A stretch of 64,000 nt of DNA. Source: Spirochaetia bacterium (GTDB lineage Bacteria > Spirochaetota > Spirochaetia > SZUA-6 > Bin103). The stretch is from assembly GCA_965198005.1 (NCBI GenBank), contig CBDAOI010000004.1:1664001-1728000 (forward strand), written 5' to 3'. The notes beneath the pieces were generated by a model. It ran no database searches. It was not told the origin of the DNA and saw only the letters and a list, made by a program, of their open reading frames with translations. Within the stretch, counting starts at the first letter, position 1. Every line of letters begins with the position of its first letter. This document shows positions 1 to 64,000 of this stretch, in pieces. Both the position numbers and the translations under genes were made by a program.

Positions 1-1136
1 TTCGCGGTCTGCTGTTCGCTGTCCTCCACCAGATGCTGCAGTAGATACTCATTCAGGCTCTGCCGCACCTCGCGGTTGGGGTAGCCCAGCCGGTACAGCG
101 CCTTGCCGCCCAGCTCCTCTTCCCCGGTGATCGTGAGGTAACCGGTCTGGAACAGCAGCGCCTCGGTGCCGATGTGCTCTACGTCGAACTTCGACAGCAG
201 CGCCTCGGTGCTCACCGTCTGGTCCAGCGACACCGACGTGACCCGCCGCTGGAACAGCGTGTCCACCAGGAACGCCGGGGTCCCGGTCTCGAACCAGTGG
301 GCGGCAAACTTGCGACGGCGCAGCAGCAGCAGCACGTCGTACGGGTTGTACACCCTCTCCGTACCCAGCCAGCTATAGCCGTTGTACCACTCGCGCACCC
401 GCTCCCGGTCCAGGCCTTCCAACTCCGGCGCGAACACCGTCTCCAGGTCGCCCTCCGTGTAGCCGCAGATCGACGAGTAAGCCGGATCCAGGGTGATGTC
501 GGTGAGGTTGTTCAGGTCGGAAAACAAGCTCACCTTGGTGAACTTGCTCACCCCGGTCACGAACGTGAACCGCACGTGCGCGTCGCTCGCCTTGATCACC
601 CCGTACAGGCCGCGCAGGTAGTCGCGGTTGGCACGGGCGATCTCCGGCGTCTCCAGCGCGTCCAGGATCGGCTTGTCGTACTCGTCCACCAGCACCGCCA
701 CCCGCTGCCCGCTCCGCTCGTGCAGCGACCGGATCAGGTAGCCGAACCGTTCAGGCGGCGTGTCGTAGCGCGGACTCACCCCGGTGGCTACCTCCATGCC
801 GTCCAACTGCGCCGCCAGGTTGATCCGGAGATAGCCCGGGTCCTTGAAGCTCCCGCCGGCGAAGTCCAGCCGCACCACCGGGTGGCGCGCCGACCAGTTC
901 CAGTCCCCGCGGTCGTGGACGTGGAGCCCCGTGAACAGCTCCTCGTTGCCTTCGAACAGCTCCTTCAGGGTGTCCAGAAGCAGACTCTTGCCGAACCGCC
1001 GCGGGCGCGACAGGAAGTAATGCTTGCCCTCGTCCAGCAACCGCGCGATGTAGGGCGTCTTGTCCACGTAATAACAGTCCTGTTCGCGCAACTCGCGGAA
1101 GGTCTGCATGCCGATGGGCAGTCTGCGTCGGGCCAC
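1..1136 (-). CDS. AAA-ATPase-like (PF09820-type) protein, usually fused to a PD-(D/E)XK nuclease; 3' end runs off the window
   Basis: Manual translation from GTG at 1136: MARRRLPIGMQTFRELREQDCYYVDKT...FLSRPRRFGKSLL (Walker A)...VLVDEYDKP (Walker B)...FVTGVSKF...WYNGY...YNP. No stop before the window edge, so absent from the ORF track. Confidence 0.9.
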   Translation of the reverse strand, partial: MARRRLPIGMQTFRELREQDCYYVDKTPYIARLLDEGKHYFLSRPRRFGKSLLLDTLKELFEGNEELFTGLHVHDRGDWNWSARHPVVRLDFAGGSFKDPGYLRINLAAQLDGMEVATGVSPRYDTPPERFGYLIRSLHERSGQRVAVLVDEYDKPILDALETPEIARANRDYLRGLYGVIKASDAHVRFTFVTGVSKFTKVSLFSDLNNLTDITLDPAYSSICGYTEGDLETVFAPELEGLDRERVREWYNGYSWLGTERVYNPYDVLLLLRRRKFAAHWFETGTPAFLVDTLFQRRVTSVSLDQTVSTEALLSKFDVEHIGTEALLFQTGYLTITGEEELGGKALYRLGYPNREVRQSLNEYLLQHLVEDSEQQTA

Positions 1137-1239
1137 GCCTCATCTTACCCCGTCGCCCGACGGATTCAAACACGCGGCACCAGTATATACCCTGACCTTG
1201 ACTCGGCGTCCCCGGCTTGTGGACGCCTACGCGCCCGGT

Positions 1240-1680
1240 GCTGCCGCCGTTGCGTGCCGCGGTGCGTTCGGGGTAGCGCCGTCAGCCCTTCACGCCGCCC
1301 TGGGTAAGGCCCTGGGGTTGAGCGGCTTCGGAGCTCAAGCCCAACGGCTGACGGTTCTCTCGTCGAATCGCTCGGTGGCGCGGGGTGCGCCGATCGAGGC
1401 GGTGGGGCATACGGACCTCCTGGTACGCAATGCGCGCGGCGAGCGGCAGCGCATCGTGCAGGCCGACCAGATACTGTTCCTGCATCCGGCGCGAGGTGGG
1501 CACGGGCGCGCTGCCGGAGGTGGTGCTGGAGGTGGACAACACCACCGACGTACGCCGCGGCAAGCTCGGCTCTCCGAGTCGTGGGGTTTTCCGGAGGTGT
1601 GGGCGGAGGTGCCGGACGAGCCCGCGCCGAGCCGGCCAGCGGCGCTTGGTCCCGGCAGCGGCGGCGTGAGCGCGGGGCCC
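1240..1680 (+). pseudogene. Degraded fragment of a conserved hypothetical (Uma2-like) gene
   Basis: Frameshifted pieces QADQILFLHP, PEVVLEVDNTTDVRRGKLG, ESWGFPEVWAEVPDEPAPSRPA. A second homologous piece lies at 2491-2860. Confidence 0.4.
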
Positions 1681-1777
1681 TTGACGTGATACAGGGTTGA
1701 TAGGGGGCGCAGTTGTGCCTACAATAATGCTTCTGGCGCCGTGCTGGAGTTCATCGAAGCAAACGGAGAGTCCGTGT

Positions 1778-2490
<713 letters not shown>

Positions 2491-2491
<1 letters not shown>

Positions 2492-2860
2492 AGCTCGGAC
2501 TCTACGAGTCGTGGGGCTTTCGGGAGGTGTGGGTGGAGGTGCCGGACGAGCCTGCGCCGAGCCGGCCGGCTGTGCTTGGTCCCGGTCTGACGATCTACGT
2601 GTCGGGGCGGGCGGGGCTGCGTCCGGCGCCGGCGAGCTGAATCGGGTGGGGCGTTTGCTGGGTGCTGCGGAGGGCACGGGGCCGGATAGCGATCCGTTCT
2701 TGCGGAGCCAGCGCCGCGAGAGCCACGCCGCGGGATGGGTAGGGGGGCATGCCGAAGGCCGGGCGGAGGCCCAGCGTGCGAGTGCGCTACAGGTGCTCGA
2801 GACCCGTGGCGTTGCCGTATCGGCTTCCCTGGCGGCGCGGTTGGCAGAGATGGACACGCA
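2491..2860 (+). pseudogene. Second fragment of the Uma2-like hypothetical gene
   Basis: aagctcggactctacgagtcgtggggc...gtgccggacgagcctgcgccgagccggcc matches 1562-1650. Confidence 0.45.
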
Positions 2861-3029
2861 CCACACCTCTCACCTTGACCCTGCGTCGGAATGCGCCGGA
2901 AAAGGTGCTTGACGCCTTGCTGTCTCCCGAGACGGCGAGCCCGCCCTCAGCCGTCCGCCACGTCGAACGCCGTCACGTTGCGCGTCTCGCGGCTGAACAC
3001 TGGTACGGAATGCTCGCGAAGAAGGCGTG

Positions 3030-3134
3030 AAACAGCTCCTTCAGGCCCGCGCAGTCGTGCGCCTCCAGCTTGCGGAAGGTCTGCATGCCGATGGGCAGTC
3101 TGCGACGGGCCACACCTCATCTTACCCCGTCGCC
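3030..3134 (-). pseudogene. N-terminal shard (plus upstream bases) of an AAA-ATPase gene paralogous to 1-1136
   Basis: gcggaaggtctgcatgccgatgggcagtctgcg...ggccac.cctcatcttaccccgtcgcc nearly identical to 1095-1157. Confidence 0.8.
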
Positions 3135-3291
3135 GGTCGAGTGGCCGCCGCCGGCGCAGCCTGATCGCGGGTGCTACGCCGGGCGTAAGCTTGTCGACGG
3201 GGTGTCGGAGTGTCGGGGTGCTGATCGATCTGCCGGGTGACTTCAAGAAACTTCGGCAGTTGGGCCGTTTCGTGGTTTGACTCCCACGGGA

Positions 3292-3485
3292 GCCGAGGTT
3301 ATTATATGGTGGGATGCAGTCAATCGTGACTACATCTGGGTATAGCTGTGCCTCACCTGCGGAGGGCTTGAGTGACTTATAACACGTCAACGCTTATGAC
3401 ACTCTGTTCCCCTGACAGCCGCTCGCCGAGAATTGCTGAAAATCAGCTCGCGGCGGGCTTGCTTAATGGTGAGGAGTCCCCCCCC
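3292..3485 (+). repeat. ~190-bp conserved non-coding element, copy A (copy B inverted at 54127-54330)
   Basis: Near-identical reverse complement of 54127-54330. Contains hairpin gctcgccg...gctga-aaa-tcagc...cggcgggc and ends in a C8(AC)5 tract. Confidence 0.9.
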
Positions 3486-3853
3486 ACACACACACTTTTC
3501 GTACAACAGAGCAACCGAGAACAACTAACCGCTCCGGCTGATCGCTCCGTGCGCGTCCCCGCGCACGCCGTCGCCTTCACCACGACGCCTGCGCCCACGG
3601 CGGCAGCCAGCCGTGGCGCCGGCTCGTGCGATCGCCGACCGAGCCAGCGCAGCGACGTCGTCACCTTCACAGCCCGCCACCGCCCGGCGCCGGCCTTGCC
3701 GACCACTCGGACTCGCTGCCTCGCCGACCGACACAGGCGTGGGGTGCCACGCCTGTCCACGCATACAAGGAGGCACGGGATGACACCCAAGACGGGATAC
3801 GACTAACGCCCCAAGACCGCCGCGCGGGGCGGACACGGAACGACCGAGGGTGT

Positions 3854-3908
3854 CGCCCTTGCTTTCGAGAGTAGGCGAGGGGTCGGCAGTGGAATCGGTA
3901 CTCTCAGA
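3854..3908 (+). promoter_or_regulatory. Conserved leader hairpin just upstream of the SBP ribosome-binding site (candidate cis-regulatory RNA)
   Basis: Stem gagagta/tactctc enclosing ggcgaggggtcggcagtggaatcgg; homolog at 15627-15708 with a compensatory base pair. Confidence 0.55.
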
Positions 3909-3932
3909 ATCAACAATTCGAGGAGATTCTCA

Positions 3933-5717
3933 ATGAGTAATCTGTTCAAAACATGCGTCGCCGTAGTGTTCGGTCTCGTGCTGATCGCCATCGGCGTCGG
4001 GGCAAGCCCGGCCGGGGAAGAGGAGCCGGCCGCGGCGATGGAGAAGGAGATGGTGCTCGACCCCACCACCGGCAAGATGGTGTCGGCGCCGGAGTATGGC
4101 GGCACATTCACCTGGGGCGATGCCACCGGGGCTCCGCACTGTGACCCTCACATCCATGGCTGGGGGCCACGGGCCATCGACGGCGTTGCAGAGAGGCTAG
4201 GCATCAGGGACTGGGCAGCAGATAGGAACGAAATCAGCTTTTCAGACTCTTATACTCCTCTCCGTTTCGTGAGAGGGGCGCTGGCGGAAAGCTGGGAGAT
4301 GATCGACTCACTGACGTATGTCTACCACATCCGCAAGGGCGTTCGCTGGCACGACAAAGCGCCGATGAATGGTCGGGAGTTCACTGCCCAGGATGTCGTA
4401 TACAACTTTCACCGTTATACGGGTTCGGGCAGCGGCTTCACCGAACCTAGCGCCGCTGCTGGCACACTCGCTTCGATACCACTCGAATCGATAACCGCCA
4501 GCGACGATTCGACGGTTGTCTTCAAGCTGACGCAGCCAAAGGTAGACTTGCTGGATGTCCTTGCCATCGACTGGAGTGCCGCTATGTTACCCCCAGAGGT
4601 AATCGAGCAATACGGCGACCTGACGGACTGCGACAACATGGTCGGTACCGGGCCCTATATGCTGACAGAATGGGTCGATAACACGTCTATGACGTATTCC
4701 AAGAATCCTGACTACTGGGGCTTTGACGAAAAATATCCGGAGAACCGCTTGCCCTACATCGACCAGATAAACCGGCTAATCATGCCGGAAAAGGAAACAC
4801 AGCTGGCGGCGCTACGCTCGGGTAGGCTCGATTACATCGGTCAGTCCGGCGGGGGTCAGTTACAAGTGGCCCAGGTGGAGAACCTACAGCGGACCAACCC
4901 CGAAATCGTTTTATACCCGTGGGCCTTTCGGTCGGAGACCTCTGTTGCATTCAACCTGCGCCACCCGTCGCCCTTTCAAGACATCAGGGTTCGCAAGGCG
5001 ATGCAGATGGCCATTGATCTGGAGACCATCAACAATACTTACTTTCGTGGCTTTGCAATGACGAAACCCCAAGGAATCATAGGAGACGGTCTGAAGGGGT
5101 ACTACATCCCATTCGAAGAGTGGCCCGAAGAGACCAGGAAAGTCTTTGCGTATGACCCGGAAGGGGCCGAAGCGTTGCTTGATGAGGCTGGGTATCCGCG
5201 CGGTGCGGATGGCATTCGATTCAAGACCGTCCTGAACCCCGTGCCCTCGTGGGATGTGGGTTATCAAGAAATAGCCGCTGAATACTGGGCTGCGATTGGC
5301 GTTGACGTAGAGGTTAAGATAACTGAAGTCGCTCAACTGATGGCGCTGGTAACTGAAGGTACTTATGAAGGGATGGCCTATATGGATATCGGCAATGACG
5401 GCTCGATTCAATGGCTGATGAGTGTTCTTCAAATCGGAGCGCAATGGGGCCGCACAGGACATCAGGACCCGGTGATGGACGCCAAGGCAAAAGCCGCTAT
5501 GGCCGCTACCAGGCTCGAGGAGCAGCAGCGGCTGGTGGCGGAGGCAGATATGTACTCGATCCAGCAGCATTGGTTCATATGGGGTCCTAAAGTTCCCCAA
5601 TTTGAGGCGGTGCAGCCGTGGGTGATAGGTTTTAACGGTGAAATCTGGTATACTACACATGCGCCTTTCGAGCGCCTGTGGATCGATAGTGCGCTGAAGA
5701 GCGAAATGGGTTTCTGA
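3933..5717 (+). CDS. ABC transporter substrate-binding protein, family 5 (DppA/OppA-like)
   Basis: Signal peptide, PEYGGT, LAESWE, GTGPY, KNPDYW, DIRVRKAMQMAID, YDPEGAEALLDEAGY; RBS aggag. Confidence 0.95.
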   Translation: MSNLFKTCVAVVFGLVLIAIGVGASPAGEEEPAAAMEKEMVLDPTTGKMVSAPEYGGTFTWGDATGAPHCDPHIHGWGPRAIDGVAERLGIRDWAADRNEISFSDSYTPLRFVRGALAESWEMIDSLTYVYHIRKGVRWHDKAPMNGREFTAQDVVYNFHRYTGSGSGFTEPSAAAGTLASIPLESITASDDSTVVFKLTQPKVDLLDVLAIDWSAAMLPPEVIEQYGDLTDCDNMVGTGPYMLTEWVDNTSMTYSKNPDYWGFDEKYPENRLPYIDQINRLIMPEKETQLAALRSGRLDYIGQSGGGQLQVAQVENLQRTNPEIVLYPWAFRSETSVAFNLRHPSPFQDIRVRKAMQMAIDLETINNTYFRGFAMTKPQGIIGDGLKGYYIPFEEWPEETRKVFAYDPEGAEALLDEAGYPRGADGIRFKTVLNPVPSWDVGYQEIAAEYWAAIGVDVEVKITEVAQLMALVTEGTYEGMAYMDIGNDGSIQWLMSVLQIGAQWGRTGHQDPVMDAKAKAAMAATRLEEQQRLVAEADMYSIQQHWFIWGPKVPQFEAVQPWVIGFNGEIWYTTHAPFERLWIDSALKSEMGF

Positions 5718-5721
5718 GCAT

Positions 5722-5832
5722 GTCGCCGTAGGCGACTTGCAGTGGACCCGCCTTCAGGCGGGGCACGAGCGGCTCCGCCGTTGGCTGAATCAATCGCCCG
5801 TTGGGCGATTGAAACGGGAGTCGCTGCGCGAC
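5722..5832 (+). repeat. REP-like cluster of short hairpins after the SBP stop codon; second copy at 48549-48603
   Basis: gtcgcc-gta-ggcgac, aatcgccc-gtt-gggcgatt; tcgccgtaggcgacttgcagtggaccc(c)gcc is shared with the inverted copy. Confidence 0.6.
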
Positions 5833-5914
5833 TCCACGAGCACCGCGGGCGCCGGGAGGACGCTTCCGAGTGCGCTTCAGAGCGCGCTTCCCGGCGCTCA
5901 TTTACCACGAAGAT

Positions 5915-6868
5915 ATGAGAGCCTATGTCATCAGGCGCGTATTGCTGGTCATCCCCACTCTGTTCATATTGACCATAGTCGTCTTTCTCTCGGTCCACTT
6001 CCTCCCGGGCGATGTCATAGACGCCATGGTGGGTGACATGCAATACCAAATGGGCTTCGACCGTGCAGCTCTCGAGCGTATGCTGGGATTGGATGTGCCT
6101 GTCCCCGTGCAGTATGGACGCTGGATAGGAGGTATCTTCCTGCACGGCACACTTGGCGAATCGCTGTGGGGCGATAGCCCGGTAGAGGAGTTGCTACGAG
6201 ACGGGCTGCCGGTAACGCTGGGGCTTGGCTTCCTGGCTATCGTCATCGGGCTGGTGATCGCGCTGCCGGTCGGCATCTTCTCGGCGATCCGTCAGGGTAC
6301 CTTTACCGACTACGCGGGGCGCTCGGTCGCCATCATCGGCCTGGCAACGCCCAACTTCTGGATAGCAGTCATGGTCTTGCTGTATCCGGCCATCTGGTGG
6401 GGCTGGACGCCGCCCTTGCAGTGGGTTCCCTTCACCGAAGACCCGCTGGGGAATCTCGGGGTGCTGATCATTCCCAGTCTGATTCTGGGGACCTACCTGT
6501 CGGCCAGCACCATGCGGATGATCCGCACCACGATGCTGGAGGTGCTCCGGCAGGATTATGTGCGGACGGCCTGGTCGAAGGGGTTGCGGGAGCGGGCCGT
6601 GGTGATGCGACATGTCGTCAAGAATGCCCTCATCCCGGTGGTTTCGCTGGTCGGCCTGCAGTTGCCGATCCTGGTCGGCGGGTCGGTGATCATCGAGAAC
6701 ATATTCAACCTGCCGGGCGTAGGTCGGCTCATGGTAGATGCGCTGGGACGCAGAGACTACCCGGTGGTCTCCGGTGTGAACCTGATGTTCGCCACTGGGG
6801 TCATGGCGATCAATCTGGTTACCGACCTGATGTATCCCTATCTGGACCCCCGACTCCGTTATGAATGA
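5915..6868 (+). CDS. ABC transporter permease, DppB/OppB-like
   Basis: MRAYVIRRVLLVIPTL...LPGD...EVLRQDYVRTAWSKGL (EAA loop)...YLDPRLRY. Confidence 0.95.
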   Translation: MRAYVIRRVLLVIPTLFILTIVVFLSVHFLPGDVIDAMVGDMQYQMGFDRAALERMLGLDVPVPVQYGRWIGGIFLHGTLGESLWGDSPVEELLRDGLPVTLGLGFLAIVIGLVIALPVGIFSAIRQGTFTDYAGRSVAIIGLATPNFWIAVMVLLYPAIWWGWTPPLQWVPFTEDPLGNLGVLIIPSLILGTYLSASTMRMIRTTMLEVLRQDYVRTAWSKGLRERAVVMRHVVKNALIPVVSLVGLQLPILVGGSVIIENIFNLPGVGRLMVDALGRRDYPVVSGVNLMFATGVMAINLVTDLMYPYLDPRLRYE

Positions 6869-7733
6869 TAGGGGGCGCAGTTTCTTTGTCAGGCTGTGGC
6901 GGGAACGGCCGGTGGGTGCTGTCGGCGGCATCATCGTACTGATCTTGATTCTGGTCAGTATCTTGGCCGATTTCCTTGCGCCTTATCGCCCGCGGGAGGT
7001 GAACCTGCCAGACATCTTGCAAGGTCCGTCGGCCACTCATCTCCTGGGTGCCGACCACCTGGGGCGAGACGTCCTGAGCCGCCTCATTCACGGGGCGCGC
7101 ATCTCGATATTCGTCGGGTTTGCCGCGACCACCCTCAACGTTGTCGTGGCCGGGCTGATCGGCGGCACGTCGGGCTTCCTGGGCGGCAAGCTGGACCTGG
7201 TGGTGCAGCGCTTCGTCGATGCCTGGATGTCGTTCCCGGGACTACTGCTGCTGTTGACGGTCATGTCGATAACGGGGCGGGGGATTCTACAGCTCATCGT
7301 GGTGCTGGGCATCGTCGGCGGCATCCCCGCCTCACGCGTGGTGCGAGGGGCTGTGCTCGGGGTCAAGGAGAATACCTACTTTCAAGCCGCGGAGGTGATC
7401 GGCTGCTCGACAGGGAAGACGCTGGTTCGCCACGTGCTGCCCAACATCGCGGCTCCGATAATCGTCATCTTCAGCATCAACATCGGGGCGGTGATCATCA
7501 CCGAGGCGTCTCTGAGCTTCCTCGGTTTCGGTCTGCCGCTCCGGATTCCCAGTTGGGGCGGCATGCTCAGTCGGGAAGGGCGCCAGTACATGGAGATGGC
7601 GCCGCGGCTGGCTCTGTGGCCCGGCCTCTGCCTGACGATCGTCGTCTACAGTCTGAACATGTTCGGCGACGCGGTGCGCGACCTGCTCGACCCGCGGCTG
7701 CGCGGTGGTACCGGTCGTTACGGCGGCAGGTAA
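6861..7733 (+). CDS. ABC transporter permease, DppC/OppC-like
   Basis: HLLGADHLGRDVLSRLIHGAR...RHVLPN...EASLSFLGFG...GDAVRDLLDPRLR. Confidence 0.95.
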   Translation: MNDRGRSFFVRLWRERPVGAVGGIIVLILILVSILADFLAPYRPREVNLPDILQGPSATHLLGADHLGRDVLSRLIHGARISIFVGFAATTLNVVVAGLIGGTSGFLGGKLDLVVQRFVDAWMSFPGLLLLLTVMSITGRGILQLIVVLGIVGGIPASRVVRGAVLGVKENTYFQAAEVIGCSTGKTLVRHVLPNIAAPIIVIFSINIGAVIITEASLSFLGFGLPLRIPSWGGMLSREGRQYMEMAPRLALWPGLCLTIVVYSLNMFGDAVRDLLDPRLRGGTGRYGGR

Positions 7734-7789
7734 GGTGACAGGTAAGCTGACAGGTAAGCAGGAGGAGAGTTGCTCGATCGTGCGGAGGA

Positions 7790-8962
7790 CTAGTGCGCCT
7801 TGGGCGGGTGGCGGGCGAGGGCGGCCTCGTCCGGCTCGGTGCCCCAGCCCGGGGTGTCGGGCAGGTGCAGGTGGCCCTGGCGGATGTCCGGCGCCACGGT
7901 GAACAACTGGTCGTCCCACGGTCCCCGGTCGACGTCGGTCTCCATGATGCGCAGGTTGGGCACCGCCGCGCACAAGTGGGCGCTCATCATCGTCGCCAAG
8001 TGTCCGTAGTAGTTGTGCGGGGCGACGTTGATCTGGTGGGCGTCGGCGATCGCCGCGATCTTCATTGATTGCCAGACGCCGTTCCAGACCGCGTCGATGA
8101 TCGCCACGTCCATCGCCTGCAGCCGGAAGTAGGGGAGGAACGCGGTCGGGGTGATCAGCGACTCGCACGAGCTGATGGTATGCGGGCTGCCGCGCCGCAC
8201 GTCGGCCAGCGCTTCCGGGTGCGGGGTGTCGATCTCGAACCAGAAGACGTCCAGATCGGCCAGCGCCCGCAGGATCCGCAGGTACCCCTCCGGTTTCGCG
8301 TTGTAGTTGAGGTCCACCAGGATGTCCAGGTCGGGCCCGGCGCCGTCGCGAAACGCCTCCAGATGGGCGCGGAGCTGGCGGATGACGTGCCGCTCCACGT
8401 TCTGGTCGGGTTGAAACGGGTGGCCGAATCCCGGTGCCCAGCCGGTCACCGTCTCCCCGCGGTAGTCGAAGATGTTGGTCTTGAGCGCGGTGAAGCCCGA
8501 TTCCCGTACCTCGGCGCCGAGCGCCCGGATGCCGTCCAGGCCGGTCACCGTGGTGCGGTGCAGGCCGGGATGGGCGATGCGCCAAGTGCCGCAGTGCGAC
8601 CAGTACACGCGGATCCGGTCGCGTATCTTGCCGCCGAGCAGCTCGCAGCACGGCACGCCGAGCAGCTTGGCCTTGGCGTCGAGCAGGGCGTTCTCGAGCG
8701 CCCCGATTCCCATCGCCATCACGCCCGACATCGACTGGCGCGCCCGCGCCTGCAACTTGGCGAACACCCGTTCCGTGTCCTGCACGCGCTCGCCGGCCAC
8801 GAACGGGGTCAGCCGCTGCACCACGCTGGTGACGCCGGCGGCGCCCTGATGCTCGTCGTACTCGCTCCAGCCGACGAGGCCGTCCTCGGTGGTGAGCTTG
8901 ACGAAGTGATAGTTGCGCCAGCCGGCGTCGCAGTGGCGCGTCTCGATGCTGCGGACCTTCAT
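7790..8962 (-). CDS. Mandelate racemase/muconate lactonizing (enolase superfamily; galactonate dehydratase-like) protein
   Basis: MKVRSIET...VKLTTEDGLVGWSE...LLDAKAKLLGVP..ELLGG...GFTALKT...APHN...LPDTPGWG. Confidence 0.9.
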   Translation of the reverse strand: MKVRSIETRHCDAGWRNYHFVKLTTEDGLVGWSEYDEHQGAAGVTSVVQRLTPFVAGERVQDTERVFAKLQARARQSMSGVMAMGIGALENALLDAKAKLLGVPCCELLGGKIRDRIRVYWSHCGTWRIAHPGLHRTTVTGLDGIRALGAEVRESGFTALKTNIFDYRGETVTGWAPGFGHPFQPDQNVERHVIRQLRAHLEAFRDGAGPDLDILVDLNYNAKPEGYLRILRALADLDVFWFEIDTPHPEALADVRRGSPHTISSCESLITPTAFLPYFRLQAMDVAIIDAVWNGVWQSMKIAAIADAHQINVAPHNYYGHLATMMSAHLCAAVPNLRIMETDVDRGPWDDQLFTVAPDIRQGHLHLPDTPGWGTEPDEAALARHPPKAH

Positions 8963-9059
8963 GCCGCAGAACGCCGCTTCGCTGTGGTTTGCATGACCAG
9001 ACAGTACGTGGTCAGAATAGGGTGTGGCAAGCGCGCACCGACCGCCGCGACCGACGGGA

Positions 9060-9523
9060 GATGGAGCAGGTCCAGAACGTGCCACACGATTGCTGGACCG
9101 CCCGATCATCACGCCCGAGTTCGACCCGTCGATCGGGCGCAACATCCAGGGGCCGTCGATCATCCGGGGCCGCGTCTGTTCAACCCGAATATGCGCCACA
9201 GCGCGCTGCTGGTGCGCCACGAGACGCTGTACGTGTTCTGGACGCAGGTCGGGCACGCCCCGGAGCGGATCCTGCTGAGCACGATCGACCTTGCGGGCGA
9301 CTGGCGCGCGTGGCGGGAGTCGGCGCCGGTGGAGGTTCTGCGCCCCGAGCGAGTCTGGGAGGGCGCCGCGGCGCCGGTGCGGTCGTCGGTGCGCAGCACC
9401 GCGTATGGGATCGTCAACCAGCTTCGCGATCCGGCCATCCTGGAGGATGAAGGCCGCACCTACCTGCTGTACGCCGTCGCCGGCGAGAGCGGCATCGCGC
9501 TGGCGGAGCTGCGGTTTGAGTGA
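9060..9523 (+). pseudogene. Internally deleted beta-propeller/glycoside-hydrolase-like hypothetical gene
   Basis: N-terminal piece LLDRPIITPEFDPSIGRNIQGPSII joins out of frame to C-terminal piece NMRHSALL...NQLRDPAILEDEGRTYLLYAVAGESGIA. Confidence 0.55.
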
Positions 9524-10385
9524 CTCGAACGACCGCGGACCACCGCGGCCGCCGGCGCTGCGTCCCCCGCCCGGCGCCTGCGATACCCACGTGCACTTCT
9601 ACGACGCGCGCTACCCGGAGGCGCCGACCTCCCGCTTCTACCCCCCGGACGCCGGCGTGGAAGAGTATCGCCGGCTGCAGGCACGGCTCGGGCTGGAGCG
9701 GGTGGTGACCGTGCAGCCGTCGACCTACGGCACCGACAACTCCTGCCAACTCGCCTGCCGCCGCGCGTTCGGCGACGCCGCCCGCCTGGTGGTGGTGGTG
9801 GACGCGGCGGTCACCGGCGCCGAGCTGGAAACCTGGACCCGGCGCGGCGCGCGCGGCGCCCGGTTCTACATGCTGCGCGGCGCGCCGCTGTCCTGGGAGC
9901 AACTGGAGCCCGTGGCCGCGCGTGTGCACGAGTTCGGCTGGCACATCCAACTGCAGACCGATGGCCGCGAGCTGGCCGACCTCAAGCCGCGGCTCGCGGC
10001 CCTGCCGGGCGACCTGGTGATCGACCATATCGGTCGCTTTATGGAGCCCGTGGGCGTCGCTCACCCGAGCTTCCGGGCGCTGCGGGAACTGGTCGAACGC
10101 GGGCGCTGCTGGGTCAAGCTGTCGGCCCCGTACGAGTCGTCGCGGCGCGCTCCGCCATTCGACGACCTGCGGGAGATGGCGCGGACGCTGGTCCGGACCG
10201 CGCCGGAGCGTATGCTGTGGGCGACCAACTGGCCGCACCCCAACCACCACGGCCAATACGACGACGCCGCCCTGCTCGATCTGCTGCTGGACTGGACCGA
10301 CGACGCCGCCACCCGCCGGCGCATTCTGGTCGACAACCCGGCCCGGCTCTACGGGTTCGCTGCCAGCCCGACCAGCTCCGACTAG
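9516..10385 (+). CDS. Amidohydrolase family 2 (2-pyrone-4,6-dicarboxylate/sugar-lactone lactonase-like)
   Basis: PPGACDTHVHFY, VQPSTYGTDNS, VIDHIGR, WVKLSAPY, WATNWPHP, ILVDNPARLYGF. Confidence 0.9.
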   Translation: MSDSNDRGPPRPPALRPPPGACDTHVHFYDARYPEAPTSRFYPPDAGVEEYRRLQARLGLERVVTVQPSTYGTDNSCQLACRRAFGDAARLVVVVDAAVTGAELETWTRRGARGARFYMLRGAPLSWEQLEPVAARVHEFGWHIQLQTDGRELADLKPRLAALPGDLVIDHIGRFMEPVGVAHPSFRALRELVERGRCWVKLSAPYESSRRAPPFDDLREMARTLVRTAPERMLWATNWPHPNHHGQYDDAALLDLLLDWTDDAATRRRILVDNPARLYGFAASPTSSD

Positions 10386-10589
10386 CTGGCGGACGATTGT
10401 CGATCAGGCGCGGGGCCCGTAAGATCGGCGCGACTACAGGCCGCCTGCGGAGCCGCGTCTCAGCTTGGCGCACCACTCGCCGGACCGGTTCGACCTTGCC
10501 GAGCGCCGCCGCAACGCCATGGCGTACGTCAACGAAATCGGCCGGCGCGCCGCCGACGGCCGCATCGCCTGCGCCTTGGACGCGTCGCC

Positions 10590-10780
10590 GCCGACGGCAG
10601 CGAGTACGTGCCCGGCTTCACGGTGTCGGCGGTGGTCGACACCACGGGCGCCAGCGACGCCTTCGACGCCGCGCTGGCCGTCGGGCCGGCCGAGGGCCGC
10701 CCCCTCCCCAAGGCCGCCCGTTTCGCCAACGCCGTAGCGGTGCTATGCTGCACCGCGCTCGCTACCCTGCCGGCCCTACC
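10590..10780 (+). pseudogene. C-terminal fragment of a PfkB/ribokinase gene
   Basis: VPGFTVSAVVDTTGASDAFDAALAVG..EGRPL..AARFANAVA (degenerate DTTGAGDAF motif). Confidence 0.7.
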
Positions 10781-11000
10781 GTCGGCGGGCGGAGGTGGAC
10801 GCATTCGCAGCATCCGGAGCCGGTGTTGCCTGATTGCGCTACAATAGGTGGTTCCCAATCGCGCGTTACGACGATAAGATGTGTATTGGCATGTACCTGA
10901 GTTACGTGGCACCGGATGGCGGGCTGTGCACGCATGCTGCTTCTTGCGTATCCCACGGAATCCTCGCTATACCGCGAATTGAGACTGACGGAGAACCTGA

Positions 11001-11870
11001 TTGACTTTCCATTTGCAAGCCATTTGTAGCGGTCGCTCGGGATTCGAGCGGCTTAGCCAACTCGCCAAGTCGACCGAGCATCTTTTCGCCGACCATCTTG
11101 AACTCAACATTTCGCAAGTAAGCTCGTTCGACGGCAACATGGCCGCTCCGCTGGGAGTTGTACTGGCGCATGTTACGGATGACTTCAACTTTGTTGAGAT
11201 TGTTGCCATCCCCTCAGGTATCAAGCGAGTACTCCGAAAGAACCGATTTCTTACGCACTTTCGCTATAGTCCGATGGATGACATTCATGGTACTACGATG
11301 CCCTATCGTCGCCTTCGACTGACTGATGAAGGAGCATTCGAGGACTACATCCAACTGCAACTCAAAGATAAGGCCATTCCCGAGATGTCCGCAAAAGCGA
11401 GCCAAAGATTCAAGCAGAAGGTATTTGAAGTATACCAAAATGCTGTTTCTCACTCGGAATCTGACGTTGGCGTGTTCGTTTGCGGCCACATGTTCCCGCG
11501 CGAAAATCGTCTCGACTTTACCATCGCTGATGGCGGTATGGGTATTCGTGATGCTGTGCGTGGTTACTTCAAAACTGATAGAATCAGTTCGATTGCAGCA
11601 CTAAAATGGGCTCTGGAGCAGAATCACACCACAAAACGTGGTAGTCATCCTGGTGGCCTTGGTCTTGGGTTTCTTCGAGCATTTTCCGCTCTGAACGAAG
11701 GAAAGATTCGGATTGTCTCGCGGTTCGCGTTTTATGAATTTGACTGTGGACAAGAAGCATTCCACAAAATGCAGTATGACTTCCCCGGAACCGCCGTAAC
11801 GGTTCAGATCAACACTGCCGATACAGGGAAGTATATTCTACCCGCAGAGATCACTACGGAGGAACCATGA
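11001..11870 (+). CDS. GHKL/histidine-kinase-like ATPase (anti-sigma-factor kinase-like) with N-terminal extension
   Basis: N-box EVYQNAVSHS, G1 FTIADGGMGI, G2 GGLGL, G3 PGTAV; no H-box or TM segments; lower GC than flanks. Confidence 0.85.
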   Translation: MTFHLQAICSGRSGFERLSQLAKSTEHLFADHLELNISQVSSFDGNMAAPLGVVLAHVTDDFNFVEIVAIPSGIKRVLRKNRFLTHFRYSPMDDIHGTTMPYRRLRLTDEGAFEDYIQLQLKDKAIPEMSAKASQRFKQKVFEVYQNAVSHSESDVGVFVCGHMFPRENRLDFTIADGGMGIRDAVRGYFKTDRISSIAALKWALEQNHTTKRGSHPGGLGLGFLRAFSALNEGKIRIVSRFAFYEFDCGQEAFHKMQYDFPGTAVTVQINTADTGKYILPAEITTEEP

Positions 11871-12235
11871 CCGAACCGATTCTCGTGCGAGTGTACGACA
11901 TCGTAGGGGGCCCGCTCGGCGTGTCAACCGAGGATGGTCAGCGCTTGCATGACAAGATTGCGCCACTCCTCAAGGCCGGTACGCCGGTCGTTCTTTCATT
12001 CGAACGCATCGAGACGATGATATCGGCATTTCTCAACGCAGCCGTTGGGCAACTCTACGGTGAGTTGTCTGAAGATAGTGTCGATCACCTGCTGTCTGTC
12101 AGCGATATGGCTCTCGACGATAGCCACGTGTACCAACACGTTGTCACGAACGCGAAGGCTTACTTCAAAGACCCTGGCAAGTTTGAAAGGGCATGGAGAG
12201 AAGAATTGGGCTCCGAAATGGATGATGAAGAATAA
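11867..12235 (+). CDS. STAS-like domain protein (DUF4325-type)
   Basis: 122 aa; VSTEDGQRLHDKI...VVLSFERIETMISAFLNAAVGQL; ATGA overlap with the upstream ATPase. Confidence 0.8.
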   Translation: MTEPILVRVYDIVGGPLGVSTEDGQRLHDKIAPLLKAGTPVVLSFERIETMISAFLNAAVGQLYGELSEDSVDHLLSVSDMALDDSHVYQHVVTNAKAYFKDPGKFERAWREELGSEMDDEE

Positions 12236-12776
12236 AGCACACAACTTGTCTGGGTATTCATTCCAAAGGGGCGAGTCGTTGCTGTTCGACACTAACGTGT
12301 GGCTCTATCTCTATCCCGCACCGGCGGCGAGCGTCTATCGGCATGCAGCAAGGTACAGCAGCGGGTTAAAATCAATGCTTCAGGCAGGCGCGCAGATGGT
12401 TGTCGACGCAGTCGTGCTTAGTGAGTACTTGAATCGTTATTGTCGTATCGAGTGGAGCGCAAACCATAGGGCAATGTATCGAGACTTCAAGGCATTCCGT
12501 ATGTCAGCTGATTTCGCGCCGGCTGGGCAAGCAGCGGCTGCCTATGCAAATCAGATACTAAAGCTTGGCAAGCGTTACGATCACCCGTTTTCGCTAATCG
12601 ATCTCATGCGAATACTGACCGATTTCGAATCTGGATTGTGCGATTTCAACGATGGTTTGCTAGTGGAGACCTGCCGCCATCATGGATGGAAAATCGTGAC
12701 GAACGATTCTGATTTTGTCTCTGGGGGTATCGAAGTCTTGACCACGAACCCCAAGCTCTTGAAAGCGTGTCCATAG
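12222..12776 (+). CDS. PIN-domain ribonuclease
   Basis: LLFDTNVWL, VLSEYLN, DFNDGLL, IVTNDSDF give the complete acidic PIN active-site pattern; start overlaps the STAS gene end. Confidence 0.85.
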   Translation: MMKNKAHNLSGYSFQRGESLLFDTNVWLYLYPAPAASVYRHAARYSSGLKSMLQAGAQMVVDAVVLSEYLNRYCRIEWSANHRAMYRDFKAFRMSADFAPAGQAAAAYANQILKLGKRYDHPFSLIDLMRILTDFESGLCDFNDGLLVETCRHHGWKIVTNDSDFVSGGIEVLTTNPKLLKACP

Positions 12777-12897
12777 ACCGTATGGGTATGCGGAGAAGTG
12801 ACGCGGAGAGATCTGAGGGGAAGCAGGCTCTCCGGTTGGTGTACGACACGCCGCTGCCGCCGACCCGCTCGCCACGGTGGCTGCGGCCGCCGGCAGC

Positions 12898-14112
12898 TCA
12901 GTCGGTGGGCAACGCCGCGCCGTACAGAAAGTCGACCAGGTTGATATGCCGAATGCCGTCGAGGGGTCCCGGCGCGACGGGGTCCAGCGAGAGCATCACC
13001 TTGGCGTGGGCGTCGCCGGTGCCGAGCAGGGCGGACTTCTCCCGCTCGAGTGTCTCCGGGGACTCGATCAGATAACTCACCTGCACGTACACGCGGCCCT
13101 GCGCGCCTTCGGCGACGAAGTCGACCTCGTGGGCGCCGGCAACCCCCACCGCGACCCGGTAACCCCGGCGCAGCAACTCGTGGAACACCAGATTCTCCAG
13201 GTCGCCGGCAATCCACCGTTCCTGCGTGCCCAGCAACCCATGACGCAGGCCGAGGTCGCCCAGGTAGTACTTGCTGCCGATCTGCAGATGGCGCCTGCCG
13301 CGCAGGTCGAACCGGTCGACTTTGTCCAGCACGAACGCTTCGCACAGATACGAGAGGTAGTTGAGGACCGTATCGGCCGTGCCGCGTCGCTGATGGGACC
13401 GCATGAAGTCGGAGATTCTCTTGCCCGACGTGAGATTGCCGACGTTGTCCATCGCGAAGCGGACGATCGACTCGAACGTGTCCGGATCGCGAATGGATCG
13501 CCGCTGCACGACGTCCCGCAGCGCGATCGTGCTGTAGACGTCGCCCAGCATCTGCCGCACGAGGTCCGGAGAAAGGTCGGTGTGGAGCAGCCCCGGCAGG
13601 CCGCCCAACGTTCGGTAGCGCGCGAACAGCTCGGCTCTCGACGGCTTCCCCGGTTGGGTCGCCGCGAAGAGGTCCGCGAACTCGCGCAGCGAAAGCGGCA
13701 GCACGCGAAGCGTGAGGTAGCGCCCGGCAAGCCGCGTGGCCAGCTCCCCGGCGAGCAGCGTCGAGTTCGAGCCGGAGACCACGACGCGGGTCTCGTTGCG
13801 GTTCTGGAGCGAGGCCACCGCACGTTCCCAGTCGTCAATCTGTTGGATCTCGTCGACGATGACACAGGTCGGGCCGCCGGCCCCCTCCCGCCGTACATGG
13901 GCCACGAGATCTCCCGCTCCGCGGATGAATTCGAAGGAGAGATCCTCCATGTCGACGTACACGACGCGGGTTCGACTACGCAGACGCGCGGCGAGTTGGC
14001 GCAGGAGCACGCTCTTGCCGACGCGCCGAAGGCCGACCACCGCTACGGCCACCGGCGCCTCTACGTACCGCGCCAGTTTGTCCAGGTAGAGAGCACGTTC
14101 GATCTCGAACAT
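12898..14112 (-). CDS. ATP-binding protein, AAA_14 + DUF4143 family
   Basis: GLRRVGKS, VDEIQ, SGSNS, LAGRY, GGLPG, KYYLGDLGLR, LENLVFHELLRRG, EVDFVA. Confidence 0.92.
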   Translation of the reverse strand: MFEIERALYLDKLARYVEAPVAVAVVGLRRVGKSVLLRQLAARLRSRTRVVYVDMEDLSFEFIRGAGDLVAHVRREGAGGPTCVIVDEIQQIDDWERAVASLQNRNETRVVVSGSNSTLLAGELATRLAGRYLTLRVLPLSLREFADLFAATQPGKPSRAELFARYRTLGGLPGLLHTDLSPDLVRQMLGDVYSTIALRDVVQRRSIRDPDTFESIVRFAMDNVGNLTSGKRISDFMRSHQRRGTADTVLNYLSYLCEAFVLDKVDRFDLRGRRHLQIGSKYYLGDLGLRHGLLGTQERWIAGDLENLVFHELLRRGYRVAVGVAGAHEVDFVAEGAQGRVYVQVSYLIESPETLEREKSALLGTGDAHAKVMLSLDPVAPGPLDGIRHINLVDFLYGAALPTD

Positions 14113-14198
14113 GTTCCAATTATAGGGCGCGCGGCATAGGCGCGGCACGCGGTGGCCGTCGGATTGCCGCACGCGGCCGGGAACGGATAGAGTGAGGC

Positions 14199-15248
14199 AT
14201 GGCTAACACAGACCGTATCCGCGTCGGGCTGGTCGGCGCCGGCGGCATCACCCTGTTCCGCCACATTCCGGGATTGCAGAAGATCGACGGGGTGACGATC
14301 GCAAGCATCTGCAACCGCAGCCGCGCGTCGTCGGAGAAGGTCGCGCGGGAGCATGGCATCGAACGAATCTACGACGACTGGCGTGAGCTGGTGAACGCCG
14401 ACGACACCGACGCGATCTTCGTCGGGACCTGGCCCTATCTCCACTGCCCGGCCACGCTGGCCGCGCTGGAGGCGGGCAAGCACGTATTCACCCAGGCGCG
14501 GATGGCGATGAACGCCACCGAGGCGCGCACCATGCTGGCCGCCGCGCGCCGCAACCCGCACCTGGTGACCCAGATCTGTCCGGCGCCGCACACCCTGGCG
14601 GTGGACCGTACCGTGCGCCGGCTGATCGTCGAGGGCTACCTCGGCGACGTGCTGGCTCTGGAGATCTGCGACACGGGCGCGTTCATCGACCGCGACGCGC
14701 CGCTGCACTGGCGGAACGACGAGTCGTTGAGCGGGCTCAACGTCATGAGCATGGGCATGCTCTACGAGACCATCCTCAAGTGGGTCGGCCCGGCCACGCG
14801 GATCTCGGCCCTGGCGAGCACCTTCGTCAAGGCGCGCCGGGTCGACCACGGCACCCTGCGGGCCACCACCATCCCCGACCACCTGGTCGTGCTCGGCGAG
14901 CTGGCCTGCGGCGCGCAGCTCACCTTGCAGACCTCGTCGGTGATGGGCCACGGCTGGAGCGGTGTAACCGTGTACGGCAGCGAGGCGACGCTGCGCTACA
15001 AGCTGTTCGACGACAAGCTGTACGCGGCCCGGCGCGGCGACGAGGGCGGCGACCCGTTCCGCCCGATAGACATCCCCACCGGCGAGTTCGGCCCCTGGCG
15101 CGCCGAGGAGGAGTTCGTGAGCGCCATCCGCGGCCAGGAGTCGGTGACCCACGTCAACTTCGTCGACGGCGTCCGCTACATGGAGTTCTCCGACGCGGTG
15201 CACCGCAGCCTGCGCGAGCAACGCACGGTAGCGGTCCCGTTCCAGTAG
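14199..15248 (+). CDS. Gfo/Idh/MocA family oxidoreductase
   Basis: IRVGLVGAGG...HIPG...ALEAGKHVF. Confidence 0.9.
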   Translation: MANTDRIRVGLVGAGGITLFRHIPGLQKIDGVTIASICNRSRASSEKVAREHGIERIYDDWRELVNADDTDAIFVGTWPYLHCPATLAALEAGKHVFTQARMAMNATEARTMLAAARRNPHLVTQICPAPHTLAVDRTVRRLIVEGYLGDVLALEICDTGAFIDRDAPLHWRNDESLSGLNVMSMGMLYETILKWVGPATRISALASTFVKARRVDHGTLRATTIPDHLVVLGELACGAQLTLQTSSVMGHGWSGVTVYGSEATLRYKLFDDKLYAARRGDEGGDPFRPIDIPTGEFGPWRAEEEFVSAIRGQESVTHVNFVDGVRYMEFSDAVHRSLREQRTVAVPFQ

Positions 15249-15626
15249 CCCTGGGTGGCGAGGTTCGCCGAGCGTGATCCGCCACGAGCCGGGCGCCTGG
15301 GGTTGGGGTGACCGGGGGTGACCACCGAGTCGTTTGACAGGGTGGCCGCGTCCATGCTAGCGTGCCTCGCCTTGGGGTTTGACGGATCGGTGATGAAGCG
15401 CCATGATGACAGTCAGCGCGGTGACCGGTTGGCGGTGACGCAGGGTATCGCGCGTTGCCTATACTCACACCCCAATGGGGTCACACCGGCCATGGTGTCG
15501 CCCCGGGCGGCCGGTGCTTGCAGTCGTACAAGGAGGAGCCGCACCCGGATGTAGAGCCTGACCGTATACGGATAGAGCGGGATCAAGCCCGAGCGGCCCC
15601 GCGCCGACTCGGCAACTCCAGCCTGC

Positions 15627-15708
15627 CGCCCTTCGCTTTCGGGTCGCCTGCAATGCAGCCAGACCTCGGGAGTAGGCGAAGGACCGGCAGTGGCCTCAGT
15701 ACTCCCGA
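15627..15708 (+). promoter_or_regulatory. Conserved leader hairpin upstream of SBP gene (second copy)
   Basis: cgcccttcgctttc ... tcgggagta-ggcgaaggaccggcagtggcctcag-tactcccga, followed by RBS aggag. Confidence 0.55.
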
Positions 15709-15727
15709 ACAATAGGAGACCTACATC

Positions 15728-17542
15728 ATGAGTAGCGGAATGACCAAAACGTGCCTCGCGGTGCTGTTCGGTCTCGCCTTGGCCGTGACCGGCCTCTGGG
15801 CGGCTGCCGCCGAAGAGGAGCCGGCCGCGGCGATGGAGAAGGAGATGGTGCTCGACCCCACCACCGGAGAGATGGTGAGCGCGCCGGAGTACGGCGGGAC
15901 CATCACCAGTCTGTTCCATCCCGGCTGGCAGACCGAGCATGCCGACATGTGGCACTACCGCAGTGTCATCCACCCCACCAAGATCGTCTTGGAGAGAATG
16001 GGTGGCGGTGACTGGGGACTGCCCAGAGACGAATTCGCCTTCGCCGGTGCCATCCCGAATCTACCTCAATACACCGGCAAGCTGGCCGAGAGCTGGGAAC
16101 AGCCCGACGCCACGACGATTGTTCTCAACATCCGCAAGGGGGTGAAGTGGCACGACAAGGAACCGATGAACGGCCGCGAGCTGGTCGCCGACGACGTCGT
16201 GTTCAACTTCAGTCGCAATCTGGGGCTGGGCGAGTTTGCCGCGGATGGACCGAGCCCGGTGATCAGCGTGCTGGGGACGCTGCCGGTCGAATCGATCACG
16301 GCAACCGACAGCCATACGGTCGTGATCACGTTGCAGCAACCGATGCTCGCCGCGCTGTACCACATCATCGCCGACATCTACGGCAATCAGTACCCGCCCG
16401 AAGTGATCAGGCAGGACGGCGACGCCAAGGATTGGAACAAGCTGGTAGGCACCGGGCCGTTCATGTTGACCGACAGGGTGGAAGACGTTGCCCTGACCTA
16501 TACCAAGAACCCGGACTATTGGGGCTTTGACGAGAAGTTTCCGGACAACCGCCTGCCCTATGTCGACGAGTTCAGGGGCGTGATCATGCCGGACGAATCG
16601 ACGCGCCTGGCGGCGCTGCGCTCGGGCCAGCTCGACGTGCTGGGTGGTCCCGCCGCGTATGCGCTCTCACCCGGCCCCTCGACCGAGGGCCTGGCGCGCA
16701 CCAACGCGGAGCTCAAACAGTTTGCGTACCAGAATCGCAGCCAGAATTCCGCCGCCTTCAACCTGAAAGCGCCGCCCTTCGACGACGTTCGGGTGCGTAG
16801 GGCGATCCAGATGGCCCTCGACCTGGAGACGGTAGCGGCCACCTACTTCAAGGGCTATGCAGATCCCACACCTCGCGGCGTGGTCGGCATCGCCAACACC
16901 GGGTACGCGTTCCCGGTTGCGGAGTGGTCCGACGAACTCAAGGGTTACTACAGCTATGACCCGGCAGGAGCAGAGGCGCTCCTCGATGAGGCGGGATATC
17001 CGCGCGGCGCCGACGGCGTCAGATTCCAGACCATATTCAACGCCCATCCCAGCCCAGCGGCAACCGATCAGGGCTTTGTCGCGATAATGATCCAGTTTTG
17101 GGATGCGATCGGCGTCGACGTGGACCTCTTGGTCGCGGATGGCGCGGCCTTCGGCCCGATGATCCAGAATGCCGACTACGAAGGGATACTCTGGTTCATT
17201 ACCGGCTGGAACAGGCCGCTTCCGGTGACCACCATCGGCTGGCAGGCCACGGGTGCGTACAACAACGCCACCGGACACAGCGTGGAGGAGTATGACGCGA
17301 TGATCGCCGCCGTGGGCGCGGCGACGACGGTCGAGGAGGAACGGCAGTTGATCCTGGAGGCGGATCGGTACCTGATCGAGAATCACCTGTACCTGTGGGG
17401 TCCGATCATGCCGCAGGTTGCGGTGACGCAGCCGTGGATCGTCGGCTACAACGGCGAAAACAATCTGGGCGACGTCGACAGCTACACGATCTTTGCTCGC
17501 CTGTGGATCGACCACCAGATGAAGGAGTCGATGGGGCACTAG
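15728..17542 (+). CDS. ABC transporter substrate-binding protein, family 5
   Basis: Signal peptide, PEYGGT, LAESWE, GTGPF, KNPDYW, PFDDVRVRRA. Confidence 0.95.
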   Translation: MSSGMTKTCLAVLFGLALAVTGLWAAAAEEEPAAAMEKEMVLDPTTGEMVSAPEYGGTITSLFHPGWQTEHADMWHYRSVIHPTKIVLERMGGGDWGLPRDEFAFAGAIPNLPQYTGKLAESWEQPDATTIVLNIRKGVKWHDKEPMNGRELVADDVVFNFSRNLGLGEFAADGPSPVISVLGTLPVESITATDSHTVVITLQQPMLAALYHIIADIYGNQYPPEVIRQDGDAKDWNKLVGTGPFMLTDRVEDVALTYTKNPDYWGFDEKFPDNRLPYVDEFRGVIMPDESTRLAALRSGQLDVLGGPAAYALSPGPSTEGLARTNAELKQFAYQNRSQNSAAFNLKAPPFDDVRVRRAIQMALDLETVAATYFKGYADPTPRGVVGIANTGYAFPVAEWSDELKGYYSYDPAGAEALLDEAGYPRGADGVRFQTIFNAHPSPAATDQGFVAIMIQFWDAIGVDVDLLVADGAAFGPMIQNADYEGILWFITGWNRPLPVTTIGWQATGAYNNATGHSVEEYDAMIAAVGAATTVEEERQLILEADRYLIENHLYLWGPIMPQVAVTQPWIVGYNGENNLGDVDSYTIFARLWIDHQMKESMGH

Positions 17543-17562
17543 TAGAGCTGCTTGAGATCCTG

Positions 17563-17600
17563 AGCCCACCCGCTCGGCACGCTCCGGGCGGGTGGGCTTT
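17563..17600 (+). terminator. Strong intercistronic hairpin (terminator or mRNA stabiliser) between SBP and permease
   Basis: agcccacccgctcgg / ccgggcgggtgggct followed by a short T run. Confidence 0.6.
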
Positions 17601-17611
17601 GCTGGCGTCAC

Positions 17612-18571
17612 ATGAGAGCGTACATCATCCGGCGGGTGCTGCTCGTCATCCCCACGCTGTTCATCCTGAGCGTCTTCGTCTTCCTCTCGGTGCGCTTCCT
17701 GCCCGGCGACGCGATCGACGTCATGCTGGACAAGGCCGGCTGGATCGGCGCGGCCAACGTGGACCGGGCGGCGCTCGAGCAGATGCTCGGACTGGACCTG
17801 CCCGCCTACGTGCAGTACGGACGCTGGATCGGCGGCATCGTGCTGCGCGGCACGCTGGGCGAGTCGCTGTGGGGCGGCGAGGCCATCGAGAGCAAGATCA
17901 TCGAGCGCCTGCCGGTGACGCTGGAGCTTGGCGTTCTGGCGATCGTGATCGGGGTGCTGATCGCCGTGCCGGTGGGCATCTATTCGGCGATGCGCCAGGA
18001 CACGGTCGGCGACTACGCCGGACGGACGATCGCCGTGATCGGCCTGGCCACGCCCAACTTCTGGCTCGGAGTGATGGTGATGCTGTACCCGGTGATCTGG
18101 TGGGGCTGGTCGCCATCGATCGAGTTGATCCGCTTCACCGACGACCCGCTGGGCAACCTGGGCATGTTCCTGGTGCCGAGCGCTATTCTCGGCACCGCGA
18201 TGGCGGCCAGCACCATGCGCATGACGCGCACCATGATGCTGGAGGTGCTGCGCCAGGATTACATCCGCACCGCCTGGGCCAAGGGGCTGAGCGAGCGGCT
18301 GGTCGTGGTCAGGCACGCCGTGAAGAACGCGTTCATTCCGGTGGTGACCCTGATCGGCCTGCAGCTCCCGATCCTGGTAGGCGGCTCGGTGATCATGGAG
18401 AACATCTTCGTCCTGCCGGGGTTGGGGCGGGTGCTGCTGACGGCCCTTACGGACCGCGACTATCCGGTCGTCATGGGAGTGAACCTGTCCTTCGGTGCGA
18501 TGGTGCTGGGGGTGAACCTGCTGATCGACCTGCTCTATCCCTACCTGGACCCGCGGGTCCGCTACCGCTAA
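17612..18571 (+). CDS. ABC transporter permease, DppB-like
   Basis: MRAYIIRR...EVLRQDYIRTAWAKGL...YLDPRVRY. Confidence 0.95.
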   Translation: MRAYIIRRVLLVIPTLFILSVFVFLSVRFLPGDAIDVMLDKAGWIGAANVDRAALEQMLGLDLPAYVQYGRWIGGIVLRGTLGESLWGGEAIESKIIERLPVTLELGVLAIVIGVLIAVPVGIYSAMRQDTVGDYAGRTIAVIGLATPNFWLGVMVMLYPVIWWGWSPSIELIRFTDDPLGNLGMFLVPSAILGTAMAASTMRMTRTMMLEVLRQDYIRTAWAKGLSERLVVVRHAVKNAFIPVVTLIGLQLPILVGGSVIMENIFVLPGLGRVLLTALTDRDYPVVMGVNLSFGAMVLGVNLLIDLLYPYLDPRVRYR

Positions 18572-18581
18572 CGGGGAGCGA

Positions 18582-19469
18582 GTGAACGTGAGGAACGCTC
18601 CGCCAGCACCACACCACTGGCTGGTCGATCTCCTGGTCAGGTTGGTCAAGACCAAGCCGCTCGGAACCGCGTGCGGGATGGTCGTGCTGGCACTGATTCT
18701 GGTCAGTGTGTTCGCCGACGTGCTGGCGCCCTATCCGTACGACGAGATTCGCCTGATGGAGATTCTGGAAGGGCCATCGGCGCGGCACCTGCTGGGCACC
18801 GACAACGTGGGGCGGGACTTCCTGAGCCGCATCATCCACGGGGCGCGGGTGTCGCTGCTGGTCGGTCTGGCCGCCACCAGCATCAGTGTCGTGGTGGCCG
18901 TGCTGGTGGGCGGCGTCACCGGATTCCTGGGTGGCAAGCTGGACCTGGTGGTGCAGCGGTTCGTCGATGCCTGGATCGCCTTTCCGGGATTGCTCTTGCT
19001 GCTCACCCTGATGTCGGTCTTGGGCCGCGGTGTGCTGCAGATCATCCTGGTGCTCGGCATCTCGGGCGGCATCGGCAGCGGCTCACGGGTCGTGAGAAGT
19101 GCCGTGATCGCCATCAAGGAGAACGTCTACTTCGAGGCGGGAGCGGCGATCGGCTCCTCCAAGTGGCGTACGCTGATCCGCCACGTGCTGCCCAACATCG
19201 CGCCGCCGGTCATCATCATCTTCAGCATCAGCGTCGGCGGCTACATCCTGAGCGCGGCATCGCTGAGCTTCCTCGGTTTCGGCCTGCCGCCCGACGTCCC
19301 CGACTGGGGCGGCATGCTGAGCCGCGAGGGGCGCCAGTACATGGAGGCGGCGCCGCGGCTGGCGCTCTGGCCGGGCCTGTGCCTGACGCTGGTGGTGTAC
19401 AGCCTGAACATGTTCGGCGATGCCCTGCGCGACCTGCTCGACCCGCGGCTCAGGGGCGGCGGACGGTGA
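18582..19469 (+). CDS. ABC transporter permease, DppC-like
   Basis: LLGTDNVGRDFLSRIIHGAR...GDALRDLLDPRLRGG. Confidence 0.95.
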   Translation: MNVRNAPPAPHHWLVDLLVRLVKTKPLGTACGMVVLALILVSVFADVLAPYPYDEIRLMEILEGPSARHLLGTDNVGRDFLSRIIHGARVSLLVGLAATSISVVVAVLVGGVTGFLGGKLDLVVQRFVDAWIAFPGLLLLLTLMSVLGRGVLQIILVLGISGGIGSGSRVVRSAVIAIKENVYFEAGAAIGSSKWRTLIRHVLPNIAPPVIIIFSISVGGYILSAASLSFLGFGLPPDVPDWGGMLSREGRQYMEAAPRLALWPGLCLTLVVYSLNMFGDALRDLLDPRLRGGGR

Positions 19470-19518
19470 GTACCGGGCTCTGAACAAGAAGTGACAGCGG
19501 GGCGGTCTCCGTGCGGCA

Positions 19519-19563
19519 GAGGCGGCGCCGCGGCTGGCGCTGTGGCCCGGCCTGTGCCTGACG
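19519..19563 (+). repeat. Short shard of the dppC 3' end
   Basis: gaggcggcgccgcggctggcgctgtggcccggcctgtgcctgacg repeats 19344-19388 with two mismatches. Confidence 0.8.
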
Positions 19564-19759
19564 GTCATCGGCTGGGGCATTTGCGGTCCGGACGCCGGCA
19601 AGGTATGATGGCTCCGCTATGGCAGGCCCGCATCCTTCCGGCAGGTCGGCGGTCGAACCCGTGACCGTCTCTCAAGAGAGGATCCACCGGGGGTCCTGGG
19701 CGTAGGCGACACCCGCGTATTGCCGAGCACACCGTCCGCGATTGGCAATCGGCACTGGC

Positions 19760-19870
19760 ACGTAGCTGGGCCACCTCGGCATCGCCTGCATCACTTGGCA
19801 CAAGAACTTCAAGGGCGAGGACTGGCCGGATGAGGATTTCCGCACGCTTGAGGTACCGATCCATGGGCCC
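19760..19870 (+). pseudogene. Possible transposase shard
   Basis: LGHLGIACITWHKNFKGEDWPDEDFRTLEVP resembles the putative transposase family also seen at 49030-49375 (recognition from memory only). Confidence 0.35.
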
Positions 19871-19982
19871 ACTGGAACCAATGAGGCTACCAATCGTTGA
19901 CAGAGTGAATACGTACGGTAATAATATCTGTCCACGGATCGCGGGCCCGGCAAGTGTCTGCGAGACGGGCAAGGAGGCGAAC

Positions 19983-20957
19983 ATGCCGGCATTGACAGGG
20001 GTGCAACTCGAGGAGTTTCAGCGAGAGGGCTACCTGTTGATCGAGGGGCTGTTCGATCCGGCTGAGACACTGGACCCGATCTTCGAAGAGTACGCTGGCG
20101 TTCTGCATCGTCTGGCTGAGAAGCTCCAGGCCGCCGGCGAGCTGGCCTCAGCCTACCGGGAGCTGCCGTTTGGGGATCGCGTCATTCGGATCTACGCTGA
20201 GACCGGCAAGACTTACGAGGCCTACTTTGACTTCAGCCTTCCTCGGGCCGGTGTCAAGAAGGACTCACCGATCTGGGTCGGGCCTACCGTGTTTCGTACG
20301 CTCATAAACTCGTCTCTGCTCGACGTCGTGGAATCGGTAATAGGTCCTGAGATTCTCGCGAATCCGGTGCAGCACGTCCGAATCAAGCCTCCGGAGCGCC
20401 TGGTACCGGCGAGCGCGACTGCGAATGCTAAAGTAGTGTCCACTCCCTGGCATCAGGACAATGGGGTCTTTGAGCCGGAGGCGGACGAGACCGACACGCT
20501 CACTGTGTGGTTTCCGCTTGTGGACGCTACCGTCGAGAATGGTTGTTTGCAAGTGATTCCGCGTAGCCATACCGGCGGCCTCATTACCCACTGTCCCACT
20601 CCCACCCTCGGTCCCGCGATTCCGGACACGTTCCTCGACTCGAACCTGGCGATCACCATCCCTATGCGCCGTGGCGACGTCCTGCTCATCCACAAGAAGA
20701 CGTGCCATTCGTCGTTGGCAAACGTGAGTGACGAGGTGCGGATCAGTTTCGACCTGCGCTACCAACCAATTGGCCAACCGACCGGCAGAAACGGCTACCC
20801 GGGATTCGTTGCCCGCAGTCGCGCCAATCCGGAAGCGGAGATCCGTGATCCAGTCGTCTGGGCGGATCTTTGGTACGCGGCCAGGGACGAGCTGGCGGCC
20901 ACTACGGACGAACCGGTGTACGACCGGTGGGACGGCACGCACCCGGGTTGTGCGTGA
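19983..20957 (+). CDS. Phytanoyl-CoA dioxygenase (PhyH) family Fe(II)/2-oxoglutarate oxygenase
   Basis: FQREGYL, TPWHQD, TVWFPLVDATVENGCLQVIPRSH, HSSLANVSDEVR. Confidence 0.9.
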   Translation: MPALTGVQLEEFQREGYLLIEGLFDPAETLDPIFEEYAGVLHRLAEKLQAAGELASAYRELPFGDRVIRIYAETGKTYEAYFDFSLPRAGVKKDSPIWVGPTVFRTLINSSLLDVVESVIGPEILANPVQHVRIKPPERLVPASATANAKVVSTPWHQDNGVFEPEADETDTLTVWFPLVDATVENGCLQVIPRSHTGGLITHCPTPTLGPAIPDTFLDSNLAITIPMRRGDVLLIHKKTCHSSLANVSDEVRISFDLRYQPIGQPTGRNGYPGFVARSRANPEAEIRDPVVWADLWYAARDELAATTDEPVYDRWDGTHPGCA

Positions 20958-21023
20958 GCTACAACCACCCATGACCAAGCGCGAGAAAAACATTGTAATA
21001 GAGTATTGAGAAAGGGGGACGTA

Positions 21024-22007
21024 ATGGATAGATATCTTGTAACCGGTGCAACCGGATTTATCGGGCGAGAAGTTGTGCATCAGCTGCTATCCCTTGGAAA
21101 AGAGGTAACAGCCCTGGGGCGTACGACTCCTGATGAAGAGATTTCTTTTATACAGGCCGATTTAACCGATAGTCACGGTTTGGAGCAGGCTTTAGAGGGT
21201 CGCAAGTTTGAATGTATTTTGCATATTGCCTCGTTACCGGGCGACACGGGGGATTCCGTACAAATGGTTCAGGTCAACGTAAATGGCTGTCAGAATATAT
21301 TGGAGTATGCCCGTAGGTCCGGAGTGAATAGGTTTGTGTTGACAAGCAGTGTCTCCGCTTATGAATGGTATCCAGCAACCAAGTTCAACGCTCCGGATTA
21401 TATGCCGGTAGATGAGGAACACCCCTGTAGACCCAAGGATATGTATTCCACCACGAAGCGAGCACAAGAGCTATTGGCCATGACATATTATTGGCAATAC
21501 AAAGTACCAACGACCGCTTTGAGACTGGTCGCGGTCGTTGGACCTCGTGGTCGGGGGGGAGGACGTGGATATCGTGAGTTGGCCGAAATGATGGCTGAGG
21601 GGACAAGCGTCAAAATCCCACATTTTTCTGCCGACGAATTGTGTCACTATGTAGATTTGCGGGATGCAGGGCGTATGCATATCGCTTTGGCCGAACACCC
21701 CAAGGCGGTTGGTGAGATCTTTAACTGCGCTGGTCCCGAATCTACACGAGGGACTGAGTTTGCTGACGTTGTCCAACGATTGGTTCCTGGAATCGACGTG
21801 GAATACGGTTTCCCTTGGAGTATGGCCCAGGGAGGCGAGATTGCATTCAATATGTCGAAAACTGAACGACTGGTCGATTTTATACCGCGCTATTCTATTT
21901 CCGATTCCCTCCAAAGTATAAAGGACTGGATCGATGCTGGCGGTCTGGAGAAGGACAAGCTCAGCCAGAAAGAATCTTTTGGCGCTGGAGAAATAGGGGA
22001 GAGATAA
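21024..22007 (+). CDS. NAD-dependent epimerase/dehydratase
   Basis: LVTGATGFIG, TSS, YSTTK. Confidence 0.9.
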   Translation: MDRYLVTGATGFIGREVVHQLLSLGKEVTALGRTTPDEEISFIQADLTDSHGLEQALEGRKFECILHIASLPGDTGDSVQMVQVNVNGCQNILEYARRSGVNRFVLTSSVSAYEWYPATKFNAPDYMPVDEEHPCRPKDMYSTTKRAQELLAMTYYWQYKVPTTALRLVAVVGPRGRGGGRGYRELAEMMAEGTSVKIPHFSADELCHYVDLRDAGRMHIALAEHPKAVGEIFNCAGPESTRGTEFADVVQRLVPGIDVEYGFPWSMAQGGEIAFNMSKTERLVDFIPRYSISDSLQSIKDWIDAGGLEKDKLSQKESFGAGEIGER

Positions 22008-22718
22008 ATGGAAAGATCATTACAAGAAGAAATGCTCGAAAAATTGCGGAGCTTCAATACCCCGACCGTGTCGAACATTGTTGCTACGTATTCCGAGAAT
22101 CCCCTCTGTCTCGGTCTCTATGACGCCTGGAACGGCAGATGGTATACGGATCAATCGGTTCGCTGTGCGTTTCCGGAGATGGGGAGAAGAATAGGACATG
22201 CATTTACAATGATTTATTCAACGCCTGACCCGGAGTACCCGCAATTGTTGTTCGCGGATTTGATAGAAGCGCTGGACAAGGCGAAAAAGCCTATTATCGT
22301 CGTATGTCAGCAAACCTATCCGGACGGTATTGTCGATAGAGCGGGACTGTTTGGAGGTCAATCAACAGCACTATATAAGGCGTGTGGGGTGGTGGGGGTA
22401 GTGACTAATGGTCCTTCTCGAGATTTGGATGAAATGCGTCCATTCGGAGTGCAATATATTATGAGTGGCACTACAGCCGGACATGGAGAGTTCGCTTTGA
22501 GGGCACTCAATGTACCTGTTTCGGTTGCGGGAATGGATGTGACATCTGGTGATATGATTCATATGGATGAACATGGCGCGTGCAAGTTCCCGGAAGATAA
22601 GCTGGCAGATATTTGTAAGAATATTGATGTTCTTGCCAGGAAAGAAGAAGAACAGGTCGAAGCGATACTAGCAGCAAAGACAGTGGAGGAAATAAAGGAA
22701 GCTTGGCCAGAGAAATAG
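22008..22718 (+). CDS. RraA family protein (HMG/CHA aldolase-like)
   Basis: TPTVSN, GVVTNGPSRDLDE, VSVAGMDVTSGDMIHMDEHG. Confidence 0.88.
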   Translation: MERSLQEEMLEKLRSFNTPTVSNIVATYSENPLCLGLYDAWNGRWYTDQSVRCAFPEMGRRIGHAFTMIYSTPDPEYPQLLFADLIEALDKAKKPIIVVCQQTYPDGIVDRAGLFGGQSTALYKACGVVGVVTNGPSRDLDEMRPFGVQYIMSGTTAGHGEFALRALNVPVSVAGMDVTSGDMIHMDEHGACKFPEDKLADICKNIDVLARKEEEQVEAILAAKTVEEIKEAWPEK

Positions 22719-22735
22719 GTGGGAGTTGAGTAGGT

Positions 22736-23722
22736 ATGCGGGCCTATATTATCAGGAGATTATTGGTACTCATACCCACCGTCCTCCTGGTGAGTATGAT
22801 GATCTTCGTGGTGATGCGCATTCTTCCAGGCGACATAATAACCGCGATGATGGCAGCATCTCCGGACGAAAGCTTTTCGGAATACCAAAGAGCTTTACTA
22901 CTGATCAAGCTGGGGCTGGATGCACCACTACATGTTCAGTATGGACGGTGGATGGGATTTCTTCCCCAGATGGATGGCAGTTTCAGAGGTATTCTTCAAG
23001 GCGACTTGGGGGTTTCCTGGTGGAGAGTGACGCCCGTGGCCGAACTACTGGCGCTTAAATGGCCAGTAACCCTTGAACTTGGCGTCATCGGGCTACTGAT
23101 AGCCCAACTGATAGCCTTGCCTACAGGTATATACTCAGCGATACGGCAGGATCAATGGGGTGACTATATAGCGCGTAGCGTTGCCATATTGTGTATCTCC
23201 GTCCCGGGGTTCTGGTTAGGGACTATCATAATAGTATTCCCCTCAATATGGTGGGGCTATATGCCACCCATCATGCTTATCCCGTTTTTTGAGGACCCAA
23301 TAGGCAATCTGAGAATGTTCGTCGTGGCGGCTATCGTTCTGGGCATGGAATTGTGTGGGAGAACCATGAGAATGACCCGAACCATGATGCTGGAGGTGTT
23401 GAGGAAAGATTATATCAGGACAGCCTGGGCAAAGGGGCTAAGGGAGAGGATAGTCGTCATAAGGCACGCCCTGAAGAATGCGCTGATCCCGGTAATCACC
23501 ACAATAGGAATTCAGGTGCCCATCCTGGTTGGGGGCACCGTTATTATAGAGCAGATATTTGTGCTACCCGGGATGGGCCGCCTAATGATAACTGCGGTCC
23601 TTCAAAGAGACTACCCGCTGGTTAACGGAATAATGCTGGTTTTTGCGGCCGTCCTGGTGCTGATAAATCTAGCGGTTGACCTAACCTACGCCTATTTGGA
23701 CCCCAGGATTCGTTATAGATAA
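22736..23722 (+). CDS. ABC transporter permease, DppB-like
   Basis: MRAYIIRR...EVLRKDYIRTAWAKGL...YLDPRIRY. Confidence 0.95.
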   Translation: MRAYIIRRLLVLIPTVLLVSMMIFVVMRILPGDIITAMMAASPDESFSEYQRALLLIKLGLDAPLHVQYGRWMGFLPQMDGSFRGILQGDLGVSWWRVTPVAELLALKWPVTLELGVIGLLIAQLIALPTGIYSAIRQDQWGDYIARSVAILCISVPGFWLGTIIIVFPSIWWGYMPPIMLIPFFEDPIGNLRMFVVAAIVLGMELCGRTMRMTRTMMLEVLRKDYIRTAWAKGLRERIVVIRHALKNALIPVITTIGIQVPILVGGTVIIEQIFVLPGMGRLMITAVLQRDYPLVNGIMLVFAAVLVLINLAVDLTYAYLDPRIRYR

Positions 23723-23725
23723 TGA

Positions 23726-24646
23726 GTGATGGTGGCCGATAGCTCATCAGGGAACGCAGCCGAAATGGAGAGACGCTCCACACCGGTCAATTTCCTGATA
23801 AGGCTGGTGAAGGAAAAGCCACTGGGTGCTGTGGGTGGAATCATAACCTTTATCCTGCTTCTCACCGGTATTTTTGCCGATTTCCTTCCCGCCTATGGAA
23901 CAAATGAAGTTCATATGGAAGATATCATGGTTCCACCATCAGTCCGGTACTGGTTGGGGACGGATAACCTGGGGCGAGACGTGCTCTCTCGTGTCATCTT
24001 CGGGGCTCGCGTCTCGGTGATTGTCGGTTTGGGAGCTTCTACTGTAATAACGATTCTCGCTTCAATTATCGGTATTATGACCGGGTACATCGGCGGTAAT
24101 TTTGACCTCATAGTGCAACGGTTTGTCGATGCCCTCATGAGCGTGCCAGGTCTAATTCTTATGATGGTCTTGATATCCATCATCGGGCCGGGTATGTGGC
24201 AGGTGATCGTTGTTATGGGGATACGACTGGGCGTCACCAGTTCGAGGGTAATAAGGAGCGCGGTCATCAGTATCAAGGAGGATACGTATGTGGAGGCGGC
24301 GGCGGCAATTGGCTGTTCTACCTCCAGGATACTTACGCGCCATATCCTGCCCAATATCATGGCTCACGCAATTGTCATATTCACCACTAGGATGCCGACG
24401 GTTATTATAGCTGAGGCTAGCCTGAGCTTTCTTGGCTTTGGTATCCCTCCGTCGACTCCGAGCTGGGGAGGCATGCTTAGTGGCGGTGCGCGTGCCTATA
24501 TGTTCAGGGCGCCGTGGATGGTCATATGGCCTGGTGTTGCCCTGGCTGCGGTGGTGTATGGTATAAATATGTTTGGCGATGCACTGAGAGACTTGTTGGA
24601 CCCAAAGCTGAGGGGTGGTGCGGGGCGCTATGGGTTGAGAGAGTGA
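23726..24646 (+). CDS. ABC transporter permease, DppC-like
   Basis: WLGTDNLGRDVLSRVIFGAR...GDALRDLLDPKLRGG. Confidence 0.95.
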   Translation: MMVADSSSGNAAEMERRSTPVNFLIRLVKEKPLGAVGGIITFILLLTGIFADFLPAYGTNEVHMEDIMVPPSVRYWLGTDNLGRDVLSRVIFGARVSVIVGLGASTVITILASIIGIMTGYIGGNFDLIVQRFVDALMSVPGLILMMVLISIIGPGMWQVIVVMGIRLGVTSSRVIRSAVISIKEDTYVEAAAAIGCSTSRILTRHILPNIMAHAIVIFTTRMPTVIIAEASLSFLGFGIPPSTPSWGGMLSGGARAYMFRAPWMVIWPGVALAAVVYGINMFGDALRDLLDPKLRGGAGRYGLRE

Positions 24647-24798
24647 AACAAGAAGCCTTAAGGAGAGTTGACGACACGGGAGGAGAACTGGATGTGCATG
24701 ATTACAGGATCTTGAAAACACGTGGTAGGATGCCCGGGATTCAAGATATCGGCAAGGCAATGAGAAGCAAGAAACATTCTATACTGAGGAGTTGGATT

Positions 24799-26508
24799 GT
24801 GAAAACCAGGATTTTTGTCGTAGTACTGGCGTTCGCGGTGGTAGCGACCCTTGCTTTTTCCGTCGGTGAGACGGAAGAGGATGTGGCAGCAGAAGAGGTG
24901 GAAGCAGGTGTGCCCCAATATGGTGGCACGCTCACTATTTTCCATGGCAAGCAATATATGGCAGACCCACCAAGCCCGGACATAGCTGATGGTATGTTCC
25001 CGTTCCATTGGCTACAGATCATGCAGGAGAGGCCAATAATTGGCGACTTCGAGAAGTACGGGATCAGGGGCACTGGTGAATTTTCATTTCAGTTGCGTAC
25101 GTTCATCCCCGAGAAGTTCATGAAAGGCAACGTGCTCGAAAGTTGGGAGGTTAGTCCCGAGAATATAACCTGGCGCATACGGCCGGGAATAGACTGGCAG
25201 GATGTGCCGCACATAATGAAAGCCCGGGAACTTACTGCCGAGGATGTTGTCGCTGACGTGAAATACTTCTTGGCGTCTCCGCCAGGGAAGAGTGTCGCGC
25301 GGTATATAGGGGACGTATATGCCACGGACAGATACACCGCTGTTCTTGAATTCACCAAGTTCGATCTTGGTTGGTACTATCGCCTTGGCTATGAAGACCG
25401 CGCCATAATAAGTCCACCTGAAACGGAAGGTTCCAAGAAGTGGGAAGATCAGGTTGGCACGGGACCATTCATATTCAAAGAGTATGTCGTTGGTTCTCAC
25501 ATGAGCTTCAAGAGCAACCCTGATTGGTGGAAAACGACGATCATCGACGGCGTGGAATATCAAGTACCGTTTGTAGACGAGATAATAAAGCCCATCATTC
25601 CCGATGAGGCTACCCAGATGGCCGCGCTGCGGACGGCGAAGCTTGATTACGTTCATTATGTGCCCGTCAGGCAGTGGGAAAACTTGGACACAACAGCCCC
25701 TGAGCTGGTAAGCGCCAGACTGGTTGCGGAAAGGGGAATGACTGTAGCTTTGAAGACCAGTGAGGCACCTTTTGACGATGTGAACGTACGGCGAGCCTTG
25801 ATGATTGGCACAGACATGAAAGCCTTCGCTGACGCCATGGGTGTGGGACCACTACCGACATACTGGTTCCCAATGTATCCGGGGAATCCCACAGTTTTCA
25901 CTACACTGGAAGAACTGCCTTCGGAAACCCGATTGCTGTTTGACTATAACCCGGAACTGGCCAGACAGATGCTGGCAGATGCTGGTTACCCCGATGGCTT
26001 TGAGATGGAACATTGGACTGCAACCGAAGCCACCGAACTGGATGCAGCGGATCTGCTTAAATACCAGTGGGCTCAGATTGGCGTTGACGTCAAGATAATG
26101 GCATCCGACTATATCAACTTTGATGATGCCCGAAGGTACAAAAGATACAGTCACAGCGTCATGGACTTCGCTGGGACGGCCAATCCGACTGATGCGCTCG
26201 TCCTCCGCGGGGGGACGGACCAGCCCCTCAACTACGCTGACTGGTCGGACGAGTATTTTGATGAGATGCTGGCCAAGATAGCCGAAGAGGAAGATTACGT
26301 TGAGCGAGACCGCCTAATCAAGAAGGCAGCCGCACATATGCTCAATGAGGCTAAGTCCATACCTCTCTACACTGAGCAGGAAGGGCTCTTTTGGTGGCCG
26401 TGGGTAAACAATTTCTATGGCGAGACCAACCTCGGAGACAATGATAACGAAACCCCCCTGGCCTACGCCTGGATTGACCAGAAGCTGAAGGCAGAGATGG
26501 GATACTAG
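24799..26508 (+). CDS. ABC transporter substrate-binding protein, family 5 (copy 1)
   Basis: GTG after RBS gaggag; signal peptide KTRIFVVVLAFAVVATLAF; PQYGGTL, GTGPF, PFDDVNVRRAL. Confidence 0.93.
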   Translation: MKTRIFVVVLAFAVVATLAFSVGETEEDVAAEEVEAGVPQYGGTLTIFHGKQYMADPPSPDIADGMFPFHWLQIMQERPIIGDFEKYGIRGTGEFSFQLRTFIPEKFMKGNVLESWEVSPENITWRIRPGIDWQDVPHIMKARELTAEDVVADVKYFLASPPGKSVARYIGDVYATDRYTAVLEFTKFDLGWYYRLGYEDRAIISPPETEGSKKWEDQVGTGPFIFKEYVVGSHMSFKSNPDWWKTTIIDGVEYQVPFVDEIIKPIIPDEATQMAALRTAKLDYVHYVPVRQWENLDTTAPELVSARLVAERGMTVALKTSEAPFDDVNVRRALMIGTDMKAFADAMGVGPLPTYWFPMYPGNPTVFTTLEELPSETRLLFDYNPELARQMLADAGYPDGFEMEHWTATEATELDAADLLKYQWAQIGVDVKIMASDYINFDDARRYKRYSHSVMDFAGTANPTDALVLRGGTDQPLNYADWSDEYFDEMLAKIAEEEDYVERDRLIKKAAAHMLNEAKSIPLYTEQEGLFWWPWVNNFYGETNLGDNDNETPLAYAWIDQKLKAEMGY

Positions 26509-26574
26509 GTAGTAGCAGCCAACACCGAAAGAGCTTCGGCAATTCCGTATAGGGGATCAATAGCCAGAGGTAGA

Positions 26575-26605
26575 AGAGGGGCGGGAGATAATCTCCCGCC
26601 CCTCT
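26575..26605 (+). terminator. Perfect inverted repeat, probable terminator
   Basis: agaggggcgggaga-taa-tctcccgcccctct. Confidence 0.7.
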
Positions 26606-26839
26606 AACATTATACCTGAATTCTACACAAAGGGGGGTGAACGACGTTGCTATGGCAACAGTCTTGTCCGTGAGAGGAATGCTTCTGGTTTTGCTACCCC
26701 TCTCCCGTTCACGAGTACGAATGATTTCTACGCTGTCAATGGTTATGCGTACTTCACGGGCGGTACGCCTCCAGGTGTGGAACCGTACCCAACCGAACTG
26801 GGCCGCCGTCTCGTTGATGCCGGCACGGGTCGGAGAATA

Positions 26840-27658
26840 ATGAAGATTCTGGTCACGAACGACGACGGCATCGATTCGCCCGGCATCCAGGCTCTCGCCG
26901 AAGCGATGAGTCGGGTCGGCGAGGTGCTCATTGTTGCCCCGGACCGAGAACAGAGTGGCGTCGGCACTGCCGTATCCTTTCACAACGGCATTGCTGTCGC
27001 GGAACGAACTTCTTCCATTAAAGGGGCGCGTGCCTATGCGGTCAGCGGCACACCGAGCGATTGTGTGTTCCTGGGCCTGGGGCCATTGGCTGAAGGCAAG
27101 ATACACCTCGTCGTGTCCGGCATCAACACGGGCGCCAATGTTGGTAATGCCGTCCTGGGGTCGGGGACCACCATGGCGACCCGCGTGGCTCATGAGCGCA
27201 GTCCCAGGATCCCATCAATTGCCGTCTCGCTGAGCCTAGATGGGCCGCAAGACCGCAGAGAGCCGCTTTTCCACCTTGCCGCCACGGTTTCCGAATTATT
27301 GGCGCGCCGCATAGCAGAGGGTGAAATGCCGACGGGCATCACCCTCAATGTGAACGTCCCCAGTGTTCCTAGCGGAGAAATCCGGGGTATTGCCGTGACC
27401 CGACTCTCTCCCATTAGTTACTGGAAACTACGAACGGAGCAGCGCGGCGATGGACTCTACTACAACAAGCTCTCCGCAATCGCAGCGGACCATCCCGACA
27501 TCGTAGAGGGGACCGATGTCTGGGCTCTCAATCGGGGCCTTATATCCATCACCCCGTTACGCCTGGAAGTCACCGACGATACCCAACTGCCAGCGCTGCG
27601 GGAGCATACGCCTCACCTCGAGTCCGCTCTCGAGCGGATTGTTGTCGAGGTTCCGTGA
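26840..27658 (+). CDS. surE: 5'/3'-nucleotidase SurE
   Basis: MKILVTNDDGIDSPG, VAPDREQSG, GTPSDCV, VVSGIN.GAN, SGT, LNVNVP, ISITPL. Confidence 0.92.
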   Translation: MKILVTNDDGIDSPGIQALAEAMSRVGEVLIVAPDREQSGVGTAVSFHNGIAVAERTSSIKGARAYAVSGTPSDCVFLGLGPLAEGKIHLVVSGINTGANVGNAVLGSGTTMATRVAHERSPRIPSIAVSLSLDGPQDRREPLFHLAATVSELLARRIAEGEMPTGITLNVNVPSVPSGEIRGIAVTRLSPISYWKLRTEQRGDGLYYNKLSAIAADHPDIVEGTDVWALNRGLISITPLRLEVTDDTQLPALREHTPHLESALERIVVEVP

Positions 27659-27699
27659 TAGGGCGCGGTCGGTGCCCGCGGCTAGGCTGGAATGAGGAG

Positions 27700-27997
27700 C
27701 GAGCACAGCTGGGTGGTTGACGCGCCCCTCGGTGGCGGCGGAGAGCGGGTCTCCCGAGTACCTGCTGAGCTGGAATCGCGGGCACTGGTCGATCGAGGCC
27801 AAAAACCACCTGCGCCGTGACGCCACCAAGACGCCGGCCGCGACTGGCGCGGCTTTGCACCGGCCAACCGCAAGACCTGCAACAACATCGCGCTGGCGAT
27901 GATTCTACATCAGGGGAACACCAACGCGGCTGCCGCCCTGCGCCATTTTAGGCTCCACCGGAAGGCGGCATTCGCGGCTCTGCTGTCGCCCGGCTGA
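27700..27997 (+). mobile_element. ISAs1-family transposase C-terminal remnant
   Basis: LLSWNRGHWSIEAKNHLRRD...NNIALA...LRHF; frameshifted. Confidence 0.7.
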
Positions 27998-28423
27998 GCC
28001 GGTCGCGCGTTCCGCCCCGCGGCAACCCCCTCTGAATGCCCCAACACCCTACCCGCAGGGCCGGGCGGTAGCCGGTGGGCTGTGAAGTCCTCCGTCATCC
28101 CCTCGACGATCGCGGCGGAGGCATTGACTCCAGTTGACCACGTTGGGCGAATATGAGAGAAGAGTGGTCCATGAACACCACGTGACCTGCAGACACGACA
28201 CCTACGGGTCGCACAGTGTGATCGAGTCGGTGCGTCACGATCCCCTGAGTGGGGGCCTCACCGCTCAGCGGTTCCGCCCGCGCGCCACAGGTCTGAGACT
28301 CAAACCGCCCGAGAGGGCATCAGCATGCCGGACGCGTTGGGGCGAGTAGCCGCGTGGCGACGGCCGTCAGATCGGGATGGTGGAGAGACACCTGTGCAGT
28401 TGCTTGATGCTCCGCACGGTTAT

Positions 28424-30394
28424 ATGGTATATGGCTTGGTGTTGCCCTGGCTGCGGTGGCGTATGCACTGAGAGACTTGTTGGACCCAAGGCTGAGGGGT
28501 GGTGCGGGGCGCTATGGGTTGAGAGAGTGAAACAAGAAGCCTTAAGGAGAGTTGACGACACGGGAGGAGAACTGGATGTGCATGATTACAGGATCTTGAA
28601 AACACGTGGTAGGATGCCCGGGATTCAAGATATCGGCAAGGCAATGAGAAGCAAGAAACATTCTATACTGAGGAGTTGGATTGTGAAAACCAGGATTTTT
28701 GTCGTAGTACTGGCGTTCGCGGTGGTAGCGACCCTTGCTTTTTCCGTCGGTGAGACGGAAGAGGATGTGGCAGCAGAAGAGGTGGAAGAAGGTGTGCCCC
28801 AATATGGTGGCACGCTCACTATTTTCCATGGCAAGCAATATATGGCAGACCCACCAAGCCCGGACATAGCTGATGGTATGTTCCCGTTCCATTGGCTACA
28901 GATCATGCAGGAGAGGCCAATAATTGGCGACTTCGAGAAGTACGGGATCAGGGGCACTGGTGAATTTTCATTTCAGTTGCGTACGTTCATCCCCGAGAAG
29001 TTCATGAAAGGCAACGTGCTCGAAAGTTGGGAGGTTAGTCCCGAGAATATAACCTGGCGCATACGGCCGGGAATAGACTGGCAGGATGTGCCGCACATAA
29101 TGAAAGCCCGGGAACTTACTGCCGAGGATGTTGTCGCTGACGTGAAATACTTCTTGGCGTCTCCGCCAGGGAAGAGTGTCGCGCGGTATATAGGGGACGT
29201 ATATGCCACGGACAGATACACCGCTGTTCTTGAATTCACCAAGTTCGATCTTGGTTGGTACTATCGCCTTGGCTATGAAGACCGCGCCATAATAAGTCCA
29301 CCTGAAACGGAAGGTTCCAAGAAGTGGGAAGATCAGGTTGGCACGGGACCATTCATATTCAAAGAGTATGTCGTTGGTTCTCACATGAGCTTCAAGAGCA
29401 ACCCTGATTGGTGGAAAACGACGATCATCGACGGCGTGGAATATCAAGTACCGTTTGTAGACGAGATAATAAAGCCCATCATTCCCGATGAGGCTACCCA
29501 GATGGCCGCGCTGCGGACGGCGAAGCTTGATTACGTTCATTATGTGCCCGTCAGGCAGTGGGAAAACTTGGACACAACAGCCCCTGAGCTGGTAAGCGCC
29601 AGACTGGTTGCGGAAAGGGGAATGACTGTAGCTTTGAAGACCAGTGAGGCACCTTTTGACGATGTGAACGTACGGCGAGCCTTGATGATTGGCACAGACA
29701 TGAAAGCCTTCGCTGACGCCATGGGTGTGGGACCACTACCGACATACTGGTTCCCAATGTATCCGGGGAATCCCACAGTTTTCACTACACTGGAAGAACT
29801 GCCTTCGGAAACCCGATTGCTGTTTGACTATAACCCGGAACTGGCCAGACAGATGCTGGCAGATGCTGGTTACCCCGATGGCTTTGAGATGGAACATTGG
29901 ACTGCAACCGAAGCCACCGAACTGGATGCAGCGGATCTGCTTAAATACCAGTGGGCTCAGATTGGCGTTGACGTCAAGATAATGGCATCCGACTATATCA
30001 ACTTTGATGATGCCCGAAGGTACAAAAGATACAGTCACAGCGTCATGGACTTCGCTGGGACGGCCAATCCGACTGATGCGCTCGTCCTCCGCGGGGGGAC
30101 GGACCAGCCCCTCAACTACGCTGACTGGTCGGACGAGTATTTTGATGAGATGCTGGCCAAGATAGCCGAAGAGGAAGATTACGTTGAGCGAGACCGCCTA
30201 ATCAAGAAGGCAGCCGCACATATGCTTAATGAGGCTAAGTCCATACCTCTCTACACTGAGCAGGAAGGGCTCTTTTGGTGGCCGTGGGTAAACAATTTCT
30301 ATGGCGAGACCAACCTTGGCGACAATGATAATGAAACCCCCCTGGCCTACGCCTGGATTGACCAGAAGCTGAAGGCAGAGATGGGATACTAGGC
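28424..30394 (+). repeat. ~1.97-kb near-identical direct duplication of ~24525-26510 (degenerate dppC 3' end + SBP gene)
   Basis: Constant offset of 3884 bp across the SBP gene; only a handful of substitutions. Confidence 0.95.
28683..30392 (+). CDS. ABC transporter substrate-binding protein, family 5 (copy 2)
   Basis: Protein identical to 24799-26508 except EEVEAG vs EEVEEG. Confidence 0.93.
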   Translation: MKTRIFVVVLAFAVVATLAFSVGETEEDVAAEEVEEGVPQYGGTLTIFHGKQYMADPPSPDIADGMFPFHWLQIMQERPIIGDFEKYGIRGTGEFSFQLRTFIPEKFMKGNVLESWEVSPENITWRIRPGIDWQDVPHIMKARELTAEDVVADVKYFLASPPGKSVARYIGDVYATDRYTAVLEFTKFDLGWYYRLGYEDRAIISPPETEGSKKWEDQVGTGPFIFKEYVVGSHMSFKSNPDWWKTTIIDGVEYQVPFVDEIIKPIIPDEATQMAALRTAKLDYVHYVPVRQWENLDTTAPELVSARLVAERGMTVALKTSEAPFDDVNVRRALMIGTDMKAFADAMGVGPLPTYWFPMYPGNPTVFTTLEELPSETRLLFDYNPELARQMLADAGYPDGFEMEHWTATEATELDAADLLKYQWAQIGVDVKIMASDYINFDDARRYKRYSHSVMDFAGTANPTDALVLRGGTDQPLNYADWSDEYFDEMLAKIAEEEDYVERDRLIKKAAAHMLNEAKSIPLYTEQEGLFWWPWVNNFYGETNLGDNDNETPLAYAWIDQKLKAEMGY

Positions 30395-30431
30395 AATAAC
30401 AGCTAACCTGAGAACCAGAAAGGAATAGAGA

Positions 30432-31487
30432 TTGGGAGAAATACGAGTATCCTATATTGGAATTGGTAATTGCGTAAGCGCCATATTACAGGGAATTGAG
30501 TACTACAAGAATTCCGATGATACTACGGGACTTATGCACGCCGATATTGGTGGTTACAAGGTAACCGACATTGTTCCGGTTGCCGCCTTCGACGTGGATA
30601 AGCATAAAATCGGCCAAGATCTTTCCAAAGCTATTTTTGCCGAGCCCAATAGTGCACTTAGGTTTTCTGATGTCCCGAACCTTGGGGTTAAAGTGATGAT
30701 GGGACCGGTTATGGACGGCGTAACGGAGCATCTATCGCAGAAAGTAACGATAGCGGATGCAGCGGCGGCGGATATTGAAAAGGTGTTTAAACAAACCCAA
30801 ACGGAAGTGGTGGTCAACAATCTGCCTACCGGTGCGGTCGAAGCCTCCGAGTTTTATGCTACGGCAGCAATCAATTCCGGTGCTGCGTTTGTAAATGGGA
30901 TGCCAGCGCTTATCGCAAACGATGAGAGGTTCGCGAATATGGCTAAACGCAAAGGAGTTCCACTAATCGGGGACGATATCAAAAGCCAAATCGGAGGGAC
31001 CATCTTCCACAGAACTTTGTTAAAGCTATTTCTCGATCGTGGGGCTAAGATCCTGAACACATACCAACTCAACGTGGGCGGCAATACCGATTTCTTCAAC
31101 CAGTTGACGAGGAAAGAGTCAAAGCTCTTTACCAAGGGGCAAGCTTACAAGAGCTTGGTTCCTTATGAGTTTGACTTTTGGGGAGGAGCGGCGGGGCATA
31201 TCGAGCACCTACAGGACACCAAACACGCGTGGACAATCCTGGAGGGCAAAGAGTTCGGCGGTAATCCAATAAAAATTATTGCCTGGTTCGAGGTTTCGGA
31301 TAGTCCCAATTATGCAGGCTGTATGGTTGACGGCATTCGGTGTGCCAAGCTGGGATTGGATAGAAACGTCAGCGGAGTCCTCACGTCTGCTGCGGCTTAT
31401 CTGACCAAGTGTCCTCCGGAAAAAATGGACGATAACGAAGCGAAACGGCGGCTCGATGAGTTTATAGAGGGCAAACGAGAGCGTTAG
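30432..31487 (+). CDS. ino1: Myo-inositol-1-phosphate synthase
   Basis: IGIGNCVSAILQG, VAAFDVD, GDDIKSQIGGT, YQLNVGGNTDF, SK..TK, DSPNYAG..DGIRCAKL. Confidence 0.9.
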   Translation: MGEIRVSYIGIGNCVSAILQGIEYYKNSDDTTGLMHADIGGYKVTDIVPVAAFDVDKHKIGQDLSKAIFAEPNSALRFSDVPNLGVKVMMGPVMDGVTEHLSQKVTIADAAAADIEKVFKQTQTEVVVNNLPTGAVEASEFYATAAINSGAAFVNGMPALIANDERFANMAKRKGVPLIGDDIKSQIGGTIFHRTLLKLFLDRGAKILNTYQLNVGGNTDFFNQLTRKESKLFTKGQAYKSLVPYEFDFWGGAAGHIEHLQDTKHAWTILEGKEFGGNPIKIIAWFEVSDSPNYAGCMVDGIRCAKLGLDRNVSGVLTSAAAYLTKCPPEKMDDNEAKRRLDEFIEGKRER

Positions 31488-31510
31488 CGCTTGGGATACC
31501 AGGACAAAGA

Positions 31511-32410
31511 ATGAAACCCAATCTGGTTGCAGTCGGGCATTTGATGAAGGAAATGATCAGATTTCCTGGACAAACCCTTGGGCCGGTATTGGGAGGAGCC
31601 GCTGCGTACTATGCAGTTGTCGCCAGCAGGTTAGGGACGAGTACTGGAATTGTCAGCTACATAGGCAAAGATATGCCTAGTGAGCTACTTGATCCCTTAC
31701 ATCAAACCGGGGTTGATGTAAGGGGTATCAGGGTAGAAGGCAATGAAAGCAGATCGAGTGAGCTTCTTTATGACAAGAGGGGTCACAAGACCATGCGGTA
31801 CCCGGCAAAGGGGCAGCCGATCCGTTTTAGGGATATTCCGAATGACTATCTTCAAGCAGATATGATCTATGTTTGTCCTCAGGAATGGGAGGTTTCTCTA
31901 CCCGTTATTGAGCAGCTTTCAAAATCCGGCAGGCGTTTGGCGGTCGAGCTCGGTGGGTATGGGGGCGCTCACTGCAGTTATCATCCAAACAAGGAAGAAG
32001 ACACGTTTCTGAAACGATTATTGCCGTATTTTCACATCGCTAAGCTTAGTATCGAGGATGCGCAATATCTCTTTAGAGGCACGAATGGGAGGAAAGTAGC
32101 CAGAGTCCTTATTGAGTGGGGAGTTGATATAGGAATCGTTACTCTGGCTGAAAGAGGGGCAATTTTGGCCACAGAAAATGAACTTTTGGAAATCCCCCCT
32201 TTGACGCAAAAGGCGGTAGATTGTACGGGAGCCGGAGACTGTTTTGCCGCCAGTTTCGCTTTCAGTTATATAGGGGGAAACAAGGCCAAGAGAGCGGGGT
32301 TGTTTGCTTCGGCTGCGACCTCGCTCATGATTGAAAAAAGCGGAGGCTTGAGAATCCAAAGAATGCCATCCCTATATCAAGTAAATGAAAGACTCGCTCG
32401 GTCAAAATAG
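31511..32410 (+). CDS. PfkB family carbohydrate kinase
   Basis: LGGAAAY, VTLAERG, VDCTGAGDCF. Confidence 0.9.
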   Translation: MKPNLVAVGHLMKEMIRFPGQTLGPVLGGAAAYYAVVASRLGTSTGIVSYIGKDMPSELLDPLHQTGVDVRGIRVEGNESRSSELLYDKRGHKTMRYPAKGQPIRFRDIPNDYLQADMIYVCPQEWEVSLPVIEQLSKSGRRLAVELGGYGGAHCSYHPNKEEDTFLKRLLPYFHIAKLSIEDAQYLFRGTNGRKVARVLIEWGVDIGIVTLAERGAILATENELLEIPPLTQKAVDCTGAGDCFAASFAFSYIGGNKAKRAGLFASAATSLMIEKSGGLRIQRMPSLYQVNERLARSK

Positions 32411-32465
32411 AGTAGGCTAATGGAGTTGGAGAATAGATCAATGGTATTGTCAAGGGTCATGGGCC

Positions 32466-33023
32466 ATGTATTTTCGTGAGGCGATGGCAATAGTGCATGG
32501 TGAGGTGCAATCTTGCTTAAGCAAGGTCGATGAAAGCGAAGTGGGAGCATTGATCGAGCAGATAGCCAGAGCAAATAGGATATTCGTCGTCGGCGTCGGC
32601 AGGGTCATGTTGATGATTCAGGCTTTTGCCAAAAGGCTTAAGCACCTACAATTCGACTCTGTCGTAGTGGGAGAGACGATAACACCGGCTATTGGGGAGG
32701 AGGACCTCTTGATCGCTGCTTCAGGCTCAGGGGAAACTCTTACCACTATTACTGTGATGCGATTGGCAAAGAAGCACGGAGCTCAAGTCGCTTTGATTAC
32801 GGCATCCAATCAATCCACTGCCAAGGCAATTGCCGACAGCTCGGTGAGGATTCCGTGTCCCACGAAGTTTCATCGACCTGAAGAAACTCCATCCAAGCAA
32901 CCGATGACCTCTCTGTTCGAGCAATGTCTGCTGTTTTTTTGTGATTGCACTTCCCTCATGCTTCAGGACGAAATGAATATCTCCGAAGAAGATCTATGGA
33001 ACGCCCATTCCAATCTTGAGTAG
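32466..33023 (+). CDS. hxlB: SIS-domain sugar-phosphate isomerase (6-phospho-3-hexuloisomerase-like)
   Basis: IFVVGVGR, FAKRLKHL, VVGETITPAI, SGSGET, PMTSLFEQ, HSNLE. Confidence 0.85.
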   Translation: MYFREAMAIVHGEVQSCLSKVDESEVGALIEQIARANRIFVVGVGRVMLMIQAFAKRLKHLQFDSVVVGETITPAIGEEDLLIAASGSGETLTTITVMRLAKKHGAQVALITASNQSTAKAIADSSVRIPCPTKFHRPEETPSKQPMTSLFEQCLLFFCDCTSLMLQDEMNISEEDLWNAHSNLE

Positions 33024-33086
33024 AGATAGGCGTGAGGCTTCGAGCTCATCGTATCAGTGCTTGTGCATTAGGAGGTATCGACAATC

Positions 33087-34073
33087 ATGGCAGCAAGACG
33101 ATATTCAGTAGCGATAATAGGCTTCGGTCGGTGGGGTGTAGAGCTGTACAAATCATTCAGGGAGTTAGCGTATGTTGATATCGTAGCTGTTTGCAAAAAG
33201 AGAAGAGCACTTCCGACCAAGATCGATCTGGAGAATACAAAGCTGTACACTGACGTGGCAAAGATGCTTCAGACAGAGAAGCTGGATGCCGTAGTTATTG
33301 CAACCCCACCAACTGAACACCCTTTGCAAGTTAGGTTGGCAGCCGAACGGGGGATTCATGTGTTTTGTGAGAAACCGATGGCTGCATACGTCGAAGACTG
33401 CGATGAAATGATCGAGTCGTGCAAGAAAAACAATGTCAAATTGTTTATTGCTTTCAAACATCGATACGCTAAAGCGTATGCCTATTTGAAAAAGAATGCA
33501 TCGATATTGGGAAACCCTCTTTGGGCCCTGTATACGTATCCTCTATGGAAGATTCCAGACCCAGGTTGGAAATTCATCGAGGATGGATGCCGGGGGATTA
33601 TTGTCGAGAACGTAGTTCATGCAATCGACAATCTGAGATACTTGATGGGGGATGTAAAGAGGATCTATGCCGAAGGAGATACTTTCGTTTTCAAAGGAGT
33701 ACAACCTCCGGATTCCGCGATCTTTACATTAAGATTCAACAATGGAGCAATGGCTGCTATCGGGTGCGGGTGTACGTCCGAGGAACGAATCAGCAGAGAA
33801 TATCTGGACATCCATTTTGAAAACGGCATCGCCCAAGTATGGGGCTCTTTGGACTATCCGTATAATCTCCGGATCCTCATGCGGGACGAGCAGGTCATAG
33901 AGGATCACTGTTTTGATGGTAGCGACGGGATCAGAGAGGAGATTAGGCATTTTTTTCAGTGTATAGAAAAGGATGAGGAGCCCCTGGCAACCGGAATAGA
34001 TGGAAGGGAAGCAGTCAGGATCGCTCTCAAGGCAATCGAGTCGATTCGGAGCAACAAAGTGGTGAATCTGTGA
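33087..34073 (+). CDS. Gfo/Idh/MocA family oxidoreductase
   Basis: AIIGFGRWG, HVFCEKPMA, HAID. Confidence 0.9.
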   Translation: MAARRYSVAIIGFGRWGVELYKSFRELAYVDIVAVCKKRRALPTKIDLENTKLYTDVAKMLQTEKLDAVVIATPPTEHPLQVRLAAERGIHVFCEKPMAAYVEDCDEMIESCKKNNVKLFIAFKHRYAKAYAYLKKNASILGNPLWALYTYPLWKIPDPGWKFIEDGCRGIIVENVVHAIDNLRYLMGDVKRIYAEGDTFVFKGVQPPDSAIFTLRFNNGAMAAIGCGCTSEERISREYLDIHFENGIAQVWGSLDYPYNLRILMRDEQVIEDHCFDGSDGIREEIRHFFQCIEKDEEPLATGIDGREAVRIALKAIESIRSNKVVNL

Positions 34074-35197
34074 TGAAGGAGAAGGAGAAGGTAAGAGTCG
34101 GAGTCATTGGATGCGGCACCATCGCCCAAAGGGGGCACTTACCTTGGTATTGGGAGAGTCCTAGGGCAGAAATCGCTGCTGTTTGCTCTGACATTGAAGT
34201 GCAAGCAAAAGCCACCGCCAAGCGATGGGGATCGAAACAATGGTTTACGGATTATCAAGAACTGTTGGAAATAGAGGAGCTCGATGCAATAAGCATCTGC
34301 ACACCTGTTTGGTTGCACAAGGAGATTGCCGTGGAAGCGGCTAAGAGGGGCAAGCACATCCTTTGTGAAAAACCAATGGCGAGGACAGAAGAAGAATGCA
34401 GGGAAATGATCGAGGAGGCGGAGAAACAAAACGTCAAGCTCATGGTCGGTTTCATGAAGCGGTTCAATCCGGGATTTCAGAAGATCAAGGAGATCATCGA
34501 CCGGGGGATTATCGGTAGGGTCTATCATTTGGACATCCACTGGAACTTGTATTTTCCACCCAATTCTCGCCCAGCGAAAACATTTTGTGAGGAAGACCGA
34601 GTAGGAGGAGGTGTAATCTTGGATAACGGATCTCATTATATCGATACCTATCGGTGGTTTTTGGATTCGGAAATCGACACGGTGTATGCCGAGGTGTCCA
34701 AGATTATACCGGAGCGAGTTTACGAAGATCACGCCCTGCTACTTCTTCGGTTCGAAAATGGCGCAACATCAATTCTCGACATGGGTTTGAGCCGAGTGGA
34801 GTGGGTAGAGAAATCTGCCTGGGACAGAGAAGGGGTATACTCTCAACACTTCTCAGAGCTTGGTTTTATATACGGGACCGAAGGAACAATCTATTATGAT
34901 GTCCCTCCCTTCGAGTCTGTAGAAGCAGTACGAATAAAGCTATATCTAACAAAAAGACAGGGATGCGAATGGGGTGGATGGCACGAACTAGAGGTACCCG
35001 TCGTCAGGCAACCTGGCGGACCACTCAGTCCTGGGGAAGTGATCACTTATGCGTTCAAAAGTGAAATCGATCACTTCTTGGAGTGTATACAGCAAGATAA
35101 GGAGCTATCCGTAAGCGGTGAAGACGGACGGGTTGTTGCCCGAGTAGTTGCCGCTGCCTACAGATCCTCGCAAACGGGCAAAAGAACAGCGCTGTGA
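34070..35197 (+). CDS. Gfo/Idh/MocA family oxidoreductase
   Basis: VGVIGCG, HILCEKPMA, GGGVILDNGSHYID. Confidence 0.9.
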   Translation: MMKEKEKVRVGVIGCGTIAQRGHLPWYWESPRAEIAAVCSDIEVQAKATAKRWGSKQWFTDYQELLEIEELDAISICTPVWLHKEIAVEAAKRGKHILCEKPMARTEEECREMIEEAEKQNVKLMVGFMKRFNPGFQKIKEIIDRGIIGRVYHLDIHWNLYFPPNSRPAKTFCEEDRVGGGVILDNGSHYIDTYRWFLDSEIDTVYAEVSKIIPERVYEDHALLLLRFENGATSILDMGLSRVEWVEKSAWDREGVYSQHFSELGFIYGTEGTIYYDVPPFESVEAVRIKLYLTKRQGCEWGGWHELEVPVVRQPGGPLSPGEVITYAFKSEIDHFLECIQQDKELSVSGEDGRVVARVVAAAYRSSQTGKRTAL

Positions 35198-35303
35198 ACC
35201 AAGACACTTGCAAATATCGAAATATCACCCGCACTCAGCGGATGATAAGTCTCGAGCGACCTTGATCAAGAACCAGTCCGGGCGTAGAACGGGAGATGAG
35301 ACA

Positions 35304-35999
35304 ATGATGGAACGGACACCCAAATTAAGCGCTTCGATTATGTGTGCAAATCTGATGAATCTGGGAAAGGATGTTCACACTCTTCATAAAAAAGGTTTCG
35401 ACTTTCTGCATTTTGATATCATGGATGGTCATTTTGTTCCACAGATTGGGCTGGGCACGTTTTTTCTAAGGCAGCTCTGTCTCAATCAGCCGGTGCCCGT
35501 GGATGTACATCTTATGGTGACGGATCCGGAGAATTATATAGACGAATTGTGTGAAGCCGGTGCTTCGGTTATCACTTTCCACTACGAAACTGGAAAAGAT
35601 GTCTACCACATCCTGCAAATGATCAAGAGAAGGAGTGTTCGAGCCGGGATTGCCCTCAGACCATTTACTCCTATTTCTTTGCTTACCCCTCTTGTTGAGT
35701 TCATCGATTTGATTCTGCTCATGGCGTATTCACCGGGGATGCTAAACCAAGAGCCCGTACCGCATTTCGAGGACCAGATTAGGGAACTTACCAGCTTTCT
35801 CGAATCCCATGGAAAAAATCATATAGATATCGCGGTCGATGGGGGTATTTCAGAACAGAATCTATCCCAATATCGGGATGCTGGAGCTAATTTCTTTGTA
35901 TTCGGAAGCTCAGGATTGTTCATACCAGGAAAAGGATTGGAGAAACAGATTGACAGGTTGAAGAGCATCCTGTTTGAATATGAGCAAGAAAGCGTTTGA
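35304..35999 (+). CDS. rpe: Ribulose-phosphate 3-epimerase family protein (Rpe/AlsE-like)
   Basis: LSASIMCA, LHFDIMDGHFVP, DVHLMV, ITFHYE, IAVDGG, FVFGSSGLF. Confidence 0.85.
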   Translation: MMERTPKLSASIMCANLMNLGKDVHTLHKKGFDFLHFDIMDGHFVPQIGLGTFFLRQLCLNQPVPVDVHLMVTDPENYIDELCEAGASVITFHYETGKDVYHILQMIKRRSVRAGIALRPFTPISLLTPLVEFIDLILLMAYSPGMLNQEPVPHFEDQIRELTSFLESHGKNHIDIAVDGGISEQNLSQYRDAGANFFVFGSSGLFIPGKGLEKQIDRLKSILFEYEQESV

Positions 36000-36009
36000 C
36001 ACGGCGCCG

Positions 36010-36292
36010 ACACGTCGTGCCCAATGTCACACGGGTCATAATCATTTCATTCAGCACAGCTGGCTACATCCTGAGCGCGGCATCGCTGAGCTTCCTCGGC
36101 TTCGGCCTGCCGCCGGACGTCCCCGACTGGGGCGGCATGCTGAGTCGCGAGGGGCGCCAGTACATGGAGGCGGCACCGCGCCTGGCGCTCTGGCCGGGCC
36201 TGTGCCTGACGCTGGTCGTGTACAGCCTGAACATGTTCGGCGACGCCTTGCGCGACCTGCTCGACCCCCGGCTCAGGGGAAGTCAGCGGTAA
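36010..36292 (+). pseudogene. Orphan dppC 3' fragment; direct repeat of the end of 18582-19469
   Basis: 36062-36279 matches 19239-19456 with only a few synonymous changes. Confidence 0.92.
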
Positions 36293-36440
36293 ACGCGGAG
36301 CCACGCCACTGCTCGCTCACCTCGCCTGCCACGGCGAACGTCAGGCCAACAGCCGCAACACGTTGCCGGTTGGGACCGGACACGCCGAAATCGTCGAGCT
36401 GTGCGGCGGGCGCCGGCGGTCATCCGATTCGGCCCGAGAC

Positions 36441-36469
36441 TTGACGGCCCGACCGTGGATGCCTAGAGT
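36441..36469 (+). promoter_or_regulatory. Sigma70-type promoter, probably giving a leaderless mRNA
   Basis: TTGACG-17 nt-TAGAGT, with an in-frame GTG 7 nt downstream. Confidence 0.5.
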
Positions 36470-36476
36470 GGAATAC

Positions 36477-36899
36477 GTGGGTATGTTTCAGATCGGGGTG
36501 ACGGTGGCCAACCCCGCCGACGCATCCCGGAACTTCGCGGAACGATTCTGGGTCGACACCGGTGCGCTGTACACGTTCATCCCCGAAGACCGGTTGCATG
36601 CCATCGCCGTCGTGCCGTTGCTGAGCCGGGATCTGATCCTGGCCGATGGACGCCGCGACCGGCGCCTGCTCGGCGAGGCGCGACTCACCATCGAAGGCCT
36701 CGAAGGGGCTCTGACCTGTCCGATCATCTTCGCGCCGCCCGGCTCCCTGCATCTGTTGGGAGCGACGGCGCTGGAGGCGTTTGGTGTGGATGTTGACCCC
36801 ACCGCCCGGCGGCTGAAACCAATCCTCGCCATCATCGGCGGATATCTCGGCAGCATGCCGGGCGAGTCACCCGCAACGGAAGGCGTGAGGCGGACGTGA
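36477..36899 (+). CDS. Retropepsin-like (clan AA) aspartyl protease, small
   Basis: WVDTGALYT, LADGR, LLGATALE. Confidence 0.8.
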   Translation: MGMFQIGVTVANPADASRNFAERFWVDTGALYTFIPEDRLHAIAVVPLLSRDLILADGRRDRRLLGEARLTIEGLEGALTCPIIFAPPGSLHLLGATALEAFGVDVDPTARRLKPILAIIGGYLGSMPGESPATEGVRRT

Positions 36900-36919
36900 G
36901 CACGGTCGGTGCACGAACG

Positions 36920-37305
36920 TCAATCGCCGGCGAGTTCCGCGATCGCCTCGTCCAGTCGGGGAAGCAGGTCCGATTGCGCGAGCGCGCACTCCAATTGGCC
37001 AAGGAGGTCGCGGGCCTCGTCCCCTGATCCACGTCGCCACTGGCCAACAGCGAGCGCAGGTCGTCCAGATCCTTGCCACGACCGGCGAGCACCTTCATGA
37101 CGACGAGGTCGGTGGCATGGGCAACGAGTACGCCGAGCGTGTCAGCGACGGCCGACATGGGGCGCAACGTCCAGGAGCGCGCGTACTCGCTGATGGGTGG
37201 CGAAGTCAGCCCGGCGAATCTCCTCGTCCGGCCAGTCGGGTCGAGTAGCCCGTGCCGCTTCATAGAGCTGGACCGCGAGTTGCACCTTGCGCTCGACCGG
37301 CAGGC
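36920..37305 (-). pseudogene. Remnant of a small protein + nucleotidyltransferase two-gene pair
   Basis: Short ORF (PVERKVQLAVQLYE...PHVGRR) followed by only the C-terminal piece ATDLVVMKVLAGRGKDLDDLRSLL of a nucleotidyltransferase-like gene. Confidence 0.55.
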
Positions 37306-37469
37306 GCACCCGCTCCCTGCGAGCCAGCCGGGCCGGCGCCCCCCAGTCGCGTGCGCCGAGATGCGGTGGGCAGCGAGCGGTAACGCCGAGCCCCGCCGTG
37401 AGCTTGAAGCTCGCGTCCGCCGGCGGCTGTTCAGCGCTATACTGGTAGCTCGTGGCGGGACAGTGTGAA

Positions 37470-38417
37470 GTGACGTTCCCGGGGATCGCCGAGGAGACCC
37501 GGCTCCAGCGGCTGCGGCCGCCGGCGGGGCGGGTGCGGATGGTGCTCGACACCGACACCTTCAACCAGGTTGACGACCAGTTCGCGCTGGTCCACGCGCT
37601 GCTCTCCCCGGAGCGGCTGGAGGTCGAGGCGATCTACGCCGCGCCCTTCCACAATGAGCGCTCGGACGGACCGGGGCATGGGATGGAGCTCAGCTACCGG
37701 GAGATCCTGGGGCTCCTGCAGCGGCTCGGTCGCACCGCCGACGGGTTCGCCTTGCGCGGCTCGACCGACTACCTGGGACCCGGGCGGCAGCCGCGCGCCA
37801 GCGCCGCGGTACGGGATCTGGTCGCCCGCGGCCGCGCCAGCCCGGCCGGCGATCCGCTGTACGTGGTCGCGATCGGCGCGCTCACCAACGTCGCTTCCGC
37901 CCTGCTGCTGGAGCCGGGCCTCGTCACGCGGATCGTGGTGGTGTGGCTGGGAGGCCACGCGCTGCACTGGCCCGATGCGTCGGAGTTCAACCTGCGCCAG
38001 GACCTGCCCGCGGCCAGCACCGTGCTCGACTGCGGCGTGCCCCTGGTGCTGGTCCCCTGCCGCGGAGTGACCTCGCATCTGCACACCACCGTCCCCGAGA
38101 TCGAGCGCCACGTCGAGCCGCACGGCGCGCTGGGCGCCTTCCTTGCGTCCCGCTTCAGGGAGTCTGTCGCATCGCGCCGGACTCCCGCCACCGACCACCT
38201 GGGTTGGTCGCGCGTGCTGTGGGACGTGGCGACCATCGGCTACCTGCTGAATCCGGCCTGGGTGCCCACCGAGCTGGTGCCGAGTCCGGTGCTGACCGAC
38301 CAGATCACCTGGAGCGTCGACCGCCGTCGCCACCTGATCCGCTGCGCCAGCTTCGTCGACCGCGATCCGATCTTCCGCGACCTGTTCCGCAAGCTCGCGG
38401 CCGCCGCCGGCCCGTAG
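37470..38417 (+). CDS. Inosine/uridine-preferring nucleoside hydrolase family
   Basis: VLDTDTFNQVDDQFAL, AIGALTNVA, WLGG, EFNL.QD, LWD. Confidence 0.9.
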   Translation: MTFPGIAEETRLQRLRPPAGRVRMVLDTDTFNQVDDQFALVHALLSPERLEVEAIYAAPFHNERSDGPGHGMELSYREILGLLQRLGRTADGFALRGSTDYLGPGRQPRASAAVRDLVARGRASPAGDPLYVVAIGALTNVASALLLEPGLVTRIVVVWLGGHALHWPDASEFNLRQDLPAASTVLDCGVPLVLVPCRGVTSHLHTTVPEIERHVEPHGALGAFLASRFRESVASRRTPATDHLGWSRVLWDVATIGYLLNPAWVPTELVPSPVLTDQITWSVDRRRHLIRCASFVDRDPIFRDLFRKLAAAAGP

Positions 38418-38482
38418 CGCCGGCGTCAGGTGCGGCGCGCGTAGCCGAGCACGCGCCGCAACAACGCCCGATTGACCTGCGC

Positions 38483-38863
38483 CTACGCCACGTTGCCGCG
38501 ACAGTCGTCGCACAGACCGTACAGGGTGATCTCGTGTCCCTCGGTCACGAAACCGGCCGGGGCGAGCTGCTCGATGCCGCGCGGACAGCCGCTCACCTCC
38601 CACAGCGCGTTGCAGCGGCGGCACAGGAAGTGGTGGTGGTGGGGCTTGCCGGCGCGCTCGTACCGGGCCGCGGCGCCGGGCACCTCGACCGGCCGCAGCC
38701 AGCCGGAGTCCACCAGGTCGCGGATGGCGCGGTACACGGTGGCGATCCCGATGCGCGGCAGCTTGGTGCGCGCGGTTTCGTACGCCTCGGTGGGGCTCAG
38801 CGGCCGGTCGTGCGACTCGAACGCGGCCCGGATCGCCGCCCGCTGCCGGGTATGCCGTTCCAT
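38483..38863 (-). CDS. Fur family transcriptional repressor
   Basis: TRQRAAI, IGIATVYR, HHHHFLC..C, LYGLC..C. Confidence 0.92.
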   Translation of the reverse strand: MERHTRQRAAIRAAFESHDRPLSPTEAYETARTKLPRIGIATVYRAIRDLVDSGWLRPVEVPGAAARYERAGKPHHHHFLCRRCNALWEVSGCPRGIEQLAPAGFVTEGHEITLYGLCDDCRGNVA

Positions 38864-38955
38864 GCGCCGGATGAACGTACCACCGTCCGGGTGCAATTGC
38901 AAACCGGTCCCGGTCACGCCTACCCTTTCCCGCGGATCAGGACTACGATGGACCG

Positions 38956-40266
38956 ATGAGCCGGATCGCCGAGCTACTGCATGGTTGGGTCGGGTCCTGG
39001 GGCGAGTTCCCGGCACCAGCCGACTTGATTGTCAGCCAGTTGATGCTCGCAGCAGTCGTATTGATCGCCAGCATGATCGCCAACCTCGTTGCCAAACGAC
39101 TCATCCTCAAGGCGATTGGTCGCTTGGTGCGGCGCACCAGGACCCGGTGGGATGACGCAATGGTCGAGCAGCGTGTGTTCTACCGGCTTTCCCACGTCGC
39201 CCCAGCGCTCGTCATCTACCTTGCTGCGCCGCTGTTCCTCGAACTGTCCGCCGCGATCAGCAGTTTCGCGCTGGCGTACATGGGGTTCATCGGACTGATC
39301 GTCATCGGAGCCCTACTGGACACCGTCGTAGTGGTCTACAGCACGTTCGAAATCGCCGATCACAAGCCGATCCGCGGCTACATTCAGGCGGCCAGGATCT
39401 TCATCTACGTGGTTGGCGGCGTCGCCGTAATCGGCACGCTCATTCAGCAGTCGCCGTGGAAGCTGCTCAGCGGAATCGGCGCAATGACGGCGCTCATTCT
39501 GCTCATCTTCAAGGACTCGATCCTCGGCCTGGTCGCCGGAATCCAACTCTCCGGTCACGACATGGTCCGGATCGGAGACTGGATCGAGATGCCGAAGTAC
39601 GACGCCGACGGCGACGTGGTGGACATCACGCTGAACAACGTGAAGGTCCAGAACTGGGACAAGACGATCACCACCATCCCGACTTACGCCCTGGTCGCGA
39701 ACTCGTTCAGGAACTGGCGCGGTATGCAGGAAACCGGCGGCCGGCGCATAAAACGCTCCCTGTTCATCGACATGAACAGCATCCGGTTCTGTTCACCCGA
39801 GATGACCGCCCGCTTTCAACAGATCACCTTCATCAATGACTACGTCGCCGCAAAAAGCAGGGAGATCGACGAGTGGAACCGCGAGCATGGATTCAACATG
39901 GAGATTGCGGTCAACGGCCGCCGGATGACCAACATCGGCACCTTCCGCGCATACGTCTTGCAGTATCTGCGCCATCATCCGAAGATCCATCAGGATCTGA
40001 CCCTGCTGGTCCGGCAGCGACCACCCACCGAGCACGGTATCCCGATCGAGATCTACGCATTTACCAACGACGTCGCCTGGGCCAACTACGAAAACATTCA
40101 GGCTGACATATTCGACCACATCCTGGCCGTGTTGAAGGAATTCGACCTCCGCGTCTACCAGCAACCCAGCGGGCTCGATCTCAAGAGCGGCATCGATTCG
40201 CTTACGGCTGCTCCGACACGTCCGGGCGAGCGCCCCGCGCTGGCACCGGCGGCGGCTTTGCGGTAG
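38956..40266 (+). CDS. Mechanosensitive ion channel, MscS family (YbdG-like)
   Basis: FKDSILGLVAGIQ, GDWIEMPKY.ADGDV, VQNWDKTITTIP, GGRRIKRS. Confidence 0.93.
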   Translation: MSRIAELLHGWVGSWGEFPAPADLIVSQLMLAAVVLIASMIANLVAKRLILKAIGRLVRRTRTRWDDAMVEQRVFYRLSHVAPALVIYLAAPLFLELSAAISSFALAYMGFIGLIVIGALLDTVVVVYSTFEIADHKPIRGYIQAARIFIYVVGGVAVIGTLIQQSPWKLLSGIGAMTALILLIFKDSILGLVAGIQLSGHDMVRIGDWIEMPKYDADGDVVDITLNNVKVQNWDKTITTIPTYALVANSFRNWRGMQETGGRRIKRSLFIDMNSIRFCSPEMTARFQQITFINDYVAAKSREIDEWNREHGFNMEIAVNGRRMTNIGTFRAYVLQYLRHHPKIHQDLTLLVRQRPPTEHGIPIEIYAFTNDVAWANYENIQADIFDHILAVLKEFDLRVYQQPSGLDLKSGIDSLTAAPTRPGERPALAPAAALR

Positions 40267-40276
40267 GGTGGCGGCA

Positions 40277-41239
40277 ATGGCACAACACATCCTGGAGCGC
40301 AGGCCGCTGGGCAAGACCGGTCTGCAGGTCTCGGTGGTTTCGCTCGGCGCCGCGCCGTTCGCCCGGGTCGACGACGAGGTCGCCGCGCGCACCGCGCATC
40401 GCGCACTCGAGCTGGGCGTCAATCTGATCGACACCTCGCCGTTGTACGGCGACGGCGAGAGTGAGCGGAAACTCGGGCTGGCGCTGGAAGCGTGGTACGC
40501 GCAGGGCGGCCGGCGCACGGACTTCATTCTCTGCACCAAGACCGGGACGCGCTCGCGTCCCTACGACTACTCGGCCGACGCCACGCGCTGGAGCATCGAC
40601 CAGAGCCTGCGCACGCTCAAGACCGACTACCTCGACCTGGTGCACGTCCACGACCCGGACCGGCTGGAGCCGGCGCTCGGTCCCGGGGGGGCGTTGGAGG
40701 CGCTGCAGGAGCTGCAGCGGCAGGGGGTGGTGCGCCACGTCGGGCTCGGCGTGCGCGACCTGGACCTGCACTGCGCGTTCCACGCGACCGGCTGCTGCGC
40801 GGCGTCGCTCACCTACCGCGACTACAGTCTGATCAGCCAGAGCGCGGCCGACCGCCTGCTGCCCTCCGCGCAACGCCACCAGGTAGGTCTGCTCAACGCC
40901 CAGATGGTCCGTCACGGGCTGCTGGGCGGCGAGGAGGAGCCGGCCGCCGTGGCGCACCGCTTCAGCACGCGGCCGGGGTTCCAGCCGGGTGAGATCAGCT
41001 ACATCGAGCCGTGGGAGGTGGAGCGCGCCACCCGGCTGTGGCACTGGTGCCGCGACCGGAAGCTTGACCTGCTGGCGCTCAGCGTGCAGTTCGGCCTGCG
41101 CGATCCGCGCATCTCCTCGCAGATGATCGGCACCGGATCGCCCGACCACCTGGAGGCGGGCGTACGGGCGGCGGTGCGGCCGATCGCGCCGGAAGTGTGG
41201 CAGGAACTGGCGGCCGACTTCGAGATCCGCGGGATCTGA
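40277..41239 (+). CDS. Aldo/keto reductase
   Basis: LGKTGLQVS, DTSPLYG, SL..LKTDYLDLVHVHD. Confidence 0.9.
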   Translation: MAQHILERRPLGKTGLQVSVVSLGAAPFARVDDEVAARTAHRALELGVNLIDTSPLYGDGESERKLGLALEAWYAQGGRRTDFILCTKTGTRSRPYDYSADATRWSIDQSLRTLKTDYLDLVHVHDPDRLEPALGPGGALEALQELQRQGVVRHVGLGVRDLDLHCAFHATGCCAASLTYRDYSLISQSAADRLLPSAQRHQVGLLNAQMVRHGLLGGEEEPAAVAHRFSTRPGFQPGEISYIEPWEVERATRLWHWCRDRKLDLLALSVQFGLRDPRISSQMIGTGSPDHLEAGVRAAVRPIAPEVWQELAADFEIRGI

Positions 41240-41408
41240 GGGAGCTGACGCCCCCGGCCGCGCGTCAGCGCTCCACCGCCTGCAGGATCGCGCCGATCGC
41301 GCGCGACCGGTTCATCACGTAGAAGTGGGCGGGAACAACTCGAACGACAGCCCGAGTCGGCCGGCGCGGTAGACCGCCGCGAGTGGCGCCATGCCCCGGC
41401 CCGCCGCG

Positions 41409-42455
41409 TCAGTCGCTGTTCGGTGCGATCGCTATCTTCAGGGCGTCGTGCCCGTCCAACCGGTAGCTGGTGTCCAGGGCGTGAAACCCGTCGGCTACCC
41501 GATCCAGTGGAAGGACGTGACTCACGAACCCCTCGAACAGCGAGGCGTACTGCTCGAGCAGCGCCAGCGAGCGATAGAAGTGCCGATCCTCGAAGCCCCA
41601 GGCGGCCTCCAGCCGCAGGTTCTTGCGCATCAGCATCTGATTGGGGTTGCACTCGAAGGTGCCGGTGTCCACGAATTGGCCGAACTCGACGTAGGTGCCG
41701 CCGTAGCGCAGGTAGTCGAGTCCCTCGGGAATCGCGGCCAGGAAGCCGGCGCACTCGCATACCACGTCGGCGCCCTTGCCGCGCGGCGTGTTGTCGCGCA
41801 CGATCCGCTTCCGTTCCTCGGCGTCCGGCACTTCCTGGATGTTGATCACCATATCGGCGCCGAGCCGCTGGGCGAACTCCAGCCGCCCGGCGGGCCCGCC
41901 GACGGCGATCAGCCGTCCGGCGCCGGCGCGTCTGGCCCAGGCGATCGCCAGCAGCCCGATCGGTCCGGTGCCCTGAATCACTACCGTGTCGCCGAGCTGG
42001 ATACCGGCGCGGGTGACGCAGTGGTAGGAGCAGGCCGACGGCTCGGTGAGCACCGCGATCGCGCTCGGCAGATCGGTCTTGAGGAACATGATCTTGGGAT
42101 CCCAGAGATAGATGTACTGGCTGAAGCCGCCGCTCAGGTAGGGCGCCTTCTCGGAGGGTCTCCAGCCCACGCCTTTACTGGGGGAAACCACCACCCGGTC
42201 GCCGACCTGCACCGGCTTGCCGGCCGTATCCTGGCTGACGCCGGCCCCGAGCGCATCGAGCGTGCCGACGTTCTCGTGCCCGAGGATGACCTCGAAACCG
42301 AGGCGCTGAAACTGCCAGTTGTGCAGGTCGGTGCCGCAGATGCCGCCCAGCTCCTGCTTGACCAGGACCCGCCCCGGCTCAACCTCCGGCACCGGATACT
42401 CGCGAACGTCGAATTCCCTACCCGTCATCACGCTGGCGCGTGCCGTTATTCCCAT
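41409..42455 (-). CDS. Zinc-binding alcohol dehydrogenase
   Basis: GICGTDLH, LGHENVG, GTGPIG. Confidence 0.92.
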   Translation of the reverse strand: MGITARASVMTGREFDVREYPVPEVEPGRVLVKQELGGICGTDLHNWQFQRLGFEVILGHENVGTLDALGAGVSQDTAGKPVQVGDRVVVSPSKGVGWRPSEKAPYLSGGFSQYIYLWDPKIMFLKTDLPSAIAVLTEPSACSYHCVTRAGIQLGDTVVIQGTGPIGLLAIAWARRAGAGRLIAVGGPAGRLEFAQRLGADMVINIQEVPDAEERKRIVRDNTPRGKGADVVCECAGFLAAIPEGLDYLRYGGTYVEFGQFVDTGTFECNPNQMLMRKNLRLEAAWGFEDRHFYRSLALLEQYASLFEGFVSHVLPLDRVADGFHALDTSYRLDGHDALKIAIAPNSD

Positions 42456-42556
42456 GTGGAGAGCCTCCTCTCTGTGGCGTGCGCGCCGCAACGGCGCGCA
42501 GCAGTGCGGTGATTACGCGGCAAGTTAAGGGGGCGGGCGGCGGATGCGTCAAGTGG

Positions 42557-43405
42557 CTACCCGGTGGCGCCTGTGGCGTAGCCGCGCAGGAAGTCGGTGA
42601 CCGCCTGCTCGATCGGCAGCTCACCGTCCAGCACCGCCTGTTCGTAGCGCGCGGTCCACTTCGCCAGCAGCGGCCGGGCCAATTCCAGCTCGCGGCGGAT
42701 GACGCGCCCGATCTGCCCGCTGGCGGCTGCGAACTCGCCGGCGAGGCAGGCGCGGTGCGCGGCCGTCCAGTCGTAGGCGACGCGCCGCAGCTCCACCTGC
42801 CAGCCGCCGGCCCGCGCCTCTACGCGCGCATAGCCGGGACGCCGGTCTCCGTCGAACGGCAGCCCGGCCGAGCCGGCGTTCACGATCAGGGTGGCGCCGA
42901 GCGGCCGCACCAGCGGGCGATGGGTATGCCCGACCGCGAACAGGCTGGCCGTACCGTCTACCAGCGGAGCCAGCTCCTCCGGCTCCATTTCCGGGTAGAT
43001 CCCCACCCGGCTGCCACCCAGCGAGCCGTGGGTGAAGGTGGCGCGCCCGGGCGGCGCCGGCAGGTCGAGCCGCGCCGGCAGCGCGCTCAGCTCGGCCACG
43101 GCGCCGGCCATCCGGGTCATGGTCCACCACGTGTGCTGGTGCACGGCGAACGCCGGGGTGCCCGGTTGCGGGGGCTCGCGGTGGAGCGCGATCACGTACT
43201 CTTCGTGATTGCCCAGCAGCACGTGCCAGGCCGGGGCCGCGGCGCGCTCGCGCACCAGCTCGTAGCAGGCGCGCGGGTGCGGCCCGCGGTTGACCGTATC
43301 GCCCAGGACCACCACCACGTCCGGATTCCAGCGATCCAGGTCGGCCAACACCGCCTCCAGCGCCGGCAGGTTGGCGTGCACGTCGGCAACCAGCGCCAGC
43401 TTCAC
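42557..43405 (-). CDS. Metallophosphoesterase family protein
   Basis: ADVHANLPAL, LGD, GNHE, HGS, GHTH, NAGSAG. Confidence 0.9.
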   Translation of the reverse strand: MKLALVADVHANLPALEAVLADLDRWNPDVVVVLGDTVNRGPHPRACYELVRERAAAPAWHVLLGNHEEYVIALHREPPQPGTPAFAVHQHTWWTMTRMAGAVAELSALPARLDLPAPPGRATFTHGSLGGSRVGIYPEMEPEELAPLVDGTASLFAVGHTHRPLVRPLGATLIVNAGSAGLPFDGDRRPGYARVEARAGGWQVELRRVAYDWTAAHRACLAGEFAAASGQIGRVIRRELELARPLLAKWTARYEQAVLDGELPIEQAVTDFLRGYATGATG

Positions 43406-44514
43406 AGCCACCGCTTGCGGTTGAAGAACAGCAGCAACCCGCTGGCCACGACCGCCATTACGCCCCACACCGCCGGGTACGCCCAGGGCCATTGCAGCTC
43501 CGGCATCTTGAGGTTCATCCCGTAGACCCCGGCGATGAAGCTGAGCGGCAGGAAGATCGTGCCGATCACGGTGAGCACCTTCATCACGCTGTTCATGCGG
43601 TTGCTGGCCAGGGTCATGTAGTGGTCGCGCAGGTTGACGATCAGCTCGCGCACGGTCTCGACCAGATCGAGCGCCTGCACCGCGTGGTCGTGGATGTCGC
43701 GCAGGTAGACCCGGGTCGAGTCCCGGATCAGCGCGGAGGAGCTGCTCTGGATCTGCGAGGTAACGTCCCGTACCGGACGCACCGCGTGCCGCAGGTGAAT
43801 CAGGTCGCGCCGGATCGCGTGAATCACCGCCAGCAGGTCTTCGTCGCTGCCCTCCAGGAGCTCCTCCTCGATCGCCTCGGCACGGTCGCCTATGGTCTCG
43901 ATTGCCAGGAAGTAGTTGTCGACGATCGCGTCCAGCAGGGCGTACGCGAGGTAGTCGGCGCCGCGCGTACGGACCAGGCCGCGCCCGGTGCGGATGCGGC
44001 CGCGCAACGGGTCGAAGGTGACGCCGGAGCGCTCCTGGAACGAGACCACCAGATGTTGCATGGCCACGATGCTGACCTGCTGCATGCGCAGCCAGGTGCG
44101 GCCGACTCCGTCCGTGGCCTTGGCGGCGTCGCGGGCGTCGGCGCCGGCGGGGTCCGGCTCGGCGTGCACCATCTTGAGCGCCAGAAACCGGTATTCCGGA
44201 TAGTCCTCGACCTTGGGACGCTGGGTGGCGTCCATGATGTCTTCGCGCGTGAGCGGGTGGATGCCCAGGGCCTCGCCGATGGCCCGGATCACGCTGACTT
44301 CGTGCACCCCGTCGACGTGGATCCAGCTTACCCGGCCGGCGGCGACCGCCGACCGGCAGACGGCCACCAGCTCCTCCTTGGCGCAGTCGCGTTCGCTGAA
44401 GTCGTCGGCGGTGAACTCGGTCAGGCGGATGCGCACCGGCGCCTCGGGCCTGAGCCCGATGTGGATCAGGGTGCCCGGGGCGGTGCCGACTCTGGCGGCA
44501 ATCGGATCAATCAT
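43402..44514 (-). CDS. corA: Magnesium/cobalt transporter CorA
   Basis: GTAPGTL, WIHVDG, IHPLTREDI, QRPKVE, FLPLSFIAGVYGMN. Confidence 0.93.
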   Translation of the reverse strand: MIDPIAARVGTAPGTLIHIGLRPEAPVRIRLTEFTADDFSERDCAKEELVAVCRSAVAAGRVSWIHVDGVHEVSVIRAIGEALGIHPLTREDIMDATQRPKVEDYPEYRFLALKMVHAEPDPAGADARDAAKATDGVGRTWLRMQQVSIVAMQHLVVSFQERSGVTFDPLRGRIRTGRGLVRTRGADYLAYALLDAIVDNYFLAIETIGDRAEAIEEELLEGSDEDLLAVIHAIRRDLIHLRHAVRPVRDVTSQIQSSSSALIRDSTRVYLRDIHDHAVQALDLVETVRELIVNLRDHYMTLASNRMNSVMKVLTVIGTIFLPLSFIAGVYGMNLKMPELQWPWAYPAVWGVMAVVASGLLLFFNRKRWL

Positions 44515-44534
44515 CGTGCGCGTTCTCCCGCGGT

Positions 44535-46841
44535 CTATTGGCGGCGGCCGCGCCACCGCGCCTGGCGCCGTGCCGCCGGCCGGCGCTGCCACGCCGCGAA
44601 CGCTACCGCGACTGCGGCGAAGAACCGGAACCGCATCAGGCTGCGCGTACCGGAACGGGCGCACGCGGCCCGCAGAGCGGGGGTCACGTCCGTCGTGCCC
44701 ACCGTCACCGCCACCCGCTCCAGACATTGCGGCGCGATCTCCTGAAACCGGTCGGCGTCGTCGATCGTCACCGGCAATGCGCTGAGCAACTCGAATTCGG
44801 CCACTGCCAGCGGACTCCGTTCCTGCCGCTCCGAGAGGTAGTCGGCCAGTAGCGCCGGTCCGTCGCGCGGTTCCGCCAGAAAGCCACGGTACAGCGGATA
44901 GAACGTTTCGGCCATCCCCAGGATGCCCGCGGCCGCGAGAATGATCTCGTCGCAGGCGTAGACCGTGGGGTTGCGCTCGAGCGTCTCCAGCAGCACCCGG
45001 ATCGAGGCCGGGCGGCCGAACAGCTCCAGCGCGGTGGCGCCGTAGATCAGCAGCCGCGGATTGCCGGAGCGCTGCACCATCTCCTCCACCTTGGGCAGGC
45101 TGTCGGCGCTGCCCAGGCGGGCCAGCGCGACCATGCACATCCCGGCCAGAAAGACGTCGGAGGAGTCCAGCCCGGCGCGCAGGGCGGGCACCCCCTCCGT
45201 CACCCGTTTGCGCCCGATCAGATCGGCGGCGAGGTGGGCCGTGGTGTAGGACTGCTGCTCCACTTCGGCGATCAGCGCGCGCTTGAGCTCCTCGGTCAGC
45301 GGCACCTGGGACAGGGCGTCGAGCGCCTCCGCGCGCACCGCGAAGCGCGGTGACTTGAGGGTGCGCAGCAGATCGGGGGTGGCGAGCCGCGACTGCGCGC
45401 TGCCCAGACGCTCGATCAGCGACTGATCGGACGCGGCGGTGGTGCTTTCCTTGAGCCGGTGCAGCAGCGACAGGGCGCGCAGCTCGCGCGGCGAGGTGAA
45501 GATGCCCACGACGTCCTGCACGCGGTAGGCGCCCAGCCGTTCCAGGCTGGCGGTGAGCAGCAGGATGCCGACGAAGGCGGCCACCAGGCTGCCGAAGTAG
45601 ATGCGGTAGGCGTCGGCGGTGGTGAGGCTGGTGAAGTTGGCCAGGCCGTCGAGCACGGCGCCGCCGGCGAACGAGCCCACGGTGGCCGGGATGCCGGTGA
45701 TCAGAAAGGCGAGGATGCCGAGGTTGAGCCGGTCGGCCGGCGGCGTGAGCGTGTAGTAGTAGACCGCCTGCGCCGTGCCGGCGCCGTTGATCCCGAACGT
45801 GGCGCAGAAGAAGATCGCCCCGAGGTAGAGCCACAGCGCCGTGCTGGTGGCCAGCGGCGGCGCCACCGAAATCAGGATCACCGTGATCAGCGAGACCACG
45901 GTGAACAGCATCATCAGCGGCTTGGCGCCGACCCGGTCGATCACGAAGCCGCTCACCAGCCCCATGACGATGGCGCCCACCGATCCGACCGCGGTCAGCA
46001 GCATCGCGATGTTGTCGCCCAGGCCGTAGACCTGTTTTACGTAGACCACCAGGAACGGCACCACCATCGACGCGATGAAGCTGTTCGCGGCCAGCAGCGT
46101 GACGAAGCGGATCACGCCGGGCCGGCGCAGCGCCAGCCGCACCGAGCGCAGGAAGCCGCCGGCGCGCGGCGGTACCGGCGGCTCGGGAAAGCGGAAGATG
46201 ACCCGCGCCGAGGCGAACCCGGTGACGATGCCGGTGCCGAGGAACAGGGTGTACACCAGCAGCGACGACTGCTCCTGGAGCAACAGTCCCATCATCACGC
46301 CGGTGCCGGTCGCGGCTAACTGGACCAGGAGCTGGTTGTAGGCCAGGAACGAGCCGCGGTCGTCGCTGGTGGTGATTGCGCCGATGATGGTGTTGTGCCC
46401 GGTGATGGCGATGCCGCGCGCGACGTTGAACCCGACCACGCTGACCAGGATCAGCCAGATGCCGATGTCGGGCCGGCGCTCGGCGAACAGCGGCGCCGCC
46501 AGGATCGGGGTCACCAGGATGTAGCGCACGATCCAGAACACGCCCATGGTGCGCACCGTGCCCAGCCGCCGGACCACGGCGCGGCCGACCAACGGCAGGA
46601 TCTGGCCCAGCGGAATGAACGCGTACAGCGTGCCCACCAGCAGCGCGCTGCCCCCCAGGCGCAGCGCGTAGAGGGCGATGACGTTGCCGGTCAGGAGGTG
46701 GAAGGAGACGGCGTTGAGGATCGAGAACAGAGCGAACCCGCGCTGCGCGGCGCGCAGTTGCCGGGGGCTGAGGTCGCCGTCGCCGGCGATGAGAGACTGA
46801 TTCACGGTTACACGTTCAGGTCGGGTGCGGTCTGCCTTCAA
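44535..46841 (-). CDS. MFS transporter fused to a C-terminal HEAT-repeat domain
   Basis: ~12 TM helices with GFVIDRVGAKP motif, followed by helical repeats (VRAEALDAL, AADLIG, MVALARLG). Confidence 0.8.
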   Translation of the reverse strand: MKADRTRPERVTVNQSLIAGDGDLSPRQLRAAQRGFALFSILNAVSFHLLTGNVIALYALRLGGSALLVGTLYAFIPLGQILPLVGRAVVRRLGTVRTMGVFWIVRYILVTPILAAPLFAERRPDIGIWLILVSVVGFNVARGIAITGHNTIIGAITTSDDRGSFLAYNQLLVQLAATGTGVMMGLLLQEQSSLLVYTLFLGTGIVTGFASARVIFRFPEPPVPPRAGGFLRSVRLALRRPGVIRFVTLLAANSFIASMVVPFLVVYVKQVYGLGDNIAMLLTAVGSVGAIVMGLVSGFVIDRVGAKPLMMLFTVVSLITVILISVAPPLATSTALWLYLGAIFFCATFGINGAGTAQAVYYYTLTPPADRLNLGILAFLITGIPATVGSFAGGAVLDGLANFTSLTTADAYRIYFGSLVAAFVGILLLTASLERLGAYRVQDVVGIFTSPRELRALSLLHRLKESTTAASDQSLIERLGSAQSRLATPDLLRTLKSPRFAVRAEALDALSQVPLTEELKRALIAEVEQQSYTTAHLAADLIGRKRVTEGVPALRAGLDSSDVFLAGMCMVALARLGSADSLPKVEEMVQRSGNPRLLIYGATALELFGRPASIRVLLETLERNPTVYACDEIILAAAGILGMAETFYPLYRGFLAEPRDGPALLADYLSERQERSPLAVAEFELLSALPVTIDDADRFQEIAPQCLERVAVTVGTTDVTPALRAACARSGTRSLMRFRFFAAVAVAFAAWQRRPAARRQARWRGRRQ

Positions 46842-46960
46842 TCTAATCTAATGGTGCGAAGATCGGTGCGGCCATCCAAATATGGGCAGCCGGCGAACGC
46901 GTGCGGGCCAGCGCCGCGGGGCAGGGGAGCGGCGCCGGCGCCTCGCTGCCGGCCGGCCGA

Positions 46961-47491
46961 TCAGTCGCGCCCGCGCGGCGGGCGGCGGCCGAACAGCATG
47001 CCGCCGCCCCACTTGAGCAGCACGAACAGGGCCACCGCCAGCACGAAGAACCAGCCCAGCGAGGCGCCGAAGAACAGCCACACCCGCAGGCTGCGCAGCA
47101 CCAGGGCGATGGCGAACGCGACCGAGAGCATGGTCATCAGCCCCGCCAGCCGGTGGAACCCCGGCACGCTGTCGAAGTCCACGTTGCGGCGCATCAGGCC
47201 GAGGGTCAGCCCCATCGCCACGATCGGGGCGAGGTAGATCGCGAAGTCGAGGTCGAGCAGATTCTCGCCGGTGAAGAACAGGGCGTAGACCACCAGCACC
47301 GCCGCGAACATCCCCGGCACGCAGGCGGCGTAGACCAGCAGGGTGTACAGGTAGCGCCACGGGGCGCGGGCGCCGCCGCCGGGGCCGTGCACCACGCCGG
47401 CGAAGCCCGACAGCACCACCACCACCGCAAACCCGATCAGCACGGGGAACCGAACGGCGTCGACCCCGGCCAGCAACTCGCGCAGACTCAT
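46961..47491 (-). CDS. Hypothetical membrane protein
   Basis: 176 aa, about five hydrophobic segments, high-GC codon usage. Confidence 0.7.
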   Translation of the reverse strand: MSLRELLAGVDAVRFPVLIGFAVVVVLSGFAGVVHGPGGGARAPWRYLYTLLVYAACVPGMFAAVLVVYALFFTGENLLDLDFAIYLAPIVAMGLTLGLMRRNVDFDSVPGFHRLAGLMTMLSVAFAIALVLRSLRVWLFFGASLGWFFVLAVALFVLLKWGGGMLFGRRPPRGRD

Positions 47492-47578
47492 CCCGTGCAG
47501 GATACCGTGCCCGGCCCCGGCGTGGGGAGCGCACTGGAAGTGTCAGCCGGGTGCCGCTGAGCGCAGAACCCGCAGTAC

Positions 47579-48025
47579 TCAACGGCCGGCGCCCCTGAGC
47601 CGCGGGTCGAGCAGGTCCCGCACGGCGTCACCGAACATGTTCAGGCTGTAAACGACAATAGTCAGGCAAACACCAGGCCAGATCGCCAGCCAGGGGGCCA
47701 CCTCCATGTACCTGCGCCCTTCCCGGCTGAGCATACCTCCCCAGCTAGGAATGTTCGGTGGCAGACCGAATCCGAGGAAGCTCAGAGAGGCCTCGGAAAT
47801 AATCACCCCCCCGATGTTGATGCTGAAGATGATGATGGGGGGCGCCACAATATTGCGCAGGACATGCCGCAACAGGATTTGGGTCGTGGGCGTGGCTTCT
47901 CCTTGACCAGCCTGATAAAGAAATCAGCCAGCCGGGAACGTCTCTCTTTGGCGCAGTTTCTGCTGACGGTCTGCCTATGGCGTCGCTCATATGCCCCCTT
48001 TAGCTGTAGCGGACCCTGGGGTATA
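47579..48025 (-). pseudogene. Collapsed dppB-dppC remnant: dppB stop region, dppC 5' stub and dppC 3' end
   Basis: PRVRYS*, then MSDAIG.../ADFFIRLVKEKP, jumping to RHVLRNIV...GDAVRDLLDPRLRGAGR*. Confidence 0.85.
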
Positions 48026-48029
48026 TCGC

Positions 48030-48460
48030 CGGGGATGAAGCGGACGGAGAGGATCTCCCCGGGGGCGACCGCGTTGACGCGGACGCCGTGCTCGCGCAGC
48101 TGCGCCGCCAGGCAGCGGGTGTAGTGGTGGACCGCGGCCTTGGCGCTGCCGTACACCACGCCGGTGGATGCGCCACGAAGGCCGGCCACGCTGCCCATGT
48201 TGACGATACAGCCCTGCTGGCGCGCCATCATCTCGGGCGCCACTTCGCGGCACGGGAGGATGCAGGTGAGCCAGTTGCGATCGAACACCGCGCGCAGGTC
48301 GGCGAACGAAACGTTGATGGCGTCGTTGTCGACCGGCCGGCCACCCGCGGCGGCCATGGTGCCCTGGGCGCCGATGTCGCCGCCGGCGTTGTTGACCAGG
48401 ATGTCGATCTGACCGAAGCGATCGCGAACCTGTGCGGCCAACTCGGCCACCCGCTCCACA
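48030..48460 (-). pseudogene. Central fragment of an SDR oxidoreductase
   Basis: FGQIDILVNNAG, YGSAKAA, GVRVNAVAPG; no N-terminal TGxxxGxG motif. Confidence 0.8.
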
Positions 48461-48548
48461 GAACGACCTTGCGACCCGGGATCGATGCCGCGCTGCAGTT
48501 CAACGTGGCGGCGCGCTCGGTGTTGTTGGCCGGCAGCCGCTGCGGGCA

Positions 48549-48603
48549 GGTGGAGCCCACGACCTGCCTAAAGGCGGGGTCCACTGCAAGTCGCCTACGG
48601 CGA
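48549..48603 (-). repeat. REP-like element, second copy, again downstream of an SBP stop
   Basis: Reverse complement matches 5723-5779. Confidence 0.65.
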
Positions 48604-48665
48604 ACTCGCTCGTGCAGCTCGGCGCAGACGCCGAGCTGCAATGGAAACCGCCTCTGGCGGTTTCC

Positions 48666-49030
48666 TCAGAAGCCCATTTCTCGCTTCAGATCCTGGTCAA
48701 TCCAAAGGCGGGCGAGGATGGTATGAAACTTAAAGTTTCCCAACCTGGTTTCACCGTTAAAACCTCCGACCCACGGATGGCTGGCCTGATACATTGGAGC
48801 CATAGGAAGCCACATATTATTGTGCTGCGTCATTAAGGCCATACCAAACTCTTCTGCCGCCTTCATCTGCTCATCGATGGTAGTGGCGGCGAAAAAGGCA
48901 GCTTGGGAGGCGGCCAGCTCAGGGTTCTCGACTCCGCCCATCCATTCCCTTTGGTAAGGGGTTTCCGAGCCATAAGCCGACATGCTCGGGGACGGGATCT
49001 CCCTGGCCATACCGCCATAAAGCGACTCAT
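48666..49030 (-). pseudogene. C-terminal fragment of a family-5 SBP gene
   Basis: ...ATTIDEQ...PWVGGFNGE...ARLWIDQDLKREMGF*. Confidence 0.85.
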
Positions 49031-49375
49031 AGTGTCGGCGGCGACCACCGACCGCGCCACCCGCGACGCCCGCGACAAGCACGCGCCCATGGGCCGCGCG
49101 GCGCGCGCCGTCGAGGGCCGCGTGCTCGCCAGCCCCGGCTTGCTGACCGAGGCCACGCCGGTGTTCGCCGAGCCAGCCACCGCGGTCGCCTACGGCGGCG
49201 TCCTCGCGGCACTGCCGATGCTGCTCCGCGAGGGCCTGCTCGGCGCCGCCAACCGCCTGTTCCGCCTGCCCGCCGGATTCCATGGCCTGACCACCATCCT
49301 GCTGTTCGTCGCCTGCATGACCCTGGCCCGAGTACGCACCCCCGAGAGCCTCCGCTACCAGGCGCCACGCGCGCC
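49030..49375 (+). mobile_element. Putative transposase fragment
   Basis: EATPVF...GGVLAALPMLLREGLL...FHGLTTILL..ACMTLARVRTPESLRYQAP; truncated at both ends. Confidence 0.6.
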
Positions 49376-49386
49376 GGTGGTAGTCC

Positions 49387-50280
49387 TCAGGCGGCGGCGG
49401 CACCGAGACGACCGCCGCCACCCCGCAGCCGCGGGTCGAGCAGGTCGCGCACCGCATCGCCGAACATGTTCAGACTGTAGACCACGATCGTCAGGCACAG
49501 GCCCGGCCAGAGCGCCAGCCACGGCGCCTGCTGCATGAACTCACGCCCTTCCCGGCTGAGCATGGCACCCCAGCTCGGAACGCCGACCGGCAGACCGAAG
49601 CCGAGAAAGCTCAGGGAAGCCTCACTGATGATCACCCCACCCACGTTGATGCTGAACACGATGATGACGACCGGCATGATATTGGGCAGGACATGGTGGA
49701 TGAATGTCCGCCACTTCGAGGCGCCGATCACCTCCACCGCCTGGAAGTACGCGTTCTCCTTGATGTCGATTACGGCGCCTCGGACCAATCTCGAGCCGCC
49801 GATGCCGCCCGAGATCCCCAGCACCAGTATCAGTTGTGGCACACCTCGCCCCACGATGGACATGATGGTCAACAACAGCAGCAGTCCCGGAATAGCCATC
49901 CAGGCATCGACAAATCTCTGCACCACCAAGTCCAACTTGCCGCCAAAGAATCCTGACGTGCCGCCGATCAGGAGAGCAACCACGACATTGAGCGCGGTCG
50001 CGGCCAGACCGACGACCATCGACAGCCGCGCGCCGTAGATAACGCGGCTCAACAGGTCTCGCCCCAAGTGGTCGGTACCGAGTGGATACGCGGCTGATGA
50101 GCCGGTCAGCCTGTCCGCCAAGTGTATTTCAATATATCCATACGGGGCCAGGACATCGGCCAAGATAGCCACCAGGATCACGAGCACGATGATGATCCCG
50201 CTGATCGTGCCGAGTGACTTCTCCCGCCACAGCCTGACGAAGAAAGAAGCCGTTCCCGGTACCGCGGTGGGGTCGCTCAT
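49387..50280 (-). CDS. ABC transporter permease, DppC-like
   Basis: PLGTDHLGRDLLSRVIYGAR...GDAVRDLLDPRLRGGGG. Confidence 0.93.
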   Translation of the reverse strand: MSDPTAVPGTASFFVRLWREKSLGTISGIIIVLVILVAILADVLAPYGYIEIHLADRLTGSSAAYPLGTDHLGRDLLSRVIYGARLSMVVGLAATALNVVVALLIGGTSGFFGGKLDLVVQRFVDAWMAIPGLLLLLTIMSIVGRGVPQLILVLGISGGIGGSRLVRGAVIDIKENAYFQAVEVIGASKWRTFIHHVLPNIMPVVIIVFSINVGGVIISEASLSFLGFGLPVGVPSWGAMLSREGREFMQQAPWLALWPGLCLTIVVYSLNMFGDAVRDLLDPRLRGGGGRLGAAAA

Positions 50281-51235
50281 TGATAACGGACCCGCGGATC
50301 CAGGTAGCCATAGAGCAGGTCGACCATGAGATTCACCCCGACCACCGCTGCGCCGAACACCAGGTTTACTCCGGAGACCAGCGGGTAATCCCGGTCGGTG
50401 AGCGCGGCCAGCATGAGACGGCCCAACCCCGGCAGGTTGAATATGTTCTCCATGATCACCGAACCGCCTACCAGGATCGGCAACTGCAGTCCAACCAGAG
50501 TGACGATCGGGATGAGGGCGTTCTTGATGGCGTGTCTGACAACGACCACCCTCTCGCTCAGCCCCTTTGACCAGGCCGTGCGGATATAGTCCTGCCGCAG
50601 CACCTCCAGCATCATGGTGCGCGTTATCCGCATGGTGGCGGCAGACAGATAGGTGCCCAGAATCAGGCTGGGAATGATGAACACGCCAAGACTTCCCAGC
50701 GGGTCTTCTGTGAACTGAATCACTTCCATCGGTGGTGCCCAGCCCCACCAGATCACCGGGTACAGCATGACCATCATTGCCAGCCAGAAGTTCGGCGTGG
50801 CCAGGCCGACGATGGCCACCGAGCGTCCCACGTAGTCGGCGGACGTATCCTGCCGAATCGCCGAGTAGATGCCGATTGGCAGGGCGATTACCAGCCCGAT
50901 GACGATCGACATCAGGCCGAGCTGAATCGTTACCGGCAATCGACTTACTATCGTCTCCTCTATCGCGTCCCGGTTGCCAACCAGTGAATTGCCGAGGCTG
51001 CCGCGTACAGGAAAATATCGCCTAACCAGCGTACATACTGCACGTAGCCAGGCACGTCCAATCCCAGCATACGCTCGAGCGCCTCCCGGTCTACCTCGGC
51101 CGAGAAGTCCACCGTGCCCAACATTGCGTCTATGGTATCGCCGGGGATGAAGCGGACCGAAAAGAAGACGATAAGGCTCAAAATGAGCAAGGTGGGGATA
51201 ACGAGCAGCAACCGCCTGATGATATAGGCCCGCAT
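50277..51235 (-). pseudogene. DppB-like permease with a single frameshift near 51005
   Basis: MRAYIIRR...GDIFL continues in another frame as RGSLGNSLVG...LPVTIQLG...YLDPRVRYQ; could be a sequencing indel. Confidence 0.85.
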
Positions 51236-51250
51236 GTCACATGAAATGAA

Positions 51251-51286
51251 CGGCGAGCTGGAAAGAAAGAGCCTCCCAGCTCGCCG
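51251..51286 (-). terminator. Intercistronic hairpin between SBP and permease
   Basis: cggcgagctgg ... ccagctcgccg. Confidence 0.55.
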
Positions 51287-51307
51287 ATAACAGGGGAGAT
51301 GAGACCC

Positions 51308-53089
51308 CTAGAATCCCATTTCTTCCTTCAACTGACTATCAATCCAAAGGCGCGAGATAACGAGGCTGTCCTCATTCGGTCCGAGATCGAATTCACCGCT
51401 GTAGCCTATGACCCACGGCTGGAGTGCCCAAAACTGGGGAGCTTTGGGACCCCATATTTGATAGTGGTTCTCGATCGCGTACATGTCAGCTTCTCGCACC
51501 CACTTCTGCTGCTCCTCGAAGGTAGTGGCGGCCAGGGCGGCGTCAACGAGAGCGTCCAACTCAGGCCACTGATGCAAGGGTCGGTTCCACTGTGCGTCCG
51601 AGCGATGCCAGCCTACCAGAACTGGAGCGGCATAACTGGCGCCCCCAAGGCTTCCCATCATGCCTTCATAACTACGCGCGAAGAGGTCCGCGTGATACAG
51701 GGCCCAGTCACTATAGTCGTTGATCTCAACGTCAACGCCGATCTCGGCCCAGTAGGCGGCGGTGATCTCTGCATAGCTTGACCCACCGAGTGTCCTCGCG
51801 GACGTCTTGAATCTCGTGCCATCCGCGCCGCGCGGATATCCAGCCTCATCGAGGAGCTTCTCGGCACCTTCCGGGTCGTACCCATAGCCCTTCTTGACCT
51901 CGTCGGGCCACTCTTCGAATGGGATGTAAAACCCTTGAGCCCCTACTATCCCCTGAGGCGTCGCACTTGCGTAACCCTTCCAGTACGTGTTCGCAATGGT
52001 CTCGAGGTCCAGGGCCATTTGCATCGCCTTGCGCACCCGGACGTCGTCAAAGGGCGGCACTCTTACGTTTGCAGCAAAGGTAGCGGTAGACCGAAAAAAA
52101 TGCGTATGCAGCACGATTTCGGGGTTGGTCTTCTGCAGGCTGTCTACGGCGTCGATAGATTTTATCCAACTACCTGAAGGGCCTCTGAGATCAATCGCCC
52201 CTGAGATGAGTGCCGCCTGGAGTGTTGCTTCCTCCGGAATAATCAAATAACGTACCTCGTCAACGTAAGGCAGGCGGTTCTCGGGGTACTTTTCGTCATG
52301 GCCCCAGTAATCAGGGTTTCTGGTCCGGGTGGAAGAGCTGCCGTCCACCCAGTCAGTCATCTCAAAGGGCCCGGTGCCGACCAGGTTCTTCCAATCCGTG
52401 ATGCCACCGTGTTCCTTGATTACCTCTGGCGGCAATATGTAAACCATCAGATCCTGGGTGATGATCTGAAACGCGGGCAGGTAAGGCTGTTTCAACTTTA
52501 TGACAAGCGTCGAATCGTCGGTCGCAGTCACCGATTCGAATGGCACGCCAAGGAGGTTGGAAACGCCACCAAAGGGAGACGGTCCGACGTCGGCGAAGTC
52601 GCCCAGACCCACCATACGGTGAAAGTTGAACTCGACATCCTGCGCCGTCAGCAGACGACCGTTCATCGGCTCCTTATCGTGCCAGCGAACGCCGTCGCGG
52701 ATATGGAAGATAAAGGTCGTATCGTCCGGCGTTTCCCAGCTTTCGGCCAGCCGCCCCGTTACCGCGAACGGCGGATAGGTGTTCGCCGCTTTCAAGTCCC
52801 ACACGTCTCTGTCTATTCCCCAGTTGGCGATAGCCAGCTTCTCCAAGACGCCCATGATCGGAGGGTCTGGCCAGCCGGAATAGGGATCCCAACTATTGAG
52901 CATGCCCTTGTAACCGCCGGTCAGCGTCCCGCCGTACTCCGGCGCCACTACCAGCTCACCGGTGGTGGGGTCGGTCACGTACTCCTTGTCGGCGGCAGCG
53001 GCCGGCGCCTCCTCCCCGGCGGGGCTGGCGAACGTAACGGTAGTCACCAGCGCGAACGCCAGTGCCAATACAAGTGTTCGAAGAGCCAT
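51308..53089 (-). CDS. ABC transporter substrate-binding protein, family 5
   Basis: RBS ggagga; MALRTLVLALAF...DPTTGELVVAPEYGGT...LAESWE...GTGPF...RLWIDSQLKEEMGF. Confidence 0.95.
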   Translation of the reverse strand: MALRTLVLALAFALVTTVTFASPAGEEAPAAAADKEYVTDPTTGELVVAPEYGGTLTGGYKGMLNSWDPYSGWPDPPIMGVLEKLAIANWGIDRDVWDLKAANTYPPFAVTGRLAESWETPDDTTFIFHIRDGVRWHDKEPMNGRLLTAQDVEFNFHRMVGLGDFADVGPSPFGGVSNLLGVPFESVTATDDSTLVIKLKQPYLPAFQIITQDLMVYILPPEVIKEHGGITDWKNLVGTGPFEMTDWVDGSSSTRTRNPDYWGHDEKYPENRLPYVDEVRYLIIPEEATLQAALISGAIDLRGPSGSWIKSIDAVDSLQKTNPEIVLHTHFFRSTATFAANVRVPPFDDVRVRKAMQMALDLETIANTYWKGYASATPQGIVGAQGFYIPFEEWPDEVKKGYGYDPEGAEKLLDEAGYPRGADGTRFKTSARTLGGSSYAEITAAYWAEIGVDVEINDYSDWALYHADLFARSYEGMMGSLGGASYAAPVLVGWHRSDAQWNRPLHQWPELDALVDAALAATTFEEQQKWVREADMYAIENHYQIWGPKAPQFWALQPWVIGYSGEFDLGPNEDSLVISRLWIDSQLKEEMGF

Positions 53090-53134
53090 AATCGTGCTCC
53101 TCCTTCTCTCGGGAGCGCGGTTTGCGCCCCGTTG

Positions 53135-53166
53135 TTTTTTTTGCCGGATACTCCGGCTTTTTTTTT
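53135..53166 (+). terminator. Intrinsic terminator-like hairpin, antisense to the SBP leader
   Basis: T8-gccgga-tac-tccggc-T9. Confidence 0.6.
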
Positions 53167-53426
53167 CGTGTAGTGCTGGTTGTTGGCTGTTGGCCCTGCG
53201 ACCCCGGCGCTCGACGCGGACGGCGCAGAGCAGGCCGCGGTGCTGGAGCGCTGCGCAGGGGCACGGGCGGGCTACCGGTCCCACCCGCGAGCAGCGTCGT
53301 GCGCTGGGGGTGGATGTCTGCTGGTAACCCGGCTGATAGCGGCGACGGGGTGAAAGACTGAGAATTGCGAGTGCCCGGCTGGCGGAGCGGTTAGTGAGCC
53401 GGTCTAGGTTGTGTTCATATTCCCCT

Positions 53427-53452
53427 GGGGGGGGGGGGGGGGGGGGGGGGGG
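53427..53452. repeat. G26 homopolymer
   Basis: Directly visible; equivalent to the C8 tract ending element copy A. Confidence 0.9.
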
Positions 53453-53465
53453 ACTCCTCCCACCA

Positions 53466-54126
53466 GTTTATCCGGCAGCGAAGGGGCGACTCTGACGGCT
53501 GAAAGCCCGGAAGTAAACGCTCAGGGGAGGGCGTGAGCCCGACCGACCAACCTAGGAGGCTACCAGAAGGGCCGTAGCGAGAGCGAACGGACTAATCGCC
53601 GAAAACCTCCCCAGCGGGAAGTTGGTTGCTGGATGTCAGGAGGCCAAGGGTTTCCCCCTCCTACCCGATGGCCATGCTGCGGAAGAAACTGGGAAGTGCA
53701 CGCGGTAGGCTCCCGGCGGAAGTTGAAGGCGGCGTCTGGATAGTTCAGCAGTGAAAGCCCGGTTATGTGCTGCTCAGGCAGGATGTCCTCGAATGCCAAG
53801 GCCCTATAACCCTGGATGGCGGGAAGTGGAACGGAGAGCAGCAGGATGAGGCCACAAGCGACGATGGCCGCGACAACATAAGAGGGCCTGAGGAGCCAGA
53901 AATGCACCGCCCGGACACTGAGCGAGTCGAAGCGATGGTCAAACCGGGGACAGCGCCCACGTAGCCAGGGATCAGGCTGAGCGTGGTTGCATCGTACCGG
54001 GAAGGGCCGCCGTGAGCTTGCGGGCACCTGAGCTTCGAGCCGTACTGTGGGAAAACCCCGTACGGAATCTCAGGGGGGGCGCTGGAAACGTGGCCTACGG
54101 GCGCGCGCGCCAGCGCTCTACCCGAC
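53466..54126 (+). ncRNA. ORF-less group II intron (~660 nt; 5' end approximate)
   Basis: Domain V-like gagccgtac-tgtgggaaaaccc-cgtacggaatc, domain VI gggggggcgctgg...ccagcgctct-a-cccgac with bulged A and terminal AC; GNRA-capped stems upstream; no long ORF. Confidence 0.8.
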
Positions 54127-54330
54127 GGGGGACTCCTCACCATTAAGCAAGCGCGCCGCGAGCTGATTTTCAGCAAATCTCGGCGAGCGGCTGTCAGGGG
54201 AACAGAGTGTCATAAGCGTTGACGTGTTATAGGTCACTCAAGCCCTCCGCAGGTGAGGCACAGCCATACCCAGATGTAGTCGCGATGTCGCGATTGACTG
54301 CATCCCACCCAATCATAACCTCCGCCCCCG
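54127..54330 (-). repeat. ~190-bp conserved non-coding element, copy B
   Basis: Reverse complement of 3292-3485 with few differences. Confidence 0.9.
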
Positions 54331-54779
54331 AGGACGTCAACCACGAATCGGCCCAGCAATCCTCGGTGAACGGCAGTCGATGGCCTGAAGAGACAGTCTG
54401 GGGGGCCCACCATTTGCCAACCCCCGCCGCGAAAGGATTCCGGGGGGGGCAAGGGTAGGACGCGCCGGTTGCGTTGCCCCTAACCGGTGGCAGCGCTGAG
54501 TAGTGTTTTCAGCCATCTTTTGCATCCGTTCAAACCTGAGACTCTTAGTATACCACCTCTGCGGCAACCAATCAACAGAAAAAAACAGGCGAATTGAAGG
54601 TTTCTTGAGATTTCTTTCGGGCAGCCGCGGCAGCCGAGAGCCCCTCGCGGCGCCGACTCGGGCGCATCGCCCCTCCGGAGCCGTCATTCGCCGGCGATGT
54701 GGCCGTCCGCAGGCCGTTCACCGTCCACGTCGGCCTCACAGCGGCCCGCTGAGGGCCTTCCAGCCCCTCGGGGGTAGCC

Positions 54780-56703
54780 TGGGGTACGAGCGCCAGGCTA
54801 ACTGGCATATGACAGAGGGTGAAAGTCCCTCGGAACGAAGGAGCAGCCAATCCACGTTTCTCCGCGAGCCGTGCGTTGGCACCTGCGAGGGTGCAGGCGA
54901 AGCGTCGGCAGCGGTGCGTGCGGGCAGAGTTATGGAGCGCCGCAAAATACGACATCTGGAGTGCCGAGACTCTGTACTCGGTCGAAGGCAACACCGGTCG
55001 AGCCAGTATGGTGAGGATCGACCGGGCTCCACGGCGTCGAAGAACTCAGGCACGTGCGTACGTCATATACCGGGACCTGGGAGGTCTTCGGGTCGTCCCG
55101 GCGAGTCGTCGCCGGGACCGCGGAGGGAAGGCGTGAGGCTGGACCAAAGATGAACGACCCGAAGGAGTCGGACATGGGCATAGTAGCGGCGAAGCCGGCG
55201 AACAAGGGAGCGCAAGCGACTGCGGAGACGGTGGAGCGAAGGCCCATGACCAACGGGAATTCGCAAGGTCAAAGCACGGGCCGGACGCAGAGTCGGGCAA
55301 CCGTGACACAGGCGGCCGAGCGGATACGGCAATTCGTAAAGAGAGAACCGCAGGAGAAACTCACTGCGCTGCTGCACCACGTGACGCCGGAAGCGCTGCG
55401 GGTGGCCTATTACGCGCTGAAGCGTGAAGCGGCCCCGGGGGTGGACGGGATGACGTGGCGGGAGTACGAGACGGGGTTGGAAGTGCGCTTGCACGACCTG
55501 CACCGGCGAGTACACACAGGAGCGTACCGAGCGACCCCGGTACGGCGGGTCAACATCGACAAGCCGGACGGAGGCACACGACCGCTGGGGGTGGCCGCGC
55601 TGGAGGACAAGATCGTCCAGAAGGCCGTGGTGGATGTGATCCTGACACCGATCTATGAGGAGGAATTTCTCGGGATCAGCTATGGGTTTCGACCGGGGCG
55701 CGGGGCACACGATGCGTTGGACGCACTGGCCTACGCCATCGAACGGCGCGAAGTGAACTGGATATTGGACGCGGACATTCGCGCCTACTTCGACACGATC
55801 TCGCGGGACTGGTTGATCAGATTCCTGGAGCATCGGATTGGAGATCGGCGGGTGCTGCGGCTGATAAAGAAGTGGCTGCGCGCTGGGGTACTGGAAGAAG
55901 GCCGACAGATCGACGCGGGGCGGGGTACAGCGCAAGGGTCGGTGATTTCACCGATGCTCGCGAATATATACTTGCACTACGTGTTGGACCTGTGGGTCAC
56001 CAAGAAGTGGCGGCCGCAGGAGGCGCGCGGAGACATGATCATAGTGCGCTACGCAGATGACTATGTCGCCGGGTTCGAGCATCGTGACGATGCGGAACGC
56101 TTCCTGCGGGAACTGAAGGAGCGATTCAGAGGCTTCGAGCTGGAACTGAACGCCGACAAGACCCGACTCCTCGAGTTTGGACGGTATGCCGAAAGGAACC
56201 GCCGAGCACGTGGGGAAGGGCGACCGGAGACGTTCGACTTTCTGGGTTTCACGCATTATTGCAGGAAGGACAGGAAAGGACGCTTCGGGCTGGGGCGGAA
56301 GCCAATTCGGAAGCGGATGAATCGTACGCTGAAGAGGATCAAGATCGAGCTCCGCAGACGAATGCATGATGACGTGATGGAAACCGGGCGCTGGCTGGGA
56401 CGGGTACTGCGCGGATGGCTCAACTACTACGCGGTACCCACCAGCTACCGCTATCTGCACCGATTCGTGTGGCGTCTGCGAGGAATCTGGGTAAAGATTC
56501 TACGCCGGAGGTCCCAGAAGGACCGATTCTCCTGGGCTTGGATGCTGGCGATCAGCATCAAGCTGTGGCCCCAACCCCGAATCGTACACTCATGGCCGGA
56601 CCGGCGATTTGCCGTCAACCACCGAAGGTAGGAGCCGGATGGTTTAACGACCACGTCCGGATCTGTGCGGGGGGCGCCGGGTAACCGGCGTTCCTACCGC
56701 GCC
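54780..56703 (+). mobile_element. Group II intron with RT/maturase ORF (bacterial class E-like); ends approximate
   Basis: 5' gcgccagg-ctaa-ctggc, gagggtgaaagtccctc; domain V gagccggatggtttaacgaccacgtccggatc; domain VI ggggggcgccgggtaaccggcgttcctaccgc. Confidence 0.88.
55150..56631 (+). CDS. ltrA: Group II intron reverse transcriptase/maturase (no endonuclease domain)
   Basis: AAPGVDG, KPDGGTRPLG, SYGFRPGRGAHDAL, DADI..YFD, GTAQGSVISP, RYADD, FDFLGF, LRGWLNYY. Confidence 0.95.
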   Translation: MNDPKESDMGIVAAKPANKGAQATAETVERRPMTNGNSQGQSTGRTQSRATVTQAAERIRQFVKREPQEKLTALLHHVTPEALRVAYYALKREAAPGVDGMTWREYETGLEVRLHDLHRRVHTGAYRATPVRRVNIDKPDGGTRPLGVAALEDKIVQKAVVDVILTPIYEEEFLGISYGFRPGRGAHDALDALAYAIERREVNWILDADIRAYFDTISRDWLIRFLEHRIGDRRVLRLIKKWLRAGVLEEGRQIDAGRGTAQGSVISPMLANIYLHYVLDLWVTKKWRPQEARGDMIIVRYADDYVAGFEHRDDAERFLRELKERFRGFELELNADKTRLLEFGRYAERNRRARGEGRPETFDFLGFTHYCRKDRKGRFGLGRKPIRKRMNRTLKRIKIELRRRMHDDVMETGRWLGRVLRGWLNYYAVPTSYRYLHRFVWRLRGIWVKILRRRSQKDRFSWAWMLAISIKLWPQPRIVHSWPDRRFAVNHRR

Positions 56704-56872
56704 CCCCTGCAACACCCGTCGAAGCCGTTTCCCACCACCGCTGACACCGCTGACACGCCGCGCGGTCCGCCACCCGGCTCCCGTGTGCCACCTCGAACAT
56801 CAATCCGAGACCGGCACTGATCAGCGCTTGCAGGTCAGGAACGACGTGAGGTGCGGGCTGCAGAGCCCCCCT

Positions 56873-57150
56873 CAGTCGCGCCCATACCCGCGCGGCGGCT
56901 CGACGCTCTCCAGTTCGGCAAGATCAAGCCCGCACATCGCCTCCAGCCGCTGTGCGAGCCGCGGACTCCTGGAGACTGTCGGGCAAGTGGTCGAGCCACG
57001 CTTGATACTCACCCTGGAGGTCGAGCAGGGTGCCTACCGCATCCTGCCAGCGCTGCGGTCGGGACCTGCGGTCTTGCGGCCTGCGGTACTGCACCCGGGG
57101 CTGCGCTGCCTTGCGGCGCTCTCGATAGCGCCGTTGTCGTTCCGTGCGGT
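56873..57150 (-). pseudogene. Fragment of a small mobile-element-associated hypothetical gene
   Basis: ERQRRYRERRK...DRRSRPQRWQDAV..LLDLQGEYQAWLDHLPDSLQES / LDLAELESVEPPRGYGRD*; frameshifted and fused to the IS110 remnant. Confidence 0.5.
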
Positions 57151-58070
57151 CACGCAGCATCGCGCACGCCACCGCGAGCAACCGGTCCGCGACCGTACGC
57201 AGCGCCCGGCCATGGCGCTGCCCGCGCGCGCGCAGCGCCGCATACCGCTCCCGACTCACCGGATCGTGCTGGATCGCCACCCGCGCCCAGTGATACATCG
57301 CGTTGCTCAGCCGCTGGTTGCAGGCACGGCGCATGCTCACCTGGCAACTCTTCCCCGACCGCTTGGTCACCGGCGCGACTCCGGTCAGAATCCGCAACCT
57401 GTGGTAGTCTCGCTCAGCCAGCAACTGTGAGGCCTCCGCGAACAGCGTGGCGAGCACGATCCGACCAACACCGGGCATCGAACGCAGGATGACGGCGTCA
57501 CGCTGCTCTTCTGGTTCACCCGAGTCGTCGGCGGCCACAATCTCGGCCAGCAGTTCGTCGAGCCGGCTGCCGCAGGATGCGCAGCACACTGGCAGCATCA
57601 TGGCGCCGGATGCGGTTGCGCTTCAGGATGGCCGCGACCGACGCCTTCCGGACCCGCGCTGCCTCCGCCGGCGTCGAAGCCTTCTCCCACAACTCCGGAA
57701 CCCAGCCCGCGCCGAGGTCACCGCCCAGCTCGATCATCTGCGGGTAGTAGCGGCGCAGTTGCTCGCGCATGCGATTGATCAGCCCGTTGCGTTCCTCCTG
57801 CAACTCGGCAGTCAGGCGCGACCATTCCCGCAACTCGATCACCGGCGGTGCCTGCACCTGCAACTGACGAAAGCTGCGTCGGTCGGTGCGCAGCGAGTCT
57901 GCCAACACCCGCGCGTCGCGCCGGTCATCCTTGGCGCCGGCCACCGTAAACCGGTCACGAAATCGATCCAGCTGCTTGGGATTGATCGCGTACACCTGCA
58001 CCTCGCGCTCCAGCAGCATCTCGACCACCGCGCCATGCGGCACCTCGATCCCCGCGTGCACGCGCTCCGG
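57150..58070 (-). mobile_element. IS110-family transposase remnant
   Basis: GIEVPHG...AINPKQ...GAKDDRRDARVLA (DEDD domain), LRSMPGVG...GVAPVTKRSGKS...RRACN; 5' truncated and frameshifted near 57570-57600. Confidence 0.88.
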
Positions 58071-58130
58071 GTGCCCGCCCCCCGAGATTGTTCTGTAGCT
58101 CGGCTGCCACGATGTCGTTCCGCCCCTGTA

Positions 58131-58178
58131 CTGGTGCTCTGATGCTCTGGTGCTCCTGGCACCTTGGCACCCTGGCAC
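58131..58178. repeat. Six tandem 8-bp units
   Basis: ctggtgct ctgatgct ctggtgct cctggcac cttggcac cctggcac. Confidence 0.75.
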
Positions 58179-58440
58179 AAGCTCCTCACTGGGTATCCAT
58201 CGCGGCACTCCTGCCGGGGCACACGTCCCCCCCGGGCGCTCTCCGGCGCGGGGGGCTCAAGGTTGCTCCCGGCAGGTTGCCTCGCCCGCCTGGGATTCTA
58301 GCAGTCCCGGACGAACTTTCTACTCTCTAAAGGGTACAGGGGGGTAGATGAGGATAGGACGGCTGCGTTGCCGCTGGGCACCGGCGGCGCCGCTGCGGCC
58401 GGCGTCGCGAAGTTCCCGGAAACAGGCTACTCTGAGCGGC

Positions 58441-59328
58441 ATGCACTACCGCCCACTTGGTAACACCGGCCTGTCGGTCAGCGCCGTCGGTCTCGGCGGC
58501 GTACCGCTGTCCATACCCGAGGCGCGCCCCGACCAGGCAACTGCGATCAAGGTCGTCCACCATGCCGTCGACCAGGGTGTGACCTTTATCGACACGGCCG
58601 ACAGCTACGGTCGCGGCGAATCGGACATGGGCCACAACGAGCGCCTGTTTCGCGCCGCCCTGGCGGAGCTGCCTGCAGACGTGCGCACGCAGGTGGTGGT
58701 TGCCACCAAGGCCGGCTTCACGCGCCCCGGCGGCGCCTGGGTTCCCAACGGCCGCCCGGAGTACCTGCGGCGGCAGTGCGAGGCCTCCCTGCGCAACCTC
58801 GACGTCGAGCGGCTCGACCTGCTGCAGCACCACCGGCCCGATCCCGATGTGCCAATCGCCGAGAGCATCGGCGCATTTGCCCGCCTGCGCGAAGAAGGCA
58901 AGGTGCGCTTTATCGGCGTCAGCGAGTACTCGGTCGCGCAACTCGACGAGGCCCAGTCCGTGACCGCGATCGCCAGCACCCAGAATCAGTACTCGCTGGC
59001 GCATCGGCAACCCGAGCAGGACGGCACCCTGGCCGCCGCCGGGGAGCGGGGACTGGCATTCATCCCCTGGAGCCCCCTGGGCGGCATTGCGGCCCCGCCG
59101 CATGGGGCGCGTGATCTTGCTCGACGGCACCCCGCGGTTGCGCGCCTGGCCGAGCACCATGGCGTGAGCCCGCAGCGGCTGGTGGTCGCCTGGCTGCTCA
59201 GTAAGGGGCCGCACGTCCTGGTAATCGTCGGCGCCAGCCGGGCCGCCACCATCGAGGACTCGGCACGCGCTGCCGACCTTGAGCTGGATGCCAGCGACCT
59301 CGCCCAGATCGACGCGGCCACCGCCTGA
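58441..59328 (+). CDS. Aldo/keto reductase
   Basis: MHYRPLGNTGLSVSAVGLG, IDTADSYG, ATK, SLRNL, GKVRFIGVS, PWSPLG. Confidence 0.92.
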   Translation: MHYRPLGNTGLSVSAVGLGGVPLSIPEARPDQATAIKVVHHAVDQGVTFIDTADSYGRGESDMGHNERLFRAALAELPADVRTQVVVATKAGFTRPGGAWVPNGRPEYLRRQCEASLRNLDVERLDLLQHHRPDPDVPIAESIGAFARLREEGKVRFIGVSEYSVAQLDEAQSVTAIASTQNQYSLAHRQPEQDGTLAAAGERGLAFIPWSPLGGIAAPPHGARDLARRHPAVARLAEHHGVSPQRLVVAWLLSKGPHVLVIVGASRAATIEDSARAADLELDASDLAQIDAATA

Positions 59329-59485
59329 CCGAGGTCGCGCCACCACTCGCGGCTGTGAGATTCGGAACGCTCGAGGTTACCGAGCTTCCCGACGATGCCC
59401 CGGTGCTGGTCGGCCAGATGGTCATGGACGCACTCCATTGCTCGCGCGCCGGGCAAACGATAGAGTCAGTGCCCAGGCTACGGTA

Positions 59486-61243
59486 GTGAGCACGCCCCCC
59501 GCCCACCCGCGCATTCCCTACGGCGAGGCCGACTTCAGGCGCATCCGCTGGAACCGCTGGCTGTACGTCGACAAGACCCGCTTCCTGCGGCGGCTGGAGG
59601 ACGAGCGCTACGCCTTTCTGATCCGCCCGCGCCGCTTCGGCAAGTCGCTGTGGGTCTCCCTGCTTGAGAACTACTACGACCGCTTCTGGGCCGACGGCTT
59701 CGAGGCCACCTTCGCCGGCACCGACATCGGGCAGGACCCGACCGGGGAACAGCGCCGCTACGTCACCCTGCGCTTCGACTTTTCAACCGTCAACGACAAG
59801 CTCGAAACGCTGGAGCGGGAGTTCGAGACCTACTGTTTCATAGAGCTGCGGGGGACGCTGCGGCGGCACCCCGACGTGTTTCCCGACGCCGCGGTGCGGG
59901 ACATCCTCGCGCCGCCCTCCATCGCCACCAAGCTTTCCGAGCTGTTTCGTTACGCCGGCGACCATGACATCCCCCTGTACGTGCTGATCGACGAGTACGA
60001 CAACTTCGCCAACACCGTGCTGGCGTACCACGGCGCGGAGGCGTACCACTCCTTCACCCACGGTGGCGGCTTCTACCGCAACTTCTTTGCCACCCTGAAG
60101 TCCGGGGCGGGGCGCACCGGCGGCGGTCTGGAGCGCCTGTTCATCACCGGCGTGTCGCCGATCACGATGGACGACGTGACCAGCGGCTTCAACATCGGCA
60201 AGAACATCAGCCTGCACCCGGACTTCAACGAGATGGTCGGCTTCACCGAATCGGAGGTGCGGCGCTTGGTCGAGACCTACCGGGACCTGGGCGTGTTCAA
60301 TCAGGACGTCGAGACCGCCATGGGCATCATGGGCCAGTGGTACAACGGCTATCGGTTCGCCAAGGCGGCCGAGACCGATCTGTACAACACCGACATGGTG
60401 CTCTACTACCTGGACAACTCGATTCCCAACCGAGACGTACCGGAATACCTGATCGACACCAACGTGCGCATCGACTACGGCAAGCTGCGCCACCTGCTAG
60501 TGACCGGGCGGCAGCTCAACGGCAACTTCGACCTGCTGCGCGACATCATCGGCGAGGAGCAGGTGGACACCCGCATCCAGCCCGGCTTTCCGCTGAAGGA
60601 CCTCACCAAGCCGGAGAACTTTCTCTCCCTGCTGCACTACTTCGGGCTGTTGAGCATCCGCGACGTGGTGGAGCGGGTGCCGCGGCTGGCGATCCCGAAC
60701 CAGACCGTGAAGCGGTTGATGTACGGCTTCCTGCGCGATGGCTACCGCGACGTGGGGGTGTTTTCAGTCAATCTGTTCCGGTTCGAGCAGTTGATGATGG
60801 GGATGGCCAACCGGGGGGAATGGCAGCCGGCGTTCGAGTTTCTGAGCGAGGCGATCGCGCAGCAGACGGGGATTCGCGACTACATCAGCGGGGAGAAGGT
60901 AATCCAGGGATTCCTGGCCGCCTATCTGAGCGTGAGCGACTACTACGTGTTCCGCTCGGAGGCGGAGTTGGGCAAGGGACACGCGGACATCTGCCTGGAA
61001 CCGCTGGTGGCCCGCTATCCGCACCTGCAGCGCGGTTATCTGATCGAGCTGAAATACCTGAAGCGCAGCGAGTCGGTGGACGAGGCCGGGGTGGCGGCGG
61101 CGGCCGCAGAGGCGACGGCGCAGCTCGAGCGGTACCTGGCGGACGAGCGGCTGGCGCGGCAGTTTCCCGCGGTGCGCTTCATCGGCCTGATCGTGGTGTT
61201 CCACGGCTGGGAGATGGTGTTCTGCGATGCCGTGCGGCAGTGA
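59486..61243 (+). CDS. AAA-ATPase-like + PD-(D/E)XK nuclease (PF09820/PF08011-type) protein
   Basis: IPYGEADF, YVDKT, RPRRFGKSL, LIDEYDNF, FITGVSP, WYNGY, C-terminal SEAELGKGHADI...LIELKY. Confidence 0.93.
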   Translation: MSTPPAHPRIPYGEADFRRIRWNRWLYVDKTRFLRRLEDERYAFLIRPRRFGKSLWVSLLENYYDRFWADGFEATFAGTDIGQDPTGEQRRYVTLRFDFSTVNDKLETLEREFETYCFIELRGTLRRHPDVFPDAAVRDILAPPSIATKLSELFRYAGDHDIPLYVLIDEYDNFANTVLAYHGAEAYHSFTHGGGFYRNFFATLKSGAGRTGGGLERLFITGVSPITMDDVTSGFNIGKNISLHPDFNEMVGFTESEVRRLVETYRDLGVFNQDVETAMGIMGQWYNGYRFAKAAETDLYNTDMVLYYLDNSIPNRDVPEYLIDTNVRIDYGKLRHLLVTGRQLNGNFDLLRDIIGEEQVDTRIQPGFPLKDLTKPENFLSLLHYFGLLSIRDVVERVPRLAIPNQTVKRLMYGFLRDGYRDVGVFSVNLFRFEQLMMGMANRGEWQPAFEFLSEAIAQQTGIRDYISGEKVIQGFLAAYLSVSDYYVFRSEAELGKGHADICLEPLVARYPHLQRGYLIELKYLKRSESVDEAGVAAAAAEATAQLERYLADERLARQFPAVRFIGLIVVFHGWEMVFCDAVRQ

Positions 61244-61294
61244 CCGCGCGCCCTGAGTTGCACGGGCACAGAGGACGAGATCCGGACGACGGCT

Positions 61295-61462
61295 TCAGGC
61301 GCCGCCGGCACCCAGACGACCGCCGCCGCCCCGGAGCCGCGGGTCGAGCAGATCGCGCACCGCGTCGCCGAACATGTTCAGGCTGTAGACCACGATGGTC
61401 AGGCACAGGCCGGGCCAGAGCGCCAGCCACGGTCCCTGCTGCATGTACTGGCGGCCTTCGCG
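61295..61462 (-). pseudogene. Orphan dppC 3' fragment
   Basis: REGRQYMQQGPWLALWPGLCLTIVVYSLNMFGDAVRDLLDPRLRGGGGRLG, very close to the end of 49387-50280. Confidence 0.9.
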
Positions 61463-61851
61463 GAGTCCGGGGTAGGTGCGCCCAATACCGCCGCCGCCTC
61501 GTATATTCCTCGACTGGCGATGAGGCGCGCCACCGCCCGCGGCTGCGATCCGGCCAGTGAGACCAGGAAGCGATAGATATCGGGATAGGATCGATCCCAG
61601 CAGAACTCCGCGTACCAGCGCCGCACGGTCGCAGGTTCCGTCAATCCCGGGAATGGTTTGAGGAGCTCGGCCGGGTCTATTCCAAGGCCGGCACTCAAGT
61701 TCATGAGAGTGGCAACGTGCACGTTCCGGAAGTCATCATCGGCGGCAAACCAGAGAGAGACCGCCTGCCGGCTCACCCCCGCGGCCTTGGCCACATCCGA
61801 CTGTCGATATCCCTTCTTTGCCATCGCGGCCTTGAGTACGCTGAGATACAC
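61463..61851 (-). pseudogene. XRE/Cro-C1 HTH protein, C-terminally truncated
   Basis: KKGYRQSDVAKAAGVSRQAVSLWF; TTGACG-17-TATATC promoter just before the GTG; frame runs into the dppC shard. Confidence 0.7.
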
Positions 61852-62031
61852 AACGCCGATATAGCACCATTTGCGCGCTACGTCAAGTACACTTGTCACT
61901 CAGTCGCTCATGGTGCGTGCTCCTCTCCCGCACCACCCCGTAGCCACCGACGGGTAGAGCATGGGCTGCGGGCCGATTCGTTGGAGAGAAAAGGTTTTCC
62001 TGAAGAAACTTTGAGGATATACTTTTGGTGT

Positions 62032-62262
62032 ATGAAGACGATTACAGTCAAGGAACTGAAGGCCCATTGGGCCACCGTCGAGTCGGAGATCCGCTTGGGG
62101 GAGACGTTCGAGGTGCTCAACCGGGGCCGGGTTGCCGCCCACATCGTACCGCCGCGGCCGCGTCCCGTGGTCGCGTGGCCGGATCATCTGAGCACCGCTC
62201 TTCAGAACGACGACACCAAGGGGGCGGACATCGTCGCGTCGCACCGACACGAACGACGTTGA
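62032..62262 (+). CDS. Phd/YefM-type antitoxin
   Basis: MKTITVKELKAHW...GETFEVLNRGRVAAHIVP; overlapping TTG-ATC-TAT looks like the stub of a deleted PIN toxin. Confidence 0.75.
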   Translation: MKTITVKELKAHWATVESEIRLGETFEVLNRGRVAAHIVPPRPRPVVAWPDHLSTALQNDDTKGADIVASHRHERR

Positions 62263-62269
62263 TCTATCA

Positions 62270-62420
62270 CACCGATCGAGCGGAACGATTATCGTACGGC
62301 CGTCGACAAGATCGATTGTAAGTGACTCTTGGTCCACCCGGAGACCAGTCGCGCGAGCCTCGCGGACGTCAGCGACCGAAGAACTCATACCACCGCTCCA
62401 ATCGCCGCAACCTGGTTCAA
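62270..62420 (-). pseudogene. DUF4160/DUF2442-type gene pair remnant
   Basis: ...RWYEFFGR* overlapping MSSSVADVREARATGLRVDQESLTIDLVDGRTIIVPL, then truncated. Confidence 0.6.
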
Positions 62421-62506
62421 CTCCGTAGAAAAGCAACTCTGATTTGCCTGCTGGCGAATAGGCCAAAGTCCCTGGTTGCGCCGCTTATGCAACGGTTCGA
62501 GATTCC

Positions 62507-62845
62507 TCAACAGCGTCCACCGTCATCTTTTCCCCTGATGGCTTTCTTAACCGACCTCGCGCCACACGCCCCCACATGCCCCACACCACCCCTGAGCCTT
62601 GGGTCAAGCAGGTCTCTCACCGCGTCGCCGAACATGTTTAGACTGTAAACGATAATAGTAAGGGCAAGTCCAGGCCAGAAAGCCAACCATGGCGCCCTCT
62701 CCATGTACCGTCGCCCTTCCCTGCTCAGCAAAGCACCCCACTCGGCAATCTGAATTGGGAGACCGTATCCGAGGAAACTAAGAGAAGCAATACTCCGTAC
62801 TACGCCTCCGATGTTGATGCTGAATATGATGATTACGACAGGCAT
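62507..62845 (-). pseudogene. Orphan dppC 3' fragment
   Basis: MPVVIIIFSINIGG...ASLSFLGYG...GDAVRDLLDPRLRGG. Confidence 0.9.
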
Positions 62846-62849
62846 AATA

Positions 62850-63110
62850 TATGGTCACGACGCCACGGCGCAATCGTGTGGCGGTCATGTTGGGGGCGTC
62901 GTTACTTACGATGATGGCCGGTCTGCGATGCGCCGCCTCGGATCCAGTGGGAACGCTGAAGTCGACCATCCGGATATCTCCGCGACGCATGGCGGCAGCG
63001 CGGCTCAGGTCGCCAGGCCATCGTGGGTCGCCCGCTCCCACGCGGTGTTGTCGGCGGCGGCCTCCTACTCTGCCCACGCGTCGGCGTAGTCAACGGCCAA
63101 TATGCCACCA
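62850..63110 (-). pseudogene. Degraded mazE-mazF (PemK) toxin-antitoxin pair
   Basis: Antitoxin tail DYADAWAE*EAAADNTAWERATHDGL, then MRRGDIRMVDF.VPTGSEAAHRRPAIIVSND, truncated. Confidence 0.75.
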
Positions 63111-63225
63111 GCATTGCTACTTCAGAATCCAGGGGCGAGATGCCATGGTGGTCGGCGAGGTTCTCGAGGTTCTCCACTGCGTTTGACAGCGCTTGGTGGC
63201 GCCACTACGGTGGCGGGCGCACGGC

Positions 63226-63695
63226 ATGGCGCGCGAGTTGTATCAGCCGCACGACAACCTGTTCCGCAAAGTGTTCTCCAATGCGCCCGAAGCGGCCGGC
63301 TTGCTACGCCCGAATCTGCCGGAGTGGCTGAGCACCAGGCTGGACTGGTCGACAAGCAGAACGTGAGGGAGTTCGGCGAGGCGTTGGGGCGGCACGTACC
63401 AGGACCGGGAGGAGACATGAAGACGTACGCAGAGGAGTTGCTGCAGGAGGGGCTCCAGGAGGGGCTCCAAAAGGGCCGCCAGGAGGGCCGCCAGGAGGGC
63501 CGCCAGGAGGGGCTCCAGGAGGGCCGCCAGGAAGGGCTTCAGACGGGGCGCGAGGAAGGCCAGCTTGGCACGATCGAGAACTTCTTGCGGGCCGGAATCG
63601 AGTGGTCGGTCATCGAGGAGGCTACCGGTATCGACCAGGAAGCCTTCCAGGCACTCCGCCGGCGTCTCGAAGAGTCGGATCGGACGACCGAGTAA
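63226..63695 (+). pseudogene. Rpn/YhgA-like nuclease gene with the catalytic core deleted
   Basis: MARELYQPHDNLFRKVFS...LPEWLSTRLDWST joined out of frame to the C-terminal MKTYAEELLQEG(xxEG)n tail. Confidence 0.8.
63417..63695 (+). CDS. Intact small C-terminal Rpn ORF (RpnS-like antitoxin) with 12-bp tandem repeats
   Basis: ggaggagac-ATG internal start; caggaggggctc / caggagggccgc repeats encode QEGL/QEGR. Confidence 0.55.
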   Translation: MKTYAEELLQEGLQEGLQKGRQEGRQEGRQEGLQEGRQEGLQTGREEGQLGTIENFLRAGIEWSVIEEATGIDQEAFQALRRRLEESDRTTE

Positions 63696-63832
63696 CCTCC
63701 TGTTCGAGACTTGGCACACGGTCCGGCCGCCGTTCGCCGGATAGCCGCGTTCCTGCAGCCAGTCTGCACGCGGGTCCGGAACGGAGTCGCCGGCACGTGA
63801 TCGCCAACTACCGTACAAACGTGGTGCCTGTC

Positions 63833-64000
63833 TTAGTCTTCTGAGGGCGCGGAAGGGACCGTGGGGGAGGGCGGTGGGGCGCCTGCCAGCACGAAGCAGG
63901 CGATCGCCAGCAGGAAGATCGCGACGATCAGCAGGAACGCCAGGTCGAACGATCCGGTGCGGTCGTGAAGCAGGCCGGCGAGGGCCGGGGCACCCGCCAG
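63833..64000 (-). CDS. MFS transporter, 3' end only
   Basis: ...GAPALAGLLHDRTGSFDLAFLLIVAIFLLAIACFVL...SED*. Confidence 0.75.
   Translation of the reverse strand: MAGAPALAGLLHDRTGSFDLAFLLIVAIFLLAIACFVLAGAPPPSPTVPSAPSED

Follow-up and report, generated by a model that had tools for sequence, protein, structure and literature searches.

The dppC-type permease gene ends that recur in the window, i.e. the whole 64,000-nucleotide stretch analysed here, are best read as the product of birth and death in a hyper-expanded, recombining family of SBP-permease-permease operons, a reading to which we assign a probability of roughly 0.55. The orphan dppC ends look mainly like decay wreckage and not like a dedicated docking site for cassettes, the role proposed in a preliminary description of this DNA. 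The ten copies in the window would form part of an extreme expansion of one Opp/Dpp/Nik (PepT-type) ABC operon, whose members would duplicate, swap sequence by homologous recombination or gene conversion, take hits from mobile elements and then vanish piecemeal by deletion, leaving the orphan dppC ends as the last remains of dead operons.

Four intact OppC/DppC-type permease genes (6861–7733, 18582–19469, 23726–24646 and 49387–50250) and six orphan pieces are located by tblastn in the 64-kb window. The four full genes are those originally counted, and the strand split holds as well, with every copy up to 36292 on the plus strand and every copy from 47579 on the minus strand. Ten dppC-bearing loci per 64 kb compare with 3.2 expected from the 242 loci in 4.894 Mb. 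Operon 1 (3933–7733, plus strand) comprises an SBP gene at 3933–5717 (Pfam SBP_bac_5), a dppB-like gene at 5870–6868 (BPD_transp_1 and BPD_transp_1_N) and dppC-1 at 6861–7733 (BPD_transp_1 and OppC_N), and is preceded by a leader repeat (3261–3485) of which the genome holds 26 copies. Operon 2 (15728–19469, plus strand) displays the same Pfam-assigned order, with SBP at 15728–17542, a dppB-like gene at 17612–18571 and dppC-2 at 18582–19469. The third gene, dppC-3 (23726–24646, plus strand), is a low-GC copy with 57% amino acid identity to dppC-1 and belongs to the island described below. Operon 4 (49387–53284, minus strand) consists of SBP at 51308–53284, a frameshifted dppB (50277–50939 and 50960–51235) and dppC-4 at 49387–50250. 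Three full genes were scanned for domains, dppC-4 being left out; BPD_transp_1 is accompanied by OppC_N in P0001 and P0002 and stands alone in P0003, which places them among OppC/DppC/NikC-type ABC permeases (PepT family). SBP_bac_5 binding-protein and DppB-type permease genes lie alongside dppC, and Pfam reveals no ABC ATPase domain in the 60 window ORFs scanned. The NCBIfam DppC equivalog NF008160 scores 167 bits against a cut-off of 483 and the top match, Opp4C, 258 bits against 350; therefore dppC is used here as a family label only.

All six orphan pieces lie at or near the positions first described, although one of them lacks a gene end and the limits of two others require revision. The plus-strand piece at 19519–19563 (45 nt, approximately aa 250–266) is internal to the gene, starts 50 nt past the dppC-2 stop and matches 19344–19388 at 43 of 45 positions; it is probably filler copied from there at an illegitimate junction. 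The orphan dppC-3 3′ end at 28424–28530 (plus strand) carries a 21-nt internal deletion in the alignment and opens a 1.95-kb duplicate, continuing into SBP-3b. The piece at 36000–36292 (plus strand, aa ~197–295) is joined straight to the stop codon of the last island gene, with no spacer, and shares 85% amino acid and 92.8% nucleotide identity with dppC-2. On the minus strand, the piece at 47579–47917 (aa ~174–283) extends further than described; a truncated SDR gene (47803–48459) and an SBP C-terminal fragment (48669–48935) lie upstream of it, so that it represents a dead operon decayed in place. The piece at 61295–61462 (minus strand, ~41 aa plus tail) is convergent with an AAA-ATPase/PDDEXK_9 gene (59279–61243), ~50 nt from the stop of that gene, and has a 100% identical copy on contig C1. 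Similarly, the piece at 62507–62854 (minus strand, aa ~194–288) has a 99.7% identical copy there, both pieces falling inside a duplication of at least 19 kb that is 99.5% identical to the start of that contig. In the three longest pieces, the match is confined to the final 77–85 of the 184 BPD_transp_1 profile positions. Other operon parts have also been left behind in the window, namely a second SBP fragment (1959–2492, from a Pfam scan of ORF 2013–2912) in addition to that at 48669–48935, and the frameshifted dppB.

Genome-wide, the family is represented by 135 full dppC genes and 107 dppC fragments (67 C-terminal, 16 N-terminal and 24 other), 141 full and 74 fragmentary dppB genes, and 124 full and 74 fragmentary SBP genes, which gives over 250 fragmentary copies in a metagenome-type assembly of 4.9 Mb (90% complete, 3.3% contamination). 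At ~3.8 kb per operon, the family is estimated to fill about a tenth of the genome. The earlier claim that other operon parts are much less often left behind stands per position, the dppC 3′ end being strongly over-represented among the leftovers, but not for absolute numbers, given the 74 fragments each of SBP and dppB. The proposed count by operon position thus gives an uneven distribution, with C-terminal dppC pieces exceeding N-terminal ones by 67 to 16 (binomial p = 1e-8) and orphan start points becoming more numerous along the gene, with 7, 13 and 34 in its three final bins. Two relatives sampled over 400 kb show the same tendency, their dppC pieces numbering 4 C-terminal, 1 N-terminal and 2 other (G007) and 4 C-terminal, 0 N-terminal and 1 other (G001). 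Orphan lengths range from 19 to 248 aa, 29 of the 67 C-terminal orphans being shorter than 60 aa, and the last 60 codons of dppC are its most conserved stretch (85–88% nucleotide identity across dozens of paralogs), as would suit an excess that is apparent only, with old fragments recognisable just by this block. Such a detection artefact is nevertheless very improbable. When 50 intact operons were cut up in a simulation built on undecayed fragments, 30-aa fragments were recovered at 82–100% over most of dppC and dppB and 60-aa fragments at 84% or more, while dppC pieces of at least 60 aa still number 38 C-terminal against 14 N-terminal (p = 0.001).

The surroundings of the orphans fit birth and death of the operons. 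A colinear SBP or dppB remnant is the first family feature upstream in 25 of the 67 C-terminal orphans, which therefore decayed in place, by internal deletion of one operon. These remnant-bearing orphans cover a wide length range (median 107 aa), while those that have lost all upstream parts have medians of only 50 and 69 aa, in keeping with greater age and erosion. An ORF boundary follows within 150 nt downstream in 35/62 orphans compared with 46/132 full genes (Fisher p = 0.005, on crude ORF calls by a GC3 criterion). Multi-copy sequence adjoins the 5′ break in 18 of 67 orphans, and one such break falls at the end of an IS110 element (C4:2391275/2391280). The 34 reverse transcriptase loci of the genome, the LINE-like bias of the fragments toward 5′ truncation and the many orphans that are 93–99% identical to a remote full gene would accord with retrocopies, i.e. 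operon mRNA reverse-transcribed with 5′ truncation by the abundant group II intron enzyme. This origin is highly improbable, since the homology to the closest partner usually ends with the conserved coding block and not at a downstream transcript end (it is limited to the coding piece in ~28/40 orphan-partner pairs), full-full pairs display the same identity spectrum and 25/67 orphans keep their upstream remnants.

Judging from the patterns of identity, homologous exchange between paralogs is frequent and halts at the dppC stop. A partner at 93% nucleotide identity or more exists for 61 of the 135 full dppC genes, and the dppC stop lies no more than 100 nt from the end of the high-identity tract in 21 of 34 near-identical pairs. 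The 5′ ends of the 34 tracts are scattered, with 2 in dppC, 17 in dppB, 10 in SBP and 5 beyond. Patchy tracts that stop at the limit of homology, here the dppC stop, point to gene conversion among paralogs. Comparison with relatives places the edge at the same position: operon 2 has a 91% identical ortholog in G005, and the homology ends at the dppC stop codon and ~30 nt upstream of the SBP start. An upstream sequence that G003 and G005 share is followed in G003 by a dppC-2-like fragment (aa 165–295) and in G005 by the complete operon.

The dppC 3′ end would thus be an edge in two senses. As the edge of the dead unit it may be the last piece and the slowest to go, because overshooting deletions would damage the tightly adjoining next gene. 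As the edge of inter-paralog homology it would halt recombination tracts, and repair that passes it would have to be completed by illegitimate joining. Gene conversion from intact paralogs may in addition hold the conserved block recognisable, and mobile elements may cut some operons back from the 5′ side. Edge protection and maintenance by conversion may explain the 3′ excess, only in part, since the 5′ edge of the operon displays no equal pile-up: among copies of one tested leader subtype 4/26 lack a full SBP, against 67/202 dppC 3′ ends that are orphaned.

An arrangement that fits birth and death less readily surrounds a low-GC transport and catabolic island (19830–35999, ~16.5 kb, plus strand) that carries no mobility gene. 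Its GC content is 0.46–0.52 from 21.0 kb onwards, 15–20 points below that of the genome, and apart from the SurE block it has no high-identity match in 40 relatives. According to Pfam it encodes PhyH, an epimerase, an RraA-like protein, dppB-3, dppC-3, SBP-3a, the SurE block and SBP-3b, followed by an inositol-1-P synthase-like protein, a PfkB kinase, SIS, two GFO/IDH/MocA proteins and a ribulose-P 3-epimerase; the order dppB-dppC-SBP differs from SBP-dppB-dppC in G033 and G003. The SurE block (26524–28423, plus strand, GC ~0.62–0.66; Pfam SurE) is genus-type sequence, 82–86% identical to loci on contig C3 of this genome and in relatives, and lies between two 99.4% identical copies of the 1.95-kb duplicate. 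Copy 1 (24574–26523, plus strand) contains the last ~70 nt of dppC-3 plus SBP-3a, and copy 2 (28457–30407) starts within the 28.4-kb orphan piece. Both blocks would be foreign or translocated DNA that arrived in a decaying operon array, and their junctions look illegitimate: at one, an orphan piece follows a stop codon without a gap, and at another, 45 nt of copied filler intervene. Orphan pieces had been said mostly to abut switches in GC or gene content; two of the six (28.4 and 36.0 kb) do sit at a sharp GC switch, but five other sharp switches (10.75, 12.75, 21.0, 26.75 and 40.25 kb) have no dppC piece.

These junctions bear on whether a chimeric assembly was joined at a common repeat, as the metagenome-type origin of the assembly and the deviant island GC might suggest. 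Short-read contigs from four public runs (X2, X4, X5 and X7) of three studies bridge the 28.4-kb junction (X4 27987–28520, X5 27915–28520) and the 36-kb junction (X2 30364–36032, X5 34230–36091, X7 35484–36091), while no bridging contig spans the left junction (19470–19800) among the pieces listed. Island contig depth equals that of the flanks in all four runs (27–28 versus 27–32 in X2). Duplicate copy 1 has ~2x the depth of neighbouring island pieces in X2 and X7 and 1.3–2.6x in X4 and X5. An assembly artefact at 28424–28463 and 35999 is thus extremely improbable, the contigs confirming these key junctions.

The island is flanked by direct repeats, dppC-2 (19208–19456) on one side and the 36-kb piece (36034–36279) on the other, which match over 250 nt at 92.8% when most paralogs are 75–80% identical. 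Similarly, the SurE block is enclosed by direct repeats, dppC-3 and the 28.4-kb piece. Against birth and death, the first pair, around a foreign island, is exactly the outcome that a homology-anchored or Campbell-type insertion would produce. In such a cassette gain, incoming DNA headed by a dppB/dppC segment would recombine homologously with a resident operon, and the other end of that DNA would be joined illegitimately within the resident dppC or shortly behind it; a circle with a partial dppC could also integrate Campbell-style. Either route would produce the order intact gene, cargo, displaced 3′ piece of the resident. The two bracketed blocks, the junction confirmed in three runs, the frequent recombination among paralogs and the rise of start points toward the 3′ end all favour this route, as does a precedent for its mechanism (PMC5361080, in its treatment of toxin loci). 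So does the class of 16/67 orphans that have a same-strand dppC end as first upstream feature, the shortest orphan class. As a general account it is possible but rather unlikely. Orphans have a same-strand dppC end in the 4 kb upstream no more often (16/67) than intact operons do (23/82), so that the tandem layout occurs at background rate; 25/67 orphans decayed in place, and no cassette is found at two different dppC sites. Moreover, dppC-2 is 92–94% identical to its G005 ortholog up to the stop and its 3′ end (93–94%) is as close as the remainder, and has therefore not been replaced; a 3′ part of differing descent is absent from dppC-2, the upstream full gene compared. For the 36-kb piece, identity to G005 reaches only 87%. 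Neither an empty site nor the in-register excision joint (offset 16,823 nt) occurs among the joints listed for the four runs, contigs being blind to rare forms. The recombination anchor of the preliminary description thus survives in part, through exchange that stops at the dppC stop, the synteny edge in G005 and two pieces that bracket inserted blocks, but not through the tandem layout. Homology-anchored insertion is possible for a minority, in particular for the 16.5-kb low-GC island, which dppC-2 and the 93% identical orphan enclose.

A true attachment site, with a core in the conserved block on which a site-specific recombinase acts in trans as in integrons or prophages, is already disfavoured and most improbable. 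The 3′-end direct repeats mimic attL and attR beside an intact target gene, as in an att-type island, and the 46 tyrosine-recombinase matches of the genome could work in trans. These and the single serine-recombinase match all lie outside the window, the closest PF00589 matches being ~52 and ~56 kb beyond it; Pfam detects no recombinase family in the 60 window ORFs and no such domain in the 15 island ORFs scanned. Genome-wide, 2 of 67 orphans have a recombinase within 5 kb (3.1 ± 1.7 expected). The copies have no crossover core in common, with variable 5′ breakpoints at approximately aa 174, 194, 197, 238, 250 and 262 in the six window pieces and spread over aa 58 to 288 in the 67 orphans, and the island meets the 36-kb piece without a spacer. 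Of the hallmarks of integrons (IntI, attI, attC), a tyrosine recombinase is absent from the window and Rfam matches group II intron only. The recombinase-based part of the original proposal is therefore not supported.

Under birth and death, the window would offer a clear, quantifiable case of this mode of evolution in bacteria, in which copies of a single transporter operon have come to fill about a tenth of the genome. Its hundreds of remnants, which can be dated, and its widespread gene conversion would allow deletion bias and conversion tract lengths to be measured. It would also help to understand how uncultured, apparently host-associated bacteria gain substrate breadth. Short permease C-terminal ORFs in such genomes would be annotated more correctly as scars than as genes. 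A bolder and rather doubtful extension is that the permease genes of the ~135-copy family serve as portable homology anchors by which transport or catabolic blocks, foreign ones such as the 16.5-kb island included, are captured beside any member of the family. Each capture would then involve one homologous and one illegitimate join and displace a dppC 3′ piece, and the uptake repertoire would diversify by a 'C-terminal displacement' logic hitherto known from polymorphic toxin loci. The multicopy AAA-ATPase/PD-(D/E)XK nuclease, whose gene is located inside several operons of the family, might supply the breaks. If this holds for a subset, integrase-free cassette capture would extend from toxin loci to metabolic genes.

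Among known systems, prophages and islands integrate at the 3′ end of tRNA or protein genes, e.g. e14 and phage 21 in icd of E. coli. The low-GC island resembles them in the direct repeats of the target 3′ end, the intact target and the pseudo-3′ copy left behind, whereas they have an integrase beside att and a defined core, neither of which is found here. Integrons share the idea of serial co-oriented cassettes; in contrast, the present array has no IntI, no structured attI/attC-like sites and no promoter-proximal logic. A close layout is that of Rhs, CDI and T6SS effector-immunity loci, where displaced C-termini form orphan arrays (Kirchberger et al. 2017, PMC5361080, citing Jackson et al. 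2009 and Poole et al. 2011); a full gene is followed there by co-oriented, 5′-truncated 3′ pieces, and no integrase takes part. The mechanism proposed there combines homologous recombination in the conserved part with illegitimate joining (HFIR), and the displaced pieces are variable toxin tips with immunity genes, which have selective value (PMC5361080). Here, the pieces are the conserved permease end, with no evident function, and truncated 3′ pieces stand behind a full gene no more often than the operon-array background predicts. Pseudogene remnants and gene conversion occur in multigene families. In the tandem lpl paralogs of Staphylococcus aureus, as described in PMC2568036, the evolving unit straddles neighbouring ORFs, from the 3′ portion of the first into the 5′ portion of the second. 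The dppC family resembles these families in its mosaic tracts of high identity, which end where homology ends, and in units that do not coincide with ORFs, and differs from them in its scale, with ~135 intact and over 250 fragmentary copies in 4.9 Mb, and in the excess of one terminal piece.

The window carries four full dppC-type permease genes, identified by translation and tblastn, of which dppC-1 (6861–7733), dppC-2 (18582–19469) and dppC-3 (23726–24646) lie on the + strand and dppC-4 (49387–50250) on the − strand. Six partial copies are found by tblastn at about 19.5, 28.5 and 36.0 kb (+) and at 47.6, 61.3 and 62.5 kb (−). The ten copies of the preliminary description are therefore present, and so is its strand split, as every copy up to 36.3 kb is on + and every copy from 47.6 kb onwards on −, with corrections required for four pieces. 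The 19.5-kb piece is a 45-nt internal dppC copy, identical to 19344–19388 at 43 of 45 positions, which does not include the gene end. The 28.4-kb piece carries a 21-nt deletion and opens a 1.95-kb duplicate of the dppC-3 tail plus SBP-3 that is 99.4% identical to the first copy, the copies at 24574 and 28457 being offset by about 3,884 nt. The 61.3- and 62.5-kb pieces lie inside a repeat of at least 19 kb that is 99.5% identical to the start of contig C1; the match, from 57566 to 64000 and beyond (C4:1721566–1740448), is the reverse complement of C1:1–18867 at 99.5–99.7% and reaches the very start of C1. It represents either a segmental duplication, recent and at least 19 kb long, or a repeat or strain variant that the assembly graph left unresolved. 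Each full dppC is the last gene of an SBP_bac_5/DppB-like/DppC-like operon. Pfam assigns BPD_transp_1 to all three full dppC genes scanned and additionally OppC_N to two of them, and in the three longest pieces the profile match is limited to the last 77–85 of 184 positions. The NCBIfam score places the permease in the Opp/Dpp/Nik family under every equivalog cut-off, such that dppC is usable only as a family label. No ABC ATPase domain is present in the 60 window ORFs scanned with Pfam. The window also holds SBP fragments at 1959–2492 and 48669–48935, a frameshifted dppB in operon 4, IS110 pieces and two AAA-ATPase_like genes, one with a PDDEXK_9 domain. The AAA-ATPase_like gene at 1–1173 is 95.7% identical to C4:1662274–1663446, directly upstream of the window, and on this match is a tandem duplicate. 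A 12-nt tandem repeat (63421–63564, 9 registers) encodes QEGL/QEGR-type repeats within an ORF (63102–63695) displaying a weak Yae1_N match.

A census of the whole genome (4.89 Mb, 4 contigs, GC 0.66), using the window's own SBP, DppB and DppC proteins as queries and dropping as other subfamilies loci below 50% identity (12 for dppB, 26 for dppC) or below 38% (15 for SBP), reveals 135 full dppC genes and 107 fragments, comprising 67 C-terminal pieces (hereafter orphans), 16 N-terminal and 24 internal or gapped. The corresponding numbers are 141 full and 74 fragments for dppB (36 C-terminal, 16 N-terminal, 20 internal, 2 other) and 124 full and 74 fragments for SBP (27 C-terminal, 12 N-terminal, 30 internal, 5 other). 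With 10 dppC copies over its 64 kb, the window has roughly three times the density of the genome as a whole. The claim that other operon parts are much less often left behind fails in total fragment numbers but holds per position: in operon coordinates, about 10 start points of 3'-terminal remnants fall in all of SBP and about 14 in all of dppB, compared with 7, 13 and 34 in the last three 70–80-aa bins of dppC, starts at exactly 600 or 920 being ignored due to chaining breaks at some gene boundaries. The excess of C-terminal over N-terminal dppC pieces (67 versus 16, binomial p = 1e-8) persists among pieces of at least 60 aa (38 versus 14, p = 0.001), and 400-kb samples of two relatives, combined, point in the same direction (8 C-terminal, 1 N-terminal, 3 other). 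Better detection of 3' ends is very unlikely to generate this excess and was rejected on a recovery test, in which pieces of 30, 60 and 100 aa were taken from 50 of the 78 intact operon chains lying outside the window and searched for afresh. Those of 30 aa are recovered at 82–100% along most of dppC and dppB, and those of 60 aa at no less than 84%. The leftover dppC ends are a real and statistically strong observation.

The attachment-site interpretation of these ends finds little support. The genome contains 46 PF00589 matches and one PF00239 match, none of them in the window, and 2 of the 67 orphans lie within 5 kb of a recombinase, against 3.1 ± 1.7 for points placed at random. In the low-GC island (19830–35999, +), all 15 ORFs encode transport proteins or sugar- or inositol-type enzymes, and the window has no tRNA gene as an alternative anchor. 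Instead of a shared crossover core, the window pieces break at about aa 174, 194, 197, 238, 250 and 262, and across the genome orphan lengths take a continuous range between 19 and 248 aa. In the 4 kb upstream of an orphan, the family feature met first is a dppC end on the same strand for 16/67, an SBP or dppB remnant that is colinear and belongs to the same dead operon for 25/67 and an opposite-strand feature for 2/67, with no family feature for 24/67. Since a same-strand dppC end also lies within 4 kb upstream of SBP in 23/82 intact operons, the arrangement of a full gene followed by an orphan mirrors the tandem organization of the family. The 47.6-kb piece, with the order SBP tail, truncated SDR gene, dppC tail, is a clear case of decay in place. 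Of the association claimed between pieces and GC switches, two of the six pieces do sit at a sharp switch; the others do not, and several switches are devoid of any piece. The in-register deletion joint (16,823 nt) is not listed among the contigs of four sequencing runs, where rare forms could escape. Contig joints from about 18.3–19.0 kb to about 36.09 kb are listed, skipping 17,123–17,793 nt with sides of 22–25 nt; being out of register with the repeat, they were rejected as excision products, and we read them as contigs of other paralogs. A true att site is accordingly highly improbable, and retrocopying as the origin of the orphans is given equally little credit.

A different proposal, that some of the orphans arose from capture of incoming DNA anchored in dppC homology, draws on two layouts in the window. 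Direct repeats of 92.8% identity, formed by dppC-2 (19208–19456) and the 36-kb piece (36034–36279), surround the 16.5-kb low-GC island, and similarly the dppC-3 tail is repeated on both sides of the SurE block (26524–28423) inside it. Such layouts would be left by Campbell-type or homology-facilitated illegitimate insertion. However, the dppC-2 3' end is as similar to its ortholog in the relative G005 (92–94%) as the rest of the gene, with homology ending at the stop codon, and the 36-kb piece is only 87% identical to it, which argues against displacement at dppC-2. The last gene of the island runs straight into dppC at codon ~197, and on the left side lies a filler of 45 nt copied from nearby dppC sequence, so that the junctions look illegitimate. 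Capture is considered unlikely overall, but a subset of orphans may have arisen in this way. No empty site is definable among the 20 relatives searched with 35900–41300 or the 40 searched with the island, synteny being too broken: in G005 the sequence downstream of operon 2 differs, and the relative G003 carries orf36363 and sequence X (36920–37352) upstream of a C2-like fragment, in permuted order. With the 36-kb piece as A and orf36363 as B, the window reads A-B-X and G003 B-X-A, and in G005 X precedes SBP-2. The island's own operon (22736–30407) is ordered dppB-dppC-SBP and its closest homologs, G033:C270 and G003:C5:2914732–2918363, SBP-dppB-dppC. Permutations of this circular kind may be traces of tandem-array or circular intermediates. 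A ribulose-phosphate epimerase query of related loci on genome contigs returned no relative as island donor, and the best match to the island permeases, 76% at the nucleotide level, is in G033, a genome of another family. A further low-GC block (10900–14172, GC 0.50), consisting of a HATPase_c-like ORF and a PIN-domain ORF followed by an AAA_14/DUF4143 ATPase, has borders without a dppC piece and is missing from the corresponding syntenic position in G005, which retains just the first 74 codons of the amidohydrolase.

These features are not assembly joins, as bridging contigs and matching depth indicate. Contigs from four public runs of three studies were compared with 18000–37900. The junction of island and 36-kb piece is spanned by contig pieces from X2 (30364–36032), X5 (34230–36091) and X7 (35484–36091), and that of the SurE block and 28.4-kb piece by X4 (27987–28520) and X5 (27915–28520). 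Depth in X2 is equal across the island (26.8–28.3) and its flanks (26.6 and 32.1), and is about doubled over the duplicated segment (24574–26523 and 28457–30407) in X2 (51.7 and 54.8 against about 27) and X7, with a smaller rise in X4 and X5. The arrangement is identical in all four runs. A chimeric assembly is thus rejected at the right-hand junction of the island, at that of the SurE block and across the duplication, the left junction (19470–19800) falling outside all listed contig pieces, and an artefact as the source of the window features is exceedingly improbable.

Exchange among paralogs is frequent and often stops at the dppC end. Most pairs of full dppC genes are about 75–80% identical, yet 61 of 135 have a partner at 93% nucleotide identity or more. 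Of 34 such pairs, 21 share a high-identity tract whose 3' limit is no more than 100 nt from the dppC stop; the 5' limit of the tract falls within dppB for 17 of the 34, within SBP for 10, within dppC for 2 and beyond the operon for 5. Among orphan–partner pairs at 90% or more, the coding piece is the whole extent of homology in about 28/40. Patchy tracts of this kind, breaking off where homology does, are characteristic of gene conversion or of mosaic homologous exchange, and the dppC end is the edge of inter-paralog homology. Orphans also take part, and this may be what preserves them in recognisable form. Support for the dppC end as a recombination anchor comes from exchange ending at its stop and from the two repeat-flanked layouts, and hardly extends to an attachment site or integron. 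When compared with the downstream flanks of donor paralogs, the spacers between a full gene and its orphan prove to be mosaics of short repeats. Directly 3' of the operon-4 dppC stop lies a repeat of about 330 nt (49032–49366), with four further copies at 96–98% (C4:1926788, C4:1937845, C2:150722, C2:769461), some downstream of other dppC ends.

The best reading, held at slightly better than even odds (about 0.55), is that a hyper-expanded operon family whose members recombine evolves by birth and death. Operons that have died would be lost through successive deletions, some possibly seeded by mobile elements; multi-copy sequence adjoins the 5' break in 18/67 orphans, and an IS110 end coincides with one break. 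The terminal dppC piece would last longest because it is wedged against the next gene, in line with an ORF boundary within 150 nt of 35/62 orphans compared with 46/132 full genes (p = 0.005; crude ORF calls); for 18 of the 62 orphans, a co-directional downstream ORF starts inside that distance. Orphans retaining upstream remnants are long, with an even spread of lengths (median 107 aa), and those that no longer have any are short (medians 50 and 69 aa), which fits progressive erosion. The 5' edge piles up less, with 4/26 copies of one leader subtype orphaned, and birth-and-death evolution leaves this weaker pile-up unexplained.

Multicopy elements also occur in and beside the operons. The AAA-ATPase_like (PF09820) plus PDDEXK_9 gene at 59279–61243 (+) has 8 independent copies in the genome at 85–92% amino acid identity, the others being at C1:44049, C3:827164, C4:441741, C4:1123946, C4:1303344, C4:1931007 and C4:2336194. 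The repeated unit is essentially the ORF, which has no NCBIfam match. Several copies are inside SBP-dppB-dppC operons: between dppB and dppC at C4:1931007, in place of the stretch from dppB aa 38 to dppC aa 80 at C1:44049, and following dppC aa 130 at C4:2336194. At three copies a short orphan dppC end lies convergently 100–690 nt from the stop, and GGGTCCG ... CGGACCC inverted motifs flank three. The gene may be selfish or homing-like, with the multicopy operon as its target. Similarly, a group II intron (54127–56743; Rfam D1–D4 at 54822–55046, RT/maturase at 55054–56631) lies beside the operon-4 leader repeat, and the leader-plus-intron combination recurs at C4:1651555 and C4:1380195 with 98.5% identity. 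Operon leaders, or the sequence beside them, may be the homing target of the intron, and 34 RT loci are present in the genome.

Full-text literature searches found no paper on orphan permease 3' ends or on this operon expansion. Integration into gene 3' ends is exemplified by e14 and phage 21 in icd and by tRNA islands, and needs an integrase and a core. Flanking repeats are common to those systems and the window island; integrase and core are found only in the former, and the features of an integron are likewise lacking here. The nearest described mechanism is C-terminal displacement through homology-facilitated illegitimate recombination at Rhs, CDI and T6SS effector–immunity loci (PMC5361080). 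These loci resemble the dppC orphans in layout and in that an integrase is unnecessary, but their displaced pieces are variable and useful (PMC5361080). The orphans do not show the array signature of these loci over background. The phenomenon fits best as paralog turnover accompanied by gene conversion, of which it is an uncommonly large and informative case.

Follow-up and report, generated by a model that had tools for sequence, protein, structure and literature searches.

A further intact vapKSC operon, a probable kinase-gated toxin-antitoxin module, in an uncultured high-GC spirochaete lineage

RESULTS

Layout of the operon

Three overlapping genes, designated here vapK, vapS and vapC, lie on the forward strand between positions 11001 and 12776 of the window, the 64,000-nucleotide stretch of Spirochaetia DNA that was analysed. 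The operon and its immediate surroundings comprise the following features:

10584..10784, + strand: truncated pfkB-family sugar-kinase gene, of which only codons ~238-304 are left; given as context
10785..11000, + strand: 5' leader of the operon, with edges that match the last pfkB codons
11001..11870, + strand: vapK, 289 aa, TTG start; STAS + GHKL kinase-like protein, soluble, without HTH and without H-box
11867..12235, + strand: vapS, 122-aa STAS-like (DUF4325) putative antitoxin with Ser53 as predicted phospho-acceptor and with an acidic C-terminal helix and tail
12222..12776, + strand: vapC, 184-aa PIN-domain nuclease, predicted toxin; ATG at 12222
12898..14172, - strand: AAA_14 + DUF4143 ATPase gene, convergent, of normal host GC and outside the operon; matches PADLOC candidate PDC-S01

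The overlap is 4 nt between vapK and vapS (11867-11870) and 14 nt between vapS and vapC (12222-12235); an overlap of similar size between the latter two genes is kept in most of 39 related loci, which were found in GTDB genomes with the VapK family. The TTG start of vapK aligns with Met1 of the homologues. The third open reading frame had been listed as 12045-12776, and its start was set from relatives at the ATG-ATG at 12222, giving a protein of 184 residues. None of the three reading frames is interrupted or shortened, and every catalytic or acceptor residue that is invariant in the families has been kept.

The GC content of the triad is 0.506 versus 0.619 in the remaining window (51% versus 62%), with local values of 0.48-0.52 across the triad segment and 0.65-0.74 in its flanks. 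Reading frames and base composition agree with the original prediction, which had described three overlapping, intact genes on a low-GC insert. No tRNA and no meaningful flanking repeats were found at the low-GC segment, which leaves no basis for suggesting a mechanism of integration.

VapS and VapC are homologous to crystallised Escherichia proteins

The 122-residue product of vapS matches only DUF4325 (E 3.5e-14) and STAS_2 among the Pfam families, with no match to a DNA-binding domain. When the PDB was searched, chain A of entry 9z7o, 'Escherichia VapS', was found with E 2.1e-9 by the single sequence and 3.1e-21 by the family profile, the latter having no other credible match. Ser53 of VapS sits in the motif MISAFLN, and this position is occupied by Ser in 27 and by Thr in 4 of 31 sequences. 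It aligns with residue 66 of the 9z7o_A chain; this residue corresponds to native S48, provided that the chain's 18 additional residues are an N-terminal tag. The C-terminal part of VapS contains a conserved segment, Y99-F...(F/L)(D/E)xAW.EE, followed by an acidic tail.

VapC contains a PIN domain (Pfam, E 4e-8). Chain C of the same PDB entry, 'Escherichia VapC', was matched over its full length by the single sequence (E 0.0034) and was the sole match of the family profile (1.2e-13). The PIN acidic residues D23, E68, D144 and D162 are invariant in 29 VapC sequences, D62 and D164 are conserved in at least 90%, and D23 aligns with D28 of Escherichia VapC. The NCBIfam VapC models stayed under their cut-offs for this protein (23.2 bits versus 73.6); neither VapS nor VapC is represented among the PADLOC 2.0.0 models. 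The earlier description of the second and third proteins, a 122-residue STAS-like protein with Ser in MISAFLN and a PIN domain with its acidic residues, was borne out by these searches.

VapK combines a STAS-like domain with a GHKL kinase-like domain

The Pfam HATPase_c match of the window VapK (E 5.2e-4, 20.9 bits) lies under the 26.4-bit cut-off, and the same family matches 29 of 30 VapK family members. The GHKL motifs are conserved in the family: the N-box (E143/N147), D177xGxG181 and P217-GGLGL. The AlphaFold2 model of VapK (pLDDT 88.8, pTM 0.90) has a beta-alpha STAS-like domain from residue 2, and Foldseek searches with the model led to GHKL folds, namely histidine-kinase CA domains, topoisomerase VI-B, GyrB and Hsp90. 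These matches were generic for GHKL, none being specific to SpoIIAB or RsbW. A Pfam search detected no HisKA/H-box domain. The first ~110 residues appear to form the STAS-like domain, as judged from STAS_2 matches in 9 of the 30 members and from the beta-alpha pattern of the model. The original prediction was right about the GHKL fold, which is supported by family profile, motifs and model, and about the missing H-box, but it had overlooked this N-terminal domain.

Conserved aromatic residues of the N-terminal domain are F43 and F62 (close set of homologues), F83 (at least 95% of 36 sequences) and F113 (invariant in 30). In Escherichia VapK a conserved aromatic residue of the STAS domain, F54, has been proposed to stack on ssDNA (PMC13373217). 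The VapK-like family comprises 792 clusters at 50% identity (E up to 1e-30).

PDB sequence searches with VapK, by single sequence and by profile, returned chance-level matches only, with no VapK or CapK chain among them, and NCBIfam gave only sub-threshold matches to the operon proteins. PADLOC matched VapK to DISARM DrmA (E 4.3e-9). This assignment was rejected: the match is local, pairing residues 139-273 with positions 142-273 of a 1750-position model, and the 289-residue protein has no helicase domain in Pfam.

Relatives of the triad

The three genes, proposed originally to work as one unit, proved to be conserved as such in a neighbourhood survey: the order vapK-vapS-vapC is the same in all 39 related loci, which come from many phyla. 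The triad is also present on a Deinococcus plasmid (annotated ATP-binding / STAS-like / PIN), in the Streptococcus prophage Javan172 and on one IMG/VR contig; relatives are few in plasmid and phage collections (2 and 3 records) and in IMG/VR (1 record). Several relatives are visibly broken (L010, L022, L023, L028, L032, L036 and the G003 copy).

Hma helicase or methylase genes adjoin the cassette in 29 of the 39 relatives, and in this setting the reading frame of the upstream gene often reaches right up to vapK. The window copy has no Hma neighbours; a separate Hma system lies ~380 kb away in the same genome.

Upstream and downstream neighbourhood

The pfkB remnant upstream of the operon consists of 67 codons and carries a frameshift; tblastn of the PfkB protein of related locus L007 against the window gave 69% identity over 67 aa. 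In two genomes of the same genus, G009 and G010, DNA matches directly upstream of vapK showed that an intact pfkB abuts vapK. Three species of the genus have the operon at one and the same place in the chromosome, downstream of pfkB, which suggests long residence and not a recent mobile acquisition. Beyond pfkB and vapKSC the flanks are not syntenic with the same-genus genomes, and therefore no empty site could be reconstructed.

Frame translations and comparison of the junction with L007 and L019 identified the edges of the leader as the last pfkB codons. Between them lie ~170 nt of 54-58% GC, to which blastn-short found nothing similar in the fetched loci or in the rest of the window. Scanning for promoters and terminators gave results no better than chance, including two sigma-70 sites in the scanned region, and no promoter-like site was detected upstream of vapK with the sigma-70 consensus, which may not suit the host. 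The destruction of pfkB where the pfkB of relatives abuts vapK, together with the lack of a convincing promoter, weighs against the reading proposed below and makes expression of this copy uncertain.

The downstream AAA_14/DUF4143 gene is near-full-length in its family matches (AAA_14 3e-28, DUF4143 3.3e-15, PADLOC PDC-S01 1.5e-120). The surroundings had been described as an otherwise decaying region; this is only partly true, as it fits the upstream pfkB remnant but not the downstream neighbour.

DISCUSSION

Identity of the locus and proposed mechanism

The genes, their integrity, the conservation of the triad and the homology to VapS and VapC are established here. Membership of the VapKSC group follows from the homology of VapS and VapC, and the window VapK is provisionally placed in it by its domains, motifs, gene order and predicted fold. 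By analogy with the characterised system we consider it about 80% probable that the locus is a vapKSC operon, that is, a three-component module in which a kinase gates a toxin-antitoxin pair and which acts against phages.

The system was named, and its Escherichia sp. E4736 copy characterised, by Chambers, Rani, Min, Villa and Corbett (EMBO J 2026;45:5079, PMC13373217), who reported 289 operons and the crystal structure of VapS2VapC2 (9z7o). Escherichia VapC is toxic and is neutralised by VapS; the D28A mutant is non-toxic, and the S48E replacement in VapS breaks VapC binding (PMC13373217). The operon conferred ~2 logs of protection against phage Bas42, which was lost in the D28A, S48A and F54A mutants (PMC13373217). 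That paper reports no direct demonstration of VapS phosphorylation by VapK, which was insoluble, nor of VapK activation by ssDNA (PMC13373217). The similarity of the window operon to the Escherichia system is distant. The locus adds one more intact vapKSC, from an uncultured high-GC lineage, and its sequence is remote from that of the only copy characterised.

For the window copy, toxicity, neutralisation, phosphorylation, the ssDNA trigger and defence are predicted from homology. VapC would be a toxic nuclease like its counterpart from Escherichia sp. E4736. VapS would bind it through its STAS domain, probably in a 2:2 complex, and keep it inactive, with Ser53 buried in the VapC interface and the C-terminal helix of VapS near the active site. 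Single-stranded DNA arising from DNA damage or phage infection would probably switch on VapK (STAS+GHKL), which would phosphorylate Ser53; phosphorylated VapS would then release VapC, leading to cleavage of RNA and growth arrest.

This is essentially the scheme that the original prediction had put forward, in which a PIN RNase is set free once a GHKL kinase has phosphorylated the Ser of a STAS protein, with phage defence as a possible role. The scheme agrees with the model published for vapKSC, to whose VapS and VapC the window proteins are homologous, but the system is not new. The suggestion that the architecture was novel fails, because the triad maps to the already named vapKSC (PMC13373217), and PIN-DUF4325 coupling was listed in 2017 (PMC5499597).

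Complex prediction supported binding between VapK and VapS. The pair scored 0.66, versus 0.00 for the best control, with contact agreement of at least 96% between runs and partner pLDDT of at least 82; a score this high was seen in 58 of 80 solved complexes and in 2 of 110 mismatched pairs. The modelled interface is STAS-to-STAS: residues 30, 56-65, 86-88, 104-108 of the VapK STAS domain, and residue 155, would contact residues 3-30 and 47 of VapS. The contacts named by the prediction include neither Ser53 nor the ATP site, and the model does not represent a catalytic pose.

Alternative explanations

The operon could belong to the same family without being a dedicated phage defence in its host, where it would act as a general toxin-antitoxin module responsive to DNA damage or stress that arrests growth or stabilises the locus. 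To the authors of the vapKSC study the boundary between stress response and immunity is fuzzy, and in their account VapKSC answers a global signal (PMC13373217); moreover, the window copy is not part of a defence island, its one candidate defence neighbour being PDC-S01, and the shared site downstream of pfkB in three species suggests long residence. We nevertheless consider this explanation unlikely, given the Hma defence genes next to most of the relatives, the success of the 'embedded' position as a predictor of working defences (7 of 9 tested cases; bioRxiv 10.1101/2024.01.29.577857), and the protection against phage Bas42 by the Escherichia homologue (PMC13373217). It is quite improbable that the copy is a silent or decaying orphan, which lost its upstream transcription and translational coupling, and with them expression and function, when pfkB was truncated. 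The reduction of pfkB to 67 codons with a frameshift, the ~170 nt of unmatched sequence before vapK, the promoter scan and the visibly broken state of some relatives would fit such a fate. Against it stand the three open, full-length frames with every family-invariant catalytic or acceptor residue retained, and a PIN toxin gene free of its partners would be counter-selected. The argument from the promoter scan is weakened by a sigma-70 consensus that may not fit the organism.

Other explanations concern the mechanism. VapK might control VapS by STAS-STAS binding without phosphorylation, ATP binding or hydrolysis driving the sequestration of VapS from VapC in a genuine partner switch that leaves no covalent mark. 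The sole confident modelled interface does join the VapK STAS domain to strand 1 of VapS and its neighbours, away from the ATP site, and direct demonstration of VapS phosphorylation is not reported for any VapKSC in PMC13373217. The residues left unnamed in the complex model are uncertain rather than excluded as contacts, however, and the presence of Ser or Thr at VapS position 53 is absolute (31/31). In the homologue S48A abolishes defence and S48E abolishes VapC binding (PMC13373217), and in the sister pair CapK/CapS the equivalent Ser is phosphorylated in an ssDNA- and ATP-dependent manner (PMC13373217), which makes a switch by binding alone very improbable. A classical RsbW/RsbV or SpoIIAB/SpoIIAA module controlling a sigma factor, with the PIN gene as an unrelated neighbour, would account for a GHKL kinase-like protein next to a STAS protein with Ser at a SpoIIAA-like position, and NCBIfam gave a weak match to anti-sigma F factor (spIIAB; E 0.011, 15.7 bits versus a cut-off of 135). 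This explanation is effectively refuted: Pfam detected no sigma-factor gene in the operon, the PIN gene directly follows vapS in every one of the 39 loci, usually overlapping it, and homologues of VapS and VapC co-crystallise (9z7o).

Significance

The assignment of the locus to vapKSC as a probable kinase-gated anti-phage module is of confirmatory and comparative value and adds little that is new. It shows that the defining residues (Ser/Thr53, the PIN acidic set and the GHKL motifs) hold across many phyla, and the mechanism read from the raw sequence matches one that was published only in 2026. With three quarters of the branch lying beside Hma genes, 'guilt by embedding' speaks independently for a role in defence. 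The branch or its embedding may already be listed in the datasets of PMC13373217 or of the Hma preprint. The proximity to Hma yields a testable hypothesis of layered immunity. In the environmental branch vapKSC might not be a free-standing toxin-antitoxin module but a dedicated second line inside Hma (SNF2 helicase / DUF1156 methylase) systems: the kinase would read ssDNA produced by the action of Hma on invading DNA, and PIN-mediated arrest would follow if the first line fails. The window copy would then be an orphan that has departed from this setting, working alone or with the Hma system ~380 kb away. VapK might also bind VapS through its own STAS domain, in a previously undescribed STAS-STAS contact. 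Taken as a whole, this extended reading is tentative and, in our view, rather doubtful.

Comparison with known systems

In the SpoIIAB/SpoIIAA and RsbW/RsbV systems the substrate of the GHKL-type Ser kinase is a STAS protein of one domain, and phosphorylation changes the bound partner. The predicted acceptor Ser of VapS is likewise at the start of helix 2 of a STAS domain (cf. PMC13373217). The two arrangements differ in that here the STAS protein would hold the toxin, whereas there the kinase holds the sigma factor; in addition, the window kinase has a STAS domain of its own, and there is no PP2C phosphatase gene in the operon.

CapK/CapS, which regulates immune operons, shares with the window operon the pairing of a STAS+GHKL kinase with a STAS substrate bearing a conserved Ser, and activation of CapK by ssDNA and phosphorylation were demonstrated in vitro (PMC13373217). 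An HTH lies at the N terminus of CapK and a winged HTH at the C terminus of CapS, and the output of this repressor pair is de-repression of transcription (PMC13373217). The locus was not identified as CapK/CapS, since the window VapK begins with the STAS domain, the 122-residue VapS gave no DNA-binding domain match and the predicted output is a nuclease.

VapBC type II toxin-antitoxin systems resemble the operon in their PIN VapC-like nuclease, the small neutralising protein encoded just upstream and the overlapping genes. Here the putative antitoxin is a STAS (DUF4325) protein and not a DNA-binding VapB, and a third gene, for the kinase, would control release; Escherichia VapS is reported to leave the active-site Mg2+ of VapC in place (PMC13373217). 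Identification as VapBC was rejected, the upstream protein being DUF4325/STAS and the NCBIfam VapC models remaining below cut-off.

PIN-DUF4325 gene coupling appears under the PIN subgroup 'PIN.4' in Table 1 of Matelska et al. (NAR 2017; PMC5499597). Compared by gene pairing alone, this entry resembles the window vapS-vapC pair; it is a bioinformatic listing, whose description contains neither a kinase partner nor a mechanism (PMC5499597).

Relatives of the window operon fill the slot between the Hma helicase and methylase genes, as the HEC cassettes do (Payne et al., bioRxiv 10.1101/2024.01.29.577857); the window copy, unlike them, lies outside Hma. A PIN effector is found in HEC-03 as well, but its partner is an ABC ATPase and not a GHKL kinase with a STAS protein. 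The terms 'STAS', 'DUF4325' and 'HATPase' are absent from the main text of that preprint. The PIN systems DS-3 and DS-5 of DefensePredictor were set aside as having other architectures.

The closest comparison is with VapKSC of E4736. The window branch is distant from it, comes from uncultured high-GC and other environmental lineages and is mostly Hma-embedded, the window copy itself lying downstream of the broken pfkB. VapS and VapC are nevertheless homologous in the two systems and retain the Ser/Thr acceptor and the PIN acidic residues, respectively.

Genes of the triad and their base composition

The triad consists of three genes:

11001-11870, + strand: vapK, ORF, 289 aa, TTG start
11867-12235, + strand: vapS, ORF, 122 aa
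12222-12776, + strand: vapC, 184 aa, ATG-ATG start at 12222 as in relatives, frame open from 12045

The overlaps are 4 nt (vapK/vapS) and 14 nt (vapS/vapC). GC content is 0.48-0.52 over the triad genes and 0.65-0.74 in both flanks; the values are 0.506 for the whole triad and 0.619 for the remainder of the window, confirming the original prediction of three overlapping genes on a low-GC insert. A search of the low-GC segment for tRNA genes and flanking repeats revealed no tRNA and no meaningful repeats, and a promoter scan found no credible sigma-70-type promoter for the operon.

VapS and VapC match the Escherichia proteins

The vapKSC system of Escherichia sp. E4736 (Chambers, Rani, Min, Villa and Corbett, EMBO J 2026, PMC13373217; preprint February 2026) consists of VapK, a CapK-like STAS+GHKL kinase, VapS, a STAS protein whose C-terminal region is short, and a VapC-like PIN protein. 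The crystal structure of VapS2VapC2 was solved at 3.4 Å. VapC is toxic and its D28A mutant is not; neutralisation by VapS requires the VapS C-terminal region, and the S48E replacement in VapS abolishes both VapC binding and neutralisation. The operon protected against phage Bas42 by about 2 logs, an effect abolished by VapC D28A, VapS S48A or VapK F54A (PMC13373217).

In Pfam the window VapS matched DUF4325 ("STAS-like domain", E 3.5e-14) and VapC matched PIN (E 4e-8). As a single sequence searched against the PDB set, VapS had 9z7o_A, "Escherichia VapS", as its sole match (E 2.1e-9; 3.1e-21 with a 31-member profile). The top PDB match of VapC was 9z7o_C, "Escherichia VapC", with a full-length alignment (E 0.0034), and with a 29-member profile it was the sole match (E 1.2e-13).

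Ser53 of the window VapS, in the motif MISAFLN, pairs with chain residue 66 of 9z7o_A. That chain has 134 residues and the published VapS numbering ends at 116; if an N-terminal tag accounts for the 18 extra residues, residue 66 would correspond to Ser48 of native VapS, the acceptor named in PMC13373217. Of 31 relatives, 27 have Ser and 4 have Thr at position 53, which fits the "absolutely conserved serine or threonine" described for VapS (PMC13373217). In VapC, Asp23 aligns with Asp28 of the Escherichia protein, and the 29 relatives compared all have D23, E68, D144 and D162. The predicted 122-aa STAS-like protein with its Ser in MISAFLN and the predicted PIN domain with its acidic residues were both borne out.

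VapK is a soluble STAS+GHKL protein

VapK matched Pfam HATPase_c weakly (E 5.2e-4, under the curated cut-off). In a collection of 5.8 billion proteins 211 of 937 candidates were relatives at E<=0.001; the best 120 of the 211 are 53-85% identical and nearly all 280-300 aa long. HATPase_c was found in 29 and STAS_2 in 9 members of a 30-member alignment, and the N-box (E143, N147), D177xGxG and P217-GGLGL motifs are invariant or almost so across the family. In the AlphaFold2 model (pLDDT 88.8, pTM 0.90) a beta-alpha domain occupies the N-terminus up to about residue 105, and an alpha/beta sandwich comes after it. Foldseek gave 58 matches at E<=0.001 for VapK; the sandwich has the GHKL fold, shared with histidine-kinase catalytic domains, topoisomerase VI-B, GyrB and Hsp90. 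Relatives, motifs, model and Foldseek matches make the weak HATPase_c match solid. VapK is a soluble STAS+GHKL protein lacking HisKA and an H-box; the original prediction was right about the GHKL part but overlooked the built-in STAS domain. No VapK or CapK chain was among the matches of VapK to PDB sequences.

Assignment and proposed mode of action

The VapS and VapC matches to 9z7o, together with the conserved Ser/Thr53 and acidic residues, assign the locus to vapKSC; judged from its sequences, it is a vapKSC operon that belongs to a distant branch. Its VapK is placed in the VapK family by its domain architecture and its operon context.

By homology, VapS would keep VapC inactive until VapK, switched on by ssDNA arising from damage or infection, phosphorylated Ser53; VapS would then come off VapC, whose RNA cleavage would lead to growth arrest. 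This succession of hold, phosphorylation, release and cleavage is the most likely working of the window copy, and the PIN RNase released by a kinase-phosphorylated STAS protein, as originally predicted, matches the published model (PMC13373217). In that work rRNA or tRNA was suggested as the VapC target. Kinase activity and activation by ssDNA were demonstrated in vitro for CapK/CapS, from which the corresponding properties of VapK were deduced because VapK was insoluble (PMC13373217).

Complex prediction for VapK and VapS gave a score of 0.66, against 0.00 for the best control; solved complexes attained this level in 58 of 80 cases and mismatched pairs in 2 of 110. Contact agreement between runs was at least 96%, with a partner pLDDT of at least 82. 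On the VapK side the confident contacts lay in the STAS domain (30, 56-65, 86-88 and 104-108, plus 155), on the VapS side in its N-terminal part (3-30, 47); neither VapS Ser53 nor the VapK ATP site was among them. The model therefore supports binding, not the catalytic AlphaFold 3 pose reported in PMC13373217, and the contact between STAS domain and STAS protein may be either a docking mode or a model artefact.

Conservation and distribution

A scan for the kinase family in one genome per GTDB species yielded 39 loci, whose titles include Rhodothermales, Gammaproteobacteria, Latescibacterota, Gemmatimonadota, Spirochaetia, Acidobacteriota, Planctomycetales, Elusimicrobia, Nitrospirae, delta-proteobacteria, Verrucomicrobiota and Methylomonas. 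In each of the 39 loci, tblastn located a match to every window protein of the triad, in one order and on one strand, so the neighbourhood survey proposed with the original prediction upheld conservation of the triad across genomes. The PIN match was partial in four loci (L010, L022, L023 and L025, the last at a contig end). ORF reconstruction revealed broken genes in L010, L022, L023, L028, L032 and L036, and did not find a start codon for the L030 kinase. The vapS/vapC overlap, 10-14 nt, recurs across most of the 39 loci. Triad GC was below flank GC in 27 of the 28 loci measured (median difference -0.07).

The VapK profile matched 5254 proteins at E<=0.001 among 1.84 billion cluster representatives (2221 at 1e-10, 792 at 1e-30); the VapK-like kinase family is therefore large. 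The triad also occurs in one IMG/VR contig and on Deinococcus gobiensis plasmid P5, where it is annotated as ATP-binding, STAS-like domain-containing and PIN domain-containing protein.

Streptococcus phage Javan172 (MK448860.1) carries a kinase-STAS-PIN triad at 2857-4682 in its prophage lysogeny module, flanked by repressor region and integrase; its PIN frame is open for 176 codons, where the record annotates just a 39-aa ORF. In a similar position, the Francisella phage KIRK paper tabulates a DUF4325 protein after a 293-aa hypothetical protein.

Genomic setting of the window copy

Two neighbouring features flank the operon:

10582-10806: 3' part of a pfkB-family sugar-kinase gene, GC-rich, 225 bp
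12898-14172, - strand: AAA_14 + DUF4143 ATPase, PADLOC candidate PDC-S01 (E 1.5e-120, nearly end to end)

The ATPase gene is convergent with vapC, 121 nt apart, and has host-level GC. L007 and L019, two same-genus loci, have a complete pfkB of 317 codons whose stop overlaps the vapK TTG start; their triad-flank GC differences are -0.21 and -0.19, respectively. The window retains just pfkB codons ~238-304 (67 codons), followed by a frameshift; before the terminal pfkB codons and the vapK start comes an insert of ~170 nt (54-58% GC; within 10582-11000), for which no match was found elsewhere.

Among ten other genomes of the genus that were searched, the triad was present in three: G009 and G010, with the same pfkB stretch directly 5' of vapK, and G003, at another site. 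It was not found with the window query in the remaining seven (76-98% complete). Since G009 and G010 carry pfkB-site copies, the operon has long occupied this site in some genomes of the genus, and has retained its low GC nonetheless.

The G003 locus (C5:2380000-2394000, 7420-9034) represents a second, more distant vapKSC type (VapK 36% identity). It is probably decaying, because VapS is split over two frames and the PIN gene is shortened.

Most relatives lie beside Hma genes

The nearest long ORFs of the 39 loci were scanned in two sets. Upstream, 18 of 38 matched PADLOC HmaA (SNF2 helicase with NOV_C domain; best E = 0), often ending at the vapK start or a few bases off; downstream, 12 of 34 matched HmaB (DUF1156 adenine methylase). 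The ±5-kb flanks were then surveyed by tblastn with one HmaA and one HmaB query.

Hma genes within ±5 kb of the 39 loci
HmaA and HmaB: 20/39
HmaA alone: 4/39
HmaB alone: 5/39
Neither: 10/39

Typically vapKSC lies between HmaA and HmaB on the same strand, as in L014 (1435-5001 and 6786-9614). Other neighbours of the relatives include type I R-M subunits, GmrSD, PtuA, AriA/Old-like ATPases and IS66/IS200 transposases. tblastn over the 64-kb window found neither HmaA nor HmaB.

The window's own genome has a full Hma system at C4:2055323-2069643, ~380 kb downstream of vapKSC, with ~8 kb between HmaA and HmaB that include a type II methyltransferase, an RmrA/CapP-like protein, a Drt8 reverse transcriptase and three ORFs without PADLOC match. 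Two more HmaA/HmaB-like gene pairs lie at C2:889152-900098 and C4:1198531-1208981.

Comparison with known systems

Hma systems carry "embedded" defence cassettes, of which 7 of 9 tested lowered plaquing (Payne et al., bioRxiv 10.1101/2024.01.29.577857). The combination of vapKSC and Hma is absent from the main texts of that study and of PMC13373217. In IMG, 289 vapKSC operons were counted, 36% of them within 10 kb of a PADLOC-recognised gene (PMC13373217). The originally supposed novelty of the architecture did not hold, the triad being the already named vapKSC (PMC13373217). The window locus is a divergent new copy of this known system, and its significance comes mainly from the breadth of the family and the Hma embedding of its vapKSC branch.
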